Shown: piece after piece, positions 1-56,781 of the stretch | How the letters are laid out: each line of letters starts with the position of its first letter | Position numbering within the stretch: the stretch's first letter is position 1 | Source of the DNA: an uncultured Deferribacteraceae bacterium | Lineage (GTDB): Bacteria; Chrysiogenota; Deferribacteres; CAMZNJ01 | NCBI GenBank assembly: GCA_947313825.1 | Contig: CAMZNJ010000024.1 | Span: forward strand, 1-56,781 | Direction of reading: 5' to 3' | Length of the DNA: 56,781 nucleotides | Program-made: the position numbers and the translations under genes | Notes under the pieces: generated by a model | What the model saw: only the letters and a program-made list of their open reading frames with translations | Databases searched by the model: none | What the model was told of the DNA's origin: nothing

Positions 1-669
1 CTAGCAGGACCACTGCAAACTAGCCTCGACCAAATGGACTCTATCCTACGCATGGTCGAACTCTCAGCACTACGCGACCCCTCCGAAACAGCAGCACACG
101 CACAACGCGTTGGAGCATACTCCTCCGAAATATTCGAACACTACGCTAGGGTCAACGGTGTCGCACACAACAAAATAAACTTCATCAAAGATAAAATTCG
201 CGTCTCAGCAATGCTTCACGACATAGGCAAAGTAGGGGTTGCTGACGCCATCCTAAAGAAAAAAGGACCTCTCACCGAAAGCGAAAGAACAGCAATGAGA
301 AAACACTCGGTCAAAGGTGCAAAAATATTCGACAAACCGCGTAACTCACTGGAAAGCATCGCCAAAGAGATAGCACTACACCACCACCAACAGTGGGACG
401 GAAGCGGTTACCCAATAGTGCAACTCCCCTCAGGGGGCAACAGACCTCTGAAAGGAGAAGAAATACCCATATCAGCACGAATTGTCGCCATTGCCGACGT
501 GTTCGACGCACTCGTAACAAAACGATCCTACAAAGAGGCAATCCCCGTGGAGGAAGCAGTGAAAATAATCAACGACTCCTCAGGAACACACTTCGACCCC
601 GATGTTGTAGCATCGTTTAACGCAGTCCTCCCCATCCTACAACTAATCGGGCACCGCTACCCATCGTAG
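1..669 (+). CDS. HD-GYP domain c-di-GMP phosphodiesterase (probably 5'-truncated by the window edge)
   Basis: Motifs HDIGK, HHQQWDGSGYP, ARIVAIADVFDAL and GTHFDP. The frame is open from base 1 through the ATG at 34. Confidence 0.9.
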   Translation, partial: LAGPLQTSLDQMDSILRMVELSALRDPSETAAHAQRVGAYSSEIFEHYARVNGVAHNKINFIKDKIRVSAMLHDIGKVGVADAILKKKGPLTESERTAMRKHSVKGAKIFDKPRNSLESIAKEIALHHHQQWDGSGYPIVQLPSGGNRPLKGEEIPISARIVAIADVFDALVTKRSYKEAIPVEEAVKIINDSSGTHFDPDVVASFNAVLPILQLIGHRYPS

Positions 670-838
670 GCGTGTGGCTGTGTAGTCGTGTGGCTGTGTA
701 GTCGTGTGGCTGTGTAGGCGTGTGGCTGTGTAGGCGTGTGGCTGTGTGGTCGTGTGGCTGTGTAGGCGTGTGGCTGTGTAGTCGTGTGGCTGTGTAGGCG
801 TGTGGCTGTGTAGTCGTGTGGCTGTGTGGCTGTGTGGC
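667..838 (+). repeat. Tandem array of 10 x 16 bp TAG(G/T)CGTGTGGCTGTG plus a partial unit
   Basis: Read directly. The first unit begins with the TAG stop of the HD-GYP gene. Confidence 0.97.
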
Positions 839-856
839 ACCGTCCATTATTTACTA

Positions 857-885
857 TGGACTATCCTTGCCCGATGGTGTATACT
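857..885 (+). promoter_or_regulatory. Putative sigma70 promoter
   Basis: TGGACT-17 bp-TATACT, about 155 bp upstream of the yggT-like ATG. Confidence 0.55.
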
Positions 886-1040
886 TGTAAGTGATTAACC
901 CTAAACATATCAAACAAGGTGTTTGCGTAAGGTGCCTGTGCCTATTCACACAGGGGCAACTCGACCACTAAGCCCCTTACGGCGACTGCAAATCCATTTT
1001 TGCAGACTAATTTTGCGGATTGATTAGGGCAGGAGGATAC

Positions 1041-1868
1041 ATGTTCGATTCCATGGTAGTTGAGTCCAGCTCAAAGCTTTTTCTTTTGCTACTCACATAC
1101 GCGTTTTATATTTTTAGTGTACTGCTTCTTCTTCGTAGCGTTATTACTCGCCAAGAGCTCAACTTCAACACTGTAGGGCGTTTAATCGCCTCCCTAACCT
1201 CCAAATACATACCTGAACGCCTTTCGACGCTCCAAGTGCAAATGCTTTTAGGATTAGTGTCAGTTGCTTACGTTGTTGGTGGTATGTTTCTCGCTCGGGA
1301 TTTCAGCCTTGCACAGTCGGTTCCATTTATTGTCCGTGTTCTAAACTTCTACATGGTAGTGGTGTTTGTGTCCCTGATTATCCTGTCCAATCCTCAGAGC
1401 ACCAACGCTAGCATGCTTGTAACCTTATTTCGTCGTGTTGGTCAGCAGTTGTGCAATACTGTTTCGCCGGTAATCCCAATACGTTCGAAGATGCTTTATG
1501 CTTTCGTTGGTTTGCTATTTTTGGGGATTTATTTGTCGGTAATCTTTGCTATCCTTATTTTCGAGTCTCTTACACGTGGCATCTCTTTTGATATTGTGCG
1601 AATGTTATCTGTGGGGTTTAGCTTTACAATAGCTGGTGTTATGTCGTTTTTGAGTTTTTATGCCATGCTTCTGTTTTTCAGGGTTTTGCTTTCATGGTTT
1701 TCACCCGATCCTCGCAACAATTTTTATATACTTTTGTATTATTCAACGGAATCGTATTTGGGTTTTTTCAGGCGTTTAATCCCTTCGGTTGGGATGTTTG
1801 ATTTGTCGCCCATTGCTGCTTTAGTTTCGATTTATGTGATACGCAATATATTAATTTTGTTTTTGTAG
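1041..1868 (+). CDS. YggT-family membrane protein
   Basis: C-terminal RVLLSWFSPDPRN...FRRLIPSVGMFDLSPI YggT signature and multiple TM segments. AGGAGG at 1031-1036 precedes ATG 1041. Confidence 0.8.
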   Translation: MFDSMVVESSSKLFLLLLTYAFYIFSVLLLLRSVITRQELNFNTVGRLIASLTSKYIPERLSTLQVQMLLGLVSVAYVVGGMFLARDFSLAQSVPFIVRVLNFYMVVVFVSLIILSNPQSTNASMLVTLFRRVGQQLCNTVSPVIPIRSKMLYAFVGLLFLGIYLSVIFAILIFESLTRGISFDIVRMLSVGFSFTIAGVMSFLSFYAMLLFFRVLLSWFSPDPRNNFYILLYYSTESYLGFFRRLIPSVGMFDLSPIAALVSIYVIRNILILFL

Positions 1869-1975
1869 TAAATACGGTATTTTTGCCTGCTATTGCGATG
1901 GTTGCTGTTATTTTCATAATTGTTTCAATTCTTGTTATAGCTAAGACGTAGTTGGTTTATTTTTGGGGTTACTTT

Positions 1976-2965
1976 ATGTTAATTTTTAGGGTAGTTTTTG
2001 TTGTATCTGTCTTATTAGTGTTCCTTGTATCATACGTTAGTTTGGGGTTGGAGCTTCAGGGAGCGGCAGTTTTCATTGTTGCAACCCTTGCCATGGCCAT
2101 TGTTTTGGATATTTTGGCGTATTTTCTCAAGGTGTACACAAATTACAGGATAATGTCGGGTTTTCTTTTCGCATCCTTCTTCCTCCTTGTTGGATCGTGG
2201 GCTTACACCTACTGGGGTGGCGTATTTTTGCAGCAGGAAGCAATAAGGATATCTTTTTTCTTCATTGTTTTGTATTCTGGGTTTTTGTTCGGCTACAAAA
2301 ACTATCGCTTTACACGAAGAATAATTGTCATGGTGTTTAAGCAGGGCACAAAGTCGTCCCATTTTACCCCTGAGGAGAGACGACTGGCAGTGGACACATC
2401 TGCCTTAATCGACTCTCGCATTGCGGGCATATGCGAGACAGGCTTCATTGATGGGCAAATACTCATCCCGAACTTTGTTCTCCATGAGCTCCAATTTATT
2501 GCCGACTCCCAAGATCATTTGCGTCGTCAGAAAGGTCGACTGGGGCTTGAAACCCTCAAGAAGCTTCGCGAGATACCAACCGTAACCGTATCCGTTGACG
2601 ATGTTCCCGTTTCCCAACTCCCCGTGGACGAACGATTGGTGGAGTTTGCCCAAAAAAAACGAGCACGACTCATCTCCACCGACTTCAATCTTCTAAAAGT
2701 TGCAGAGATACGCGGAGTCAGCATTCTCAATATTAACGAGCTATCCTTGGCAATGCGTCAAACAGTGCTCCCTGGCGAAATTCTTACCGTAACTGTTGTC
2801 AAAGCTGGCAAGGAGCACAGGCAGGGGGTTGCATACCTTAACGACGGCACAATGGTTGTTGTGGAGGATGGCGTCTCCCTAATCGGAAAGAAGCTGGATG
2901 TTCGCGTTGTGAGCCTGTTGCAAACAGAGTCGGGTCGCATTATATTCACGAGTCAAATGCGTTAA
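1976..2965 (+). CDS. Membrane PIN/TRAM domain protein (YacL-like)
   Basis: N-terminal TM helices, PIN motif VDTSALIDSRI and TRAM motif QGVAYLNDGTMVVVE. Confidence 0.9.
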   Translation: MLIFRVVFVVSVLLVFLVSYVSLGLELQGAAVFIVATLAMAIVLDILAYFLKVYTNYRIMSGFLFASFFLLVGSWAYTYWGGVFLQQEAIRISFFFIVLYSGFLFGYKNYRFTRRIIVMVFKQGTKSSHFTPEERRLAVDTSALIDSRIAGICETGFIDGQILIPNFVLHELQFIADSQDHLRRQKGRLGLETLKKLREIPTVTVSVDDVPVSQLPVDERLVEFAQKKRARLISTDFNLLKVAEIRGVSILNINELSLAMRQTVLPGEILTVTVVKAGKEHRQGVAYLNDGTMVVVEDGVSLIGKKLDVRVVSLLQTESGRIIFTSQMR

Positions 2966-3028
2966 GCAACAACAGCCTGCTCAGCTCGGAAAATGCTCCC
3001 CGTATGCATGTTGCCCCAACGGGATTAG

Positions 3029-3108
3029 TGGCTGTGTGGCTGTGATGACTGTGTTGCTATGTTGCTGTGATGACTGTGTGGCTGTGATGACTGTGTTGGC
3101 TGTGTTGC
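3029..3108 (+). repeat. Degenerate 8-9 bp tandem array (TGGCTGTG / ATGACTGTG / TTGCTGTG)
   Basis: About 9 units upstream of trpS. It shares the TGGCTGTG octamer with the 667-838 array. Confidence 0.85.
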
Positions 3109-3154
3109 GGTAATGGTTCGGGGTGTACTGATCGAATAAGCAAAAGGGTGGTTT

Positions 3155-4144
3155 ATGATGAAAAAAGTTTTGGCGGGGATGCGTCCCACAGGTGCCCTGC
3201 ATTTGGGTAACTATTTCGGTGCGTTGAAAAACTTTGTGGATATGCAGAACTCCACGGATTACGATACCACGTTTTTTATTGCCGATTGGCATGCCCTGAC
3301 TACAAATTACGAAGATCCGCAGGATATCAAAGGGAATGTGCGTGAGGTTTTGCTGGACTACCTTGCTTGCGGCATAAGTACCGAAAAAAGTAGGGTTTTC
3401 ATTCAGTCCTACAACCCTTACCACGCCGAAATGTTTCTCATCCTCAGCATGGTAACACCAATCACATGGCTGGAACGTACGCCAAGTTACAAAGAGCTTC
3501 GGGAAAATATTGCAAACAAAGATCTATCTAATTACGGTTTTTTAGGATACCCTGTTTTACAAACAGCTGATATTGTTTTGTACGACGCTGACCTCGTCCC
3601 CATCGGGGTAGATCAGGCACCTCATCTGGAAATATCGCGGGAGATTGTACGACGCTTTAACCACCTCTACAGCACGGATGTGTTGAAAGAACCGCAAGCC
3701 ATGCTGTCTGAATCCTCCAAACTACTCGGAACGGATGGACGCAAAATGAGCAAATCGTACGGCAATGTCATCATGCTGAAACAGGACATTAATCAAGTGA
3801 AAAAAATGCTCAAAACCATGAAAACTGATGAAAGTCGTCAGCGTCGTACTGATGCTGGTAACCCCGACGTATGCCCCGTGTACGACTACCACAAACTCTT
3901 CTCCAACGACGCAGAGCTTGCAGAATGTGCCACAGGGTGTCGTAGTGCTAGCATCGGCTGTGTCGACTGCAAAAATATACTCATCCCCCATATTGTGGAG
4001 TTTCTGGAGGGGGTGCAGAGCAAACGCAAGGTTTTGGAAGCAGAAATATCTGACCCTTACGAATACCTTGCCCCACACAGTGCACCATCAACAGAACAAG
4101 CAGGGCGACGTGTGGACTCTGTTCGCCGTGCCATGGGAATATAG
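3155..4144 (+). CDS. trpS: Tryptophan--tRNA ligase
   Basis: GMRPTG..HLGN, YPVLQTADI, GVDQAPH and KMSKS motifs. Confidence 0.97.
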   Translation: MMKKVLAGMRPTGALHLGNYFGALKNFVDMQNSTDYDTTFFIADWHALTTNYEDPQDIKGNVREVLLDYLACGISTEKSRVFIQSYNPYHAEMFLILSMVTPITWLERTPSYKELRENIANKDLSNYGFLGYPVLQTADIVLYDADLVPIGVDQAPHLEISREIVRRFNHLYSTDVLKEPQAMLSESSKLLGTDGRKMSKSYGNVIMLKQDINQVKKMLKTMKTDESRQRRTDAGNPDVCPVYDYHKLFSNDAELAECATGCRSASIGCVDCKNILIPHIVEFLEGVQSKRKVLEAEISDPYEYLAPHSAPSTEQAGRRVDSVRRAMGI

Positions 4145-4157
4145 GCGGCATTGCGGG

Positions 4158-4197
4158 CAAGCGTAATGGGCACAAGCGTAATGGGCACAAGCGTAAT
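4158..4197 (+). repeat. Tandem array of about 2.7 x 15 bp CAAGCGTAATGGGCA
   Basis: Read directly, 13 bp after the trpS stop. Confidence 0.9.
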
Positions 4198-4230
4198 CGG
4201 TGAAATAAAACAACACAAGGACGAAAACAC

Positions 4231-5151
4231 ATGGCAAACCACAAACCTGACTCCAAGTCAAAAAACCTTACGTCGTCGGGGTTGAGGCTCAACAAATACA
4301 TTGCAACACATTACGGGTGCAGTCGACGCGATGCCGATAAACTTATCGATGCCAAACGTGTTAAGATAAATGGACGTGTGGCTGTGCTAGGTGATACCCA
4401 ACAGGCTGGGGACGTTGTGTCTGTTGACGATGCCCCCGTTTATGAACAGAAAGAATACACCTACATCAAATTTTACAAACCCAAAGGGATGCTCTCAACA
4501 TACGCGTCAAACACTGTGGACACCGAAGGGAAAGCAACACTCATGGATATACCCCAGTTCGCCAAAAACAAACTCCCCTATGCCGGTCGACTAGATTACG
4601 ATAGCGAAGGGTTGATGATACTTAGCAACAACCGTGAGCTAGTGAGTAGCCTCTCCCATCCGTCGTCTCGCTCTAGCAAGGTTTACCGCGTATGGGCATC
4701 GCGTAGCCTGACTCCCAGTGAGCTCCATGACCTCGAGTCGGGCATCGCCTACAAGGGGATTCAGTACGCACCTTGCCATATTCACGCCATCGGCTCCAAT
4801 AAATACAGCGTAACCCTTTACGAGGGCAAAAATCGCCAAATTCGTAACATGTTTAGGTTCATGGATATTCATGTTCGTCGCCTTGTTCGCGTTAGCGTCG
4901 CCTCTGTTCGTTTGGATGGCATGAAGGCAGGTGAGTTTCGTGTACTGACTGCTCAGGAGGTTGCTTCTTTGGCGTCGCGTTCTTCGGGGCAGGGCACTCG
5001 TTCTTCGGGGCAGGGCACTCGTTCTTCGGGGCATAGCTCCTCGGGGCAGGGCACTCGTTCTTCGGGGCAGGGCACTCGTTCTTCGGGGCATAGCTCTTCG
5101 GGGCATAGCTCCTCGGGGCAGGTCTCTTCGGGTGGGCGAAATAAGCACTAG
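4231..5151 (+). CDS. rRNA pseudouridine synthase (RluB/RluF/RsuA family) with S4 domain and repeat-derived C-terminal tail
   Basis: RLNKYIA...SRRDAD S4 motif, KPKG, GRLDYDSEGL and EGKNRQIRNM. Confidence 0.92.
   Translation: MANHKPDSKSKNLTSSGLRLNKYIATHYGCSRRDADKLIDAKRVKINGRVAVLGDTQQAGDVVSVDDAPVYEQKEYTYIKFYKPKGMLSTYASNTVDTEGKATLMDIPQFAKNKLPYAGRLDYDSEGLMILSNNRELVSSLSHPSSRSSKVYRVWASRSLTPSELHDLESGIAYKGIQYAPCHIHAIGSNKYSVTLYEGKNRQIRNMFRFMDIHVRRLVRVSVASVRLDGMKAGEFRVLTAQEVASLASRSSGQGTRSSGQGTRSSGHSSSGQGTRSSGQGTRSSGHSSSGHSSSGQVSSGGRNKH
4978..5133 (+). repeat. In-frame 21/15 bp tandem array encoding SSGQGTR / SSGHS
   Basis: Units TCTTCGGGGCAGGGCACTCGT and TCTTCGGGGCATAGC in the order 21,21,15,21,21,15,15,15. 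Confidence 0.95.
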
Positions 5152-5160
5152 GGTAGGGGT

Positions 5161-7368
5161 ATGTTTCGAGTTAAAAAGCTTAGGCGTGCTAACAGAAAAG
5201 TAATTAAGTACACATTTTTTTTAGCGGTGCTAGTGCTTTTCAACTACTACTCGTCCATATTTTTCTCAGATTACGGCTCCCTTTCCGGCTCCAGCATTCT
5301 CAGTTTTTTTCTTGTTAACATCAACCTCATCGTTTTCACAATATTAATTTTCGTTGTTCTCAGCAACCTTGTTCGCCACTTTGCTGATAGGCGTAACAAC
5401 CTTTTCGGCTCTAAGATAAAGCGTCGTGTGTTGGTTTTCATGACGATTATTACCGTTGTTCCAATTTTCACCATGGCGTTTTTCTCGATTAATATTATCA
5501 ACTCCACCATTAATAAGTGGTTTGAGTCTCGCGTTGAGGAGTCCCTTTACGGCTCCCTGACCCTCATGAGTCAGTACCGCGATAACCTTGGTCGCGATCT
5601 GGCCGACAGGGGCATTGAGCTGTCGTTGACCATTACTAACAACCGCCTGACCTACACTTACGAGCGTGATGCACTTCAGCGTGTTATTTCAGATCTGACC
5701 AACACAACCATCGTTGACGGTATCGAGGTTTTGTCGGCATTTGGTGGTGTTATTGTTGAGAGTGGCGACAGTTTTTTCTCCTACTCCGACTTAATCACAA
5801 ATCAGTCGTTGGCGAGCAATATTGATATTTACAGTCAGTCTATCTCTTACGGTTATCGTGTCAAGGATGATCGCGAAGTTTTCTGGACGATCGTGCCTGT
5901 TTACTCGCAGTTCGACGACGGGGTAATACTTGCTAAGGTGATGCTTTATCGTATTGCAGGCACCATCGACGCCCAAACATTGGGGCAAATCGAGCAGTCC
6001 TACACCAACTACAAAGATATTAGCCGCTTCTCCTCAACCCTTAAGGTATCGCAAATACTCATCATTTTGGCACTAGCATTAGGTTTGGCTTTGTTATTTT
6101 TAGGTGCAGCCCTAGTTTTTGCCAACTCCCTCCTCAAGCCGATTCAAGAGCTTGCGGAGGCAGCCATTAATGTTGCCAAAGGGAACATGAAGGTTCGTGT
6201 GGCTGAGGGTGGTTACGATGAAATATCACGATTGATGTCGTCATTTAACTACATGCTGGACGAACTAGCAAGCAAGTCTGAAGCCCTCTCTGAGCAAAAA
6301 GATGCACTGGAAAGAATGTATAGCCAACTCAGCAACAGCAACCTCTACATTGAAGCAATTCTGGATAACGCACACATCGCACTAACACTCTACGACCACA
6401 ACCTAGAAGAACTGCAAACCAATCGGGACGCACGCACTCTCATGCATAAATATCGCGGGCTACAAAGCACCATACATAAAGAGGTACACGACCTGATTAA
6501 CAGCACCTCACCGCGAATAGACACATCTCGACAGATGGAATGGGTTGGCTCCAGTGGGAAAATTGCCATCCTAGAAATAAAATTAGTTAAGATTATTGCC
6601 TCAGAGGACGATTCTAAATCTAACAGTGGTGCTTATCGATCTGAAAGCGTACTAGTGATTATAGACGACGTTACGGACTTCATCCAAACAGCACGCATGA
6701 GAGTGTGGCAAGATATGGCACGGAAAATCACTCATGAAATAAAAAACCCACTAACACCCATCAAACTCAATACCGAACGCATGGCTCGCAAAGCTCTTAC
6801 CCAAAACATGGATCGCAACGAATTAGGCGAAATAGTACTAAAAACATCGGAAATTATTATCAGCGAAGTGGATAATATGCTCAAAATGGTGGAAGAATTT
6901 AATATTTACACAAGTATTTCCGACTTCTCCCCAGAAACAATAAAACTCAAACCGCTCATGGAGTCGATCAAACGCCTATACGACAACGCATACCCAGATG
7001 TTACATTTGTGGTGGACTGCCCCCCAAATCTTGAAGTGATGGCGGACAATCAATTGCTAAAACGGCTATTCATCAACCTCATAAACAACAGCGTTCACGC
7101 CATGGAGAGCATGCCCGAAGGCAAAATAGAAATGATAGCCATTCCTGAAAATAGCACTATCAATATTAACGTGAAAGATAATGGCAAAGGGATAGACAGT
7201 AAACACCTAGATAAAATATTCACTCCTTACTACAGCAACAAACCACAGGGGACAGGGCTTGGGTTGGCAATTGTACATAAAATAGTGGAACAGCATCGTG
7301 GTAATATTTCTGTGGACACACAAAAAGGGCAAGGCACAGAATTTAAAATAACTCTGCCAATAAAATAA
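5161..7368 (+). CDS. NtrY-like membrane sensor histidine kinase (HAMP, HisKA, HATPase)
   Basis: WQDMARKITHEIKNPLTPI, NLINNS, DNGKGI and GTGLGLAIV. N-terminal TMs with SINKWF-like NtrY segment. Confidence 0.9.
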   Translation: MFRVKKLRRANRKVIKYTFFLAVLVLFNYYSSIFFSDYGSLSGSSILSFFLVNINLIVFTILIFVVLSNLVRHFADRRNNLFGSKIKRRVLVFMTIITVVPIFTMAFFSINIINSTINKWFESRVEESLYGSLTLMSQYRDNLGRDLADRGIELSLTITNNRLTYTYERDALQRVISDLTNTTIVDGIEVLSAFGGVIVESGDSFFSYSDLITNQSLASNIDIYSQSISYGYRVKDDREVFWTIVPVYSQFDDGVILAKVMLYRIAGTIDAQTLGQIEQSYTNYKDISRFSSTLKVSQILIILALALGLALLFLGAALVFANSLLKPIQELAEAAINVAKGNMKVRVAEGGYDEISRLMSSFNYMLDELASKSEALSEQKDALERMYSQLSNSNLYIEAILDNAHIALTLYDHNLEELQTNRDARTLMHKYRGLQSTIHKEVHDLINSTSPRIDTSRQMEWVGSSGKIAILEIKLVKIIASEDDSKSNSGAYRSESVLVIIDDVTDFIQTARMRVWQDMARKITHEIKNPLTPIKLNTERMARKALTQNMDRNELGEIVLKTSEIIISEVDNMLKMVEEFNIYTSISDFSPETIKLKPLMESIKRLYDNAYPDVTFVVDCPPNLEVMADNQLLKRLFINLINNSVHAMESMPEGKIEMIAIPENSTININVKDNGKGIDSKHLDKIFTPYYSNKPQGTGLGLAIVHKIVEQHRGNISVDTQKGQGTEFKITLPIK

Positions 7369-7390
7369 ACAATTTTTTGTAAATAAGAGG

Positions 7391-7419
7391 TTTACAATAG
7401 GCAACAGTAGTTATATAAT
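7391..7419 (+). promoter_or_regulatory. Putative sigma70 promoter of the MCP gene
   Basis: TTTACA-17 bp-TATAAT. Confidence 0.65.
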
Positions 7420-7447
7420 AAAATGTTAGTATTAGGGGGCTTGGATA

Positions 7448-9664
7448 ATGTATTCTAAAGATAACTTTTCAACATTTGAATTAAAAAATGTGGGACTCGT
7501 ATCGCTCATCACATACTTCGCCATATCAGTCTTCATCTCAGTAGGCTCCCTTGTTGCAATCTATGCTGCATCCGTCTACAGCAATAACAAAAATGTGGAA
7601 TTTATCGAAGGAACATATGTTGCCAAAAATATCGAAATCGGAGTAGAAGACTACAAGTTTTTGCTGAGCCTCTATCTGTCAAGCCCCACAAAAGACATAT
7701 CCAACGCCGTTAATGATTTGCACAAAGAAATTTATGGCGATATCATTGCCATATCCAAAACGTACGAGAATGCACAATATCAGGAAGTGGTAAAGAAATT
7801 CTCGAGGCTAGATAGTGTGTTTTCGCAGCTAGCACAAAAATATGGAACGTTCTACTCAAGTGATGACAGTAGCAAAGGCTCCAAGGCCATACTAATCAAA
7901 CAAATTAACGCTCAGATGGACGAAGTTGTGGCAACTGGAGATGTTAACCTAATAAAAGTCTACCTTGAGTACTACCAAATTGCACTAGGGTCTCTGCAGG
8001 ACAATAGCTTTGTAGTTGATACTCTTGCCAATACCACAAATATCGATAGCCTCAAAGTGTACCGCGACAATTATATGGCAGCCATTGAGCGGGCACCCCT
8101 TAGCCCATTGGTCAAGAGAAACCTTCGAAATAGATTTAGCGCCTACACAAAAGATCTCACAGAATACTACAGCGATATTCGGGAGATGTGGAGCCCTAAT
8201 GGTATCGCCACTCTCTCAAGGGCAGAGCTGATAGAAACCTTAGATCTACTAGCTGAAAGTAATGCCAAATACTTAGATGAGATTAGCCATCGAAATGACT
8301 CAGCCTTATCATTGCTACGCATACTAAATATCGCACCCATTGCTATTATGCTATTTGTCTTCTCCGTACTAGGGCACCTCTTACGCACCAAAATACTCCT
8401 CCTCAAATCTGAATTACGCAAAATACTCCTGTTTACAGGGCACACAGAGGATGTTGCCAATAAAGTGGGAAACCTAGGCAGTGTACGACATGCCTCCGGT
8501 AACGAAATAGAATACACCTTCCGATTCCTGCGATACATTCGTGCAAGATTGCACTACATATTGACAAGTGCTTTGGGGCTAAGTAGGCAGGTCTCACAAG
8601 ACGTTGATGTTATCAAAGACGAGTCCATCAACCTCTCAGCTAGGTTCAACAACCAAACAACAGCACTCTCAGGAATTGCCGACACTGTGTCGGACGTGAG
8701 CACAAACTCCATGGTAATGGTTGGGCTTCTCGAACGGATGAAGTCCGACGTCTCCATCGCCCGAACAAGTGCTCTCTCCAGTAGCAACAAACTCGACTAC
8801 ACCATAGGCATTGTTAGCGATATACACGACCAAGTCATAAACCTGTCGCAAACCATCGACCGAATCGACGAATTCGCAACCGAAATCAACAACATACTAG
8901 ACTCAATTAGCAGCATCGCCGAGCAAACAAACCTTCTAGCACTCAACGCTGCCATTGAAGCCTCTAGGGCAGGGGACGCTGGTAAAGGGTTTGCCGTTGT
9001 TGCAGATGAGGTGCGTAACTTGGCAGAGCTAACACAAAAATCTGTCCTAGAAATATCCACCATAATCAACACATTTGGTGCCGATAGTAAAAATGCCAAC
9101 AGAAGCATGAGTGCAACTGTGGACAAGGTCAACAAAGGAAGCAACACCATTCGCGAGGTGCGAAGCTCTTTCGACGAAATGGGGGATATTGTTGCCAGTG
9201 TTGGCGATCGTACCGACAATATCCTCGAGTCGTTCAACAAACAAAACAACGATATCCACACAATTAGCTACAAAATTCACGCCGTCTCTGACGACATCGA
9301 GGGAAGCAACGCTACACTAGAAAATATTACCGGATCCCTATCAAAACTCTCTGAAGGATCCAATAAGCTAGGAGCTCTCATCGAAACATTTGACCTAAAT
9401 ATGCCAGTACCTATTTACGACCACAACACAAGAGACTACCCCGTTGGCGTAACCTTCAGGAGTAGTGCCACGGACTTCCCCACTGACCTAACCAAGAGTC
9501 GCGGGGGCAACGATAACCTCGCACACGCTCAACCCAAAGGCGACGGCAGTGCAGGCAGTGTAGGCGGTGCAGGCAGTGTAGGCAATGTAGGCAGTGCCGG
9601 CGGTGCAGGTATTGCTAGCGACGGTGGTAAGCCTAGCACGCACAGTGGTCAAACATCGGTATAG
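7448..9664 (+). CDS. Methyl-accepting chemotaxis protein
   Basis: [37 protein letters not shown] signalling hairpin, with two TMs flanking a periplasmic domain. Confidence 0.96.
9545..9607 (+). repeat. In-frame 7 x 9 bp array GGCAGTG(C/T)A in the MCP tail
   Basis: Encodes [21 protein letters not shown]. Confidence 0.9.
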
Positions 9665-9669
9665 CTCAT

Positions 9670-11649
9670 ATGAGATCTGAATCAAAGTTTGACCTAGTAT
9701 CATCCTACGAGCCGTCAGGCGATCAACCTAAGGCGATAAAAGCCCTTGTGGACAACTACAACGACGGCGTGGAGAAGCAGGTACTACTAGGGGTTACAGG
9801 CTCAGGTAAAACGTTTACCATGGCAAACGTTATCCAACAGCTCAACGTTCCGACCATAGTTATTGCCCACAACAAAACCTTGGCAGCACAGCTTTATGGC
9901 GAATTCAAGAAATTTTTTCCGAATAACGCTGTGGAGTACTTTGTTAGTTACTACGACTACTACCAACCTGAAGCTTATGTACCGTCGGCTGACAAGTATA
10001 TTGAAAAAGATGCCACCGTCAATGAAGAGATTGAGAAACTTCGCCACAGTGCAACACGCTCTTTGATGGAGCGGAAGGACGTTATCATCATATCGTCCGT
10101 GTCTTGCATTTACGGTTTGGGTTCCCCCGAGTCCTATTCGGAACAAATAATAACATTCACTGTTGGCGATACCATCGACTTCAATACCGTTACTGAGAAG
10201 CTAGTGTTTACGCGGTATAACCGTGGTGATTATGAGTTTGAGCGGGGGTGTTTTCGTGTTAAGGGTGATGTTATTGAAATATTCCCATCTTACGAAGATT
10301 CCGTTGCTTATCGTATTGAATTTTTTGGTGATGAAGTTGAGAAAATATTCCTTGTGAACCCCTTGCTTGGCGAGGTTTTGGAGGAGGTGGAGTCGGTATC
10401 CATCTACCCCAACACACATTACGTAGCCCCCGACATATCCTTGGACATTGCTATTGCTCAGATAAAGGAAGAGTTACTGAAGACTTGTGCAATATTCCAC
10501 GAGTCGGGCAAGATTGTTGAGGAACAGCGACTGTCGCAACGAACCATGTATGATATTGAGATGATACGTGAAACAGGCTACACAAAGGGCATTGAGAACT
10601 ATAGCCGTATTTTTGAAGGGCGAGAAAAAGGAACGCCACCCTCAACACTTCTGTCCTATTTCCCCGAGGATGCCCTGACGATTATCGACGAAAGCCACAT
10701 GACCCTGCCTCAGATTCGTGGCATGTCCAGTGGTGATAGGTCGCGGAAGATGAAGCTTGTTGAATACGGTTTTCGTCTGCCTTGTGCCTTGGACAACCGC
10801 CCCCTTACGTTTGATGAGTTCAACGAAAGAACCAACCGCACACTTTATGTTTCCGCCACGCCAGCTGAGTATGAGCTCGACAGGAGCGAGGGTATTATTG
10901 TGGAACAGCTGATACGCCCCACAGGTCTGATTGATCCCCCCATTGAGATTCGCCCAGCACGTACCCAAGTTGACGATCTTCTTGCGGAAATCCAAAAAGT
11001 TAAAAAAGGTGGCGGTCGTGTTCTTGTTACCTCATTGACCAAAAAATCGGCGGAAAAGATTACGGATTATTTTTCAGAAGTGGGCATAGAGGTTAAGTAC
11101 ATGCACAGCGATGTTGACACCCTCGATCGTATCCGTATTATTCGCGAACTTAGGCAGGGCTCCATTGACGTATTAGTCGGGGTAAACCTACTTCGCGAGG
11201 GGCTGGATATCCCTGAGGTGGAGCTTGTGGCGATTCTTGACGCTGATAAAGAGGGGTTCCTTCGCTCAGAGCGTTCGTTGGTTCAAACTGTTGGGAGGGC
11301 TGCCAGAAACCTCGATGCTCGTGCCATATTCTATGCAGACAGCATCACCAACTCCATGGAGCAAGCCATGAAGGAAACTGAGCGGCGACGCAACAAACAA
11401 ATAGCTTACAACAAAGAACATAATATTACGCCAGCCACTGTTCGCAACGATATTGTGAATATTCTTGAAAGTATTTACGAAAAAGACTACATGACCATCG
11501 AGCTGGAAACACCCGACTACGAACCAACAGGCACGGTTAAAGGTGATATCAAGAAGCTTGAAAAACTAATGTACGAGGCGGCAAAAGAGCGGGACTACGA
11601 AAAAGCAGCAAAATATCGAGACATTATCCTAGAGCTGAAGGCAAAGTAA
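9670..11649 (+). CDS. uvrB: Excinuclease ABC subunit B
   Basis: [30 protein letters not shown] and C-terminal UVR domain. Confidence 0.98.
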
Positions 11650-11651
11650 GG

Positions 11652-11680
11652 TTGACTGTATTCTGTTTTTGTACTATGCT
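11652..11680 (+). promoter_or_regulatory. Putative sigma70 promoter of the PBP1A gene
   Basis: TTGACT-17 bp-TATGCT. A further TATAAT lies at 11698-11703. Confidence 0.55.
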
Positions 11681-11788
11681 CAGAGGGCTATTCTGTGTAT
11701 AATGTTAGGGGTAGCGTAACCATTCCGTGTAGCCATCCCTCAGGGGTAGCCATCCAAAATAAGCTATAATTCAGGTGTTTATATTAAT

Positions 11789-14700
11789 ATGAGTATTCAA
11801 GAAAAGGGGGAAACATCCTCCACGGTGCAACATGAAACCACAACAACCACTAAGGGAACCACTCCCGAGGGAATCATTCCCGAGGGAATCATTCCCGAAG
11901 GAACCACAAACGCACCCACACCACCACGCAAACCACTTTGGCGTCGAATTTTATCAATAATTACAAAGGTGTTCGTCGCCTTTGTCGTGCTGGGTATTGT
12001 TGGAGTTCTCTCTTTTGCCGCACTAATCTACTACCTAAACAAGCAGTTGCCCTCCAACGCCGAACTTCACAATTATACCTACAATACCCCCTCGGTTATT
12101 TACGACAGAAACGGCGAACAAATAGGGTTACTCGGCACATTCAAACGCGAACCGGTGCCCCTTGAAGCAATAAATACTTGCCTGATTAACGCCACCATTG
12201 CCATTGAAGACGAACGGTTTTACGAACACCAAGGGTTTGACCTACGTGCAATCTTGCGTGCGGCGAAGGCTGATATTGCCGCAAGAAGCGTGGTGGAAGG
12301 TGCCTCTACACTTGACCAACAGGTTGCACGAAACCTATTCCTTACCCGTGATCAAACAATTATCCGCAAACTCAAAGAGGTGATTATCGCCTATCGGATG
12401 GGGAAAGTGCTCTCCAAAGATGAAATAATAACCCTCTACCTCAATGTTGTACCCTATGGGCGTGGGGCTTACGGGATACAGGCCGCAGCCGAAAACTATT
12501 ACGGCAAGGATAACACAGAACTAACAATCTCAGAATGTGCAACCATTGCAGGACTACCGCAAGCACCATCCTACATCGCACCACACCTTAGTATTGAACG
12601 TGCCACTGCAAGGCGAAACCGTGTACTAACACGCATGTTTGAAGACGACTACATTACCGAAAACGAATACAGTGAAGCGATAACAACAGAAATCACCATT
12701 ATCGACAAAGTAGAACCACGACGCAAGTACGCCAACTACTTTGTGGACTACGTAATAACTGAACTCAAGCGTGTAGCAAATATTACTGACTACTTAGACA
12801 ACGGCTACACCATTCACACAACGCTAAGCCTAAACCTACAAGAGAAAGCCGAAAACGCTGTTGAGCTAAACCTCATCGATCTAGCAAAACGCCAAGGATT
12901 CACTGGCGAACTAAGCCGATTCTCATACGAAGAGGCTACGCAAGAGGTACGCAACAAACTCGAAGAGATAGCACGAAATAACGCTGAAGAGGGCGGAGAA
13001 GCTCAGACCGATACCGATACCACCGATACCACCAATACCACCAGCACCACTGCACTAGACGTGGACGCCATGGCTCTAACGGACAAAAAACAGTTCAACA
13101 CGGCTATTGATGCAGGGCAACTCCCAACAGCAGAACTCTACACAGATACCTACAAACAAACTGTGCACAACCTCTATTACGAACAACTCACAGACGTGCC
13201 AAGCTACTTAACAAAAAGAGGGGCGGAAAAAGCACTCGTCATATCCCTAAACAGAACATTTGCAAGGGTGCTCCCACTAAACAACACAACAGTAAACCTA
13301 CTCGTAAACCCAAATATCAACCGTGGCGACAAAATACGCGTACTACGTGGTAACTCCATGCTCATACCCATCAGCTCCACAAGGTGGGCAGCAAATAGTA
13401 GCGACAAAATTGCAGGAAGAGCCTTTAGCGTTAGCTCCATGCTCCGAGTACTCGAAACAAAGGACATCATCTACATCACGCCAACAAACAAACTCTACAA
13501 TCCGCAAGACAACAACAGTGAATACTTAGCATACCTATTCCAAGAACCAACCGCCGAAGGTGCAATGCTGAGCGTAAACAAAAACAACGAAATCGTCGCA
13601 ATGGTGGGGGGCTTCAACTACTACAAATCCGTCTACAATCGGGCATACCAATCTTACCGACAAATGGGAAGTGCCTTCAAACCCATCGTTTACGCAACAG
13701 CAATCGAAAATGGATACGCTTTCGCAGACTATGTGGACGACATACCCATCATCAAAGAGGGACAAAACAACACCACATGGAAACCAAGTAACTACAACGA
13801 AATATTCTACGGCACAACAACATTTGCCGAAGGGCTAGCAAAATCAAGAAACACAGTAACAATACTGCTGGCAGAAAAACTAGGACTCGAACGGATACTA
13901 AATATGACCAAACGGTTCCACTTCTCCTCAGAAATGCCAAACGACCTAACAGTAAGCATCGGTGCCGGATCAGCCTCTGTTATGGAGGTGGCATCGTCGT
14001 TCAACGTCTTCAACAACCTAGGAATATACCAAGAACCTGTAGCTATTTTAGATGTGTGGAACTCGGACGGAGTGCTCGTATATTCGGCTAGTGGCAACTA
14101 TGACAATACCACGAACGGCGACGACGAACTGCTCGCCACCGATACTGCCACGAACGGCGACGACGAACTGCTCGCCACCGATACTGCCACCATCGCCGAC
14201 GACGAACTGCTCGCCACCGATACTGCCACGAACGGCGACGACGAACTGCTCGCCACCGATACTGCCACCATCACCGACGACGAACTGCTCGCCACCGATA
14301 CTGCCACGAACACCGACGACGAACTGCTCGCCACCGATACTGCCACCATCGCCGACGACGATCAGCCCATGTTCAGCGACCCGAATCGAATTCTCGGCGA
14401 ATCAGAGGCGTATGAAGTTCTTACAGTTTTGGAGGATGTGGTCAATAAGGGTACAGCAATCGCGCTGAGGTCGGTGGGACGTCCGTTGGCGGCAAAAACC
14501 GGCACGACGAACGATTACCGTGATGCTTGGTTTGTGGGCATGTTTCCCAACCTACTAACAGTTGCGTGGGTGGGGTTCGACAACTTCACAACTCTGGGGA
14601 ATGCTGAGTACGGTGTACGTGCCGCGTTACCTGCTTGGCGACGCTACACTAGCGATATTCTGGACGAACTGCCTTACGCACTGTTCCCGCTACCAACGAA

Positions 14701-14833
14701 CGCCACCGCTGTTCGGTACTACAAAATAGACTCCAACGACTACTCCATTAGTGATTCCCTTGTGGACGACTACTACTTTTCGCCGTTTATACTGGATGAC
14801 GATGGCAAGCCTATCCGTAAGGGGAGCGAGTAG
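11789..14833 (+). CDS. mrcA: Class A penicillin-binding protein 1A (transglycosylase/transpeptidase)
   Basis: EDERFYEH, GASTL, RKLKE, YLN, then SAFK (SxxK), SRN (SxN) and KTGT. Confidence 0.93.
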   Translation: MSIQEKGETSSTVQHETTTTTKGTTPEGIIPEGIIPEGTTNAPTPPRKPLWRRILSIITKVFVAFVVLGIVGVLSFAALIYYLNKQLPSNAELHNYTYNTPSVIYDRNGEQIGLLGTFKREPVPLEAINTCLINATIAIEDERFYEHQGFDLRAILRAAKADIAARSVVEGASTLDQQVARNLFLTRDQTIIRKLKEVIIAYRMGKVLSKDEIITLYLNVVPYGRGAYGIQAAAENYYGKDNTELTISECATIAGLPQAPSYIAPHLSIERATARRNRVLTRMFEDDYITENEYSEAITTEITIIDKVEPRRKYANYFVDYVITELKRVANITDYLDNGYTIHTTLSLNLQEKAENAVELNLIDLAKRQGFTGELSRFSYEEATQEVRNKLEEIARNNAEEGGEAQTDTDTTDTTNTTSTTALDVDAMALTDKKQFNTAIDAGQLPTAELYTDTYKQTVHNLYYEQLTDVPSYLTKRGAEKALVISLNRTFARVLPLNNTTVNLLVNPNINRGDKIRVLRGNSMLIPISSTRWAANSSDKIAGRAFSVSSMLRVLETKDIIYITPTNKLYNPQDNNSEYLAYLFQEPTAEGAMLSVNKNNEIVAMVGGFNYYKSVYNRAYQSYRQMGSAFKPIVYATAIENGYAFADYVDDIPIIKEGQNNTTWKPSNYNEIFYGTTTFAEGLAKSRNTVTILLAEKLGLERILNMTKRFHFSSEMPNDLTVSIGAGSASVMEVASSFNVFNNLGIYQEPVAILDVWNSDGVLVYSASGNYDNTTNGDDELLATDTATNGDDELLATDTATIADDELLATDTATNGDDELLATDTATITDDELLATDTATNTDDELLATDTATIADDDQPMFSDPNRILGESEAYEVLTVLEDVVNKGTAIALRSVGRPLAAKTGTTNDYRDAWFVGMFPNLLTVAWVGFDNFTTLGNAEYGVRAALPAWRRYTSDILDELPYALFPLPTNATAVRYYKIDSNDYSISDSLVDDYYFSPFILDDDGKPIRKGSE
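11853..11907 (+). repeat. In-frame 15 bp array AGGGAATCATTCCCG (GIIPE) in the PBP1A N-terminus
   Basis: About 3.7 units, read directly. Confidence 0.9.
14111..14362 (+). repeat. In-frame 6.5 x 39 bp array encoding T(N/I)(G/A/T)DDELLATDTA
   Basis: ACGAACGGCGACGACGAACTGCTCGCCACCGATACTGCC and variants, inside the transpeptidase domain. Confidence 0.98.
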
Positions 14834-14837
14834 TCGG

Positions 14838-14911
14838 GCGGTCAGGCGATGCAACGCGGTCAGTCGATGTAACGCGGTCAGCTTAGGTGTGTGTTGCGGG
14901 TGTGTTGCGGG
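14838..14911. repeat. Two short arrays (2.4 x 18 bp GCGGTCAG(G/T)CGATG(C/T)AAC; 2 x 11 bp TGTGTTGCGGG) filling a convergent gap
   Basis: Read directly between the stops at 14833 and 14917. Confidence 0.9.
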
Positions 14912-14916
14912 TATTA

Positions 14917-16026
14917 CTAGTCCTCTTCACGCCGAGACAGGGTTAGTATTCGATCTTCTATCCCTTTGCAGATGTAGTAGTTGAGCTTCCTTTTGAACGC
15001 TTCGTACCTTGGTGAGTGGTGGAATAAGTAGAGTTGGCTGGCTGAGCTATTCAGGAATATTTCCTTGGCAATATTGATTGTTAGGTGTTTCTTAATATGT
15101 GCCTGCTCTTTGTCCTCCTCCATGAATACCCCTTCCATAACGAGAATATTACTGTTTTTGGCGAATAGTGTTGCCTTGTGTATATTTTCCTGTGTGGGTG
15201 CGAGGTCGGTTGCGAAGGTTACGCTTTCGGACGGTGTTTCCTCTAGCATATGGAATAGGTTTTTAGCGGGCATACTGTTTTCGTCATGTTTGCCTGTGTT
15301 GCCTGTGTTGTCTGAGTTGTCCGTATCGCTAATGTAGTCGGGGGCAATGTCCACTTCAGGGTTGTTGTCAAGGTAGGCTTCTTTGAGTTGTCGCACCCAT
15401 TTCCCCCCTCTTAGTCCGCGTTCCATCATCTTTGTTTCGGATATATTTACTCGTCGTGGCGATTCTACACGGTATCCTATTGATGGTATTCCGTGGTCGA
15501 AAATTTCGTATGTTAGCGTAAATCCATTGTTGAGAGTGAATACGGTTTTGTTGTTGGTATTTTTGAGAACGCAGTTGCATTGGATTGGTTGCGGTTGAAA
15601 CTGTTTGTTTGCGGGTAGCAGGGCAGATTTTTGAACGCCAGTGTTGCTGAGTTCGTGTATCTCTATTTCGAAGGTGTAGCTGTCCACTAGGTTCCAAGTG
15701 TATGACTGTGTTCGGTAGAATACGTTATCGATAATGCCTTGTGGTCCAAAAATGATTAGTTTTTTGGATGAGATTAGCATGCTTCTTATTATTCGGTCGA
15801 ATCCGTAGAAGTGATCCATGTGTGTGTGGCTGATGCAGAGGTGTGTTACGTTGTTGATTTGGTTGTTGTTGTAGTAAGATATGTTGCCGCAATCCATCAT
15901 AATGGATCCCAGTAGGTGTGTGTGTTTGATGATAAACGAGATATCGCCGAAAGGGCTTGCACCGAATATTTTGTATGAATGTTGAGTCATGTTGTTGTTT
16001 GTACCGTTGGTTGTATTTGTTTCCAT
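14917..16026 (-). CDS. RNase Z-like metallo-beta-lactamase-fold hydrolase (start uncertain: 16026 or 15990)
   Basis: DCG, SHTHMDHFYG (HxHxDH), DHGIPSIGY, TD, EG.F, HLT and FHHSPRY motifs. Confidence 0.8.
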   Translation of the reverse strand: METNTTNGTNNNMTQHSYKIFGASPFGDISFIIKHTHLLGSIMMDCGNISYYNNNQINNVTHLCISHTHMDHFYGFDRIIRSMLISSKKLIIFGPQGIIDNVFYRTQSYTWNLVDSYTFEIEIHELSNTGVQKSALLPANKQFQPQPIQCNCVLKNTNNKTVFTLNNGFTLTYEIFDHGIPSIGYRVESPRRVNISETKMMERGLRGGKWVRQLKEAYLDNNPEVDIAPDYISDTDNSDNTGNTGKHDENSMPAKNLFHMLEETPSESVTFATDLAPTQENIHKATLFAKNSNILVMEGVFMEEDKEQAHIKKHLTINIAKEIFLNSSASQLYLFHHSPRYEAFKRKLNYYICKGIEDRILTLSRREED

Positions 16027-16030
16027 GATT

Positions 16031-17611
16031 TTAGCTGAGGAATGTGTATTTGTCGGATTCGATGATAATCTTCTTAATGATTGTATCCACCATCTTGGAC
16101 ACAATGGGATTAAGTTCGATGGTTAGGTCTTCATTGTTGAAGGAGTATGCTTCGAGGTGTTCTTCGAGTAGTCCTTCGTGTGGTTGCGGTATTGATGTCA
16201 TCCCTACGTTTGTTGCATGTTTTGCGAGTTCGAGGTTGTGTTTTAGTTCGGACACGTCGGCGTCAAGTTTTACGACAATGGGTTTGCTCATCAGTCCTCT
16301 TAGTAGTTCTTCGTAGTATTCTTGTTTTACGAGTGCGGCGTCAACAATGGCTGAGCCTCCAGTGGCGAGGTATTCGCGTATGATTGTGCCTAGTTGGTAG
16401 TGTATTTCGAGTGAGATTTGCTCGCTGTAGATACCTTTACCGTACTGCATAGATTCGGTCATATCAGTTCCACGCACTTTCGAGTTGGCTCTGAGGTTTT
16501 CGAGGCTAAAGTATTTTGCTCCGAGTTGATCTGCTAGGGTTTTGGATATGATTGTTTTGTTGCTCCCCATGTGTCCTGCAATGATGACGCATTTTTTGTT
16601 GTCAATATTGAAGGTATAGTTGACCGATCGGTATACGGCTTTGATTAGTTGAGCACGTGTTTCGAGGTATTCGTCAGACCATTCTTCAGTGTTGTCCAAT
16701 TTTTTTTGCAAGAAAACGGCGTTTTCCAGTGCGACAAGGCTTTTGTAGAAGCTAATAAGGCTGACGTAGGTTTTGTCGGGGTATTCCCTGCTGTATTCTC
16801 GTATTAGTGCGTCGGATATGTCAAGCATATCGAGTGTTTCAAGTTCGTATGCGATGCTAGAGAAGTCGTAGATAATATCGCGAAACCGTGTGTAGTCGTC
16901 TTCGTAAACGGCGTTGATTAGTTCTATTCGTCGATCAACGATTGCTATGTTTGATAGGGTAAGGTTTCCGTGGAACCCTTTGATGAATCCTGAGTCGATA
17001 CGGTCGCGAATAACGTCTGTATTTTCGCGAATAAATGTCATGGTTTTTTCGGAGATATAGGATAAGTGTGTAGTGTTGACAATATCGATGGCGTAATTGT
17101 TGAGATGGTCGAGGTATCTGGCAAAGCGTTCGCTCATGGGTTTGGCACCGGCGTATTCGATGGCTTTGAAGGATATCCCCTTGATTGAACGATATTTGGT
17201 TGCGAGTTGGTGCGAGATATTTTCGATGTAGGATTTGTCCATGGAGCCCATCTCGACAACCCGTCTTAGGGTATTGTTGTATGTTTTCATTTTGATAATA
17301 TATTCGATAACGGGGTAGGGGGAGTCGATGGTGGCAACAAAGTGTTTATCGCCGCCAACAACAACCTTGTACACACCTTCGTACAGGCTTGAGAAGCGGG
17401 ATCCGGTTTCGAAATCTTTCATGCAAGCTTGGCGTCGTCGTTCCATGGTGGAGTAGTCCACCTGTTTATTTTTGATGATGACTTTGACGATGTAGATATT
17501 GTGGTCAGATGTGTATATTTCGCTGAGACCGCTGACAACCACTGTGTTGGCAGAAAATACAGACTTGAGCAGTTCTTTACGTTTTTTTGTGGCGATGCTT
17601 AGTTTGTCCAT
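16031..17611 (-). CDS. Bifunctional aminoglycoside-phosphotransferase-like / P-loop (AAA_33) protein with degenerate motifs
   Basis: N-domain FHGNLTLSNI...RFRD..YD and C-domain GHMGSNKT...AIVDA match the family layout. Confidence 0.7.
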   Translation of the reverse strand: MDKLSIATKKRKELLKSVFSANTVVVSGLSEIYTSDHNIYIVKVIIKNKQVDYSTMERRRQACMKDFETGSRFSSLYEGVYKVVVGGDKHFVATIDSPYPVIEYIIKMKTYNNTLRRVVEMGSMDKSYIENISHQLATKYRSIKGISFKAIEYAGAKPMSERFARYLDHLNNYAIDIVNTTHLSYISEKTMTFIRENTDVIRDRIDSGFIKGFHGNLTLSNIAIVDRRIELINAVYEDDYTRFRDIIYDFSSIAYELETLDMLDISDALIREYSREYPDKTYVSLISFYKSLVALENAVFLQKKLDNTEEWSDEYLETRAQLIKAVYRSVNYTFNIDNKKCVIIAGHMGSNKTIISKTLADQLGAKYFSLENLRANSKVRGTDMTESMQYGKGIYSEQISLEIHYQLGTIIREYLATGGSAIVDAALVKQEYYEELLRGLMSKPIVVKLDADVSELKHNLELAKHATNVGMTSIPQPHEGLLEEHLEAYSFNNEDLTIELNPIVSKMVDTIIKKIIIESDKYTFLS

Positions 17612-17621
17612 TGTTCTCCCT

Positions 17622-17675
17622 TGTTAGCGTGCAGTGTGTTAGCGTGCAGTGTGTTAGCGTGCAGTGTGTTAGCGT
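17622..17675. repeat. 3.6 x 15 bp array TGTTAGCGTGCAGTG
   Basis: Fills the gap between the nfo stop and the RBS of the next gene. Confidence 0.95.
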
Positions 17676-17681
17676 TGGAGC

Positions 17682-18506
17682 TTAGTTCCTGTATGATTTG
17701 AGTTTGTTGAGTTCAAGTTTGTAGTTCTCTTCAACAGGGGTTTCGAGTATGCCTAAGATGTTGTTGAAGCGGGAGTCGTTGACTAGTTGCACGAAGGTGT
17801 TTTTGCCGATAAAGCCATCGCCAATGAGTTCGTGTCGATCGCGTCGGCTCCCTAGCTCTTTTTTGCTATCGTTTAGGTGTATGACTTTTATTTTGTTGCC
17901 AAAAGTTGAGAAAAAGTTTGTGAAAACATTTTCGTAGTTATCTTTTATATCATATCCGGCGGCGAACATATGGCAAGTGTCGAGGCAAACTCCTATTTTG
18001 TCGCCATGTTTGCATTTGTCGATAATGGCGGCGAGGTGTTCGATTGTGTGTCCGATGGATGAGCCTTGTCCTGCAGTGGTTTCCAGCAGTATCATTGCGT
18101 TGTAGTCGCCTTGGTCGTATACGTGGTCAAGGTTGGCGGCTATGGAGGCGATACCGGCGTCATCGCCGTGCCCCATATGTGCCCCAGGGTGCATAACATT
18201 GTACGGAATGCCGAGGGTATCGCAACGACTGAGTTCGTCGTTGAGGCAAGTGATGGATTTCTCAACGTTTTCAGGTTTGTCTGATGCGAGGTTGACCAAA
18301 AATGTGGAGTGAGCAGTTAGGTTGCTGAATCCAAACTTCTCGGCGGATGAGCGAAATTTTGAGATATTTTCATCACTTAAGGGCTTGGATGCCCACCGGT
18401 TGGAGCTCTTAACAAATACCTGCAGGGATTCGCAACCGTCATGGGCGGCTAAGGGGAAGCTTTTTTCCACACCACCAGAAATAGATTCGTGGGCACCTAG
18501 TATCAT
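17682..18506 (-). CDS. nfo: Endonuclease IV
   Basis: GAHES, HPG, LETTAGQG, CLDTCH, HLNDSK, DRHE and ILETP. Confidence 0.96.
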   Translation of the reverse strand: MILGAHESISGGVEKSFPLAAHDGCESLQVFVKSSNRWASKPLSDENISKFRSSAEKFGFSNLTAHSTFLVNLASDKPENVEKSITCLNDELSRCDTLGIPYNVMHPGAHMGHGDDAGIASIAANLDHVYDQGDYNAMILLETTAGQGSSIGHTIEHLAAIIDKCKHGDKIGVCLDTCHMFAAGYDIKDNYENVFTNFFSTFGNKIKVIHLNDSKKELGSRRDRHELIGDGFIGKNTFVQLVNDSRFNNILGILETPVEENYKLELNKLKSYRN

Positions 18507-19564
18507 AATTTTTCTCCAAAGAGTTTTTTGTAGACCTCAACTTCATAGGGGGAGCCGAGGCAAAGGGGGACGCGTTGATGAACATCTGAAATGGGAACGT
18601 CGAGAATGTCAGTATCCCCTGTGGTGGCAAGCCCGCCAGCCGATTCAAGCATAAAGGCAAGGGGGGCAGCTTCATACAAAAGGCGAAGCCAACCTTGGGG
18701 GTGAGATTTTATTGCGGGGTAGGCGAATACACCGCCTCTGATAACATTGCGATGGAAGTCTGCCACTAAAGAGCCTGTGAAGCGACTAGTGTAGCGTCGG
18801 TCGGGGTGGGAACGGAAAAATTGACAAAAGTCTTGTGTGCTAGAGTCTGTCCAAACATGTTGGTTGCTTTCGTTGACGCTAATAATATCCCCGTACTCCT
18901 TAACACGCCAGTTGGGGTGTATGAGTTTGTAGCTGTTGTCGCCGAGGGCGGGGTTGTGCTCGGGGTGGAGGATGGAGTCCTGTACGTCGTTGGCGAAAAC
19001 CTTGATGCCTCTGTTGTTGCCAATGGAGAAAACAAAGTAGGTGTGCATGCTGTAGAGGACATAGATAGAGGCAACAAGATCGCGTCCTTGTGGGAGCTGA
19101 GGGGTTTTCGAGGTGGACAAAATGGGGGACTTGCTACGGTAGATGCCGAAAATACTGCCAACAGGGGTAGCGAGATCGAGAACTTTGGAGCCGTCAATGG
19201 GATCGAAAGCCACGTAGTAGTGGTTGTTGTCTCCCGGATTGAAAACACTGAAATCTATCTCTTCAGAGAGGATGGCACCCACGCCTTCTAAGTCGCTAAG
19301 TATGGAGGTAAATATCTCGTTGGCAAGCATATCAATGGGCAAAACATCATCGCCTGAGACGTTTACTGTTTGGGTTTGATAGTTGTGTGTGTTTAGGTTT
19401 TTGCTGAAAGGTTTGTGGGCAATCTGCTCTGCAACGTCGATGCTCCCAATCGATATTGCCCAAAGTATGGAGGAAAGTTGGCTGTCTATCTCCCCTTTAT
19501 TTACAAGTGATTTTAGGTAAGAATGTAGGGGTAGCCCCCAGTCGACACTTGGGTTATTTAGCAT
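18503..19564 (-). CDS. fbp: Class I fructose-1,6-bisphosphatase
   Basis: SEE, FDPIDGS, VGSIFGI, GSLVADFHR and LRLLYEAAPLA. Overlaps the nfo start by 4 bp. Confidence 0.95.
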   Translation of the reverse strand: MLNNPSVDWGLPLHSYLKSLVNKGEIDSQLSSILWAISIGSIDVAEQIAHKPFSKNLNTHNYQTQTVNVSGDDVLPIDMLANEIFTSILSDLEGVGAILSEEIDFSVFNPGDNNHYYVAFDPIDGSKVLDLATPVGSIFGIYRSKSPILSTSKTPQLPQGRDLVASIYVLYSMHTYFVFSIGNNRGIKVFANDVQDSILHPEHNPALGDNSYKLIHPNWRVKEYGDIISVNESNQHVWTDSSTQDFCQFFRSHPDRRYTSRFTGSLVADFHRNVIRGGVFAYPAIKSHPQGWLRLLYEAAPLAFMLESAGGLATTGDTDILDVPISDVHQRVPLCLGSPYEVEVYKKLFGEKL

Positions 19565-19701
19565 TATGCCCCCTTGGTGATAATCCTGTTTGTACGCGAT
19601 TCAAAAAAAAGTTTCCGCAATAAACTTGCGAATAGTCTCAGAACGATAACCTTGTTAGCGTAATAATATCATAGTAAGAACATTCTGTGCAACTAGAAAC
19701 T

Positions 19702-20406
19702 TTATCCCAACCAGTTGATGACGTTACGTGTTTCATGGAAGCAGGGGGAGTTGATGAAGCTTGACGGCTTGTGGATATTGATGCGTGATGGGTGGTCGCA
19801 CTCGAATACACCTTGGCTGTGAGAAATATACTGAGTATAACGTTGTACTTGGCTGCCGAACATGAACCATGAAATACTCTTGTTGTACGATGAAATATGA
19901 CGTATCAGAGCCGAACCATACCATGACCAAACACCACTGTGAGACAGCGGGGAACCTGTGGACACGGTGGGAAAGATATTCAAAAACAGAACACCCTGAG
20001 ACTCGAGGGAATCAAACCAGCTCGGAGGTGGGAGGATGGGGAACGCACCGCTAGATATGGAGTTGCGAATATGCTGAATACTTGCATATTCATGGCGATA
20101 TGTGAGGTACAAAAGTTTCAAAATATTGTTGAGGCTGGCATTTCGCAAAGGAGTTTGCCACGACGTGTAACCACCAACCTCAAAAGCACGACCAGTGGCA
20201 ACACCAACCTGAGGGTAGGGATCCATACCAAAAATAACCACACGGACGGAAGACAAATCTTGGGAAGCATAACGAAACACACTGCTGAGAGGCAACGGAA
20301 GAGAATCGCCCTGAATCTTACGAAGGGAGGCTTGAAGACGCTCACGCTCCTGTGAAAAAAAAGGGGCAAAGGACGGATGAGGTGGAGTGATGTTGAATTC
20401 TACCAT
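19702..20406 (-). CDS. ung: Uracil-DNA glycosylase family 1
   Basis: VRVVIFGMDPYP, ATGRAF, QGVLFLN, HPS and C-terminal INW. Start moved to ATG 20406 because the longer ORF runs into a repeat. Confidence 0.88.
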   Translation of the reverse strand: MVEFNITPPHPSFAPFFSQERERLQASLRKIQGDSLPLPLSSVFRYASQDLSSVRVVIFGMDPYPQVGVATGRAFEVGGYTSWQTPLRNASLNNILKLLYLTYRHEYASIQHIRNSISSGAFPILPPPSWFDSLESQGVLFLNIFPTVSTGSPLSHSGVWSWYGSALIRHISSYNKSISWFMFGSQVQRYTQYISHSQGVFECDHPSRINIHKPSSFINSPCFHETRNVINWLG

Positions 20407-20456
20407 GGTGGCACCTGAGGTTTGAATGCGTGTAGCGAGGTTCAGGGGGAAGGGAG

Positions 20457-20625
20457 TGCACGAAAGCTGCACAAAAGCTACCCGAAAGTTTCACGAAAGT
20501 TGCACGGAAGCTACCCGAAAGTTGCACGAAAGCACTGCACGAAAGTTGCACGGAAGCTACCCGAAAGTTGCACGGAAGCTACCCGAAAGTTGCACGAAAG
20601 CACTGCACGGAAGCACTGCACGGAA
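20457..20625. repeat. About 15 units of 11/13 bp (TGCACG(A/G)AAG(C/T), TACCCGAAAGT, TGCACGAAAGCAC)
   Basis: Read directly. A higher-order pattern of variants is visible. Confidence 0.95.
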
Positions 20626-20722
20626 ATACGACGTGCAACAGCTAGGTTGGGCAATACTAACTCGTGGTGTTGCGATGTTGCTTCAATCACGGGCTAGTAT
20701 CGCCGTACTATGGTGGTCAGTT

Positions 20723-20755
20723 GCAGTACCCGGTGGGCAGTACCCGGTGGGCAGT
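20723..20755. repeat. 2.4 x 14 bp GCAGTACCCGGTGG
   Basis: Ends 3 bp from the ftsZ stop. Confidence 0.9.
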
Positions 20756-20758
20756 GCC

Positions 20759-21910
20759 CTATCGGTTACCTATTTTACGATCGCTGTTGCGAAGGATTGC
20801 AGGTATTTCGTAGTCGCTCTCTTGAGACGTAATATTTTCAATGCTAGGGAGGTTCTCCTTAGTAATAGTGCGAGGAGCATTAGGCTGAGCCTCAGTGCCA
20901 CGAACTTTCCCTGTAATATCGATCATTTTACTGGAATCTTTGGGAGCGTCGGAAAGCCCTGTGGATACGATGGTTACCTTAAGCTTACCATTTAGGGATT
21001 CGTCGATGCCTGTTCCCATGATAATCAGGGCATCATGTCCAACAATGTCGTGTATGGCTTTGGCAATATCGTCAACTTCGTGCATGGTCATATCCTGCCC
21101 ACCGGCGATATACAAGAGGAGTCCGCAAGCACCACGAATATCGATATCGCAAAGTAGGGGGGAGCTAAGTGCTGCCCGCACAGCTTTGTCGGCACGGTTA
21201 TCACCTTCGCCGGTGCCAATGCCCATGAGAGCCATACCTTTGCTGCCCATGATGGTTTTGACATCGTTGAAGTCAACGTTCATGAGTCCGCTGTTGTTGA
21301 TGCTATCGCTGACACCTTGGACACCCTGACCAAGAACATCATCGGCAAGTGCTAATGCTTCGCCGAAAGTTGTCTCTTTTGAAATAACAGGGATAATTCT
21401 GTCGTTAGGAACAACAATATAGCTGTCAACACGATCTTTCAAAAACTTGAGCCCTTCGCTGGCAAAAGCTTTACGACGCCCACCTTCCCAAGAGAAAGGC
21501 ATGGTAACAACGGCAACAGTGAGGGCACCGATATCTTTGGCAACGCTAGCAACAATAGGTGCAGCACCGGTACCAGTTCCTCCGCCAAGCCCACAGGTGA
21601 TAAACACAAGGTCGGAGCCTTCGAGGGCTTCTTCAATTTGGTCGATGGCTTCAAGGGCAGCCTTGCGACCAACCTCAGGGTTACCGCCCGCACCAAGCCC
21701 TTTGGTGAGTTGCGATCCCAAGTGTATCTTTGTCGGACAGTTGCTCTTGGAGAGAGCCTGAGCGTCAGTGTTTGCGGCAATGAAGTCCACATTCCTGATA
21801 CCCTTCTGTATCATGTTGTTGATGGCGTTGCCACCACCTCCGCCAACACCGACAACTCTAATTACGGCATTTTTTGCCACTTCTTCGAAAACAAAATAAT
21901 CGTTATTCAT
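20759..21910 (-). CDS. ftsZ: Cell division GTPase FtsZ
   Basis: GVGGGGGNA, GGGTGTG, NVDFND and C-terminal EIPAILR. Confidence 0.98.
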   Translation of the reverse strand: MNNDYFVFEEVAKNAVIRVVGVGGGGGNAINNMIQKGIRNVDFIAANTDAQALSKSNCPTKIHLGSQLTKGLGAGGNPEVGRKAALEAIDQIEEALEGSDLVFITCGLGGGTGTGAAPIVASVAKDIGALTVAVVTMPFSWEGGRRKAFASEGLKFLKDRVDSYIVVPNDRIIPVISKETTFGEALALADDVLGQGVQGVSDSINNSGLMNVDFNDVKTIMGSKGMALMGIGTGEGDNRADKAVRAALSSPLLCDIDIRGACGLLLYIAGGQDMTMHEVDDIAKAIHDIVGHDALIIMGTGIDESLNGKLKVTIVSTGLSDAPKDSSKMIDITGKVRGTEAQPNAPRTITKENLPSIENITSQESDYEIPAILRNSDRKIGNR

Positions 21911-22091
21911 TTCGCACACCCCTTCTATGTTTTATGTACACCCAAAAGTTAATCAATAACAGAGTTAATGTAATAGAGAAGTGGAGTCATGAATTAATGT
22001 TACGACTCCCTTCGTATTACTATGTATTTTTTGCAATATTGTTAGTTCACTATAATTTTTAAAGGTTCAAACTGTAGTGATATACTTGGTT

Positions 22092-23432
22092 CTAAAAAAA
22101 CTCCTTAAACCAACGACCGATTGCCCCGAAAACTTTTTCAGTAGTATGTTTTGTACTGCTTCCGTCGTCATAGGCATGGCGAGGGTTAGTGTTGTTAGAG
22201 CTGACAGGGGAGCGACTAGATTTATAACGCCCTTTGTTTTGCTGTCTCTTCCTTGGCACTTTAGGTGCTTTAGATCGTATCGGCTCTCTGTTTTTAAATA
22301 AAATTAATGCAAGCCCAAGGGCAACACTGTAGGAGGGATCCTCAACATAATCGGTGAATCCGCTGAGCCCGAGGGTGGAGTTGCTACCGGTACGCACACT
22401 CATGGATAGTGTGTCGGAGGCGAGTTTGTCTAGCCCAAGAAGGGAGCTAGCACCGCCAGTAAGAACGACGCCGGCACCAGCATCGTGGACAAAACCTTTA
22501 TCGGCGAGGTCGTGAAGTAATATTTTGTAAACCTCTTCGCCACGGGCATAAAGAATGCTAGCGATGACCTCAAGGGAGGTTTGACGCTCCTCTTTGCGTC
22601 CCACACTGGGGATGGGAATAATATTCGAGGGATCAACAATGTCCATATTGACAACGCCGTGCTCGATTTTAATACGCTCTGCCTCAGCTTCGGGCATGCT
22701 CAAACCGATGGAAAGGTCGCGAGTGTAGTTGTAACCACCAATCTGAAGGGTATTCGAGTAAATGAGGGCACTGTTTTTGATAACAGCAATGTTAGTTGTG
22801 CCACCACCGTTGTCTATGAGGATAACGCCCATGTCGCGTTCATCGTCCGATAGAGTTGCCTCTGCGGAAGCAAGCTGTTCGAGGTGAATACCTGAAATTG
22901 CGAGACCGAGTTTGTCGCATATGGCAACAATGTTGGAGTATGCTGAGCTCAGTATGAGCACAATGTTGACGTCAACTTCGAGGCGTACGCCACTCATCCC
23001 CATGGGATCCTTGATGCCACTGTGCTCATCGATGGTAAATTCTTTGGGGAGAACATGCAAAACTTTGTAGCCAGCAGGGATGCTAACGGCACAGGCGGAA
23101 TCCATGGCACGCTCCACATCTTTTGCCATAACGCTACTCCCGCGAATGGCAACAATACCGCGTGAATTAATGTTTTTGGAGTGGGCACCTGAAATGCTCA
23201 CGTTGGCACTTTTAATGTTCACACCACTCATGACACTTGCCTGGTGAAGAGCCTCTTTCGTGGCACCAACAGCAGCGTCAATATTGATGATAGAGCCTTT
23301 GCGTAACCCTTTGCTGGGGGCACTGCCAACACCGAGAACATCACAACCGCCTTCAAGGTTGGGGCGAAGGATTACAACCCGAATCTTAGATGTTCCAATA
23401 TCCAAGCCTATGTTCAAGTTATCGTTGTGCAT
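22092..23432 (-). CDS. ftsA: Cell division protein FtsA
   Basis: GLDIGTSK, DNGGGTT, VLTGGAS and C-terminal amphipathic WFKEFF. Confidence 0.96.
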   Translation of the reverse strand: MHNDNLNIGLDIGTSKIRVVILRPNLEGGCDVLGVGSAPSKGLRKGSIINIDAAVGATKEALHQASVMSGVNIKSANVSISGAHSKNINSRGIVAIRGSSVMAKDVERAMDSACAVSIPAGYKVLHVLPKEFTIDEHSGIKDPMGMSGVRLEVDVNIVLILSSAYSNIVAICDKLGLAISGIHLEQLASAEATLSDDERDMGVILIDNGGGTTNIAVIKNSALIYSNTLQIGGYNYTRDLSIGLSMPEAEAERIKIEHGVVNMDIVDPSNIIPIPSVGRKEERQTSLEVIASILYARGEEVYKILLHDLADKGFVHDAGAGVVLTGGASSLLGLDKLASDTLSMSVRTGSNSTLGLSGFTDYVEDPSYSVALGLALILFKNREPIRSKAPKVPRKRQQNKGRYKSSRSPVSSNNTNPRHAYDDGSSTKHTTEKVFGAIGRWFKEFF

Positions 23433-24111
23433 GGTATGTTCCTTTTACAAGTATTTTGCCTTCAAAGCGAAGATCCACCGAGCTGATCGAAGAGTAAGCA
23501 CGGGACAGGTTATCGGTAAATACCTGATAGTTGCTCTGTAAAATAGTTTCATCGTAGGGTAGCAAGTAGTCTACACCGTCGATATTAGTAGATATTCCGC
23601 GTCGCTGAAGCGTTGTAATGGTATTATGGATAAAGCTGTTGGTATTGTAAACCTTTATAAAATCGTCCATGAGGGAGTCATTTACGTTGCTATCCATAAA
23701 AACATGTGCTTCAGAGCACTGTGTTGGTATGCGTTTGCTATTGCGTGTAACATAGTAGCAGGCGTCGTAGGAGTTGACCGCAAATAGGGGCGACTCTTCG
23801 TAAACGACGATGGCTATGTTGTTGGGAAGGGATCGCACCAACCGAACACTACTTATCCAAGGGTTTGATGATGTTATCGCCTCAATGGAGCTTTGGAGCT
23901 CGTCTGTATTGAGGGATAGTAAGGACTGGTCGAGAAGACCTCTGGCTAAGTCGTCAAACGACGAAGCATCAGAATATTGCACACCCACTATCTTAATCTG
24001 CTCCACAGAGAAGAATCCCAATGAAGCTACACCCTTGTAAGAATAATATAGCATCATTGCAAAAAATGCAATAAATAAAAATATTAAAAACTTCCATCGT
24101 AGTAGTGCCAT
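23419..24111 (-). CDS. ftsQ: Cell division protein FtsQ/DivIB
   Basis: Single TM, POTRA-like PWISSVRLVRSLPNNIAIVVYE, C-terminal VDLRF, and position between ddl and ftsA. Confidence 0.85.
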   Translation of the reverse strand: MALLRWKFLIFLFIAFFAMMLYYSYKGVASLGFFSVEQIKIVGVQYSDASSFDDLARGLLDQSLLSLNTDELQSSIEAITSSNPWISSVRLVRSLPNNIAIVVYEESPLFAVNSYDACYYVTRNSKRIPTQCSEAHVFMDSNVNDSLMDDFIKVYNTNSFIHNTITTLQRRGISTNIDGVDYLLPYDETILQSNYQVFTDNLSRAYSSISSVDLRFEGKILVKGTYHAQR

Positions 24112-24148
24112 AAGGGGAGAAACCTCGGTAAAACAAGCCTTTCAGCCG

Positions 24149-25135
24149 CTATTTTTTGTCAGAAATTGTCTCTAATAATATTTCGCCCAAAGAGATATTA
24201 TTGTGGAGAAGAATTTTGGGAACGAGGGAAGTCGCTGTCATGCCCGGAACAGTGTTGATCTCAAGAATATGAAGGGCAACGTCTGGAGCCTCTTTCGTAA
24301 ATATATCGTCGAGGGTTGCACCTTGCAAAATAAAATCAACGCGAGCAATGGCACTGCAACCGCAAAGGGCAAACACACGCTCAGAAGTTGACTTCAGTAA
24401 CGCCATCAGACCTGGACGAAGATCATCCGCAACGATGTAGTCGGTTCTACCATGTTTGTACTCGTATTTGGCATCGTAACTGTAAAAACTATTTGGGGGG
24501 GGAGTAATTAGGATGGGAGTGTAGGCAACACCATTTAACATGGGGACGGTGCATTCAACACCCTCAATACATTCTTCGATGAGAATCTCCCCTTGGGAAC
24601 TGTTGCCTTGCGTGCCTGCTGCTTGCTGGAGTGCGGCTGTGGAGTCCTCTAAAATACTGGACGAGTCGCTAATGTAAACACCGATGGACGAACCGCTACG
24701 GGGAACCTTCACAACGCACTTTGAGGGGCTGGAGTCGTTGCCTAGCGGGGGAACGCTGCTCAGGGGGGTGCTGGTGGTGGTGTATGCTGGAGTGGTAATG
24801 TTGTGGGCATCGAGGAGGTACTTGAACAGAAGTTTGTCCATGGTTACAACAGAGCTTTCAACGTCTGAACCGTAGTAAGGGATGTTGAGCATTTCGAGTA
24901 CTGATTGAATGCGACCGTCCTCCCCTTTGTAGCCATGAATGGCGTTGAGAGCATACTGTGGGTTGAGGCTTATTAGCTTTTCGACGAAGCCGTCAACAAC
25001 GTCGAGGGTTGTAACGGTAATCCCTTTGCCACTCTTATGGATAGCACGTTCAAGTTCCTGTTGCATGTGTGTGGCGGTTTGGATACTAATTTCGCGTTCG
25101 TTGCTTTCACCACCGTAAAGTATGACCACATTCAT
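24149..25135 (-). CDS. ddl: D-alanine--D-alanine ligase
   Basis: GGESNEREIS, HGYKGEDG, GSSIG, FYSYDAKY and EINTVPG. Confidence 0.95.
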   Translation of the reverse strand: MNVVILYGGESNEREISIQTATHMQQELERAIHKSGKGITVTTLDVVDGFVEKLISLNPQYALNAIHGYKGEDGRIQSVLEMLNIPYYGSDVESSVVTMDKLLFKYLLDAHNITTPAYTTTSTPLSSVPPLGNDSSPSKCVVKVPRSGSSIGVYISDSSSILEDSTAALQQAAGTQGNSSQGEILIEECIEGVECTVPMLNGVAYTPILITPPPNSFYSYDAKYEYKHGRTDYIVADDLRPGLMALLKSTSERVFALCGCSAIARVDFILQGATLDDIFTKEAPDVALHILEINTVPGMTATSLVPKILLHNNISLGEILLETISDKK

Positions 25136-25138
25136 AAC

Positions 25139-26572
25139 TTACTCCTTTGATTGTTCTAAATTAGTTAGTGTTTCGGCGATGGTGTACGAGAGGAGGGTGA
25201 TACTTCCCGCACCGAATGTAATGATGATATTTTTGTTCCCGTTGCTCAGGATATTGGGGAGAAACTGGTGGAAGATGGTGAAGTTGGACATATATTGGGT
25301 ATCAGCCTTGCCGTACTCAACGAGTGAGTCAACAAGGGCGGGGGATGTAATCCCTGAGATAGGTTGTTCGCTGGCTTCGTAAATATCGAACACAAAAATA
25401 TTATCACTGAGAGCCAAAACCTCCACGAATTCGTTCCACAGGTATTGCATGCGTGTGTACCTATGGGGCTGGAATAGGATAGTCATGGTATGGTTGGGGT
25501 AGGACTCCCTGAGGGCGAGAATATTGGCATGTATTTCAGTGGGGTGGTGCCCGTAATCGTCAATCATAATGGTGTTATCAGATTTGTAACGCACGGATAA
25601 ACGACGTTGGGTGCCGTGGAAGCCTAGGAGTTTCTCGGCAATGGTAGCAGGGTCTATTTTCAGAAAATGGGCACAGGCTATCCCCGCAATGCTGTTGAGA
25701 AGGTTGTGGCGACCCATGAGGCTGTTGCTGAACCGACCAAATAGTGTGCCATAGGTGTAGATGTCGAAAGATGAGCCCGATTCGCATACCTCGATATTCG
25801 TGGCGTAAATATCGGGGAGGGGCGTGGTGGCAGTGTCGGGTGCTTCAACGATGGAGTAAGTGATAGTGCGTCGTTTAATCTTGGGCAAGATATCCACTAC
25901 GCTGGGACTGTCGGTGCAGACGATAATCGCACCGTAAAAAGGTATTCTGTTGGCGAATTCGATGAACGCGTTTTTTAGGTCATCCAAGTCGGTGTACTCC
26001 TCAACATGCTCCATGTCGATGTTGGTGATAACTCCAAGGGTGGGGTAGGTGAGGAGGAACGACCTGTCGCTCTCGTCGGTTTCTATTACAAGGAAGTCGC
26101 TTGTGCCGACCATGGCGTTGTTGCCGTTTTTGTTGAGGCGACCGCCAATGATAATCGTGGGGTCGTAGTGGGTATCGCAAAGGAGCTCGCCGACGAGGCT
26201 GGAGGTGGTGGTTTTGCCATGGGAGCCGGCAATGGCGATGGTGTGTTTGAGGCGTGTGATTTCGGCAAGCATTTCGCCACGGGTAATGCAGGGGATAGCG
26301 TTTGAATGTGCGTAAGCGAGCTCAACGTTGTCGGGGCTGACGGCATTGGAGTAGACAACAAGCTCGGCACCGATGACGTTGTCGCCGTGGTGCCCGATGT
26401 GGATGGTTACGCCCATATCGCGGAGTCGTTGGACGTTGTAGTTGTCGGAGAGGTCGCTGCCTGAGACAGGGATATTCATGGATCGCAGTAGCTCTGCCAA
26501 GCCACTGACGCCTATTCCGCCGACGCCTATGAAGTGTACACGGCTGTAGTTTACAAAAATTTGTTCTAGCAT
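25139..26572 (-). CDS. murC: UDP-N-acetylmuramate--L-alanine ligase
   Basis: HFIGVGGIGVSG, GSHGKTTT, ETDESD, DDYGHHPTE and FQPHRY. Confidence 0.97.
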   Translation of the reverse strand: MLEQIFVNYSRVHFIGVGGIGVSGLAELLRSMNIPVSGSDLSDNYNVQRLRDMGVTIHIGHHGDNVIGAELVVYSNAVSPDNVELAYAHSNAIPCITRGEMLAEITRLKHTIAIAGSHGKTTTSSLVGELLCDTHYDPTIIIGGRLNKNGNNAMVGTSDFLVIETDESDRSFLLTYPTLGVITNIDMEHVEEYTDLDDLKNAFIEFANRIPFYGAIIVCTDSPSVVDILPKIKRRTITYSIVEAPDTATTPLPDIYATNIEVCESGSSFDIYTYGTLFGRFSNSLMGRHNLLNSIAGIACAHFLKIDPATIAEKLLGFHGTQRRLSVRYKSDNTIMIDDYGHHPTEIHANILALRESYPNHTMTILFQPHRYTRMQYLWNEFVEVLALSDNIFVFDIYEASEQPISGITSPALVDSLVEYGKADTQYMSNFTIFHQFLPNILSNGNKNIIITFGAGSITLLSYTIAETLTNLEQSKE

Positions 26573-26689
26573 AATAATTAGTACCTAGTTTTGAAGTATG
26601 AAAATGTTAAAATTAATATCATATTATTATACAGTATTTTTTCAGAAATATAAACGCTTTCTCTGCATCAACAAACATAAAATACAGAT

Positions 26690-27958
26690 TTATTTGGGGA
26701 AGATGTGATTGGCAATGATTTCAGAACTATTTTTTATTTCGATTGTGGCTAATTTAGAGACGATTGAATCGTAACTGTTAACCATGGCGAGAATAGAGTT
26801 TATGAGGTTTTCGGGGGTTGCGTCCGACTCTGTCAAAATCACGCCTGCACCAGCGTGGGCAATGAATTCGGCGTTGTGGTACTGATGGTTGTCAATCGCC
26901 TTTGCAAACGGAACGAAGATACAAGGACGACACGCCTGTAACGACTCAAACACACTGCTAGAACCGGATCGAGATACAACAAGATGACTCCATTCGTAGG
27001 CTGAAAACATATCGTCGATATAGGGAACAACGTGCACGGAAATGGGGGCGTTGCGGGGAGCGGGCTCATTTGGGGGAACACCGGTCTCCACGTGGATATG
27101 CTTGCCAGTGCCGTCAGTGCCGTCAGTGGTGCCAGTGTTGCCAGTGTTGCCTCGGGAGTACCCTCGGGTGTACCCTTGGCGAGCCTCGTCGTAGAGCTTA
27201 CCGCCAGCTTGGTGCATCACTTGAATGCGACCGATGGCACCAGTTGCACCAGTTGCACCAGTTGTACCAGTTGCACCAGAGTTGCCCTGCTCTGAGTTAG
27301 CAATGTGGAACACCGTGTCAATTATGAGGTTGTTGATGAACCGACTCCCCTGAGAGCCACCAAGAACAAGGATATTCAGGGTATGACCTTCAGGACGGAC
27401 GGCGGGGATATGGTTGGGTTGAATGTTGGAAAACAGGTTGCGAATGGGGTTGCCACTAACAATAAACTTGCTGTTTACGTGGTGTTTGTCGCCACCGTCT
27501 TGTGTTCGCGGGTAGGAGAGGAATACTGTGCGAGCATATTTGGACAGCAGTTTGTTGGCTCTGCCCATGACAGCGTTTTGTTCGTGAATATAAAGTGGGC
27601 ACCGCTTGAGTATGGCAACGGATGCCGCAGGCATGGATACGAATCCGCCAAAAACAATGACGGTATCACCTTTGCGTACAACCCCCATCAGTGCGAGGGA
27701 TTGCCGCATGATACTGTAGAGGCTACGTACCTTGCTGAGGGCTGAACCGCCCATGAAACCACTGATACGTTGTTCGAGGTAGGGGTAGCCGTGTTGCTCT
27801 AAAATCTGCTTTTCGATGCCCTTGTTGGATACTAAAAATATTACCTGTGCACCGTTGTTGGTGAGGACGTCAGCAACACTGATGGCGGGGTATAAATGAC
27901 CGCCTGTGCCCCCTGCAGCAAGTATTACCCTCGTGGTTCGGGTGCGTTTCTTACCCAT
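26690..27958 (-). CDS. murG: Undecaprenyl-PP-MurNAc-pentapeptide GlcNAc transferase with repeat insertions
   Basis: GGTGGH, HEQN, GNPIR, GGSQG, SRSG and HQYHNA. Start ATG 27958 overlaps the ftsW stop. Confidence 0.95.
   Translation of the reverse strand: MGKKRTRTTRVILAAGGTGGHLYPAISVADVLTNNGAQVIFLVSNKGIEKQILEQHGYPYLEQRISGFMGGSALSKVRSLYSIMRQSLALMGVVRKGDTVIVFGGFVSMPAASVAILKRCPLYIHEQNAVMGRANKLLSKYARTVFLSYPRTQDGGDKHHVNSKFIVSGNPIRNLFSNIQPNHIPAVRPEGHTLNILVLGGSQGSRFINNLIIDTVFHIANSEQGNSGATGTTGATGATGAIGRIQVMHQAGGKLYDEARQGYTRGYSRGNTGNTGTTDGTDGTGKHIHVETGVPPNEPAPRNAPISVHVVPYIDDMFSAYEWSHLVVSRSGSSSVFESLQACRPCIFVPFAKAIDNHQYHNAEFIAHAGAGVILTESDATPENLINSILAMVNSYDSIVSKLATIEIKNSSEIIANHIFPK
27104..27285 (-). repeat. 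In-frame 9 and 12 bp arrays inside murG (GAT GTT GAT GAT GAI; RGY(T/S); GNT/DGT)
   Basis: GCACCAGTT about x5 at 27237-27285, CCTCGGG(A/T)GTAC x2, and GCCAGTGTT/GTCAGTGCC units at 27104-27150. Confidence 0.9.
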
Positions 27959-29126
27959 AAGTGCCCCCAGTGGAGATATTGTTGCTGTCGTCATCCCTGT
28001 TTGAGGACGCACTCAGTACGACACCCACCATAAACAGGGACATTAGCATGGAACTCCCCCCATAACTAACAAAAGGAAGGGTGGTGCCTTTGGTGGGCAG
28101 TAACCCGAGGACAACTAAGATATGGAGCATGGATTCCACAAAAAACAGAAGACCGATACCAAATATTAGCAGGCGGTTGAACTTATTCTCGTAGGAAAAA
28201 GCGATATCTGTGCACAGCTTGAAAATGAAGAGGATGACAAGAACAACAGCAGTGCTTAAAACAAATCCTATCTCTTCAGAAATAATGGCGAAGATGAAGT
28301 CGTTGTGGGCTTCTGGGAGGAAGTAGAGCTTCTGTACCGAATTGCCGATACCCTTGCCGAAAAAACCCCCACTCCCAACGGAAATAAGGGACTGAACAAG
28401 CTGATAACCATGACCGTACATGTCCTGCCACGGATCCAAAAACACAAACAACCGTGCACTACGGTAGCCAACAGTCAACACGGCACTAATCATAACAGGC
28501 AAAACAAATGCAAGCATTCCACCAAGGTGGGTCAGGCGAATGCCACCCATGAGGTACATGGCGAAACCAACGATAATAATCGTAAGGGTGGTGCCGTAGT
28601 CGGGTTCGATGAGAATAAGGGAGGTGAGGATGCCCAACAGGATGGATGCAGGCAAAAAACCGCGAAGAAAGCTGCCGATGTCGTCCCCTTTTTTGTCCAA
28701 GTAGTAGGCTAAATACAAAATAACCATGAACTTAGCAAATTCCGATGGCTGAAAATTGAAAAATGGGAGATCGATCCAACGATAAGCACCCTTGATAGGG
28801 GGAAAAAAGAAAACGGAAATGAGCAAACTAACGGTGAAAAAATAAAGGAAAGGGATGTAGCGTTTGTAACTATTAACAGGGATTAGATACCCAGCGTACA
28901 TTGCTCCCAAACTGATGAGCAAAGCAATGAGGTGCTTCTCAAAAAAATAGGAACTACGCACACCATAACCGATGGACACAACAAAACCAGTGGAATACAC
29001 AAATATAACACTGAGAATCAGCAGTATAAAAACACTCAACAACAGCAAAACACGACTATCGCTAAAATATGTACGCAGGAACATGGACCACCACCGAGTC
29101 AAATCTTGTCGAACAATACCTATCAT
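27951..29126 (-). CDS. ftsW: SEDS peptidoglycan glycosyltransferase FtsW
   Basis: RWI...FQPSEFAK, EPDYG, GYQLVQS, LPEAHNDFIF and TLPFVSYGGSS. Adjacent to murG. Confidence 0.95.
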   Translation of the reverse strand: MIGIVRQDLTRWWSMFLRTYFSDSRVLLLLSVFILLILSVIFVYSTGFVVSIGYGVRSSYFFEKHLIALLISLGAMYAGYLIPVNSYKRYIPFLYFFTVSLLISVFFFPPIKGAYRWIDLPFFNFQPSEFAKFMVILYLAYYLDKKGDDIGSFLRGFLPASILLGILTSLILIEPDYGTTLTIIIVGFAMYLMGGIRLTHLGGMLAFVLPVMISAVLTVGYRSARLFVFLDPWQDMYGHGYQLVQSLISVGSGGFFGKGIGNSVQKLYFLPEAHNDFIFAIISEEIGFVLSTAVVLVILFIFKLCTDIAFSYENKFNRLLIFGIGLLFFVESMLHILVVLGLLPTKGTTLPFVSYGGSSMLMSLFMVGVVLSASSNRDDDSNNISTGGTYG

Positions 29127-29182
29127 ACAACAAATAACTCAACAAGTCACATCATAATTTCGCAATAGGCGAGAAAGGGGGC

Positions 29183-29238
29183 TGGTGCGGTGGCGTGGTG
29201 GTGCGGTGGTGCGGTGGTGCGGTGGCGTGGTGGTGTGG
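29183..29238. repeat. 7 x 8 bp G-rich array TGG(T/C)G(C/T)GG upstream of ftsW
   Basis: Read directly. Confidence 0.9.
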
Positions 29239-29600
29239 TGGTTGTCGTCGGGTGGTTGTCGGGGCATAGTCGTGAAAAAAAGGAATATGGGCGAATAAGA
29301 AAATATCTGTTGCATAACAGGGAGTTTTGCTGTAGTATTTTAATTCGGTATTCTACTTGTCGATTTTTGTCAATATTTGTCAATTGTATCGAAACTGTAG
29401 TGGGCAATTTTAAACGGTAGCAGGCTGTTTAACTACAACCGAACTACTACTGTCGAACTAGTTGAATTGACGCAAGGGTAGGAAAAACTGCCATTTACTT
29501 ACACTTGAAACAGGGTGCCCGGCATGGACTAATGCGGGTTCACACCATACTAATCAAACATAAAATACGTACACCGTTGAAGTGTATTGGAGAAATTATT

Positions 29601-29792
29601 ATGTCGAAACGTTGCGAAGTTTGCGGTAAAGGACCCATGTTCGGAAGAAATATTAGTCATGCTCATAATGTTACTCGCAGGGTTTTTTACCCGAACGTAC
29701 AAGCTGTACGCGTGTACAACGATGCAAGACAGATTGTAAAGGCAAAGGTATGCACCAAATGCCTGAAGGCCGGTAAGGTCAGAAGAGCCTAG
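29601..29792 (+). CDS. rpmB: 50S ribosomal protein L28
   Basis: MSKRCEVCGKGPMFGRNISHAHNVTRRVFYPN...CTKCLK, with GGAG before ATG 29601. Confidence 0.97.
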   Translation: MSKRCEVCGKGPMFGRNISHAHNVTRRVFYPNVQAVRVYNDARQIVKAKVCTKCLKAGKVRRA

Positions 29793-29909
29793 AGCCCGCC
29801 AATCGGATAGCACAAACTGATACGACAACACCCGTTGTCCATACGAACCCTTTGATGCAGAGGGAGTGTGCATGGATGACGGGACTTTGTGCGTCTGGCG
29901 TGGGGTTCG
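29793..29909 (+). ncRNA. Candidate structured RNA (long irregular hairpin) immediately after rpmB; family not recognised
   Basis: Nested pairings: CGCCA/TGGCG, GCACAAA(29810-16)/TTTGTGC(29886-92), CCCGTTGTCCAT(29831-42)/ATGGATGACGGG(29872-83) and CCCTTTG/CAGAGGG, including G-U pairs. Confidence 0.4.
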
Positions 29910-29915
29910 GTGTGT

Positions 29916-30144
29916 GCACACACCTGCACGCACGCACACGCTCGCCACGCACGCACACGCTCGCCATGCACGCACGCACACGCTCGCCATGCACGCACGC
30001 ACACGCTCGCCATGCACGCACGCACACGCTCGCCATGCACGCACACGCTCGCCATGCACGCACGCACACGCTCGCCATGCTCGCACGCACACACCTGCCA
30101 CGCACGCACACACCTGCCACGCACGCACACACCTGCACGCACGC
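29916..30144. repeat. About 230 bp CA/GC-rich array, main unit 23 bp GCACGCACGCACACGCTCGCCAT with 18-20 bp variants
   Basis: Read directly. Confidence 0.96.
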
Positions 30145-30222
30145 TGGAAAATATTACGCAAAATAAAACTTCTTTCAAAATAGTAAACATTATGATACTA
30201 TTTATGCCAAAGAGGTGAATTT

Positions 30223-30804
30223 ATGAGCATACCAAAAAAACAGTTTTATCATGGTGCTATTCTACTGGAAATATTAGAAAATGCTGACGACCAAATTAGC
30301 CTAATCTCAAAACAACAGGACGACGAGAAAAAAAGATCTTACGCAGAAAAATACTGCATTCGAACCAAAAATACCGTCGAAGAGGGCGTCAATGTACTAA
30401 TACAAGTTAGGGATAACGCCAGAAAAAATGCGGGCGAAACACCCGTATGGGATTTTCGAAACGTGGAATATATTGAAGGGTATGTATATATTTTTATGTG
30501 CGGCAATGAAACCACAAAGGGAAAATATATCCCTAAGGCGTGTCTCATTACCCCCGAAAACATAGAAGTGGTTATGGATGACCAGAAAGACAAAAATGGC
30601 GAAACATTTCACATAACCATATCCATGAACCCCGGTAGCCAAGGAAGTTTCAAGATTAGGACACCGAATCGCAACAAAAAAGAGCTATTCAAAGTGAAGC
30701 AGAAAGACTTTAAAGAATTCTTCAAAACGCCGTATCTTTTTGGGGCTGATAGTGCGACACGCGTGAACCATGCTCAGCACTCAGCGACACCGCGACACGC
30801 GTGA
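30223..30804 (+). CDS. Hypothetical protein (AT-rich orphan)
   Basis: 193 aa ORF with AGAGGTG RBS at 30211-30217. No family recognised with confidence. The last ~16 codons and the stop come from the adjacent repeat. Confidence 0.7.
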   Translation: MSIPKKQFYHGAILLEILENADDQISLISKQQDDEKKRSYAEKYCIRTKNTVEEGVNVLIQVRDNARKNAGETPVWDFRNVEYIEGYVYIFMCGNETTKGKYIPKACLITPENIEVVMDDQKDKNGETFHITISMNPGSQGSFKIRTPNRNKKELFKVKQKDFKEFFKTPYLFGADSATRVNHAQHSATPRHA

Positions 30805-30999
30805 GCACCGCGACCCGCGTGAGCCGTGCTCAGCACTCAGCAACACCGCGACCCGCGTGAACCGTGCTCAGCACTCAGCAACACCGCGAACTGCGTGAAC
30901 CGTGCTCAGCACTCAGCAACACCGCGACACGCGTGAGCACCGCGACCCGCGTGAACCGTGCTCAGCACTCAGCAACACCGCGACCCGCGTGAACCGTGC
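30754..30999. repeat. Composite array: 5 x 38 bp GCGACCCGCGTGAACCGTGCTCAGCACTCAGCAACACC, 2 x 18 bp GCGACACGCGTGAGCACC and a partial unit
   Basis: Order 38,18,38,38,38,18,38,20. Ends 3 bp from the cysS stop. Confidence 0.96.
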
Positions 31000-31002
31000 G
31001 AA

Positions 31003-32442
31003 CTACGACTCGCGTACCTTGCTCACAAAATAATGGGTGCCACTAGCAGTATCCATAAGCATTATCCCCATTTGTGCAAGGGTATCACGTATCTCATCCG
31101 ATGTTGCGAAATCCTTACTCTCACGAGCAGCGTTGCGGCGAGAAATATAGTCCTGCAATTCCGACTCACTAATAGGCATAATCTGATGGAAAAACTCCAC
31201 AGGTGCCATGGTGAGGACACCCAAAATAGACGAAACCGTAGCAACAACAGAAGCATTAGACTCCTGCAATAACACGAGAGTTGCAGCGTTTATCTTACTG
31301 TTCAAAATACTGTTGCACCCGTTGGTGTAGGTGAATAAAGCAGCAAGAGCCAAAGGCGTATTGAAATCGTCATCCATGGCAGAGGTAAAGCTACTTGCAA
31401 AGTCGGAGTAGAGACGCTCAACTTCCGACCGAGCATCCACACCCTTTGTGCCAGCTGTGGCAGTATTAGTTTCAGCAAGGTAGTTGTAGAGTCGTGTGAG
31501 GGATCGCTCCGACTCAAGTACTAAGTCGACGGAATAGTTGAGACTGCTTCGGTAGTGTGTTTTGGCGAAAAATAGGCGGATAACTTCGGGATGGAACTGC
31601 TCAAGCATTGCATCCACAGTGATGAAGTTATTCAATGATTTGCTCATTTTAACACCATCCACGGTTAGCAAACCGTTATGCATCCAGTAAGCTGCGAGGG
31701 GGCTCTCGCCTAACGATTCGGATTGTGCGATTTCGTTTTCGTGGTGGGGAAAAACCAGATCAAGTCCGCCGCCATGTATGTCGATGGAGCCTCCCAGTTC
31801 GCTACGTATCATGGCTGAGCATTCAATATGCCAGCCTGGGCGACCGTCGCCCCATGTTGTTTCCCATGAGGGTTCCCCCGCTTTGGCACCCTTCCACAGG
31901 GCAAAGTCGAGTTCCGATTCTTTACGTTCTTTGGCAGCGTCGCCCTCCCCAGAAGTAATGTCGTCGAGGTTGCGGTTGCTGAGTTTGCCGTACTGTGCAA
32001 ATTTATTGACACGAAAGTAGACGTCGCCTTGGGAGGCGTATGCAACCCCTTTGTTTATGAGCTCTTCGATGAACGTAATAATATTGCCGATGTGCTCTGT
32101 TGCCCTTGGAGCGACTGTTGGTGGCATAACATTGAGTTGTTTTGCGAATTCTTGGTGTTTCTTGATGTATCTTTCAGAGATATTTTGGAAGCTTGTGTTT
32201 TCGGATATTGCTTTGTGTATTATTTTGTCGTCGATGTCGGTGTAGTTTTTGGCGAATGAGACGTTGTAGCCGAGGTGCAGGAGGTATTTGCGTATGATGT
32301 CGAATGCGATATCGCTTCGGGCATGTCCGATATGGGACGTGTTGTAAGTGGTGATGCCACAGACATACATTTTGACAGTATTGGGTTCCATTGTTTTGAA
32401 GTTTTCTTTGCTTCGGGATAAGGTATTGTAAATTTTTAACAT
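31003..32442 (-). CDS. cysS: Cysteine--tRNA ligase
   Basis: MYVCGIT, HIGH, GRPGWHIECSAM, HGGGLDLVFPHHENE and KMSKS. Confidence 0.98.
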   Translation of the reverse strand: MLKIYNTLSRSKENFKTMEPNTVKMYVCGITTYNTSHIGHARSDIAFDIIRKYLLHLGYNVSFAKNYTDIDDKIIHKAISENTSFQNISERYIKKHQEFAKQLNVMPPTVAPRATEHIGNIITFIEELINKGVAYASQGDVYFRVNKFAQYGKLSNRNLDDITSGEGDAAKERKESELDFALWKGAKAGEPSWETTWGDGRPGWHIECSAMIRSELGGSIDIHGGGLDLVFPHHENEIAQSESLGESPLAAYWMHNGLLTVDGVKMSKSLNNFITVDAMLEQFHPEVIRLFFAKTHYRSSLNYSVDLVLESERSLTRLYNYLAETNTATAGTKGVDARSEVERLYSDFASSFTSAMDDDFNTPLALAALFTYTNGCNSILNSKINAATLVLLQESNASVVATVSSILGVLTMAPVEFFHQIMPISESELQDYISRRNAARESKDFATSDEIRDTLAQMGIMLMDTASGTHYFVSKVRES

Positions 32443-32532
32443 ATTTAGGCACCATTATTGAGATTATTGGTAATGTTTGGTTAGAGTGTATACGTATTGA
32501 GAATAGTGGTCAATAGTGGAGTTCTTAGAGTA

Positions 32533-32579
32533 TCTGAGGGGCATATTTACTGGGTTAAGCCAGTGGCATACCCCTCAGA
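32533..32579. terminator. Hairpin between the cytochrome gene and cysS (possible terminator)
   Basis: TCTGAGGGG/CCCCTCAGA outer stem and ACTGG/CCAGT inner stem. No clear U-tract. Confidence 0.35.
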
Positions 32580-32758
32580 ATAAGGAATTTATAACATATG
32601 AGCCTATGTTAGCAAAATTTTACGACATGCCGTGTTGTTTAAATCTATTGGTGTAGATTTTTTGGCATGTGGGGCAGAGTTTGTCAGCGTGTAGCGTTAA
32701 GCTGCCTCTTAACGCGGTAGTGTATCTAAAATGGGCACCCAAGCAAAGGGCACGGGTT

Positions 32759-33145
32759 CTACAGCTTTGCACCAGTATGACATGTAGCACAGTTTCTGCT
32801 GACCTTAACCTTCTTTACGTTATGGCATTCCCAGCAGAATTCGACGTGCAATTTGTTTTTAACACCATCTTGCACAACGGTGGAGATGTCGAGTGGTTGC
32901 CCTGTTTTTTGTGAAACAAGTACTTTTTTGGAGGCACCGACAACATGACATGTGGCACATTGGTTCTCCACTGCTTTAACGTGTGAGTCGTGGTCGAAGA
33001 TTGCTGATTTCTTTGAGAGCCCTGTAAATCCGAGGTGTTCGGCAACACTAATTTTTCCCTTTGGTGGTGCGTCCACAGCTAGTGCAATGGCTGCAAATGA
33101 AAGGGACAGTATTATTAAAAATCCAATAACTAGTTTAGCTCTCAT
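32759..33145 (-). CDS. Periplasmic triheme cytochrome c (c7/PpcA-like, cytochrome c3 superfamily)
   Basis: Signal peptide, FDHDSH distal His pair, CATCH, H..F-CWECH and CATCH. GAGGTG RBS before ATG 33145. Confidence 0.9.
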   Translation of the reverse strand: MRAKLVIGFLIILSLSFAAIALAVDAPPKGKISVAEHLGFTGLSKKSAIFDHDSHVKAVENQCATCHVVGASKKVLVSQKTGQPLDISTVVQDGVKNKLHVEFCWECHNVKKVKVSRNCATCHTGAKL

Positions 33146-33482
33146 AAGTGGCACCTCACTTTTCTGTATCTTTTTTGTTGCAAAGTAATACGATGATAAT
33201 CGATTTAATTGTTCTAATCAATCTATTTAATTAACAAAGCAGTACTTACCAAAGATTGTATCACAAGGAATATAAATCTGTAAAGAATTTATCGGAATTC
33301 TTGGCGAAAAATATTACTAAAAGATGCGGGTGCAACAAACTAGCCGTACGAGCAACAGGTCGATGCAGTCCACGGGAGCCCATGCAGTCCACGGGATGCA
33401 AGTGTAGTAAACTAGCCGTACGAGCAACAGCGACCAGAAAGTTGGTTGCTTTGACGCGGGGCAAGGGATAACGATAGGACTA

Positions 33483-33519
33483 CCCCTTAATGTGGCGGTG
33501 TAGAGTGGACATTAAGGGG
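33483..33519 (-). terminator. 11-bp-stem hairpin downstream of the second cytochrome gene
   Basis: CCCCTTAATGT-15 nt-ACATTAAGGGG, 11 bp after the stop. Confidence 0.5.
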
Positions 33520-33530
33520 CATAGGTAGTA

Positions 33531-33923
33531 CTAGGTTTTTGGACCAGTGTGGCATGTAGCACACTTTTTGCCAACGTTAACCTTCTCTACGTTGTGGCAT
33601 TCCCAGCAGAATTCAACGTGCATTTTGTTTTTAACACCATCCTGCACAATAGTTGAGATGTCGAGGGGTTTCCCTGTTTTTTGTGAGATGAGTACGCCTC
33701 TAGTAGGGGGGTTGTCCCCATGGCAAGTTGTGCAACTATGGTTTGCCCTGTCTTCTACGGGTATTTTACTGGAAGTGCCGTGTCCTCTGTGCGACCAGTA
33801 AACTCCCTTCTGCGTAGTGTTCTCAAGCTGTAGTCTCTCAGCAATACTGTCCTTAGCCATAGATACTGCCGAAAAAGACAGCACCAGAGTCAAAGACAGA
33901 CCGAAAATAAATAATTTTCTCAT
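33531..33923 (-). CDS. Periplasmic triheme cytochrome c, paralog of 32759-33145
   Basis: Signal peptide MRKLF..., WSHRGH, CTTCH, CWECH and CATCH. GGAGG RBS before ATG 33923. Confidence 0.9.
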   Translation of the reverse strand: MRKLFIFGLSLTLVLSFSAVSMAKDSIAERLQLENTTQKGVYWSHRGHGTSSKIPVEDRANHSCTTCHGDNPPTRGVLISQKTGKPLDISTIVQDGVKNKMHVEFCWECHNVEKVNVGKKCATCHTGPKT

Positions 33924-33949
33924 ATAAAGTCCTCCTATGTCCAAAATAG

Positions 33950-33987
33950 TAACTAATGTATTACTTATAACTAATGTATTACTTATA
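33950..33987. repeat. 2 x 18 bp TAACTAATGTATTACTTA
   Basis: Perfect tandem duplication upstream of the cytochrome RBS. Confidence 0.9.
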
Positions 33988-34114
33988 TGAGCAATTGTAG
34001 CACAACAATATGAAGTTGTAAAGAAATTTTTTTTCGAAAGGCTTGACGAAAAATACAATTAGAAGGTGCAGGTGCAACAAACTAGCGGTACGGGCAACGT
34101 GAAAATTAATTACC

Positions 34115-34144
34115 TTGACGAAAGGGGGGTGAAGTAGTTATAAT
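34115..34144 (+). promoter_or_regulatory. Putative sigma70 promoter of tkt
   Basis: TTGACG-18 bp-TATAAT. Confidence 0.65.
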
Positions 34145-34320
34145 GTGTTTATATGTTCGGTAAGTATTGTAGCCTTGAAAGTGGCACTAGTGGCATGAAA
34201 AACTGCACGAAAATTAACCACAGTCGTTAATTAACCACAGTCGCCTCAAACAACAAATACCTACTGTTCACACAACTTTACATATTGATAAGTTTTTCAA
34301 GAAAAATTAGGAGTATTCTT

Positions 34321-36306
34321 ATGTCTAAAAAAGGTCTTACTCATGAAAACGGCGTCGAGGTGCTGAAAAATGTTCAGCTACCATTATCCGACAGGGATTT
34401 GTCCACTTTAGAAAGCTCAGCAAAGGTGTGCCGCGGCGATATCCTCACCATGACAACTGTTGCCAAATCGGGGCATCAGGGTGGTTCAATGTCCTCCATC
34501 GACGCACTGCTGTCCATCTACGCATACGCGAACATCTCCCCAAAAAATATGGACGACCCAAACCGTGATCGCATTGTTGTCTCCATTGGGCACATCTCCC
34601 CTGCAGTATATTCCACACTTTCTGCACATGGATTCATCAATCGCGAAGAGATGCTGACCGGATTCCGACACATTGAATCCAGCATTGAGGGGCACGTAAC
34701 CCGCTCTATCCCTGGTGTTGAGTGGACGACGGGGAACCTCGGGCAAGGATTGTCGACGGCGTGTGGCTTTGCTCTATCGGCGAAAATCCATGGCTCAAAC
34801 GCACACACATACTGCCTACTCGGAGACGGTGAATCGCAAAAAGGACAACTACTAGAAGCAGCACGCTTTGCATCCAAATACAAACTCAACAACATTACAG
34901 CACTCATCGACTACAACGCACTACAATCCACAGGCAAAGTTGGCGAAGTTATGCCCACCAACATAAAAGCCCTTTACATGGCGTGTGGCTGGCATGTGGA
35001 AGAGATAGACGGACACAATTTCAAACAAATACTGGCAACAATCAACAGTGCAACAAAAGTAGACAGACCCGTACTCGTTATCCTCAACACAACCATGGGG
35101 AAGGGTGTGTCGTTCATGGAAAACAAGCACGGTTACCATGGTGCTCCAACAAACGACGAACTTTACGCCGAAGCTTGTGCTGAACTAGGCGTTGCAGGAG
35201 ACCTAGACAAATATCGCAGTCAACGCTGGGGATACAACTACACCAAATACTCACTGGAAAACCCCGCAATCAACATGCAAGTCGGGTTCCCCAAGGTGTA
35301 CCCCGCCGGAACAAAAACCGACAACAGGAGTGCTTTCGGGAACGCAATTCACAGCGTTATCTCATCCCAAGAAACCGCCATCGATGTCAAACAAAATACC
35401 GACAAACAACCGCAACGACTCATCGCATTCGACTGCGACCTACTAGGCTCAGTCAAACTCGGCGATGTTGCCAAAAATTACCCCAACTGCTTCTACCAAG
35501 CAGGAATAATGGAGCACCACGTTGTTTCAACTGTCGGTGCCATGTCCGTTAGCGGTATCGTACCATTCTTCGCCGGGTTCGGAATGTTTAACCTCATCGA
35601 ATCATACAACCAAAACAGGATGAACGACATTAACGGCAGTAACGTCAAACTTGCCGCAACACACTGTGGCGTGGATGTTGGTGAAGATGGCAAAACACAC
35701 CACTGCGTCGACTACCTCTCACTTGTGCGTAACCTACCCAACTTCAAACTGTACGCACCTGCCGACGCAAACCAAACAGACAGGATTGTTCGACAAGCTG
35801 CACGGGAGTACGGGAACGTATTCATCGCCATGGGACGGTCGCCAATACCAACAATCACCAATGAAGACGGAACAGTATTCTTCGACGAAAACTACCGTGT
35901 TGAATACGGCAAAGTTGATACACTACGCAAAGGAGACTTCCCACTACTGGCTTACGGACAAATGACATATCGTGCCATAGAAGCATACGATATCCTCAAA
36001 GGGGATGACGAAACGTCAGGGCTATCGGTGGGAGTGTACAACGTTGCAACACCACTACACATCGACGAAAACGAAATCACTCGCCTAGCAAAAAATGGCG
36101 TAATCTTCACATACGAAGACCACCTCTACCAAGGGGGGCTATTCGCAACCGTAAGCACAGCTGTGGCAAGGCTAGGACTAAACTGTCGCGTCGTACCGTT
36201 TGGCATTAGCTATTACGCACCTTGCGGAGCATCCGAAGATATTTACAAAACCCTCGGACTGGATCCCACAACTGTTGCTGAAAAAATCCAATTCAACCTC
36301 AAATAG
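34321..36306 (+). CDS. tkt: Transketolase (single-chain)
   Basis: SGHQGG, DRIVVSIGH, TGNLGQG, GDGE...EA, DGH, GIMEH and GEDGKTH. AGGAG RBS before ATG 34321. Confidence 0.95.
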   Translation: MSKKGLTHENGVEVLKNVQLPLSDRDLSTLESSAKVCRGDILTMTTVAKSGHQGGSMSSIDALLSIYAYANISPKNMDDPNRDRIVVSIGHISPAVYSTLSAHGFINREEMLTGFRHIESSIEGHVTRSIPGVEWTTGNLGQGLSTACGFALSAKIHGSNAHTYCLLGDGESQKGQLLEAARFASKYKLNNITALIDYNALQSTGKVGEVMPTNIKALYMACGWHVEEIDGHNFKQILATINSATKVDRPVLVILNTTMGKGVSFMENKHGYHGAPTNDELYAEACAELGVAGDLDKYRSQRWGYNYTKYSLENPAINMQVGFPKVYPAGTKTDNRSAFGNAIHSVISSQETAIDVKQNTDKQPQRLIAFDCDLLGSVKLGDVAKNYPNCFYQAGIMEHHVVSTVGAMSVSGIVPFFAGFGMFNLIESYNQNRMNDINGSNVKLAATHCGVDVGEDGKTHHCVDYLSLVRNLPNFKLYAPADANQTDRIVRQAAREYGNVFIAMGRSPIPTITNEDGTVFFDENYRVEYGKVDTLRKGDFPLLAYGQMTYRAIEAYDILKGDDETSGLSVGVYNVATPLHIDENEITRLAKNGVIFTYEDHLYQGGLFATVSTAVARLGLNCRVVPFGISYYAPCGASEDIYKTLGLDPTTVAEKIQFNLK

Positions 36307-36333
36307 CCTCAAATAGCAACCAAAGGGGAAGGA

Positions 36334-36365
36334 GCAATGGGAACAACGCCTCACGTTCCCATTGC
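36334..36365 (+). terminator. Hairpin after tkt
   Basis: GCAATGGGAAC-10 nt-GTTCCCATTGC (11 bp stem), no U-tract. Confidence 0.5.
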
Positions 36366-36446
36366 ACCACCTCCATGCACGAAAGTGTTGTTAAGTACCC
36401 CCGTTGTATGCTATAATCCCCTTTGAATTAAATTAAGGGGTCTTGG

Positions 36447-37289
36447 ATGTACAAAAACAACAAAGATGGCGAAAATAAGCGTGGTGGTTACAGAAAAAAC
36501 AGATCTGGAGGCAGCAATATCGGTGGCACAACCACTAGATACCCCCAAAAAAAAGACAGAACTGCCTCAACCAAAATACAACTACCCCCCGATGGGAGCA
36601 GGATGATTGCTTTTGGCAAGAATAGTGTTAGCGAAGCGTGCAAAGCTGGAATCGCCAAACATATTCACATTCGCAAAGGCACAAACCTTTACGACGTTGA
36701 CTTCAATGCCAAAGTGTCGGTGCACTCTAGTGAGGAGTACGCACAACTCTTCCCCAATGCTGTGTCAGGCTCAGCTGTTGAGGTTGTAACACCCCTTCTT
36801 CGTTCGTTGCGTGCTAATACTCACCTTGGCAACCTTGTTCTTGTTCTCGATAAGGTTCAGGATCCCCAAAATTTCGGTGCCATCATCCGTGCGGCATACT
36901 CATTCAACTTCCACAGCATCATCATTCAACGCCACTCTCAGGTGAAGGTAACACCTACTGTTTTCAGTGCTAGTGCTGGCTGTGTTGCCCATGTGAAACT
37001 GTTCGAAGTTGTAAACCTCCCTGAAGGGGTTGAAACTTTGAGCAACTTAGGTTACAAAATCTACTCCACCGCTTCAGAGGGAACAAATATTTACGACATT
37101 ACTATCCCTGAGCGTGCCGCTGTTATTTTGGGCTCAGAGGGGAAAGGGGTGCGTAGCAAGCTTTCTGACCTTGCCAATGAACAGATTACCATACCTATGA
37201 CACAAGGTGCGGACTCCCTAAACGTATCCCAAGCGGCAGCCATTACCATGCACTATTTCCACCGTGGCAATGCAAAATACACAGACTAA
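36447..37289 (+). CDS. SpoU/TrmH-family RNA 2'-O-methyltransferase (RlmB-like)
   Basis: LDKVQDPQNFGAIIR, ASAG, GSEGKG and IPM...SLNVSQAA. Confidence 0.92.
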   Translation: MYKNNKDGENKRGGYRKNRSGGSNIGGTTTRYPQKKDRTASTKIQLPPDGSRMIAFGKNSVSEACKAGIAKHIHIRKGTNLYDVDFNAKVSVHSSEEYAQLFPNAVSGSAVEVVTPLLRSLRANTHLGNLVLVLDKVQDPQNFGAIIRAAYSFNFHSIIIQRHSQVKVTPTVFSASAGCVAHVKLFEVVNLPEGVETLSNLGYKIYSTASEGTNIYDITIPERAAVILGSEGKGVRSKLSDLANEQITIPMTQGADSLNVSQAAAITMHYFHRGNAKYTD

Positions 37290-37528
37290 CACTAGGCTGA
37301 CCTGTGCAAGCAATAAATATTTTCACTAGATAAGTGTTGCCGAGGGGTATGGGGCTGAAACTACTTTGTATATTTGTGTGTAGCCATAGGAATGCACACA
37401 AATAGGGGCAGTACTTGTCAGTAGGTTAATATTTTTATAGACAAAACATTTTTAGAAGTATACCCTAATTTATTAGAAGTTGGCTTGCCCCACAGTAGGG
37501 GGTAAGAACCACTTTCGCAAGAGGCTTG

Positions 37529-37963
37529 ATGAAAATAACAGTTGTTACATGCTCCAAGCTAAAAGATAGCCACCTTGTTGATCAGTTTAACAAATACTCA
37601 TCAAGGCTCAAAGGGCATGTAGACCTGCAGTTCGTCGAACTCTCTGGTAAAGAGTCGGCTGTGGACAAATATATTCGCAACTTGTCGCCTAAGGCACAAC
37701 TAATAGCCATGGACGAACGTGGACGAACCGTTGACAGTCGTGGATTTGCCAAAATCATGGGCGACAACCAAACCCATGGCGGAGCCAATCTGGTATTCCT
37801 CATCGGACCACCAGAAGGGCTACCACAAGTAGCTAGAACACGAGCTGATATGCTTGTCTCCCTCTCTCCACTCACAATGCCATATCAGTTAGCATTTAAT
37901 GTTCTTGTAGAACAAATATATCGAGGGCACACCATATTAACTGGTCATCCCTACAACAAATAA
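37529..37963 (+). CDS. rlmH: 23S rRNA m3-pseudouridine-1915 methyltransferase
   Basis: MDERG, FLIGPPEG, SLSPLTMP and EQIYR...GHPY. Confidence 0.93.
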   Translation: MKITVVTCSKLKDSHLVDQFNKYSSRLKGHVDLQFVELSGKESAVDKYIRNLSPKAQLIAMDERGRTVDSRGFAKIMGDNQTHGGANLVFLIGPPEGLPQVARTRADMLVSLSPLTMPYQLAFNVLVEQIYRGHTILTGHPYNK

Positions 37964-37974
37964 GGAGCTTAGTT

Positions 37975-38334
37975 ATGAACGCAAAAGTCCTAGAAACTTA
38001 CAAAGATAAGTTAAGTAACCTTAAAGAAGAGACAAATAGGCTGAGACAAATTCATCTAGAGGAATCGCAAACAACGTTCACCGGCTCGATGGATGTCATC
38101 GACGAAGCAAACGTAATGCAAGACAAAGGCATGGTTCTCGAAAAACTCGAAACAGATAACAAAAAAATACGACTCATTGAAGCAGCACTGCAACGCATTG
38201 AAGACGGTGTGTTTGGCGAATGTCAGTACTGTGGCGACAAAATCGCCAAAGAAAGACTCTCATTCATCCCGTACGCAAAATACTGCAAAGACTGCAAAGA
38301 AGAACTCGAAAAGGAGGGGAAAAGCCACTACTAG
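37975..38334 (+). CDS. dksA: DksA/TraR C4 zinc-finger protein
   Basis: Coiled coil with DVID, then ALQRIEDGVFGECQYCG..I..ERL..IPYAKYCKDC. Confidence 0.85.
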   Translation: MNAKVLETYKDKLSNLKEETNRLRQIHLEESQTTFTGSMDVIDEANVMQDKGMVLEKLETDNKKIRLIEAALQRIEDGVFGECQYCGDKIAKERLSFIPYAKYCKDCKEELEKEGKSHY

Positions 38335-38343
38335 GCTTTCACC

Positions 38344-39885
38344 ATGCTTATGAACAAAGTTGCCCTATTCATACTCGACGGCTGGGGGTATCGTGAAGAA
38401 ACAGAACACAACGCTGTTCTACTCGCGAATACACCAAACTACGACAAACTAGTACGCGAAAACAAAAGCGTGTTCCTACAAGCTAGCGGCGAAGCTGTAG
38501 GATTACCACACGGACAAATGGGGAACTCCGAAGTAGGACACCTAAACATCGGTGCCGGTCGAGTTGTTTTCCAAGAACTTGTCAAAATCAACCGAGCACT
38601 AGAAAGTGGCGAATTTGCTCAACTCCCCGTACTGAAAAACATTGCCGACCACCTAGAAAAAACTGGGGGCAACCTACACCTCTTCGGACTCGTATCCGAC
38701 GGCGGTGTACACTCACACACACAACACATCAAAGGGGTGGCTAAAGCATTCAACTCGCTAGGAATAAACAATATCCGAATGCACGCTTTCTCCGATGGAC
38801 GCGATACGCCACCACAAAGTGGACGCGAATTCATACAAGACCTCGACGATTACATGAAAAATAATAATCTAGGGGCAGTGGCAACAGTAACAGGACGATA
38901 CTTCGCAATGGACAGAGACAAACGATGGGAACGTACGCTCAAAGCATACAACACAATATGCCATAGCGAAAATGTGCCAAAATTTAACTCAGTTGCAGAT
39001 GGTATCGAAAACCAATACAACAAAAAAATCACAGACGAATTCCTCGAACCATTTGCCGTGGACGGACTAACATTCGACACCAATGTCAAAGATGGAGACG
39101 CTATATTCTTCTGCAACTTCAGAACCGATCGTGGACGACAACTAACAGAAATGTTCATCAGCGAAAACTTCGATTACGCTAACAGAGGCAAAAAACTAGA
39201 CGTACGGTTCGCAACCATGACAATGTACAGTGAAGACTTTAACCTCGAAATCGCATTCGCAAAAGATGAATACAAAAATATATTCGGCGAAGTTGTCGCA
39301 AACAACGGACTCAAACAACTAAGACTCGCCGAAACAGAAAAATACCCACACGTAACATTCTTCTTCAACGGCGGACGGGAAGAACCATACAAAGGGGAAG
39401 AACGTATCCTCGTCAACTCACCCAGAGACGTTGCCACATACGACCTCAAACCCGAAATGAGCATCGAAGAAGTTACCAACAAATTCTGTGCCGCGTTCGA
39501 AACAGGAAACCTAGATGTTGCCATCGTCAACTTTGCCAACCCCGACATGGTAGGGCACACAGGAGTAGAAGGAGCAGTAATATCGGCGTTGGAAGCTGTG
39601 GACGCATCCTTGGGCAAAGTTCTACAAACAGCACGAAACGTCGGGGCAACCGTACTCGTTACGGCAGATCACGGCAACTGCGAACTAATGTGGGACTACG
39701 AAAACAATGTGCCACACACACAGCACACAACAAACTTGGTGCGACTAACTCTCGACGCTCGCAAAGACGACATACAGCTTGGCGACAACAACGGCAAGCT
39801 TGCCGACATTGCACCAACAATGCTGCAAATTCTGGGCATTCAACAACCGAAAGAGATGGACGGCAACTCCCTGCTCAAAGGGTAG
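38344..39885 (+). CDS. gpmI: 2,3-bisphosphoglycerate-independent phosphoglycerate mutase
   Basis: ILDGWG, MGNSEVGH, DGRDT, GRYFAMDRD, NPDMVGHTG and TADHGN. Confidence 0.98.
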   Translation: MLMNKVALFILDGWGYREETEHNAVLLANTPNYDKLVRENKSVFLQASGEAVGLPHGQMGNSEVGHLNIGAGRVVFQELVKINRALESGEFAQLPVLKNIADHLEKTGGNLHLFGLVSDGGVHSHTQHIKGVAKAFNSLGINNIRMHAFSDGRDTPPQSGREFIQDLDDYMKNNNLGAVATVTGRYFAMDRDKRWERTLKAYNTICHSENVPKFNSVADGIENQYNKKITDEFLEPFAVDGLTFDTNVKDGDAIFFCNFRTDRGRQLTEMFISENFDYANRGKKLDVRFATMTMYSEDFNLEIAFAKDEYKNIFGEVVANNGLKQLRLAETEKYPHVTFFFNGGREEPYKGEERILVNSPRDVATYDLKPEMSIEEVTNKFCAAFETGNLDVAIVNFANPDMVGHTGVEGAVISALEAVDASLGKVLQTARNVGATVLVTADHGNCELMWDYENNVPHTQHTTNLVRLTLDARKDDIQLGDNNGKLADIAPTMLQILGIQQPKEMDGNSLLKG

Positions 39886-40128
39886 GCGTGGCAACACGGT
39901 TGCGTGCAACACGTTGGCGTGCAACCCGTTGCGTAATGCTGTTGTGCGGTTGCGGTAACACTTTGTCGTGCAAAAATAATGGAAGATAACACATAGGTCG
40001 AACGGTCGCACTCAACCACCTTCTCAAGGTAGTGGGTGCGATTTTTCGTGTTACGGAAAATACGTTGGCGTGCAACACGTCGCGGAAAACACGTTGGCGT
40101 GCAACCTATTGCGTAATGCTGTCGTGCG
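39886..40128. repeat. Two CAACACGTTGGCGTG-type mini-arrays, each ending in a 41-bp direct repeat (39908-39948 and 40088-40128)
   Basis: AACACGTTGGCGTGCAACC..TTGCGTAATGCTGT.GTGCG, 3 mismatches, 180 bp apart. Confidence 0.9.
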
Positions 40129-40130
40129 AA

Positions 40131-40982
40131 CTACTTGAGAAAGATGGAGTACTTCTTGAGCACAATATCAGGGTAGTAGGCACTTTTGGACTGCCTTAAA
40201 CCGGGGTCGCCTAAATCCTGCTGAAAGTTGATATATTTATGTGTGCCGACAATCGTTTCGGCAAACGACATGTTCATGGCTTGGTATACCCCTTTGTACC
40301 GGACATCCCCCTTTTGAAACAGCAGGTTGAATGTTTTGTTTGAGATTGTGCTGCCAAGGCAAAATCCGGATGGTTCGCCGTTGCTGTAGAACACGTACCC
40401 TTCGAGTCCGAGTTCCTCTTGTTGCATTATTCCGACTTTGGCTTGGTCGTAATCGGAGTACCCTTCACGTCCGCCGTCGAGTCGGTTGTTTGCCCAATTG
40501 TCGAGCACAGTGAGTGCATCGATTTGTATTGATCTTTCCATGGGTTTACGCTCTAGCGTGTAGAGGTTGTGGTATTGTTTGGCGAGGTTTCGTCTTTTGC
40601 TGAGTTTTCGTCCGGGCATTGTTGTTAGTTTTTCGGCTAGGTAGAGGTAGTCGAAGTCTTCCTCGAGTGCTTCTGTGGCGAATCTAGGGTCGTCGCCGAG
40701 GTGTGTCAGCCATTTTTCGTCCACGGGGTAGATGAACTTATATTTTTTGAGGATGGTTTCGATTTCGTCTAGTGAGAAGTGTGGCAGGTCGTTTGTGAGT
40801 AGTGCGTATGTGTTGTTGTCGTTGTCTGTGCTTGCGATGATGATGTTGTCGCCCATTCGGTCGATGGATTGTTTGTATCCGTGTTGGAAGATGAACGTGT
40901 TTGAGAATGAGAATTCGGATATGCAGGAGTCGATGGCTAGGAATAGTTTGTCAAGCTCTGTGCGTTGGTTGATTTCTATCAT
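40131..40982 (-). CDS. DUF2156 / aminoacyl-phosphatidylglycerol synthase C-terminal-like GNAT protein
   Basis: SEFSFSN, DYLY...L..MPGRKLSKRRN, KG...YKGVYQ and YINFQQDLGDPGLRQSKSAYYP. Confidence 0.85.
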   Translation of the reverse strand: MIEINQRTELDKLFLAIDSCISEFSFSNTFIFQHGYKQSIDRMGDNIIIASTDNDNNTYALLTNDLPHFSLDEIETILKKYKFIYPVDEKWLTHLGDDPRFATEALEEDFDYLYLAEKLTTMPGRKLSKRRNLAKQYHNLYTLERKPMERSIQIDALTVLDNWANNRLDGGREGYSDYDQAKVGIMQQEELGLEGYVFYSNGEPSGFCLGSTISNKTFNLLFQKGDVRYKGVYQAMNMSFAETIVGTHKYINFQQDLGDPGLRQSKSAYYPDIVLKKYSIFLK

Positions 40983-41141
40983 AGGGATTTTCCTTTGTGT
41001 TGAATTTTATTTACCATAATACACGCTTCATTAAATAACACAATATTTTTATTGATGGGTTTTGTACAGGTTATTATTTATTTATAAAGTGTGTGAATTG
41101 TGTTAGAATGGTGATATTTGATAGGTTGTGAGGTGGTTCCC

Positions 41142-41861
41142 ATGAAGCCAATACTGATTGTTTCAGATGCTGCGAAATCGAGCGATTATGCCCGCATGTT
41201 TATGGAGGATGGTTGGGAGACGTACACCTTGCCCATGTTTTCCCACAAAGTGAACGACTTTCCCATTAACCAGCCTCGATATATGTTTATCATCATACCG
41301 GATATTCATTCAGCCTACAGTATGCGGTATCGATTGCGGGATATGACTGCCACGAGCCTTATTTGTATCGGCGAGGATACGGGCAAAATACTGAATAAGT
41401 ATGCGTTACGCAGAGCTGATGTTGTGTTGAGCGATGCTTCTATGGAAAATATTTTGGAGGCGATGGAGCGAATATCCATGGCTGGTGATACCATATTTTT
41501 GGCGTCGGGGAATAGTCCTGTTGCAACTGAAATTGCTGAGTTCTTCAAAAACAAGAGTGTTGCCCTTGAGGCACCCCATGTGTACACGCAGGAAACCATA
41601 CAGTATCATCATGGGTTTGTTGGGGATTACATGAAAGTTCTCAACATTAAAGATGTACTTCTACTCTCCCCGTTAGGTGCGAGATCGTTTGTTGATCAGC
41701 CGGGGCTGGATGTTACAAGGTATAATTTTCATGTTGCGGGGGAAACCACGGCGAGTTGCCTTTCTGACTACAATCTTCAGCTAAATATCTGCCTGAAAGC
41801 TGATCCGAGGAGTGTTAGAACTAGTATTTGGAACTATTGGAAGCGGGAAGGGCTTCTATAA
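41142..41861 (+). CDS. Uroporphyrinogen-III synthase (HemD)-like protein, divergent
   Basis: CIGEDT..L, VYTQ, LLSPLGARSF and VAGETTASCL resemble the HemD motifs IG..T, VY and F.S.S. GAGGTGG RBS present. Confidence 0.6.
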   Translation: MKPILIVSDAAKSSDYARMFMEDGWETYTLPMFSHKVNDFPINQPRYMFIIIPDIHSAYSMRYRLRDMTATSLICIGEDTGKILNKYALRRADVVLSDASMENILEAMERISMAGDTIFLASGNSPVATEIAEFFKNKSVALEAPHVYTQETIQYHHGFVGDYMKVLNIKDVLLLSPLGARSFVDQPGLDVTRYNFHVAGETTASCLSDYNLQLNICLKADPRSVRTSIWNYWKREGLL

Positions 41862-43874
41862 AAAACTGTACGGATCCCTGTCAACCTTCAACGTAATATT
41901 TTTTGTGCGAAGAGACCTGAACGCCTCCTGAACTTGGTGCATCGTATGTAGCATTAATGTGTGGGATGGTGCCACTATCATGAAGTTGTAGCGGTAGGTG
42001 TTTTCGATTTTATGCACGGGAGACTCAGCAGGACCCTTAACACTAACCCCCTCTGTGGCGTAAATCGTGTTGGCAAGCTGTTGGGTAATGTTCATGGTTT
42101 CGTCGGGGTGGTAGCCGCTAACTGTTACCCTGCATATTTTGCTGAATGGCGGGTAGTTGAATGCTTGCCGGTGCTCGAGCTCTAGTTGGTAGAACCCATG
42201 GTAGTCCATCTCTGTGGCTAGCTGTATTACGGGGGTTTCGGGCATAAATGTTTGCACCATCACTCTCCCCTTTAGCCCCTCGCGTCCTGCTCGACCTGAA
42301 ACCTGTACAATCATCTGGAATGCTCTTTCGTTGGCACGAAAATCTGGCATGGAGAACATGTTATCAAAGTGCAGGATACCGACGAGTGTTACGTTGGGGA
42401 AGTGGAGCCCTTTGGCAACCATCTGAGTGCCGACGAGTATCTGTTTCTCCCCCTCTTCAAACATTTTAATGGCACGTTTAAGCTTGGTATGCGTGCTCGT
42501 GGTGGATGTGTCCATCTGCATGACCTTGCCAGGGAACAGGTCTTCTATTATCTCAGCTACTTTTTCTGTGCCAGCACCGTAGTCGTAAATATCGTTGCTC
42601 CCGCATGTTTGGCATTTGAGTTTTGGGGTTGTGCTGTTGCAGTAGTGGCATTGGAATATTTTACGTGATTTGTAGAACGTCAAGGGGACGGAGCAGTTGA
42701 GGCAGTTCGCCATTGTGCCACATGTTCGGCAAACAAGGTGTGGCGAATACCCCCGCCTATTCAGGAACAGAATACATTGTTCACCGCGTTTAATTAGTTG
42801 GTGTATCTCGTCGTACAGCTCTAGGGATACGATGCCATCGATGCTGTCGGCTTCCCGCATGTTCACAATATGCATATCAGGAACAGAAGCAGTGTTGGCA
42901 CGCTCTAAAAGGGGGTGCAAGTGGTATTTGCCAAGGGTAGCGTTATGGTAGCTTTCAATGGACGGGGTGGCAGACGCAAGGATAACAGGGACACGAGCGA
43001 GCTTGCCGTAGAGAACAGCCATGTCGCGAAGGTGGTAGTGGGGGGCATTATCCTGCTTGTAGTTATGTTCGTGCTCCTCGTCAACAATCACCAAACCAAG
43101 GTCTTTAACTGGCAGAAACAGGGCACTCCTTGCACCGAGAATAATGGAAATATTGCCGGTATGAAAATGGTGAAAGTGGTGCAAACGTTTGCTTGCGGAA
43201 ATTTTGCTGTGGTACGAAGAAACCTTGTAACCAAGGCGGGACGAAATACGGCTGATAAGCTGTGGGGTCAAGGATATTTCAGGGACGATGTACAAAACCT
43301 GCTTACCAAGGGAAAGAGCCTTGTGGATAACGTCAACCATAACCTCAGTTTTACCACTACCGGTAATGCCATGGAGAAGATGGGTGGAAAACGCGTCCAT
43401 ATGGCCTTTAATGCTCTGGGAAATCGCCGACTGTGCCGGCGAGAGGGTGATGGGCTCAACGGGGACAACCTTCTCGGCAATATATTCGGGAGCTGTGTCG
43501 GCGAGCTTGCTCAAAATCGATGTGGGGAGCAGTCGCCATAGGGTGAGGTTTAGGCTGACGCTGTAATAAGTGGACAGGGACTCAAGAAGCTCAACCATGG
43601 GGGCGTTCAGGGTTATGGGGGTTTGTTGGTGGATGCTCTTGTAGATCACGTCGGGCTTAACATCCTCAGGCGAGGTTGCTCCGAGTACCATGGCAGGACG
43701 CACCTTGTTGCGAACAGGAACCAACACAATCTGTCCACGAGTGAGGGGCACGCTACTAGTGTACCCTGCAACGTAGGTGGAGTAGGGTGTTGCCGCAGAC
43801 AGCATGGGACCGAATGGAACAATATTGTAGATAGGTTCGTTGTTGCCAGTGCTATTTACTGCTGAGCATGCCAT
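41856..43874 (-). CDS. priA: Primosomal protein N' (replication-restart helicase)
   Basis: GITGSGKTE, VPEISLTPQ, DEEHE, four CxxC pairs, GTQMVAKG and QVSGRAGR. Confidence 0.97.
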   Translation of the reverse strand: MACSAVNSTGNNEPIYNIVPFGPMLSAATPYSTYVAGYTSSVPLTRGQIVLVPVRNKVRPAMVLGATSPEDVKPDVIYKSIHQQTPITLNAPMVELLESLSTYYSVSLNLTLWRLLPTSILSKLADTAPEYIAEKVVPVEPITLSPAQSAISQSIKGHMDAFSTHLLHGITGSGKTEVMVDVIHKALSLGKQVLYIVPEISLTPQLISRISSRLGYKVSSYHSKISASKRLHHFHHFHTGNISIILGARSALFLPVKDLGLVIVDEEHEHNYKQDNAPHYHLRDMAVLYGKLARVPVILASATPSIESYHNATLGKYHLHPLLERANTASVPDMHIVNMREADSIDGIVSLELYDEIHQLIKRGEQCILFLNRRGYSPHLVCRTCGTMANCLNCSVPLTFYKSRKIFQCHYCNSTTPKLKCQTCGSNDIYDYGAGTEKVAEIIEDLFPGKVMQMDTSTTSTHTKLKRAIKMFEEGEKQILVGTQMVAKGLHFPNVTLVGILHFDNMFSMPDFRANERAFQMIVQVSGRAGREGLKGRVMVQTFMPETPVIQLATEMDYHGFYQLELEHRQAFNYPPFSKICRVTVSGYHPDETMNITQQLANTIYATEGVSVKGPAESPVHKIENTYRYNFMIVAPSHTLMLHTMHQVQEAFRSLRTKNITLKVDRDPYSFL

Positions 43875-43892
43875 TTAATTATACAGCCTTGT

Positions 43893-44879
43893 TTATTTTG
43901 TGCGTGTAACAAGTATGCTAGGGAGTGCTTCCAGAGCTTTCCGATACTCAGAATCCTCGTCGAAAAGGTAGAGGTATGCCGATGTTTTGTTGGCGAGTGC
44001 CATGAGGTTTTCGTTGCATTTGTCTTCAATGCCGTAGTTTTTCATGAGGGCGGAAACTTGTGCAGAGATATCCTCCCGTTCACTATTTGGAGGGTTTGCC
44101 ATGGCGATGCGTTGTATGAAATCCTTCTCCTCAGGGGTAACTTCCTGCAGTAGCTTTATCATAGGGAAAGTAATTTTGCCTTCATAGAGATCTTTATGCA
44201 GGGTTTTGCCAGTAATATGGGGTTGGCTGAAGTAGTCGAGAAGGTCGTCGGATATTTGGAAAATGTATCCGAGGTTTTGACCGTAAAGGGAGAGGGCACG
44301 CTCTTCGTATGTGCGTTGGTTGTTGGTTATTGCAACTGAGGAGCACGTGGCAGCAAAAAGGGATGCTGTCTTGCCGTGGATAATTTTCATATATTCACCT
44401 TCGGTAAGGTTAATATTGCCAATGTTATTTAGTTGTTGAATCTCGGATGTGCAGAGGTTTTTTGTTGTTTGGGCGAATAGTTGAATTAGGCGAACACTAT
44501 TGAGCTCGGAAATCATTGTGAAAGCATTAGCATAGAGGTAGTCCCCAGCGAGTACTGTAACGTCGTTGCCAAAGCGGCTGTTAACACTTTCTGAACCACG
44601 ACGCAGCAAGGCTCCATCGATAATATCGTCGTGCATGAGGGTTGCGTTGTGTAGTAGTTCGAGACAGCTAGCAACTTTTACGCTAGTAGCCCTGTCGGCG
44701 TTGCACATGCCAGCACAAAGGGTATGTAGGGTAGCACGTATGAGCTTGCTTTTGCCGTCAAACATATATGAGGCTATTTCAGAGATGAATTCGGATTCCT
44801 GAGAGAGGGATGCCTTGGCGAGCTTTTCCGCTTCAGAGATGTCGTCCTTTACCAATGAGTAAATGTTATTCAAGTCCAT
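43893..44879 (-). CDS. ispB: Polyprenyl (octaprenyl-type) diphosphate synthase
   Basis: ELLHNATLMHDDIID..RRG, GDYL, GKTA and FQISDDLLD. Confidence 0.88.
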   Translation of the reverse strand: MDLNNIYSLVKDDISEAEKLAKASLSQESEFISEIASYMFDGKSKLIRATLHTLCAGMCNADRATSVKVASCLELLHNATLMHDDIIDGALLRRGSESVNSRFGNDVTVLAGDYLYANAFTMISELNSVRLIQLFAQTTKNLCTSEIQQLNNIGNINLTEGEYMKIIHGKTASLFAATCSSVAITNNQRTYEERALSLYGQNLGYIFQISDDLLDYFSQPHITGKTLHKDLYEGKITFPMIKLLQEVTPEEKDFIQRIAMANPPNSEREDISAQVSALMKNYGIEDKCNENLMALANKTSAYLYLFDEDSEYRKALEALPSILVTRTK

Positions 44880-44926
44880 AACGATATACCTTCCAGTTAT
44901 ATATATTATTTTTGTTAGTTAGTTAT

Positions 44927-45409
44927 TTATATTGTTGAGTGGTGCAGGGGGCGGTTGCAGTGCACAGCGATTTCGTTTGCGTCGCTGATGATTTTGTCGC
45001 TGTAGCGAACCTTATCGGAGCCTATTTCGTAGGACTCCCCCTCTTTGTTTACCAAAACAAGGTAGTACTGAATGCGTTTGCGTCCAAATGGCAGTGGTAG
45101 GTTACGACTTTGCAGATCGAAGTAGTGGATATTGTCAAACGGTATGGTGTTAGTTTTGTTGAGCATCAGGAATGTTATTTGATAGCGTGCCTCATTTTTT
45201 TCGCCATCAAAAACCCATTCCTCGCGATAGGTTAAGGCTGCCAAGGATATTACAGCGATAATAATGCCTGCAATGGGGAGGCTCTTGGTAACGAGGAACG
45301 CCATGGCGAGTACGACTAAAATGATGATATAGGTGTAGCGAAACAGGTTGGATATTTTGTATTTAATTTGGTTATGCTTGCGTGTGAGCTGGTAGTTGAA
45401 AAATATCAT
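44927..45409 (-). CDS. Hypothetical membrane protein
   Basis: 160 aa ORF with two TM helices followed by a small soluble domain. Co-oriented with its neighbours. Confidence 0.7.
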   Translation of the reverse strand: MIFFNYQLTRKHNQIKYKISNLFRYTYIIILVVLAMAFLVTKSLPIAGIIIAVISLAALTYREEWVFDGEKNEARYQITFLMLNKTNTIPFDNIHYFDLQSRNLPLPFGRKRIQYYLVLVNKEGESYEIGSDKVRYSDKIISDANEIAVHCNRPLHHSTI

Positions 45410-45625
45410 TTAAAAGATCCCGTATCGGTTTATAGGTGAACATCGGGGCTCATGGACTGAAATTTAATGGGCAGGGATGATGCTCAAGTGCGGTTTATCA
45501 TGACTGGGCGGTGAGGTGCTCGCACCAGTGTATTCAATTCCTAACACTGTAACATAATTTTTTAATGAAAGCAAGATTAGATATAACAACACTGCTTGGG
45601 GGCGGGGAAAGAGGGATGGGCACGC

Positions 45626-46630
45626 CTAGAGGTGTGAGGAGGAGGAAGATGGGCGATGTGTTTGGAAGAACTCCACAAGACGCCTCTTCAGAAGCTCGTA
45701 AATGGCGTCGTTGTCGAGGGTTTCCGTATGACCAATTCGCCCACCAGCAGTTTTCTTGTAACCGCCACCAGTGCCGTTGCCCAGTGCGAGGAAGCCGGCG
45801 ATTTCGCTAGCGTGAGCCCATTCAGGTTTGTACCTTAGGGAGAAGTATGAAAAATTATCCAATGACCCCACGGAGATAACACCGTCCAGTGCTTTGTTGG
45901 ATATGAGGAAATCGCTTGTTTCGCCTGTGATGTCTAAGCTGTCGATGGAGCCAAGGTTCGACATTAAAAACTTGGTTTCCTGAACAAGCTCGGAGTTGAT
46001 GTACGCGTTGCAAACTGTTTCGTAGTAGAGGGGGGTGCGGCTAACACTCTCGATGTGTGATAGCTTTTCGAAGGAGGTGTATTGGGCGAGGTATTTGAGT
46101 TGTAGTTCGTCAAACTTCCTGATTTTGCGAGCGGTGCCCATGGTGTCTGTTTTTACGCCGTAAAACAGGGCGGTGCCTGTTGCCTCTGTGAGGGGGAACC
46201 GTAGCTCTTGGCAGTAGGAGGCGATAATGCTGGAGGCACTGCCGGAGTTGCGAATATCGCAGAACGGTACGGCGAAGGATTCGTTGCGTAGGGAGTGGTG
46301 GTCGATGATGCCGATGACTTCCATGTTGGTGGGGATGTAGATGTTCCCTGAGGTTGGTTGTGTGTCTATCATGATAAGGTATTGGTATTTGTCCACGTCT
46401 ATTGTGTTGATGTCCACGGGGTGGATGTTGCACTCGGTCATCATGTTGAGGTTTTCGGCACGGCTAATGTAGCCGTTGTAAGTGTGGGTAATATTTTTGT
46501 CGGGGTAGTGTTGTTTTGCGAGGGCTGTGAGTATGTGGCAGGAGGCTAGGGCGTCGGGGTCGGGGTAATCGTGCCCAGTGATGATGATGTTGTCGTATTG
46601 TTCGATAATTTGGAGAAGTTTTTGTATCAT
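45626..46630 (-). CDS. DHH/DHHA1-family phosphoesterase
   Basis: HDYPDPDALAS, IDT, IIDHH, DT, SLR and GGGY..AGG. Confidence 0.9.
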   Translation of the reverse strand: MIQKLLQIIEQYDNIIITGHDYPDPDALASCHILTALAKQHYPDKNITHTYNGYISRAENLNMMTECNIHPVDINTIDVDKYQYLIMIDTQPTSGNIYIPTNMEVIGIIDHHSLRNESFAVPFCDIRNSGSASSIIASYCQELRFPLTEATGTALFYGVKTDTMGTARKIRKFDELQLKYLAQYTSFEKLSHIESVSRTPLYYETVCNAYINSELVQETKFLMSNLGSIDSLDITGETSDFLISNKALDGVISVGSLDNFSYFSLRYKPEWAHASEIAGFLALGNGTGGGYKKTAGGRIGHTETLDNDAIYELLKRRLVEFFQTHRPSSSSSHL

Positions 46631-46689
46631 TATGTTTTGTTACCCTTTGGAGTATTTGTGTGTGGGGTGTGTTTAGTGGATTTGGTGGA

Positions 46690-48015
46690 TTAGAAGATGA
46701 GTCGGATGTATGTTGGTGTGCGTCGCATTTCGACGTTGTACGGTTTTGTTTCAGGTTTGGATTGAGCGTTGTTTTGTGGGATATTCTGATTAAGGGTTCC
46801 GTCAGCTGGGTTGTTTTCGGCTATGTTTTCGGCTATGTTTTCGGTGTTATCGTTGTTGGTTGGTATTTGTGCTGTGTTTGGTTGTTGCGGTTGGTTTTGG
46901 GGCACAGTCATGGGAGTGTTTTTGATATATTTTGTGATTTGTGTGCTAAGGTATTTGATGTCGAAAGTGCTGTCAATGGTGTAAGTGATGTTTGTGGTGG
47001 ATAGTGATTTTAGTGATGAGTCGGAGATGTAGCGTCTATTGGCGAGGTGTTTGAGTAGGTTGTTGATGTAAACCATGTCTTTCATGTTTTCGATGATTAG
47101 TTGGAACGATTGTTGGTTGGTGTTGGTGTAGTGGTTCAGAGCGATGGTTTCGCCTAGGGAGCTGATGATTTGTGGTAGTTGATCGTTGATGCATGTATTA
47201 AGTGAGTCTGTTTCGGAGATGTTTGTTTGTGGTTGGTAGTTTTCTGGTGAGCCTATTTTGTATGCGGCGGATGTTGTTGTTGTGATGTTGCATTCGAGGG
47301 TTTCGTCGTTGTAGTTGAGGCTGATGGATGTGTAGACGAGTCGGTCGATGTTGTTGTCGTTGCTGTAAGCGTTGTAGGCTTGGTTGTACCCTTGGTCGTT
47401 TATGAGGTCGACGCTGTTGTTTATGGTATCCTGTTTTGTGGCGGAGTAGAACTGTGTTTCTTTGAGTTTGGTGTTTAGTAGTTGTCCGACCCCTTCGTAT
47501 ATGGAGGTTGTTTCCCTGTTGCCGTTGATGTAGAGGTCGTACCATAGAGTTGAGTTTGTTTTTGCTAGTCCGATGATATTGTTCCACTGCATGAGGGCTT
47601 CGTCGTCGAGGTATACGCGGGTGATGTAGGAAACTCTGTTGTTGGCTGTGGAGATGGAGCGATTGATAATGCTGTAGGAGTTAATGAAAATGGTAAAGTC
47701 TTTGGTGATTTCGGTGGGTTGGTCGATGTAGGGTCTTGCGTTGAAGAATTTTTGGACAGAGTCGAAAAGTGCTCTCTGCAGGGCTCTGTTGTTTGCTGTG
47801 TAGAGGTTGCCGCCAGATATCGGTGCTGAGCCGTATGATGTTACTTGCACCTCCCCTTGTGCTGTGGTTGGGGTTAGTGTGAGGGGTAATAATACTAGCG
47901 ATAAGAGCACGAGGGTGTGTTTCATCATAGAGGGTATTTTTGCTGTTAGTTTTAGTGCTTCTGCTGTCATATTTGCTGTCATATTTGCTGTCAATGCAGG
48001 GATGTAACTCTTCAT
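46690..48015 (-). CDS. Exported hypothetical protein; N-terminus resembles the FlgT-N/LPP20-type domain
   Basis: Signal peptide, then VTSYGSAPISGGNLYTANNRALQRAL. N/T-rich, with internal TANM and ENIA repeats. Confidence 0.6.
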   Translation of the reverse strand: MKSYIPALTANMTANMTAEALKLTAKIPSMMKHTLVLLSLVLLPLTLTPTTAQGEVQVTSYGSAPISGGNLYTANNRALQRALFDSVQKFFNARPYIDQPTEITKDFTIFINSYSIINRSISTANNRVSYITRVYLDDEALMQWNNIIGLAKTNSTLWYDLYINGNRETTSIYEGVGQLLNTKLKETQFYSATKQDTINNSVDLINDQGYNQAYNAYSNDNNIDRLVYTSISLNYNDETLECNITTTTSAAYKIGSPENYQPQTNISETDSLNTCINDQLPQIISSLGETIALNHYTNTNQQSFQLIIENMKDMVYINNLLKHLANRRYISDSSLKSLSTTNITYTIDSTFDIKYLSTQITKYIKNTPMTVPQNQPQQPNTAQIPTNNDNTENIAENIAENNPADGTLNQNIPQNNAQSKPETKPYNVEMRRTPTYIRLIF

Positions 48016-48078
48016 AAGAATAAAAACTCCGTGATTGAAAGTATATACCTATTCAGCCAAATTAACAAGAGGAACTTG

Positions 48079-50304
48079 CTATTTTATTACGCGAATAATA
48101 GGTGCTTCAATGGGCTCGAATCCGAGTAGTCCTATGCTTACGCTAAAGGTTTGTTGTTCGAATGGTCCGAGTGTGGTGGCTGCTTTTTCGAAAGCGTAAG
48201 TGCCCTCAATGTACCAACAGGGGCGTATGATGCGTACGCTGGCTTCGCGACCTGTGTTGACTAATCTGCTCCCTTGGGTCGAGAGTAGTGCGGGGGCGAT
48301 ATTGGCGAGTAGGTGTTTGTATGAGAGTTGGAGCGATGGGATCATGATGCCGCCGTATAGGTTTATGTTGGTGTTGTAGCGTCTGAGGTTGAATGCGGAT
48401 GTGATGTTGTCGTTTTTGATATCGCGATAGGAGTACTCAACACCTGTTTGGAAGTTGTTGAATGTGAGGGTGGCGTTGTCGACAAAGGAGTATTGTCCAT
48501 CGAGTTCGGTGGGGGAGTGGATGTTCATGCTGGCGTAGTTGGTGAACAGGTTGCTGTAGGAGTATTTCGAGGTTAAGTCGATATTGTTGAAGGATACTGT
48601 GGTGATATCGTATGTGGGCTGGATGGTGTTTGTTAGGTTGTGTTTGTTTAGCCTTAGGCGGGATGAACCACGGTAGGTCAGGGAGTTTTCGGGGGAGATT
48701 CTATCTTCAGTGATGAAGTTTGGTTGTCCAACGGTGGAGTGGTTTTGCACAAATTTGTATGTGAGCTTGTTTGTTAAGGTGTGGTGAAGATTGAGATTTT
48801 GCATGGAGGTGCTGAGGTCGTAAAAGCTGTATGGTAGGTTGAAAGCGGCAATATTTCGTTTGGCGTCGTCAACTTCAACTTTTTTGCTGAGAATTTCGCC
48901 GATGGAAAAAATCTGTTCGCGATCAAACCACTGAGTGCTGTAGAAGCTGACTTGCGGGGTGATGTATCCGAGGTAGAAGGGGGTAACCTTGTAAACGCTG
49001 AGGTTGACTTGGTAGCGGGAGTAGTTGTCGTATGTGAACTCGATATCTTCTAGGTTCTCCAAAGTTGTTACCCGTGTTGCATCGGCCGTGTATGTAACGG
49101 ATACAAAATCTTGTATGTGTATGTTTTTGCTAACCTCTATCCCAGGTATTTGCTCAATGGTGGTACGTTTGGTAACGCTACTGCTGAAAATAGTTTTTCG
49201 GTCGTAGTAAGTGAAAATATCGGCATAAGGGGTGGGTATCCCCGCTAGGGCTTGGAAATAGTAGGAGCCTTCCGGTGCTGTGGAGGCTTTAGGGGTAAAC
49301 AGGAAAAACTCGTTGTAAACATTCCAAAAGTCGATATCACTAGCATAGTCTGCACGTAAGCGAAATTCAACAATGCCTATGTCAAAGTTGGTTTGGGAGG
49401 CGAAGTGCCACCTATTCTCCAAGCTGTAAAAGTCAACACGGTCTTTACTGTAATCAAACTCGAGATTGATACCCTCACTATCGGATATGGCGTAGCGTCC
49501 TTGGATACCGTAGAGGGCGGAGGCGTTGGTGTAGAGAGTGGTGTAGGCGGTGATATCTTTATCGGCACTAATATTCCAGAAAAAAGCTGGAGCGATGGCA
49601 AAGCCGTTGGTGTTGGATGTGGCGTACTTGGGGGGCAAGAAACCTGTAGTACGCTCCTCACGTAGTGGTATCCTAAAATATGGAAGGTAAAAAACAGGGG
49701 CGGATTTGACGTAAAATAAAACATTTCGACCGGACAAATCCCGATTACGCCGCAAGGTGGCGTCCTTAAACGCTATGGACCAGTCGGGATTAGTAGCAGA
49801 ACAGGTAGTGTAAACAACACCGGTGGCGGAATAAACATTCTTACCAATACTCTCCAAAGAGCAAGCACTAATATTGTAGTACGGCTCGATGAAGAGGGTC
49901 GTATCGTTGAAAATGGCGGTTTGCTCGACAGTGTTGAACGTAATACTACTAGAGTTGACCTGATTACCACTGAAAACACCTTGTATGTTGCCGTCAAGGG
50001 TAACTTGTGAGTCGGAAAAATTCCACGAACCGTTACTCGAAGTAACATGAGTGTCGAGGTAGTCGAGGGATAGGTTGCCTGTGGCATTCACGCCGGTGCT
50101 CGTAATGATAATGGTATCGGAGGACAAGGAGGCTGTTGTGTCCGTATCCCTAGGGGCACCAATAGCGTGCCCAACAGGGTGGACAAGCAGGAGCAACACC
50201 ACACCGACAGCACTAGTGGTAAACAGTATGCTAGGCATGGGGGAGCGTAGAGGGGCGTATTTGCGTCCTAGGCGTAGGGGTATGGACGCAAGTTTTATGG
50301 TCAT
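48079..50304 (-). CDS. lptD: LPS-assembly outer-membrane protein LptD (start uncertain: 50304 or 50238)
   Basis: YTTC....PDWSI, PVFYLPY...RTTGFLPP, P.FWNI...D.T and a beta-barrel-like C-terminus. Confidence 0.88.
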   Translation of the reverse strand: MTIKLASIPLRLGRKYAPLRSPMPSILFTTSAVGVVLLLLVHPVGHAIGAPRDTDTTASLSSDTIIITSTGVNATGNLSLDYLDTHVTSSNGSWNFSDSQVTLDGNIQGVFSGNQVNSSSITFNTVEQTAIFNDTTLFIEPYYNISACSLESIGKNVYSATGVVYTTCSATNPDWSIAFKDATLRRNRDLSGRNVLFYVKSAPVFYLPYFRIPLREERTTGFLPPKYATSNTNGFAIAPAFFWNISADKDITAYTTLYTNASALYGIQGRYAISDSEGINLEFDYSKDRVDFYSLENRWHFASQTNFDIGIVEFRLRADYASDIDFWNVYNEFFLFTPKASTAPEGSYYFQALAGIPTPYADIFTYYDRKTIFSSSVTKRTTIEQIPGIEVSKNIHIQDFVSVTYTADATRVTTLENLEDIEFTYDNYSRYQVNLSVYKVTPFYLGYITPQVSFYSTQWFDREQIFSIGEILSKKVEVDDAKRNIAAFNLPYSFYDLSTSMQNLNLHHTLTNKLTYKFVQNHSTVGQPNFITEDRISPENSLTYRGSSRLRLNKHNLTNTIQPTYDITTVSFNNIDLTSKYSYSNLFTNYASMNIHSPTELDGQYSFVDNATLTFNNFQTGVEYSYRDIKNDNITSAFNLRRYNTNINLYGGIMIPSLQLSYKHLLANIAPALLSTQGSRLVNTGREASVRIIRPCWYIEGTYAFEKAATTLGPFEQQTFSVSIGLLGFEPIEAPIIRVIK

Positions 50305-50374
50305 GAAAAAATACGTTTGAGCATATTTCTTGAAAATAAAGATCTGCAGTTTCTCCCTCTTTAAAAGCTTGGGG

Positions 50375-51304
50375 CTAAGTAGTATTAACCGGTGTCTTGG
50401 GTTGCTTGGGTTGGTCTTGGTGCTCAAATATGTACAAAAAATCGGATAATGTTAGTTGCTCTGCTCGGATGCTGGGGCTCAAGTTGAGGGATTGGAGGAT
50501 TGTTGTGAGCTGTTCCCCACTAATCGCAGTATTTTTGAGGTTGTTGCGTAACGTTTTACGCTTTTGTGTAAAGCATGTTCGCACCATCTGAAAAAAGCTG
50601 TCTTCACGCTCAGGAGGCAGGGGGAGCGTAGGTTTGCGATCAAATACCAGCACAGTAGAAAGAACATTCGCCCGAGGCCAAAATTGACTACCAGAAACGT
50701 CAACAACCTTGCGAACGTTGTAGTAGTACTGTGTGAACACGGACAACGATGAGTAATTCTTGTTGTTTGGTGTGGCAGTGAGTCGCTGAGCAACCTCTTT
50801 CTGAAACATGAGAACAGCACTTTGGAACAGATGACCATATTGCGACGTAAGGCGGGTAAATATTTTGGTGGAAATATTGTAGGGAAGATTGCTCACTAGG
50901 CAGGGGAGGTTGCTGTTGTTGCTGTTGTGGTCGGTGCTGTTGTTGCTGTTGTCGGTGTTTGCGGTGTTTGCGGGGAATGATTGCAACACAGGGGTAAAGT
51001 CCACCTCGAGGGCGTCGCCATGGAGTAGGGTTAGGTGCGGGTATGTTGCACCGAGGTGTTCCTCCAGAAACCCCATGGCTTGAGGGTCTATCTCCACTGC
51101 AACAACATGGGCATTGTGTTGCAGTAGTGCCATGGTCAACACTCCACACCCCGGACCTATCTCCACAATATTGTTTGTGTATGATGTGGCTGTGGTGGCT
51201 ATTTTATCAATCACAAACCGATTGATAAGGAAATGTTGTCCTAGTGATTTACGAGTTTTGGCAAATTCTATTTTGTATTGTTGCACAAGGTTCAGTTTAG
51301 TCAT
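50375..51304 (-). CDS. rsmA: 16S rRNA m6,2A dimethyltransferase KsgA
   Basis: KSLGQHFL, VEIGPG, VEID, SNLPYNIST, MFQKEVA.RL and F.QKRKTLRN. Confidence 0.97.
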   Translation of the reverse strand: MTKLNLVQQYKIEFAKTRKSLGQHFLINRFVIDKIATTATSYTNNIVEIGPGCGVLTMALLQHNAHVVAVEIDPQAMGFLEEHLGATYPHLTLLHGDALEVDFTPVLQSFPANTANTDNSNNSTDHNSNNSNLPCLVSNLPYNISTKIFTRLTSQYGHLFQSAVLMFQKEVAQRLTATPNNKNYSSLSVFTQYYYNVRKVVDVSGSQFWPRANVLSTVLVFDRKPTLPLPPEREDSFFQMVRTCFTQKRKTLRNNLKNTAISGEQLTTILQSLNLSPSIRAEQLTLSDFLYIFEHQDQPKQPKTPVNTT

Positions 51305-51412
51305 TATGCGAGGAGTTTCCTTTGCATTAGTTATTAGTCGCAGTGTATTTTTCGTACATTCGACCCTTACGCCGTACATGGTGTTTTTGCAATGATGGGC
51401 ATATGTTTCGGT

Positions 51413-52021
51413 TTATTTCTCTATTTTAATACGTCCGTAGTAGGATTTCCCGTAAGATTTTAGCAGGTTATTTATTATGGAGTTGTAGTAGGGTGCTGGT
51501 TGCCCCACGTTGTATGTTGCGGATCCTGACCAAACGAGGTCGTTGGATGGTATGGCACGAACTTTGATATACATGGTACGAGATTTTACGGATTGCGATG
51601 TTTGTGATTGTTCGCGGGAGCTGGTAATGGGTACGGCAAGGCTAAAGCTGTCGCCGAGGGGCACACTGAAGGCAACTCCTGAGCCTGTGCCTGATGTATC
51701 GGTAATAGTTGCGAGGTTCTCTTTGAGCTCGACATGTAGTGTGTATTTAGCATTATTGCGGGTTTCGACAACGTTGAACCCTTGGCGGTATAACTGATTC
51801 TTCACACGAACTTCGAGTCGTTGTCCTTCAGTGCTGGCGGTGGTATTGTGGGAAACGAAGATGGGATCCGTGGTCATGAGTGAGTATCTGGAGTTGTCCA
51901 CACTTTCGAATACTGCTTTGGTGCATGATGATACGCTAACAGAGAGTAGTGCAAGTGCTATGAGGGGGAGCAAGGTGGATTTAAATCGGCTTATGTTTGG
52001 GTTTTTGTGTAATAGGCTCAT
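51413..52021 (-). CDS. Lipoprotein (DUF4136-like)
   Basis: Lipobox VSSC; L...GF.V, LVWSGSA and final helix ending YG. Confidence 0.65.
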   Translation of the reverse strand: MSLLHKNPNISRFKSTLLPLIALALLSVSVSSCTKAVFESVDNSRYSLMTTDPIFVSHNTTASTEGQRLEVRVKNQLYRQGFNVVETRNNAKYTLHVELKENLATITDTSGTGSGVAFSVPLGDSFSLAVPITSSREQSQTSQSVKSRTMYIKVRAIPSNDLVWSGSATYNVGQPAPYYNSIINNLLKSYGKSYYGRIKIEK

Positions 52022-52052
52022 ATTTTGTTCTCCATGCTATATTTTATTGGGG

Positions 52053-52823
52053 CTAAGGTGTGTTGCGTCGGGGTGTGTTGCGTCTTAGTTCGCGTCCGTA
52101 TTCGCTTACTAATCTGTTTAATATTTTTTCGTAGTCTTTTTGATATTCGTCTCGTTGTATGTTGGCTGAACCCTCCCATACTAGCACTTTCCGGTCTTGG
52201 AAGGCACTGTTTATTGGTATGTAAGATTGCATGTAAATATATGTGTAGTTTGTGGGTTGCATGGAGCTTGCTTTGTACGGTTTGCGGGGTGGTATTCGTT
52301 TGTTGGGAGTCTCTTCGTAGGTTTCGAGGGAGAGTCCCTTTTGAATGCTGGAGGAGAACTGTTTGGCAGTAAAAATATTGACCACATTGACGTAAATTTG
52401 GTATCGGGAGTCCATGGGGTTGTCTACAACGTTGTACCCTTGCTCTTTGAATATGGATACGAGTGCTCTGTATTGTTCGTCGTTGAATGTTTCATTTTCG
52501 AAGGAGCTAACAGGTGTGTTGATGAATACGGGTGAGAATTGTGTTAGGTTTAGCGTGTTGTGTGTTATCTGTTTGTAGGGTGAAACGGAGGCACATGATG
52601 TTAGCACAAAGAGTAGGGTAACGCAGGCGAATAGTATCATGGGTACGATGCCGTACATTTTTTTTAAGAAGGGTGGTTTCTGGAATTTTGCGTATTGAGC
52701 GGAGTATTTTTCGCGAATTTTAGCTTGGTTTGGGCTCTCTTCAGTGGTTGTTCCCCCTGAGACTTTTTGTTCCTGCTCGGTGTTGCTGGTTTTGAAGTTG
52801 TTAATTTCCGAGTTGTTTCCCAT
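52053..52823 (-). CDS. Lipoprotein (DUF4136-like), probable paralog of 51413-52021
   Basis: Lipobox LTSC; QGYNVV, LVWEGSA and final helix ending YG. Alternative start at 52658. Confidence 0.6.
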   Translation of the reverse strand: MGNNSEINNFKTSNTEQEQKVSGGTTTEESPNQAKIREKYSAQYAKFQKPPFLKKMYGIVPMILFACVTLLFVLTSCASVSPYKQITHNTLNLTQFSPVFINTPVSSFENETFNDEQYRALVSIFKEQGYNVVDNPMDSRYQIYVNVVNIFTAKQFSSSIQKGLSLETYEETPNKRIPPRKPYKASSMQPTNYTYIYMQSYIPINSAFQDRKVLVWEGSANIQRDEYQKDYEKILNRLVSEYGRELRRNTPRRNTP

Positions 52824-52961
52824 AGTTTTAACTATCCCTTTGCAGATGTTGTTTGCAAAGTAATACTCCTAAAAATACTAATCAATAAAAATAGGATACC
52901 CTATAAAGTACACTCTTTTCAATACAAACTTGCATTAATTTACTTTGGTGGGATATTTCTA

Positions 52962-52991
52962 TTGACGAAAGGGCGGTATAACGTTTAAAAT
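52962..52991 (+). promoter_or_regulatory. Putative sigma70 promoter
   Basis: TTGACG-18 bp-TAAAAT. Confidence 0.45.
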
Positions 52992-52998
52992 TGAGAGT

Positions 52999-55287
52999 AT
53001 GATTAGTTACTCGAAATGGTCAGGAAAAATCACCTTACGACGCTATTTGCCAACCCCTTACCCGCTTGGTGTGGTACGCCTGAAGGCACGCACAGGTGTG
53101 CTCACAGGTGTGCTCCTTGCTCTGATACTCAGTGTTGTCGCTGTGCCTAGTGTTGCCCTCGGTGCCAAGATATCCATATCGCCGTCTGAAGTGAAAACAT
53201 TTTTCCCCCTGCCCAGCGAGCTCCCTGGGGGTTCTAGGGTATGGATAAAATCCTCCGATAGTTCTGATCTCAAAAAGAAAGGTGATAGTTGCGACGTCAT
53301 TAGTACTGCCTACAACTACTTCTCCACAAAACCCAGCGTTAAGCTAGGTGTTGAACGTCAGTCATCCTACCCCGTGGATGTTCGTGTATTCTCGTGTGTT
53401 TCCCTTGAAGCGGCAAGCGATCAGTTCCACTACCTCTCAGCCATAGGCGACAACGAACACAAGGTTATGGTTGACTTTGGCGACAAGGCGACACTGTTGG
53501 TTTTGCCCTATGAAGGCACAAGCAAAACGGACACTCAGCAAGCTTCATACTACCTTACATTTATCAAAGGGGTATTCGTTACGCAAGTACACTCAACGGA
53601 CGGCTTCTCACTCATGGATATTGCTGACTTCATCGACATATCCATCGCAAACCTGATGAAACGATACCCCGACATGTTTATGATTACCTCCCTCGCCATG
53701 GTTATTCAGAAAGACGGGTTTGTCGATTACCACGAAGACGTCCTGTTTGCAGAAAATATCACGGCGTTAGACGTTCATGGCGAAGTGTATGACTCCCTTG
53801 GTAACCCCATGGATGGTGCAACAGTGCGAATCCCAACACTCAACGCAACAACCACAACCGACGGTGCAGGACGCTTTCGCATTGCATACAACGTTAATAA
53901 AAACTACACAGTAAAACTTACCAAAGTAATCTACATGCACGATCAGCCGGGCAAAACGTCGAGATCAAACGCCCTCGTGAGCGGTGTTTATGACCTGAAA
54001 ATGTTCATGCCAAACAAACCTGCTACCAAATACAGACTCGCGCTGCAAGTCAGACCATCGCAGGGGGGGAAGTACCGCTTGGCATTCGGCAACATGACTG
54101 CACGAGATGCAAACAACTCTCCTAGTGCAAAAAATTACCCCGTAAGGGGCAAAATCTACAGCAACGGGAGCCTCGAACTAATCGTCAACTGCAAAGAACG
54201 GGAATCCATCGCCTCCTGTCGACAGGTACTCAAATCTAGCAACGTCGGTGGCGATATCGTCTCCGGTGCATGGTCTGGAACTGGACCCGGTGGCATGTTC
54301 GAACTCTACAAAAATAGCTACACCAAACGCACCATTCGAGTTCGACTAGACAAATCCAACCTAGACCTAAGTAGTATCGAGCTTGATGCCAAAAACACAA
54401 CCATAAACCGAGACGATCAACCATTCATCTCCAACGACCCCAAGAGGGGGAAACGCTACATTGAAGCAGTGTTCTCACCAATCAAAGACAAAAGACTCAA
54501 AGAGGACGAAAACCTATTCGCAGCAACACTTGTACTACAGGTGGTGCCCTCGAGTACGCAAGTCGGAAGCATCCCCGTGTATGCCTACACCTTGCAAGGC
54601 AACAGCACCGCACGATCACTCTACCAACAGGGAAAGGTTGCAACACTGACTCCATCCACAGACTCATACCAGTTTCGTGTACCACTAGAAGGGGGCTCCA
54701 ACAACTTCACAGCACCACTAATCGGACCCGTATCATATAACTCATCCCTAGTGGCTCACCACCTTGTTGGAGACGTGGATAGCCTGAGGTATGCACCATT
54801 CATGGAGCTGACATACTACTTGCCACGTAAATCAGCTCAACCAAAATCATTCATAACTGTGTGGTTCAACGATGTGGACAAAGCTGATTACGTCAGCAAT
54901 GGCAACCTTCTAAAAAATGACGGGCGAGATGACGCTGTTCTAAATGTTAACTTCAACTCAAACGTGGGAAAACTGGACTTAATCGAACTAAGCATACCCT
55001 CTGTTGGGTTGAAGTACAATACGGTTTCAGGGGACTCAGCTCCTTGCGTTGCCCTTGCCATACAACGAAACAGCACACCTGAAGCAACCTACACGCTTGC
55101 TAGTCATAAAACCTGCCAAATAGGTGCCGACGGATCGGGGAGCGTTGCCATCAAACAAGGGGACAAAGCAAGGCTCTACATCTACAAACACTCCGCACTC
55201 ACTGATGCACTAAGGCGATCAAGTGGAAAACTAATGTACAAAATACGCATAAATGGCACAATGTATGAAGGTGTTGTAACACCATAA
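52999..55287 (+). CDS. Large exported hypothetical protein with a carboxypeptidase-regulatory-like (prealbumin-fold) domain
   Basis: Hydrophobic signal/TM segment, then VHGEVYDSLGNPMDGATVRI...TTTDGAGRFRI. Confidence 0.7.
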   Translation: MISYSKWSGKITLRRYLPTPYPLGVVRLKARTGVLTGVLLALILSVVAVPSVALGAKISISPSEVKTFFPLPSELPGGSRVWIKSSDSSDLKKKGDSCDVISTAYNYFSTKPSVKLGVERQSSYPVDVRVFSCVSLEAASDQFHYLSAIGDNEHKVMVDFGDKATLLVLPYEGTSKTDTQQASYYLTFIKGVFVTQVHSTDGFSLMDIADFIDISIANLMKRYPDMFMITSLAMVIQKDGFVDYHEDVLFAENITALDVHGEVYDSLGNPMDGATVRIPTLNATTTTDGAGRFRIAYNVNKNYTVKLTKVIYMHDQPGKTSRSNALVSGVYDLKMFMPNKPATKYRLALQVRPSQGGKYRLAFGNMTARDANNSPSAKNYPVRGKIYSNGSLELIVNCKERESIASCRQVLKSSNVGGDIVSGAWSGTGPGGMFELYKNSYTKRTIRVRLDKSNLDLSSIELDAKNTTINRDDQPFISNDPKRGKRYIEAVFSPIKDKRLKEDENLFAATLVLQVVPSSTQVGSIPVYAYTLQGNSTARSLYQQGKVATLTPSTDSYQFRVPLEGGSNNFTAPLIGPVSYNSSLVAHHLVGDVDSLRYAPFMELTYYLPRKSAQPKSFITVWFNDVDKADYVSNGNLLKNDGRDDAVLNVNFNSNVGKLDLIELSIPSVGLKYNTVSGDSAPCVALAIQRNSTPEATYTLASHKTCQIGADGSGSVAIKQGDKARLYIYKHSALTDALRRSSGKLMYKIRINGTMYEGVVTP

Positions 55288-55334
55288 CTGGAGCTCGATT
55301 GCTCTGCCTTTACAAGTGCGTAAGAGGGAACCGT

Positions 55335-56507
55335 ATGAATTACGTGATAAAAACAGACAAACTAGTACTTAGTGGCGGGGTTGTTGAAGGGTACATCTCT
55401 GTTCGCGATGGTCGAATTGCAGAGGTATCTCGCACACCCATTACCCTCGGGAATGGCGACAATGCTGTGGACTGCTCCGGTCTTTTTGTTGCACCCGGAA
55501 TGATGGACACGCATATTCACGGGCTCCATGGCTTTGACACTGCCAACAACAACGTTGACGACATACTAGGCATGTCCGATGCCCTCCTTCAGTACGGCGT
55601 AACATCGTTCTGCCCCACAATTTACACCAACCTTGAACCACTCTTTGTGGACGGTATTCGTGCCGCTGCCACTGCTCAGGGGAATGAAACCGGCTCGCGT
55701 ATTCACGGTATGCACTTGGAAGGACCATTCATATCGAAGTCGAAGGCTGGTGCACAACCACCTGACGCCATTCGTGAAACAGTGGACACAAGCCTGCTGG
55801 AAACCATCCACCGTTTTGCCAAGGGTAAGGTTTCCATTATGACTGCTGCTCCCGAAACCAACAATATCAGTGTATTGGTGGATTTCTGTAGGGGCGAGGG
55901 GATACGCCTGTCCGCAGGACACACTAACGCTACCCATGAAGAGATGTGTTGCGGTGCGGATATGGGGTTCTCGCGGGTTACCCACCTATTCAACGCCATG
56001 CCAAGTATTAATCACCGTGCCCCCGGTGCTGTCGTGGCTGCCCTCATGGATGATCGACTTTACTGCGAGCTAATTGCTGACGGCAAACATGTTAACAGGG
56101 CTGTTGCCGAGCTTGCTTTGCGGTGCAAACCTGCCGACAAAGTTATTCTTATCACGGACGCCTTATGTCCGACAGGTCTTACTGGTGGCAACCTGTTTGC
56201 TAATGGCAAGGCTGTGGAGATGCGTGATTCCCTTTGGCACCACGTTGAAGATGGCACCATTGCTGGCTCATCCTTGGATATGTTAACGGGCGTGAAAAAC
56301 CTGTCTCAGTGGGGCGTTGACATGCCAACAGCATTTCAGTACGCCTCCCAAAACCCTAACGCAAACCTTGGCGTTACAGATAGGGGGGCATTGGCTGTGG
56401 GTAATCATGCCGATATTATTGTTTTCGATGATAAGTTCGACCTCAAAGCAACAATAGTGGGCGGCGACCTCAAATATACGGGCAAAGGGTTCTCCCTCCC
56501 ATTGTAG
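55335..56507 (+). CDS. nagA: N-acetylglucosamine-6-phosphate deacetylase
   Basis: PGMMDTHIHG, HLEGPFI, GHTNA, THLFNAM, IADGKH, LITDA and IAGS. Confidence 0.96.
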   Translation: MNYVIKTDKLVLSGGVVEGYISVRDGRIAEVSRTPITLGNGDNAVDCSGLFVAPGMMDTHIHGLHGFDTANNNVDDILGMSDALLQYGVTSFCPTIYTNLEPLFVDGIRAAATAQGNETGSRIHGMHLEGPFISKSKAGAQPPDAIRETVDTSLLETIHRFAKGKVSIMTAAPETNNISVLVDFCRGEGIRLSAGHTNATHEEMCCGADMGFSRVTHLFNAMPSINHRAPGAVVAALMDDRLYCELIADGKHVNRAVAELALRCKPADKVILITDALCPTGLTGGNLFANGKAVEMRDSLWHHVEDGTIAGSSLDMLTGVKNLSQWGVDMPTAFQYASQNPNANLGVTDRGALAVGNHADIIVFDDKFDLKATIVGGDLKYTGKGFSLPL

Positions 56508-56525
56508 CAGGTTTTGATACTGCAC

Positions 56526-56649
56526 AAGCAGGCGGGCTAAGCAGGCGGGCTAAGCAGGCGGACTGAGCAGGCGGACTAAGCAGGCGGGCTAAGCAGGCGG
56601 GCTAAGCAGGCGGGCTGAGCAGGCGGGCTAAGCAGGCGGACTAAGCAGG
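56526..56649. repeat. 9.5 x 13 bp array (A/G)AGCAGGCGG(G/A)CT
   Basis: Read directly, 18 bp after the nagA stop. Confidence 0.97.
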
Positions 56650-56781
56650 TAACTAGATATAATATTTCAACGGTGATGCCATTAATATAACACATACGCA
56701 CAAACATTTTGCAAAAGCCTTATGGGTACTTGCTATCCTTGCCCTTACCATGTTGCCTCAGCAAGCTTCTGGTGGCAGTGT

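What the first reader, a model, noticed from the sequence alone, without database searches (positions are those of the whole stretch)
667..56649. Window-wide proliferation of locus-specific tandem repeats in an ordinary chromosome
Seen: about 30 arrays in 57 kb (manual count), nearly each with its own unit. Intergenic unit lengths are 8, 10, 11, 13, 14, 15, 16, 17, 18, 19, 23 and 38 bp. Arrays wholly inside genes have units of 9, 12, 15, 21 or 39 bp, always a multiple of 3. Several show higher-order patterns of variant units (4978, 20457, 30754), implying repeated rounds of expansion. They are not copies of one mobile repeat such as REP or a MITE. Known: a similar syndrome of unique-unit repeats creating disordered protein regions is described for archaeal Borg elements. 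Inference: this bacterium has an active repeat-generating process (slippage-prone replisome, lost mismatch repair or a dedicated factor), with frame-preserving arrays retained by selection.
Basis: partly seen in the sequence, partly recalled or inferred. Interest (0 to 1): 0.85.

Follow-up and report, generated by a model that had tools for sequence, protein, structure and literature searches.

The report
Borg-like tandem repeats in a bacterium
This small-genome gut-symbiont-type bacterium is riddled, genome-wide, with hundreds of fast-changing tandem repeats, each with its own unit, at a density otherwise described for the archaeal Borg elements.

Summary
TRF finds 24 arrays (score >=50) in the window against 0-2 in 20 shuffles. 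The whole 1.26-Mb genome (G000, Deferribacteres class) holds 676 arrays, 4.7% of its bases. Its only congener G005 has the same load; other families of the class have about 8 times less. By the Borg paper's criterion (perfect, >=3 units, >=50 nt) G000 has 5.6 regions per 100 kb, as Borgs do.

Units are multiples of 3 in 326 of 341 arrays inside genes, against 94 of 263 between genes. Array-coded peptides are T/A/H/D/N/G/P/S-rich and sit in unstructured loops of housekeeping enzymes such as MurG.

Turnover is fast. The congener has no array or a different unit at the same sites, and another sample's contigs differ by whole units.

Lost mismatch repair is refuted: MutS and MutL are intact. Not found in either genus genome are DnaQ-family exonucleases, RNase HI and a Y-family polymerase. 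Other DnaQ-less lineages of the class are only mildly repeat-rich, so the cause remains inferred.

Best reading: raised local duplication and slippage, filtered by selection.

The parts
666..838 (.). 16-nt unit x 10.8 (92% match), GT-rich. It starts 4 nt before the end of ORF 1-669 and runs into the spacer.
   Evidence: TRF. The congener's assembly breaks here: the left flank lies on G001:C5 and the right flank on C23.
3028..3115 (.). Intergenic array with nested periods 17/25/42.
   Evidence: The orthologous site in G001 is 25 nt with no array.
4158..4197 (.). Perfect 15-nt unit x 2.7, starting 13 nt after the stop of ORF 3155-4144.
   Evidence: G001 has a different 14-nt duplicate at the same site.
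4978..5132 (+). In-frame array (periods 21/36/57/15) at the C-terminus of a pseudouridine synthase gene (4231-5151).
   Evidence: G001 has 284 nt with an unrelated 63-nt unit at the same site.
9545..9609 (+). 9-nt unit x 7.2 (27-nt higher order) near the C-terminus of the methyl-accepting chemotaxis protein gene 7448-9664.
   Evidence: G001 has 32 nt and no array.
11853..11907 (+). 15-nt unit x 3.7 in the N-terminal tail of the class A PBP gene (11789-14833). It encodes PEGII/PEGTT-type repeats.
   Evidence: An X2 contig lacks exactly 15 nt. G001 has about 1.6 diverged copies.
13007..13050 (+). 9-nt unit (6/9/18) array inside the PBP gene.
   Evidence: An X2 contig lacks exactly 9 nt. G001 has 9 nt and no array.
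14109..14361 (+). 39-nt unit x 6.5 in the C-terminal part of the PBP gene.
   Evidence: G001 has 64 nt with a 27-nt unit x 2.4. The listed Logan contigs do not bridge it.
14838..14881 (.). 18-nt unit x 2.4, starting 4 nt after the PBP stop codon. An 11-nt x 2.2 array follows at 14889-14912.
   Evidence: The G001 contig breaks here. X1 record 2 bridges it.
17622..17675 (.). Perfect 15-nt unit x 3.6 between two minus-strand genes (16031-17611 and 17682-18506).
   Evidence: G001 has a 14-nt unit x 2.9 at the same site.
20457..20625 (.). 11-nt base unit x 14 with 22/44/68-nt higher orders. It overlaps the putative start of the UDG-superfamily ORF 19702-20472.
   Evidence: An X2 contig skips 123 nt with 2 nt between, net 121 = 11 units.
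20723..20759 (.). 14-nt unit x 2.6 abutting the stop codon of minus-strand gene 20759-21919.
   Evidence: An X2 contig lacks exactly 14 nt.
27102..27151 (-). 9-nt unit x 5.6 inside murG (26690-28012), encoding about aa 288-304.
   Evidence: An X2 contig lacks 18 nt. It is an insertion relative to 13 relatives' MurG, and the congener has a different repeat there. AlphaFold pLDDT is below 50 at aa 289-304.
27237..27279 (-). 9-nt unit x 4.8 inside murG, encoding about aa 245-259 (GAT/GTT-type peptide).
   Evidence: AlphaFold pLDDT is below 50 at aa 244-256.
29183..29242 (.). 8/16-nt unit GT-rich array upstream of the FtsW/RodA-family gene 27951-29126.
   Evidence: G001 has 125 nt with a 9-nt unit x 13.8 at the same site.
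29916..30144 (.). CA-rich 23-nt unit (19/23/65 nested), about 10 copies. It contains a perfect stretch at 29946-30044 and creates spurious ORFs in all six frames.
   Evidence: G001 has 363 nt with a 10-nt unit x 15.8. Not bridged in X1. One X2 contig skips 190 nt with only 30 nt of support on one side.
30754..30999 (.). Nested 18/38/56/94/132-nt array filling the convergent spacer between ORF 30223-30804 and gene 31003-32442.
   Evidence: G001 has 304 nt with a different 56-nt unit x 4.3.
33950..33987 (.). Perfect 18-nt duplication (x 2.1). It lies in a doubtful ORF (33531-34058), so its coding status is uncertain.
   Evidence: G001 has a single, slightly diverged copy, which looks like the progenitor state.
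39886..39934 (.). 15-nt unit x 3.3, starting on the first base after the stop of gene 38344-39885.
   Evidence: G001 has 120 nt with a 40-nt unit x 2.8.
46812..46844 (-). Perfect 12-nt unit x 2.8 near the C-terminus of ORF 46690-48015 (no Pfam family).
   Evidence: G001 has no array.
47962..47993 (-). Perfect 12-nt unit x 2.7 near the N-terminus of the same ORF.
   Evidence: G001 has 2.7 diverged copies, while the window's copies are homogenised.
50909..50973 (-). 9-nt unit arrays (three overlapping TRF rows) inside the rRNA adenine dimethylase (KsgA/RsmA-type) gene 50375-51379.
   Evidence: G001 has 11 nt and no array.
53091..53115 (+). Perfect 12-nt duplication (x 2.1) at the N-terminus of gene 52999-55287.
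   Evidence: G001 has a different 12-nt duplicate at the same site.
56526..56649 (.). 13-nt unit x 9.5, starting 18 nt after the stop of the amidohydrolase gene 55299-56507.
   Evidence: G001 has 17 unrelated nt and no array.

Best explanation
The window is an ordinary piece of the chromosome of a small-genome member of the class Deferribacteres (1.26 Mb, 47% GC). It belongs to a family-level lineage represented in the database by two genomes.

In this lineage short local duplications arise and then expand and contract by slipped-strand or template-switch events. They do so far more often, or are kept far more often, than in other members of the class. Each site builds its own unit from local sequence. 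Repeated rounds give nested higher-order periods, and old arrays decay by point mutation.

Purifying selection then filters the outcome:
- Inside genes, only units of 3n that encode small, polar, loop-compatible peptides at tolerant sites survive.
- Between genes, arrays survive next to the upstream stop codon and in convergent spacers, and are scarce in promoter-bearing spacers.

Shown here: the excess, its restriction to the lineage, the frame and position filters, the turnover, and the copy-number differences between samples.

Inferred: the slippage mechanism itself and its cause. My preferred cause, held with low confidence, is the lineage's replication and repair gene content. No DnaQ-family 3'-5' exonuclease and no RNase HI were found, while mismatch repair, RecA, RecJ, ExoVII and UvrD are kept. 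Proofreading is presumably done by an intact PHP domain of DnaE.
For: Excess:
- Window: 24 arrays against 0-2 in 20 shuffles.
- Genome: 676 arrays, 59,247 bp, 4.7% of bases, 0.54 per kb.

Lineage restriction:
- Congener G005: 87 arrays in 144.8 kb, 0.60 per kb.
- 19 relatives of other families: 25 arrays in 380 kb, 0.066 per kb.
- G023 0.05 per kb and G032 0.09 per kb.
- Of 80 uvrB loci, only the congener's locus is comparably dense among the Deferribacter* loci.

Borg-criterion perfect repeats:
- G000 has 70 regions, 0.42% of the genome, 5.6 per 100 kb. Relatives have 0-0.56 per 100 kb.
- Borgs average 46 regions per 829 kb and 0.62%.

Frame filter:
- 326 of 341 in-gene periods divide by 3, against 94 of 263 intergenic and 22 of 72 straddling.
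- Perfect subset: 30 of 32 in genes against 14 of 37 between genes.
- G005: 52 of 53.

Position filter:
- Convergent spacers hold 67 arrays in 21.2 kb, tandem spacers 180 in 94.5 kb, divergent spacers 34 in 32.8 kb.
- In tandem spacers 53 of 180 arrays start within 5 nt of the upstream stop. Only 6 of 180 end within 5 nt of the downstream start.

Peptide filter:
- T, A, H, D, N, G, P and S are enriched 1.2-2.2 times. W, F, Y, L, I, C, K and M are depleted.
- MurG is 440 aa against 345-356 aa in 13 relatives. The insertions lie between conserved blocks and have pLDDT below 50 on an otherwise confident fold.

Turnover:
- Both flanks were found in the congener for 19 of the 24 window arrays.
- TRF (score >=30) found no array at 12 of these sites. 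At least 3 of those 12 hold a different small duplicate.
- At the other 7 sites there is an array with a different unit.
- One site shows a single-copy progenitor.

Ongoing change: another sample's contigs differ by -15, -9, -14, -18 and net -121 nt (11 x 11), exactly within arrays.

Gene content:
- PF00929/TIGR00573: 0 hits in G000 and G005, against 28 of 29 relatives and 46 of 53 complete phylum genomes.
- tblastn of 8 relatives' DnaQ-family proteins on G000 gave nothing below E = 0.23.
- RNase HI: 0 hits in G000 and G005, against 7 of 7 relatives.
- The DnaE PHP domain aligns to the Thermus and mycobacterial enzymes. H/D/E/C stand at all nine positions that I recall as metal ligands.

Precedent: in the whitefly symbiont Portiera, loss of dnaQ is associated with a proliferation of tandem repeats and enlarged spacers (passages).
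Against: The cause is correlative.
- The genome is half the size of its relatives', so many genes are gone. I tested 15 repair, replication or related families (16 counting the separate DnaQ-family model TIGR00573). Three are missing from both genus genomes.
- Two other lineages of the class also lack DnaQ-family genes: genus g12 (0 of 4 genomes) and g16 (0 of 1). Their repeat density is only 0.13-0.23 arrays per kb, against 0.05-0.09 in DnaQ-bearing genomes and 0.54-0.60 here. DnaQ loss is therefore at most contributory. Those lineages do keep RNase HI.
- G000 is 86% and G005 90% complete, so absence is 'not found'.
- The intact PHP domain argues against a gross proofreading defect.

Slippage itself is not observed. 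Only Logan contigs, not raw reads, could be laid, so heterogeneity within a population and the true length of long arrays are unknown.

My gene calls are crude: longest ORFs scored by codon usage. The 15 in-gene exceptions to the mod-3 rule were not examined.

The shared CA/GT-rich, strand-asymmetric composition of arrays is not explained by simple slippage.
Confidence: 0.6

Rival explanations
1. Relaxed selection only. The rate of repeat birth is ordinary, but in a host-restricted, small-population symbiont slightly deleterious insertions are no longer purged, so arrays accumulate passively.
For: The genome is reduced to 1.26 Mb, against 2.0-3.2 Mb in relatives. Arrays sit in housekeeping enzymes where a benefit is not obvious. 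In 147 best-hit pairs the G000 protein is longer in 103 and shorter in 40.
Against: The lineage has halved its genome, so deletion works efficiently, yet 4.7% of it is arrays. Strong filters on frame and position show that selection is effective. Among the array sites compared, different units at the same sites in two species of 85-90% nucleotide identity are common (7 of 19, plus smaller duplicates), and unit differences occur between samples. This implies high flux, not slow accumulation.
Confidence: 0.13
2. Adaptive origin. Arrays are selected because they create disordered linkers or surface variation for host interaction, or regulatory or structural RNAs downstream of genes, as proposed for Borgs.
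For: The peptide composition favours disorder. Arrays recur at the same protein sites in both species. Intergenic arrays cluster at gene 3' ends. The Borg authors argue for function.
Against: 230 of 989 called genes are affected, including cytoplasmic MurG, KsgA, a pseudouridine synthase and a PBP. MutS, MutL, UvrD, RecA and PolA reading frames are longer than in relatives, though arrays in them were not examined. Unit sequences are not conserved between species. Composition and site recurrence are equally expected from a tolerance filter. Genic and intergenic arrays share the same CA/GT-rich make-up, which points to a common mutational source.
Confidence: 0.15
3. A dedicated repeat-adding enzyme system (integrase-, nuclease- or polymerase-based), possibly the same unknown kind as in Borgs, writes the arrays.
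For: The quantitative parallels with Borgs are close. These are density, share of arrays in ORFs, divisibility of units by three, T depletion and unique units. The compositional grammar of units is shared: CACAC/GTGTG occurs in 66 of 263 intergenic units, and |CA-GT skew| exceeds 0.3 in about 60% of arrays against 21% of background windows.
Against: No candidate gene was identified. No reverse transcriptase was found in G000. Arrays are mostly imperfect: only 150 of 676 show 100% match. They have nested periods, as expected from repeated slippage and decay. Single-copy progenitors exist at orthologous sites. A Borg-like A bias is absent.
Confidence: 0.1
4. Assembly or binning artefact.
For: This is a short-read metagenome-assembled genome. 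Contigs often end near arrays: 52 of 132 ends lie within 300 nt of one, against 29% of all positions. Long arrays are not bridged by independent contigs.
Against: The same syndrome appears in an independently assembled congener. Independent Logan contigs of two samples carry the arrays and differ by whole units. An artefact would not respect reading frames in 326 of 341 cases. Assemblers tend to collapse repeats rather than invent them, which is established knowledge.
Confidence: 0.02

Closest known systems
Tandem repeats of Borg extrachromosomal elements of Methanoperedens (Schoelmerich et al. 2023, PMC9879509). I read sections 2.1.1-2.1.2, 2.1.4 and 5.5 and the first part of the Discussion.
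   Same: - Density by the same criterion: 5.6 perfect regions per 100 kb and 0.42% of bases here, against a mean of 46 per 829 kb and 0.62% in Borgs.
- About half of the arrays lie in ORFs: 341 of 676, or 32 of 70 perfect ones, against 43-65% in Borgs.
- Units in ORFs are divisible by 3. About a third of intergenic units are (36-38% here, 14-38% in Borgs).
- Units are unique to each locus.
- Turnover between close relatives is rapid, and copy number varies.
- T is depleted and the encoded residues favour disorder.
- First units overlap gene ends.
- The nearest relatives, or the host in the Borg case, have almost none.
   Different: - This is a bacterial chromosome with ordinary housekeeping genes, not a giant linear archaeal element.
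- Most arrays here are imperfect: 150 of 676 are perfect by TRF.
- The composition is CA/GT-rich and strand-asymmetric rather than A-rich.
- 23% of called genes are affected, though by my laxer TRF criterion. About 1.5% of Borg proteins are affected by the paper's strict aaTR criterion.
- No PolB9-type polymerase is implied.
Genomic instability of 'Candidatus Portiera aleyrodidarum' of Bemisia tabaci (Sloan & Moran 2013, PMC3673631; Santos-Garcia et al. 2020, PMC7821994). I read passages found by term search.
   Same: - A host-associated bacterium with a reduced genome.
- A lineage-specific proliferation of tandem repeats.
- Enlarged spacers.
- No dnaQ.
- Sister lineages that keep dnaQ lack the repeats.
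   Different: - Portiera repeats are short, with a spike at 7 bp, and concentrated in spacers. Here the median unit is 15 nt and half of the arrays are in-frame inside genes.
- Portiera also lost mutL, dnaN, dnaX, holA, holB, ruvC and ssb. Here MutS, MutL, RecA, RecJ, ExoVII and UvrD are present.
- Portiera has a 0.36-Mb, 26% GC intracellular genome. This one is 1.26 Mb at 47% GC with chemotaxis genes.
- Rearrangements were not examined here.
Tandem-repeat instability in E. coli replication and exonuclease mutants: dnaQ/dnaE alleles and the ssDNA exonucleases ExoI, ExoX, ExoVII and RecJ. I recall this from the work of Lovett and colleagues and read none of it here. Sloan & Moran cite Zahra et al. 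2007 for dnaQ and microsatellites.
   Same: It gives a mechanistic rationale. 3'-5' DEDDh exonucleases and a processive replisome suppress slipped misalignment. This lineage lacks every DEDDh (PF00929) homologue.
   Different: Those are laboratory alleles measured with reporter repeats. No natural genome-wide outcome of this size is implied. RecJ and ExoVII are retained here.
Contingency loci (phase-variable simple sequence repeats) of host-adapted bacteria. This is established knowledge and was not read here.
   Same: Host-associated bacteria carrying hypermutable repeats.
   Different: Contingency loci are few per genome. Their units of 1-8 nt switch genes on and off by frameshift or promoter spacing. 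Here in-gene units preserve the frame, so they cannot act as frameshift switches, and there are hundreds of them.

Membership tests
Borg-type tandem-repeat syndrome | High density of perfect TR regions (>=3 units, >=50 nt): 0.29-1.02% of the genome | tested here: met
   70 regions, 5295 bp, 0.42% of G000, against Borg Table 1.
Borg-type tandem-repeat syndrome | Units essentially unique to each locus | tested here: met
   480 of 676 arrays are singletons. The rest are linked by composition rather than by a shared element.
Borg-type tandem-repeat syndrome | Units in ORFs divisible by 3; only about 14-38% of intergenic units are | tested here: met
   326 of 341 in genes against 94 of 263 between genes. 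Perfect subset: 30 of 32 against 14 of 37. Gene calls are my own and crude.
Borg-type tandem-repeat syndrome | Rapid evolution: absent or different in the closest relatives, with variable unit number | tested here: met
   congener; contigs of a second sample.
Borg-type tandem-repeat syndrome | A-enriched repeats on the coding strand | tested here: not met
   A is 27.5% in arrays against 29.7% in the rest of the coding strand. The enrichment is in C and G, with T depleted, and in CA/GT dinucleotides.
Borg-type tandem-repeat syndrome | Carried by a giant linear extrachromosomal element of Methanoperedens | tested here: not met
   The genome is a bacterial chromosome. It carries a bacterial 16S rRNA gene, UvrB, PBP, PriA and MurG. 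Its nearest named records are Deferribacteraceae.
Portiera-BT-type instability | No functional dnaQ | tested here: met
   No PF00929 or TIGR00573 match in G000 (86% complete) or G005 (90%). tblastn found nothing. This is 'not found', not proof of absence.
Portiera-BT-type instability | Loss of mutL and further replisome and recombination genes (dnaN, dnaX, holA, holB, ruvC, ssb) | tested here: not met
   MutL is present with its full domain set. dnaN, dnaX, holA, holB, ruvC and ssb were not searched.
Portiera-BT-type instability | Repeats short (7-bp spike) and concentrated in enlarged spacers | tested here: not met
   The median period is 15, and 341 of 676 arrays lie inside genes. Spacers are only moderately larger: coding fraction 0.85 against 0.88-0.95.
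Portiera-BT-type instability | Extensive rearrangement | not tested
   The window is collinear with the congener across four of its contigs. Synteny with other families was not analysed.
Mismatch-repair-deficient mutator | mutS or mutL missing or broken | tested here: not met
Dispersed repeat families (REP, MITE, CRISPR) | One conserved unit at many loci, or repeats alternating with unique spacers | tested here: not met
   There are no Rfam matches in the window.
Phase-variable contingency loci | Unit length not divisible by 3 inside coding regions, so that slippage shifts the frame | tested here: not met
   Only 15 of 341 in-gene arrays have such periods. These were not examined.

The most novel reading that the evidence does not exclude
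The Borg 'tandem-repeat syndrome' is not a peculiarity of Borgs. It is a general genome state that any replicon can enter when a particular safeguard against slipped or template-switched synthesis is lost.

In this bacterial lineage the safeguard is the combined absence of all DnaQ-family 3'-5' exonucleases and RNase HI, on a replisome that proofreads through the PHP domain. The resulting flood of in-frame arrays is a major source of new disordered loops across about a quarter of the proteome of an animal-gut symbiont.
Probability: 0.2. Interest if true: 0.85.

Novelty: new variant of a known kind. Interest (0 to 1): 0.7.

Why it matters
Genome-wide proliferation of locus-specific tandem repeats has been treated as a hallmark of Borg elements, and their mechanism is unknown. 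In bacteria, of the literature I saw, only the much narrower Portiera case is described.

This lineage is a cellular chromosome with Borg-level density. It has a congener and more than 50 sequenced relatives that lack the trait, so the cause becomes open to comparative genomics. It narrows the candidates to a short list: DnaQ-family exonucleases, RNase HI and a Y-family polymerase.

The lineage is also a natural experiment on how much random in-frame insertion essential enzymes tolerate, and where. In addition, the arrays fragment short-read assemblies and inflate protein lengths in such genomes.

I found no mention of the trait in the main text of the paper describing the nearest named genomes (supplements not seen). 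Full-text searches did not find it either.

Tried and rejected
Loss of mismatch repair: rejected.

Loss of the Pol I 5'-nuclease (flap) domain: G000 shows no PF02739 match. This is because contig C51 begins inside polA, at residue 321 of the congener's 890-aa protein. The congener has the domain, so this idea is rejected.

Loss of RecJ, ExoVII, UvrD or RecA: all are present in both genus genomes. RNase HII is present. RecQ is not informative, because no genome of 9 passes the family cut-off.

Reverse transcriptase as a repeat writer: none in G000 and one partial-looking hit in G005. I did not pursue this.

DnaQ loss as a sufficient cause: weakened. Genus g12 (0 of 4 genomes with a DnaQ-family match) and g16 (0 of 1) have only 0.13-0.23 arrays per kb.

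Synteny proof of a clean dnaQ deletion: inconclusive. In family f2 a DnaQ-family gene lies about 3.5 kb from xseA. G000 keeps xseA and its 157-aa neighbour. The next genes of the relatives, including the exonuclease, have no counterpart, and gene order is not conserved.

Strand bias relative to transcription: the orientation of arrays is about the same as the coding background. Replication direction could not be assigned on contigs.

Contig ends near arrays: only a mild enrichment, 52 of 132 ends against 29% of positions.

Sequencing runs: all three runs are held as Logan contigs. Depth, read-level heterogeneity and spanning of long arrays could therefore not be assessed. Parts without cover are not interpreted.

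Supplements of papers are closed, and the supplementary tables of PMC9636832 and PMC9879509 might bear on repeat content and were not seen.

Not done: signal-peptide or localisation enrichment of array-bearing proteins; RNA folding of intergenic arrays; examination of the 15 in-gene arrays whose period is not 3n; searches for dnaN, dnaX, holA, holB, ssb and ruvC.

Full report
WHAT IS THERE

The window is a whole contig (C24) of a 1,256,116-base, 66-contig genome, G000, which is 86% complete. It carries ordinary chromosomal genes:
- a histidine kinase, a chemotaxis receptor, UvrB, a class A PBP, transketolase and PriA;
- MurG, an FtsW/RodA-family protein, an rRNA adenine dimethylase, an amidohydrolase and others.

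UvrB places it among the Deferribacteres. The nearest named record, at 97% amino-acid identity, is titled as an uncultured Deferribacteraceae metagenome-assembled genome. All other relatives are at 66% identity or less. In the genome collection the lineage forms its own family, with two genomes: G000 and G005. G005 is the same assembly as G001, with the same contig numbers and coordinates. Both are about 1.3 Mb, against 2.0-3.2 Mb for the rest of the class.

TRF reports 73 rows in the window.
- Merged, these are 24 arrays at score >=50, against 0-2 in 20 dinucleotide shuffles.
- At score >=30 there are 44 arrays, against 3-12 in shuffles.
- All 12 robust arrays inside called ORFs have periods divisible by 3. 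One of those ORFs is doubtful.

The window is not special. The whole genome has 676 arrays covering 59,247 bp, which is 4.7% of the genome and 0.54 per kb.

IT IS A LINEAGE TRAIT

| Sample | Arrays | Sequence | Per kb |
|---|---|---|---|
| Congener G005 | 87 | 144.8 kb | 0.60 (5.0% of bases) |
| 19 genomes of other families, 20 kb each around polA | 25 | 380 kb | 0.066 (0.6% of bases) |
| G023, wider sample | 11 | 220 kb | 0.05 |
| G032, wider sample | 20 | 220 kb | 0.09 |

By the criterion of the Borg study (no mismatch, >=3 units, >=50 nt), G000 has 70 regions. That is 0.42% of the genome, or 5.6 per 100 kb. The sampled relatives have 0-0.56 per 100 kb. The ten Borgs average 46 regions per 829 kb and 0.62%.

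SELECTION FILTERS THE ARRAYS

I used my own crude gene calls: 989 ORFs covering 85% of the genome.

Frame:
- 326 of 341 arrays inside genes have a period divisible by 3.
- Only 94 of 263 intergenic and 22 of 72 straddling arrays do.
- For perfect repeats the counts are 30 of 32 in genes and 14 of 37 between genes.
- In the congener the in-gene count is 52 of 53.

Position between genes:
- Arrays are densest in convergent spacers: 67 in 21.2 kb.
- They are sparsest in divergent, promoter-bearing spacers: 34 in 32.8 kb.
- In tandem spacers 53 of 180 begin within 5 nt of the upstream stop codon. Only 6 of 180 end within 5 nt of the next ORF.

Effect on proteins:
- 230 of 989 ORFs carry at least one array.
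- The encoded residues are enriched in T, A, H, D, N, G, P and S, and depleted in W, F, Y, L, I, C, K and M.
- In 147 best-hit orthologue pairs the G000 protein is longer in 103 and shorter in 40. The median excess is 66.5 aa when a TRF array is present (n = 26) and 6 aa otherwise (n = 121).

MurG shows the anatomy.
- It is 440 aa here and 438 aa in the congener, against 345-356 aa in 13 relatives.
- The extra residues lie at a few sites between invariant blocks.
- The two species carry different repeats at the same sites.
- In an AlphaFold model (mean pLDDT 79, pTM 0.79) the two array-coded stretches (about aa 245-259 and 288-304) coincide with two of the five segments of pLDDT below 50 (244-256 and 289-304). 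They have no secondary structure.

THE ARRAYS TURN OVER QUICKLY

The congener is collinear with the window at 85-90% nucleotide identity. Both flanks could be placed for 19 of the 24 window arrays.
- At 12 sites TRF found no array in the congener.
- At 7 sites there is an array with a different unit and period. Examples are 57 against 63 nt, 39 against 27, 16 against 9, 23 against 10 and 15 against 40.
- Closer reading shows a single-copy progenitor at one site. It shows diverged copies at two sites and small unrelated duplicates at three of the 'empty' sites.

Contigs of another sample (X2, holding 84% of the sampled words) differ from the window by -15, -9, -14 and -18 nt. They also show a 123-nt skip with 2 nt between, which is a net 11 units of 11 nt. 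Each difference lies inside an array and is a whole number of its units. The other indels listed for that run are 1-2 nt (10 further rows were not shown).

Only contigs, not reads, were available. Variation within a population and the length of the three longest arrays therefore remain unverified.

COMPOSITION

The arrays are not copies of one element, but they share a grammar.
- AC/GT plus CA/TG dinucleotides make up 41% of intergenic arrays and 38% of in-gene arrays, against 29% in the genome.
- CACAC/GTGTG occurs in the units of 66 of 263 intergenic arrays.
- About 60% of arrays have a (C+A)-(G+T) strand skew above 0.3, against 21% of background coding windows.

Genic and intergenic arrays share this make-up, which argues for one mutational source. 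T is depleted as in Borgs, but the Borg A bias is absent.

CAUSE

Mismatch repair is intact. So are RecA, RecJ, ExoVII, UvrD and RNase HII. Pol I is intact in the congener, while in G000 the gene is cut by a contig end.

Not found in either genus genome:
- Any DnaQ-family (DEDDh) exonuclease. There are 0 candidates, against 1-3 copies in 28 of 29 relatives. 46 of 53 complete genomes of the phylum have a match. tblastn is also negative. The relatives' genes pass TIGR00573.
- RNase HI: 0 hits, against 7 of 7 relatives.
- A Y-family polymerase: 0 hits, against 7 of 7 relatives.

The DnaE PHP domain is most similar to those of Thermus aquaticus and Mycobacterium tuberculosis DnaE1. It has H, H, D, H, E, H, C, D, H at the nine positions that I recall as the zinc ligands of the mycobacterial proofreader. 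The residue list is recalled. Counting along the alignment lands on those residue types at every position. Proofreading is therefore probably PHP-based, and the DnaQ-family proteins are accessory.

I tested the DnaQ idea on independent losses. Genus g12 (0 of 4 genomes with a match) and g16 (0 of 1) also lack the family. Their array densities are 0.13, 0.18, 0.23 and 0.13 per kb. That is above every DnaQ-bearing sample (0.05-0.09) but far below 0.54-0.60. They keep RNase HI.

So DnaQ-family loss may contribute but is not sufficient. The double loss with RNase HI is unique to this lineage among those I looked at, and this is a correlation from one lineage.

The published precedent is Portiera of Bemisia tabaci. 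There, loss of dnaQ together with mutL and replisome genes accompanies a proliferation of short intergenic repeats.

COMPARISON AND NOVELTY

The syndrome matches the Borg repeats on five of the seven features I tested. It fails on base bias and on the kind of replicon, so it works like the Borg repeats without being a member of that family. It shares with Portiera the symbiont setting and the missing dnaQ. It differs from Portiera in unit size, in the in-frame genic half, and in its intact mismatch repair.

I found no report of the trait.
- 'tandem' does not occur in the main text of the paper describing the nearest named genomes, and 'repeat' occurs there only for CRISPR.
- A later comparative paper on the phylum has no 'repeat' at all.
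- Full-text searches for tandem repeats with Deferribacteres, and for symbiont, reduced-genome and slippage terms, returned nothing on it.
- Supplements could not be read.

VERDICT

This is a real, strong, genome-wide and genus-wide repeat proliferation with a clear selective filter and fast turnover. Its mechanism is inferred to be slippage-type, and its ultimate cause is unresolved. I rate it a new variant of a known kind, with interest 0.7.

Noticed in passing
window 1-56781 and the whole G000 genome: The coding strand is unusually rich in A and C (A 0.297, C 0.258, G 0.216, T 0.230 outside arrays). As a result GC skew and AT skew have opposite signs and follow gene direction, with GC skew up to +0.32 where genes lie on the minus strand.
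   Followed up: partly
G000:C51:1-1853: polA is cut by the contig start. Only residues 321-890 of the congener's protein are present, so the 5'-nuclease domain appears 'missing' in family searches.
   Followed up: yes
G000 and G005 genomes: RNase HI (PF00075) and a Y-family polymerase (PF00817) were found in neither genus genome but in 7 of 7 sampled relatives. In family f2 the RNase HI gene, a DnaQ-family gene and xseA lie within about 12 kb of one another.
   Followed up: partly
G034, G044, G045, G046 (genus g12) and G057 (g16): Other lineages of the class also show no DnaQ-family match. In G045, 4 of the 7 sampled contigs begin with a tandem array at position 1 and a fifth has one at 182-331. 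G045 has 0.23 arrays per kb.
   Followed up: partly
L074 (Rhodovulum sp. DZ06 record, 22 kb around uvrB): 10 TRF arrays covering 7% of a 72% GC stretch, the only other dense locus among the 80 uvrB loci.
   Followed up: no
L128 (G028:C1:460000-479999): 7 TRF arrays in 20 kb of an otherwise repeat-poor relative. This could be one repeat-rich gene.
   Followed up: no
G005:C15:2905-3267: A reverse-transcriptase-like match (E 5e-13, 385-aa frame) in the congener, with no counterpart found in G000.
   Followed up: no
window 48079-50427 (-) and 46690-48015 (-): Two well-scoring ORFs of 782 and 441 aa have no Pfam family at E <= 0.001 and E <= 1e-4 respectively.
   Followed up: no
window 1-56781: No Rfam family, not even a tRNA, reaches the gathering score in 57 kb.
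   Followed up: no
window 29550-30218: The CA-rich array at 29916-30144 opens spurious ORFs of 104-203 aa in all six frames. All have negative coding scores. Automatic annotation of such genomes will call false genes there.
   Followed up: yes

Follow-up and report, generated by a model that had tools for sequence, protein, structure and literature searches.

The 56,781-bp stretch of DNA analyzed here, referred to as the window, carries tandem arrays that lie against stop codons and fill the junctions between convergent genes, which raises the question of why repeats should collect at gene ends. The first-pass annotation had read the arrays as anchored at stop codons and had proposed that they either arise where transcription or translation ends or act as 3′ signals. 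We called arrays with TRF in the window and in the whole genome G000 (uncultured Deferribacteraceae bacterium, CAMZNJ01), whose assembly is 86% complete. The genes were mapped with an ad hoc caller of our own, which missed window gene 1020–1868 and errs on some starts, so start-dependent counts are approximate. For comparison, we used the sister species G001, in which 38 of 42 window junctions were comparable, and contigs of one study (runs X1, X2, and X3), of which X3 covers only 6 of 30 bins with contigs from a more distant relative. As set out below, the arrays behave as minisatellite-type VNTRs and are probably not dedicated 3′ elements.

Arrays of the window and their counterparts in related genomes

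The window contains the following features (strand is given where one is assigned).

666–838: 16-bp unit, 10.8 copies; the first unit holds the TAG (667–669) of the HD-domain gene 1–669
3028–3115: 17/25/42-bp array in the co-directional spacer 2966–3154, 62 bp past a stop and 39 bp before the trpS start
4158–4197: 15-bp unit, 2.7 copies, 13 bp past the trpS stop, with the next start 33 bp further on
14838–14881 and 14889–14912: two abutting arrays (18 bp, 2.4 copies; 11 bp, 2.2 copies) that fill the 83-bp convergent junction 14834–14916
17622–17675: 15-bp unit, 3.6 copies, filling the 70-bp co-directional (minus-strand) spacer 17612–17681
20457–20625: 11/22/44/68-bp compound array between the ftsZ stop and the start of a UDG-family gene
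20723–20759: 14-bp unit, 2.6 copies, reaching the ftsZ stop (20759–20761, minus strand) with a gap of 0–3 bp
29183–29242: 8/16-bp array in the divergent spacer 29127–30222, 56 bp from the ftsW start
29916–30144: 19/23/65-bp AC-rich array of alternating purines and pyrimidines in the same divergent spacer 29127–30222, 78 bp from the start at 30223
30754–30999: 38/56/94/132-bp compound array holding the stop (30802–30804) of ORF 30223–30804
39886–39973: left repeat block, 15–20-bp units, beginning 0 bp after the iPGM stop
39999–40048, plus strand: unique terminator-like hairpin with a T run behind it, flanked by the two repeat blocks
40050–40128: right repeat block, which duplicates part of the left block in direct orientation (86%) and finishes 2 bp short of the minus-strand stop 40131–40133
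56526–56649: 13-bp unit, 9.5 copies, 18 bp past the stop at 56507, with a TATAAT-like stretch afterwards

The array coordinates and stop distances in the first-pass annotation are mostly exact, except that its array at 39886–40128 consists of two blocks separated by ∼76 bp of unique DNA. Anchoring at stops, its headline claim, does not describe the arrays at 29183–29242 and 29916–30144, which lie between divergent genes. The pair at 14838–14912 lies 4 bp from each of two stops, the one that ends at 14833 and the minus-strand stop 14917–14919, and the array at 30754–30999 ends 3 bp from the cysS stop (31003–31005). The array at 17622–17675 lies 6 bp from the nfo-like stop (17682–17684) and 10 bp from the start of the next gene (17611); this start went unmentioned in the first-pass annotation. 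Rfam and tRNA scans of the window gave no match, so no window array adjoins a known RNA gene.

The arrays differ between samples and between species by whole units, as expected of VNTR or minisatellite loci. Relative to the window, contigs of run X2 lack one 14-bp unit at 20723, 123 bp of the 20457–20625 array (skipping 20467 to 20591), 190 bp of the 29916–30144 array (29915–30106), 9 bp at 13013, and 18 bp at 27115, and they carry a unit variant at 17622. Spacers free of arrays hold their length between G000 and G001 (83/78, 79/78, 137/139, 172/173, 117/117, and 175/175 bp), and every large difference in spacer length between the two species is an array, for example 11 bp (47 bp to the likely ATG) versus 228 bp, 216 versus 479 bp, and 140 versus 226 bp.

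At several loci, the sister species has an array at the matching place. The 4158 site carries a 14-bp array of a different unit, the 17622 site retains an array of a diverged 14-bp unit, the 29183 locus holds a 9-bp array of 14.6 copies, and the loci at 20457–20625 and 29916–30144 have other units, the latter with a contig break. A related but different unit, again with a contig break, is found at 666–838. G001 lacks the array at 3028–3115 and has a 127-bp spacer with no tandem repeat there, and in place of the array at 56526 it has ∼20 bp of unique local sequence. At the 14838–14912 junction, the contigs of G001 break, and a run X2 contig has a different sequence with a loose end at 14917. 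The G001 orthologue of ORF 30223–30804 reads through its own array and overlaps the cysS stop by 44 bp. Arrays also occur within short operon-type spacers, namely at 17612–17681 and, in G001, at the 55288 junction, where the array stops exactly at the conserved ribosome-binding site (RBS).

Richness in short-unit arrays is a lineage trait. Such arrays account for 4.5% of 62 kb in G001 and for 0–0.5% of 153 kb from six genomes of the same class; in a further 40 kb, from G004, arrays reach 4% but with periods of 124–157 bp.

Census, placement, and composition across the genome

TRF yielded 675 merged arrays, corresponding to 4.7% of 1.256 Mb, with 328 in coding DNA, 325 in intergenic DNA, and 22 straddling a gene boundary. 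This census is incomplete because of the partial assembly and because arrays are enriched at contig ends (25 of 132 ends, ∼10.5 expected). The arrays are head-to-tail direct repeats with units within ∼6–100 bp, as is typical of VNTR and minisatellite loci, and no copy number is preferred. Median periods are 15 bp for intergenic and 12 bp for coding arrays. A frame filter operates inside genes: 316 of 328 coding arrays (96%) have periods that are multiples of 3, versus 115 of 325 arrays between genes; the remaining 210 intergenic periods (65%) are not. Intergenic periods spread over 7–19 bp and beyond, and a gene's stop codon lies inside an array 53 times, a start codon 14 times.

Units are mostly locus-specific, with 437 of 631 arrays lacking a similar array anywhere else, which rules out a single dispersed repeat family and indicates a local origin of units, again as in VNTR loci. 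Among intergenic arrays, 85 of 312 resemble another array, versus 46 in a reversed-sequence decoy.

The 3′ bias suggested by the first-pass annotation is confirmed genome-wide. Array edges lie a median of 11–15 bp from stops and 80–145 bp from starts, and tandem repeats occupy 37.2% of intergenic base pairs between convergent genes, 14.7% between co-directional genes, and 5.9% between divergent genes. In co-directional spacers, the shorter flank is on the stop side in 114 of 149 cases (p = 6e-11). When only high-confidence gene pairs are counted, arrays are present at 32 of 39 (82%) convergent junctions, where they form two thirds of the DNA, and the shorter flank faces the stop in 69 of 86 cases. 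Arrays in divergent spacers are central, at a median of 145 bp from the starts. The annotation had counted the loss of 3′ bias after normalization for spacer length among the outcomes that would overturn its proposal; this outcome did not arise, because the bias survives such normalization.

The bias rises with copy number. For convergent, co-directional, and divergent spacers, respectively, the number of arrays per kb of DNA outside repeats is 0.86, 0.68, and 0.62, which is almost even, for arrays of fewer than 2.7 copies, 1.54, 0.85, and 0.52 for those of 2.7–4.5 copies, and 3.02, 0.97, and 0.26 for those of at least 4.5 copies. The shorter flank is on the stop side in 17 of 30 young arrays and in 47 of 58 big ones (Mann–Whitney p = 0.07); the young set must include chance two-copy repeats, which dilute any bias.

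Anchoring to stops fades where the spacer has room. Where <100 bp of residual DNA is left, 46 of 61 spacers have an array within 10 bp of the stop, as compared with 6 of 30 where 200–400 bp is left, and at a residual length of at least 200 bp, 9 of 46 arrays still begin within 10 bp of the stop. When the 50 bp upstream of starts are excluded, 40% of arrays still fall in the first tenth of the free zone. Convergent junctions in which both flanks measure at most 10 bp number 16 of 67, where a uniform split predicts 16.1; the contact with both stops that had been singled out in the window is thus expected from geometry.

In composition, the arrays are GC-rich, CA/TG-rich, and strand-asymmetric, inside genes and between them. 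Unit GC content is 0.558 in coding and 0.557 in intergenic arrays, as compared with 0.41 in non-repeat intergenic DNA, and purine–pyrimidine alternation is 0.605 and 0.627, respectively (shuffled, ∼0.485). Alternating runs of at least 6 hold 24.4% of array bases versus 9.5% after shuffling. Intergenic units share a theme, with GCAC in 136 of 325 (56 expected) and CGTGC in 54 (13 expected). The arrays have no polarity with respect to transcription, the sense strand being GT-rich in 47 and AC-rich in 54. C exceeds G on the sense strand in only 43% of 181 arrays, with a mean skew of 0.0, and the arrays therefore lack the C-rich, G-poor composition of rut-like sites. Their RNA folds no better than shuffled sequence (median z −0.83 for 120 arrays, −0.62 for 120 non-repeat intergenic controls). 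The orientation of the GT-rich strand correlates weakly with local GC skew (r = 0.19, n = 312). Loss of mismatch repair is rejected as a cause of the repeats, since mutS and mutL are both encoded, with scores above cut-off.

The first-pass annotation had seen no hairpin-plus-U terminator at three spaced convergent junctions, which is wrong for one of them. The hairpin at 39999–40048 (window 39995–40055) folds with −24.4 kcal/mol (z −3.95; none of 200 shuffled sequences folds as well), is followed by AUUUUU, and is conserved in G001, where the flanking repeats differ. Among the hairpin-plus-T sites listed for the three parts of the window (20, 18, and 35 observed, with 20.5, 17.4, and 20.7 expected by chance), none is at a gene end, and none lies inside a window array, so that the arrays do not qualify as intrinsic terminators. 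Genome-wide, only strong sites (at most −14 kcal/mol) are enriched in the sense orientation (96 versus 53), and only 12 of these 96 are mostly inside arrays; a weak hairpin criterion gave no sense enrichment (1.26 versus 1.37 per kb). Strong hairpins occur at 15 of 67 convergent junctions with arrays and at 10 of 26 others (odds ratio 0.46, p = 0.13, not significant), and in co-directional spacers arrays and strong hairpins are positively associated (odds ratio 2.1, p = 0.03). Arrays and hairpins therefore show no significant exclusivity of the kind expected if arrays stood in for hairpin terminators. Rho is encoded in the genome (658 bits, above the family cut-off).

Origin of the 3′ bias

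Slippage or recombination across the whole genome, together with survival of arrays at sites that leave promoters, RBSs, and reading frames intact, probably accounts for this distribution. Short stretches of high GC content with many CA/TG steps would duplicate head to tail throughout the genome in this genus (G000 and G001) and would then grow and shrink by whole units, via slipped-strand mispairing or unequal recombination. Selection would purge arrays that break a reading frame, a promoter, or an RBS, and because disruptive arrays are removed, large ones would persist only in the few unconstrained bases of the compact genome, just behind stops and between convergent genes. Since the original free stretch would be only about one unit long, the expanded array would abut the functional element that bounds it, in most cases a stop codon, in others an RBS, a promoter, or a terminator hairpin. 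An array that begins in the last codons would carry the stop codon in its unit or shift it, which would strengthen the impression of anchoring. The crowding at 3′ ends is thus most likely due to repeat growth being tolerated only there, not to an action as stop signals. The distribution of the arrays, their variability, the frame filter, the absence of polarity or structure, and the rise of the bias with copy number are observed, whereas slippage or recombination as the mechanism, and selection instead of the local expansion rate as the filter, are inferred.

Several observations sit uneasily with survival by tolerance. Anchoring is stronger than simple promoter avoidance predicts, as seen from the 40% of arrays in the first tenth of the free zone and from the 9 of 46 in long spacers, and arrays at 82% of high-confidence convergent junctions would be much tolerated junk for a reduced genome. 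The convergence of independent arrays on the GCAC/CGTGC theme could reflect a sequence-specific binder. Moreover, the gradient from young to big arrays fits counterselection of growth close to promoters and faster expansion at 3′ ends alike and cannot separate the two. The latter alternative, a mutational bias with faster expansion or more seeding at transcription ends or collisions (through replication–transcription conflicts, supercoiling, or non-B DNA formed by alternating units), would equally produce a bias that depends on copy number, and it draws further support from the alternating runs, from the stop-proximal excess left in long spacers, and from the greater number of stop codons than start codons within arrays. 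We nevertheless regard it as unlikely, for two-copy arrays are nearly even over the spacer types, arrays are equally numerous inside genes with only the frame as filter, arrays in divergent spacers are central, as promoter avoidance predicts, and the short flanks at convergent junctions match a uniform split. The near-even spread of arrays below 2.7 copies and the 328 arrays inside genes also leave the proposal that arrays arise where transcription or translation ends unsupported.

The arrays might instead be selected 3′ elements that act at the level of DNA or as spacing, by lengthening the untranslated DNA between close convergent genes, which would give Rho room to halt transcription short of the opposite gene, or by binding a polymerase-blocking protein. 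The presence of Rho, the small number of strong sense-oriented hairpins, the chance-level frequency of hairpin-plus-T sites in two of three window parts with none at a gene end, the high occupancy of convergent junctions, the theme common to the units, and the retention of arrays at 4158 and 17622 in both species all agree with such a role, as would the lower share of strong hairpins at array-bearing convergent junctions, although that difference is not significant. Against it, the sense strand shows neither a C-rich or G-poor bias nor polarity, array RNA gains no extra structure, coding arrays have the same composition, and some arrays lie in operon-type spacers, in which termination would shut off the gene that follows. 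Sister species and samples also differ in which arrays they carry and in how many copies, and a conserved hairpin terminator already stands between the blocks at 39886–40130. We therefore consider selected 3′ elements distinctly unlikely. Apart from a strand-symmetric role of the DNA itself, for instance as a protein roadblock or as simple spacing, the same results leave the proposed role of the arrays as 3′ signals without support. In a more specific form, the arrays would be a hairpin-free, strand-symmetric gene-end device of the genus, in a reduced genome poor in intrinsic terminators, in which candidate tandem sites (GCCGTG/GTGCA, alternating purine–pyrimidine) for a putative DNA-binding protein, or for non-B DNA, insulate transcription units and stop polymerases between convergent genes, with copy number tuning the strength; this we regard as a long shot. 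Were the arrays functional, they would represent a hairpin-less type of terminator or insulator and would bear on how convergent transcription is ended with few intrinsic terminators.

That the arrays are artefacts of short-read metagenome assembly is scarcely credible. Contig breaks in G000, G001, and run X1 do tend to fall at arrays, and copy numbers may therefore be wrong in the assemblies, but arrays are found at matching sites in independent assemblies (G000, G001, and runs X1 and X2), the differences are clean whole-unit changes, and coding arrays keep the frame.

If survival by tolerance is the correct reading, the genome offers a clean natural map of insertion tolerance in a compact bacterial genome, in which growth is tolerated just behind stops and between convergent genes and the 40–100 bp upstream of starts are shielded. 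The arrays call for caution in annotation and binning, as they break short-read assemblies, shift stop codons, and create species-specific C-terminal tails. They would also serve as very fine strain markers for an uncultured symbiont lineage.

Comparison with known repeats

In the literature on tandem repeats at bacterial convergent junctions, we found no description of this pattern for this lineage. In the portions of the shrimp-gut Deferribacterota genome literature that we drew on, “repeat,” “tandem,” and “intergenic” appear in connection with CRISPR or in reference lists and nowhere else. The make-up of the arrays, GC-rich, CA/TG-rich, and strand-asymmetric, resembles that of eukaryotic minisatellites. 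The VNTR and minisatellite loci used in MLVA typing are alike in their locus-specific head-to-tail units of 7–60 bp, in whole-unit copy differences between samples or species, and in in-frame periods inside genes. The arrays described here differ from them in sharing a common make-up and in being far denser, since they take up 4.7% of the 1.26-Mb genome and are present at 32 of the 39 high-confidence convergent junctions. Phase-variation (contingency) simple sequence repeats do not fit, given the median distance of 80–145 bp between edges and starts and the 316 of 328 coding arrays in frame.

The GGGNATC heptamers of Xanthomonas and Nostoc (Rehm et al. 2015, PMC4692102) are, in the part of that paper used here, enriched in non-coding DNA between co-oriented ORFs, depleted in coding DNA and between divergent ORFs, and placed preferentially <50 bp from a stop codon with a variable number of units. 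They share with our arrays the intergenic placement near stops and the variable unit number. However, they form one 7-nt, G-quadruplex-forming family with four units preferred, whereas we find hundreds of unrelated units, mostly of 7–25 bp, with no preferred strand or copy number; only 15 of 325 intergenic arrays have a period of 7, and the arrays are therefore not such heptamers.

REP/BIME elements of Escherichia coli likewise cluster in intergenic DNA at gene 3′ ends, and many REPs lie no more than 15–20 nt from a stop codon and are reported to stall ribosomes (PMC12306157, in the sections considered). REPs have a dispersed palindromic consensus that forms a stable hairpin, whereas the arrays are local direct repeats that have no consensus and fold no better than control DNA (z −0.83 versus −0.62), which excludes this identity. 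Mycobacterial MIRUs, according to the portion of PMC12548453 used, are mobile elements with insertion sites at start codons, and their small ORF is coupled to the gene downstream. They resemble our arrays as intergenic VNTR-type repeats in operon spacers that touch the codons of their neighbors. In contrast to MIRUs, the arrays avoid starts, and with 210 of 325 intergenic periods not divisible by 3, they are not small-ORF units.

A further likeness is found in the plastid of Heterosigma akashiwo, for which the consulted part of PMC2410131 describes strain-variable, non-randomly placed tandem repeats of ∼18–20 bp in 1.9–7.5 copies, many of them between the 3′ ends of convergent genes. In the plastid, the repeats are AT-rich, occur interspersed with hairpin repeats, and total ∼25 per genome, whereas the arrays described here are GC-rich, number in the hundreds, and reside in a bacterial genome.

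Repeat arrays of the window and their distances to stop codons

The window (contig C24, 47% GC) belongs to an assembly of 1.256 Mb in 66 contigs that is 86% complete. Its nearest neighbor among the genomes compared is G001, a sister species of the same genus (1.3 Mb, FtsZ 92% identical); the other relatives share only the class and have genomes of 2–3 Mb. Pfam supports the identity and strand of trpS, PBP1, the nfo-like AP endonuclease, ftsZ, ftsW, cysS, and iPGM, in agreement with the first-pass annotation, and neither Rfam nor ARAGORN finds an RNA gene in the window. Genes were mapped with a custom caller that weighs the length of each ORF, a periodic Markov score, and rules on overlaps. The final map holds 1004 genes (85% coding), in which stops are exact and starts approximate; the caller misplaces some starts and misses the Pfam-supported gene at 1020–1868. 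In this ORF of 282 amino acids, Pfam matches only the last 70 residues (YGGT) and nothing in the long N-terminal part, but it is probably a real gene, because G001 has it at 92% identity over its full length. Genome-wide, the sense strand carries a strong composition bias (A over T, skew 0.12; C over G, skew 0.09), so that the GC and AT skews of the window flip with gene orientation.

We re-checked the short tandem repeat arrays of the window with TRF, the ORF list, and the sequence itself, and reproduced every array-to-stop distance of the first-pass annotation.

Repeat arrays of the window
666–838: array, starts on the TAG stop at 667–669
4158: array, first base 13 bp past a stop
14838–14912: two arrays, 4 bp to either convergent stop
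17622–17675: array, 6 bp to the nfo-like stop and 10 bp to the start of the next gene
20723: array, extends to the ftsZ stop
29183–29242 and 29916–30144: arrays, both in one divergent spacer
30754–30999: array, one stop inside, 3 bp to the cysS stop
39886–40128: two repeat blocks with ∼76 bp of unique DNA between them
56526: array, first base 18 bp past a stop

The array at 17622–17675 occupies a co-directional spacer of 70 bp. The proposal that arrays sit at stops and convergent junctions holds for these distances, but not for the two arrays in the divergent spacer.

The unique DNA inside 39886–40128 folds, at −24.4 kcal/mol (z −3.95), into a long hairpin with a trailing U run. This hairpin (39999–40048) is kept in G001, whereas the repeats on its flanks differ. 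Situated between convergent genes, it is preceded by an A run, followed by a T run, and enclosed by direct repeat blocks, and it looks like a terminator shared by the two genes. The first-pass annotation had seen no hairpin-plus-U terminator at three spaced convergent junctions; because of this folded and conserved element, the statement is wrong for one of the three. A simple hairpin-plus-T rule does not list the bulged plus-strand stem, even over the whole region. Sites that follow this rule occur at chance level in two thirds of the window (20 versus 20.5 and 18 versus 17.4 expected) and are in excess in its middle third (35 versus 20.7), and none of those listed in the window falls at a gene end. 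Genome-wide, strong sites are enriched in the sense orientation (96 versus 53), weaker ones are not, and 83 of the 96 strong sense sites fall outside arrays; arrays and strong hairpins show no mutual exclusion across the genome.

The 3′ bias across the genome

With TRF (score of at least 50, period of at least 6, overlapping calls merged), we identified 675 arrays, of which 328 are coding, 325 intergenic, and 22 straddling; together they make up 4.7% of the genome.

Tandem repeats in spacers, by orientation of the bounding genes
Convergent: 37.2% of intergenic bp; at least 20 bp of repeat in 67/103 spacers
Co-directional: 14.7% of intergenic bp; at least 20 bp of repeat in 155/720 spacers
Divergent: 5.9% of intergenic bp; at least 20 bp of repeat in 25/115 spacers

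The median distance from array edge to stop is 15 bp in convergent and 11 bp in co-directional spacers, versus 145 bp (divergent) and 79.5 bp (co-directional) from edge to start. In 114 of 149 co-directional spacers, the stop-side flank, i.e. the DNA between array and stop, is shorter than the flank on the start side (p = 6 × 10⁻¹¹). When both genes of a pair have at least 200 amino acids and good scores, the bias becomes stronger, not weaker: arrays are present at 32 of 39 convergent junctions (67.7% of their bp), in 15 of 44 divergent spacers (5.5% of bp), and in 86 of 379 co-directional spacers, where the stop-side flank is shorter in 69 of the 86. The genome-wide comparison of stop and start distances proposed by the first-pass annotation has therefore revealed a 3′ bias that is real and statistically solid.

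How closely arrays abut the stops is partly a matter of space. At convergent junctions, both flanks measure at most 10 bp in 16 of 67 cases, versus 16.1 expected from a uniform split of the residual DNA, so that closeness on both sides is what geometry would give; at least one flank is this short in 43 of 67 (35.4 ± 2.6 expected). Co-directional arrays lie within 10 bp of the stop in 46/61 spacers with <100 bp of residual DNA, in 19/43 with 100–200 bp, and in 6/30 with 200–400 bp. Stop anchoring weakens as room grows, and some excess persists in the largest class.

The most telling point is that larger arrays show the stronger 3′ bias. Per kb of non-repeat DNA, convergent, co-directional, and divergent spacers hold 0.86, 0.68, and 0.62 arrays of <2.7 copies, 1.54, 0.85, and 0.52 of 2.7–4.5 copies, and 3.02, 0.97, and 0.26 of at least 4.5 copies, a gradient test weakened by the chance repeats that the small-array class must contain. 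The co-directional stop-side preference also climbs with size, from 17/30 to 47/58, where the difference in flank fraction is a trend only (p = 0.07).

Array units and their variation between samples and species

Most units are specific to their locus. For 437 of the 631 arrays, no similar one exists at another site; among intergenic arrays, 85 of 312 do resemble another, versus 46 in a reversed-sequence decoy. The period is divisible by 3 in 316 of 328 coding arrays and in 115 of 325 intergenic ones, the third expected by chance. Unit GC is 0.558 in coding and 0.557 in intergenic arrays, versus 0.41 in non-repeat intergenic DNA, and alternating purine–pyrimidine steps reach 0.605 and 0.627, respectively, versus ∼0.485 after shuffling. 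Intergenic arrays favor CA/TG (odds 1.70) and AC/GT (odds 1.65). Since arrays inside genes have the same make-up, a propensity of such sequences to expand accounts for this composition more readily than a function at gene ends does.

Judged from the genomes sampled, the short-unit arrays seem to be characteristic of this genus. They cover 4.5% of 62 kb in G001, 0–0.5% of 153 kb in six further genomes of the class, and none of 32.6 kb at eight ftsZ loci of the same class. A different kind of repeat was observed in G004 (same class, 3 Mb, 51% GC), in which arrays with periods of 124–157 bp take up 4% of a further 40 kb (locus L023, 10376–11121; locus L024, 4196–4657 and 10807–11102).

Contigs of X2, a second metagenome run from the study that includes run X1, differ from the window by whole units, both in intergenic arrays (14 bp at 20723, 123 bp at 20467–20591, and 190 bp at 29915–30106) and within genes (9 bp at 13013 and 18 bp at 27115). 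The G001 contigs are collinear with the window at 85–89% identity, and 38 of 42 gene junctions could be compared. Array-free spacers have nearly equal lengths in the two species (83/78, 79/78, 137/139, 172/173, 117/117, 135/136, and 175/175 bp, window species first), and all large differences trace to an array that one species lacks or that differs in size (e.g. 216 versus 479, 140 versus 226, and 189 versus 127 bp). The spacer after 55287 is 11 bp long according to the ORF list, or 47 bp if counted to the likely ATG, versus 228 bp in G001, where it includes a 186-bp array whose end coincides precisely with the conserved GAGGGAACCGT-ATG ribosome-binding site. At the position of the 56526 array, G001 has ∼20 bp of unique sequence, and a conserved TATAAT-like stretch follows. 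The arrays at 4158 and 17622 are common to both species, with units that diverged in concert.

Two array-encoded C-terminal tails differ completely between the sister species. The RluA-like gene at 4231–5151 (array 4978–5132) ends in a 21/57-bp array here and in unrelated 63/81-bp repeats in G001. ORF 30223–30804 has its stop within its own array (30754–30999); in G001, the orthologous ORF continues through its array, with a 44-bp overlap at the cysS stop. Assemblies also break at arrays: 25 of 132 contig ends of the window genome lie within 60 bp of one (∼10.5 expected), and three arrays of the window coincide with contig breaks in G001. The census is therefore an underestimate. The neighboring minus-strand small genes 32759–33154 and 33531–34058, without Pfam match, cross-match each other's G001 orthologues over ∼160 bp through a paralogous segment (32766–32923 and 33537–33695).

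Origin of the pattern

The first-pass annotation had also considered the arrays as 3′ signals (termination, Rho loading, RNA stability, or a protein roadblock), for which our tests give no support. Rho is encoded in the genome, but the transcripts of arrays in co-directional spacers are not richer in C than in G (C>G in 43% of 181, mean skew 0.0). The arrays are strand-asymmetric (G+T versus A+C, 0.376 versus 0.20 in random segments) without polarity relative to transcription (47 versus 54), and their folding is not more stable than that of their own dinucleotide-shuffled versions (median z −0.83 across 120 arrays and −0.62 across 120 controls). A strand-symmetric function, such as spacing for Rho or a roadblock, is doubtful, and we keep it in view because the arrays share a sequence theme.

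The simplest account, and in our judgment a fairly probable one, is lineage-specific expansion overlaid by purifying selection. GC-rich, CA/TG-rich stretches would duplicate throughout the genome and then grow or shrink by whole units. Coding arrays would be screened by the reading frame, and the 40–100 bp upstream of starts would stay clear because of promoters and ribosome-binding sites. In a compact genome, the free DNA remaining would be the few bases past stops and between convergent genes, and an array grown from so small a stretch would have to touch whatever bounds it. Arrays beginning in the last codons would carry the stop in their unit (666–838) or shift it (30223–30804 versus its G001 orthologue); 53 arrays contain a stop codon and 14 a start codon. 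An expansion rate locally higher at gene ends is unlikely, if somewhat less so than the strand-symmetric function, and still deserves weight because the size gradient does not separate selection from rate. Plain loss of mismatch repair is ruled out as the cause, since mutS and mutL are present. Most probably, the pattern is a by-product of hyper-variable minisatellites under selection and not a new class of 3′ signal.

The arrays share the defining features of VNTR/minisatellite loci and lack those of REP/BIME elements, intrinsic terminators, rut sites, MIRUs, and contingency loci. A literature search found no published description of the stop-side pattern in this lineage, and a word search of the main text of two shrimp-gut Deferribacterota genome papers gave no mention of such repeats. 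Placement at gene ends as such has precedents. In Xanthomonas and Nostoc, G-rich heptamer repeats are reportedly overrepresented in spacers of co-oriented ORFs and at distances of up to 50 bp from stop codons, and underrepresented where ORFs diverge (PMC4692102); a plastid genome carries ∼18–20-bp tandem repeats between convergent genes (PMC2410131), and about half of the Escherichia coli REPs lay within 15 nt of stops in one study (cited in PMC12306157). The arrays of this genome stand out by their scale and heterogeneity, with hundreds of unrelated units in nearly 5% of a reduced genome and arrays at four fifths of the well-supported convergent junctions.
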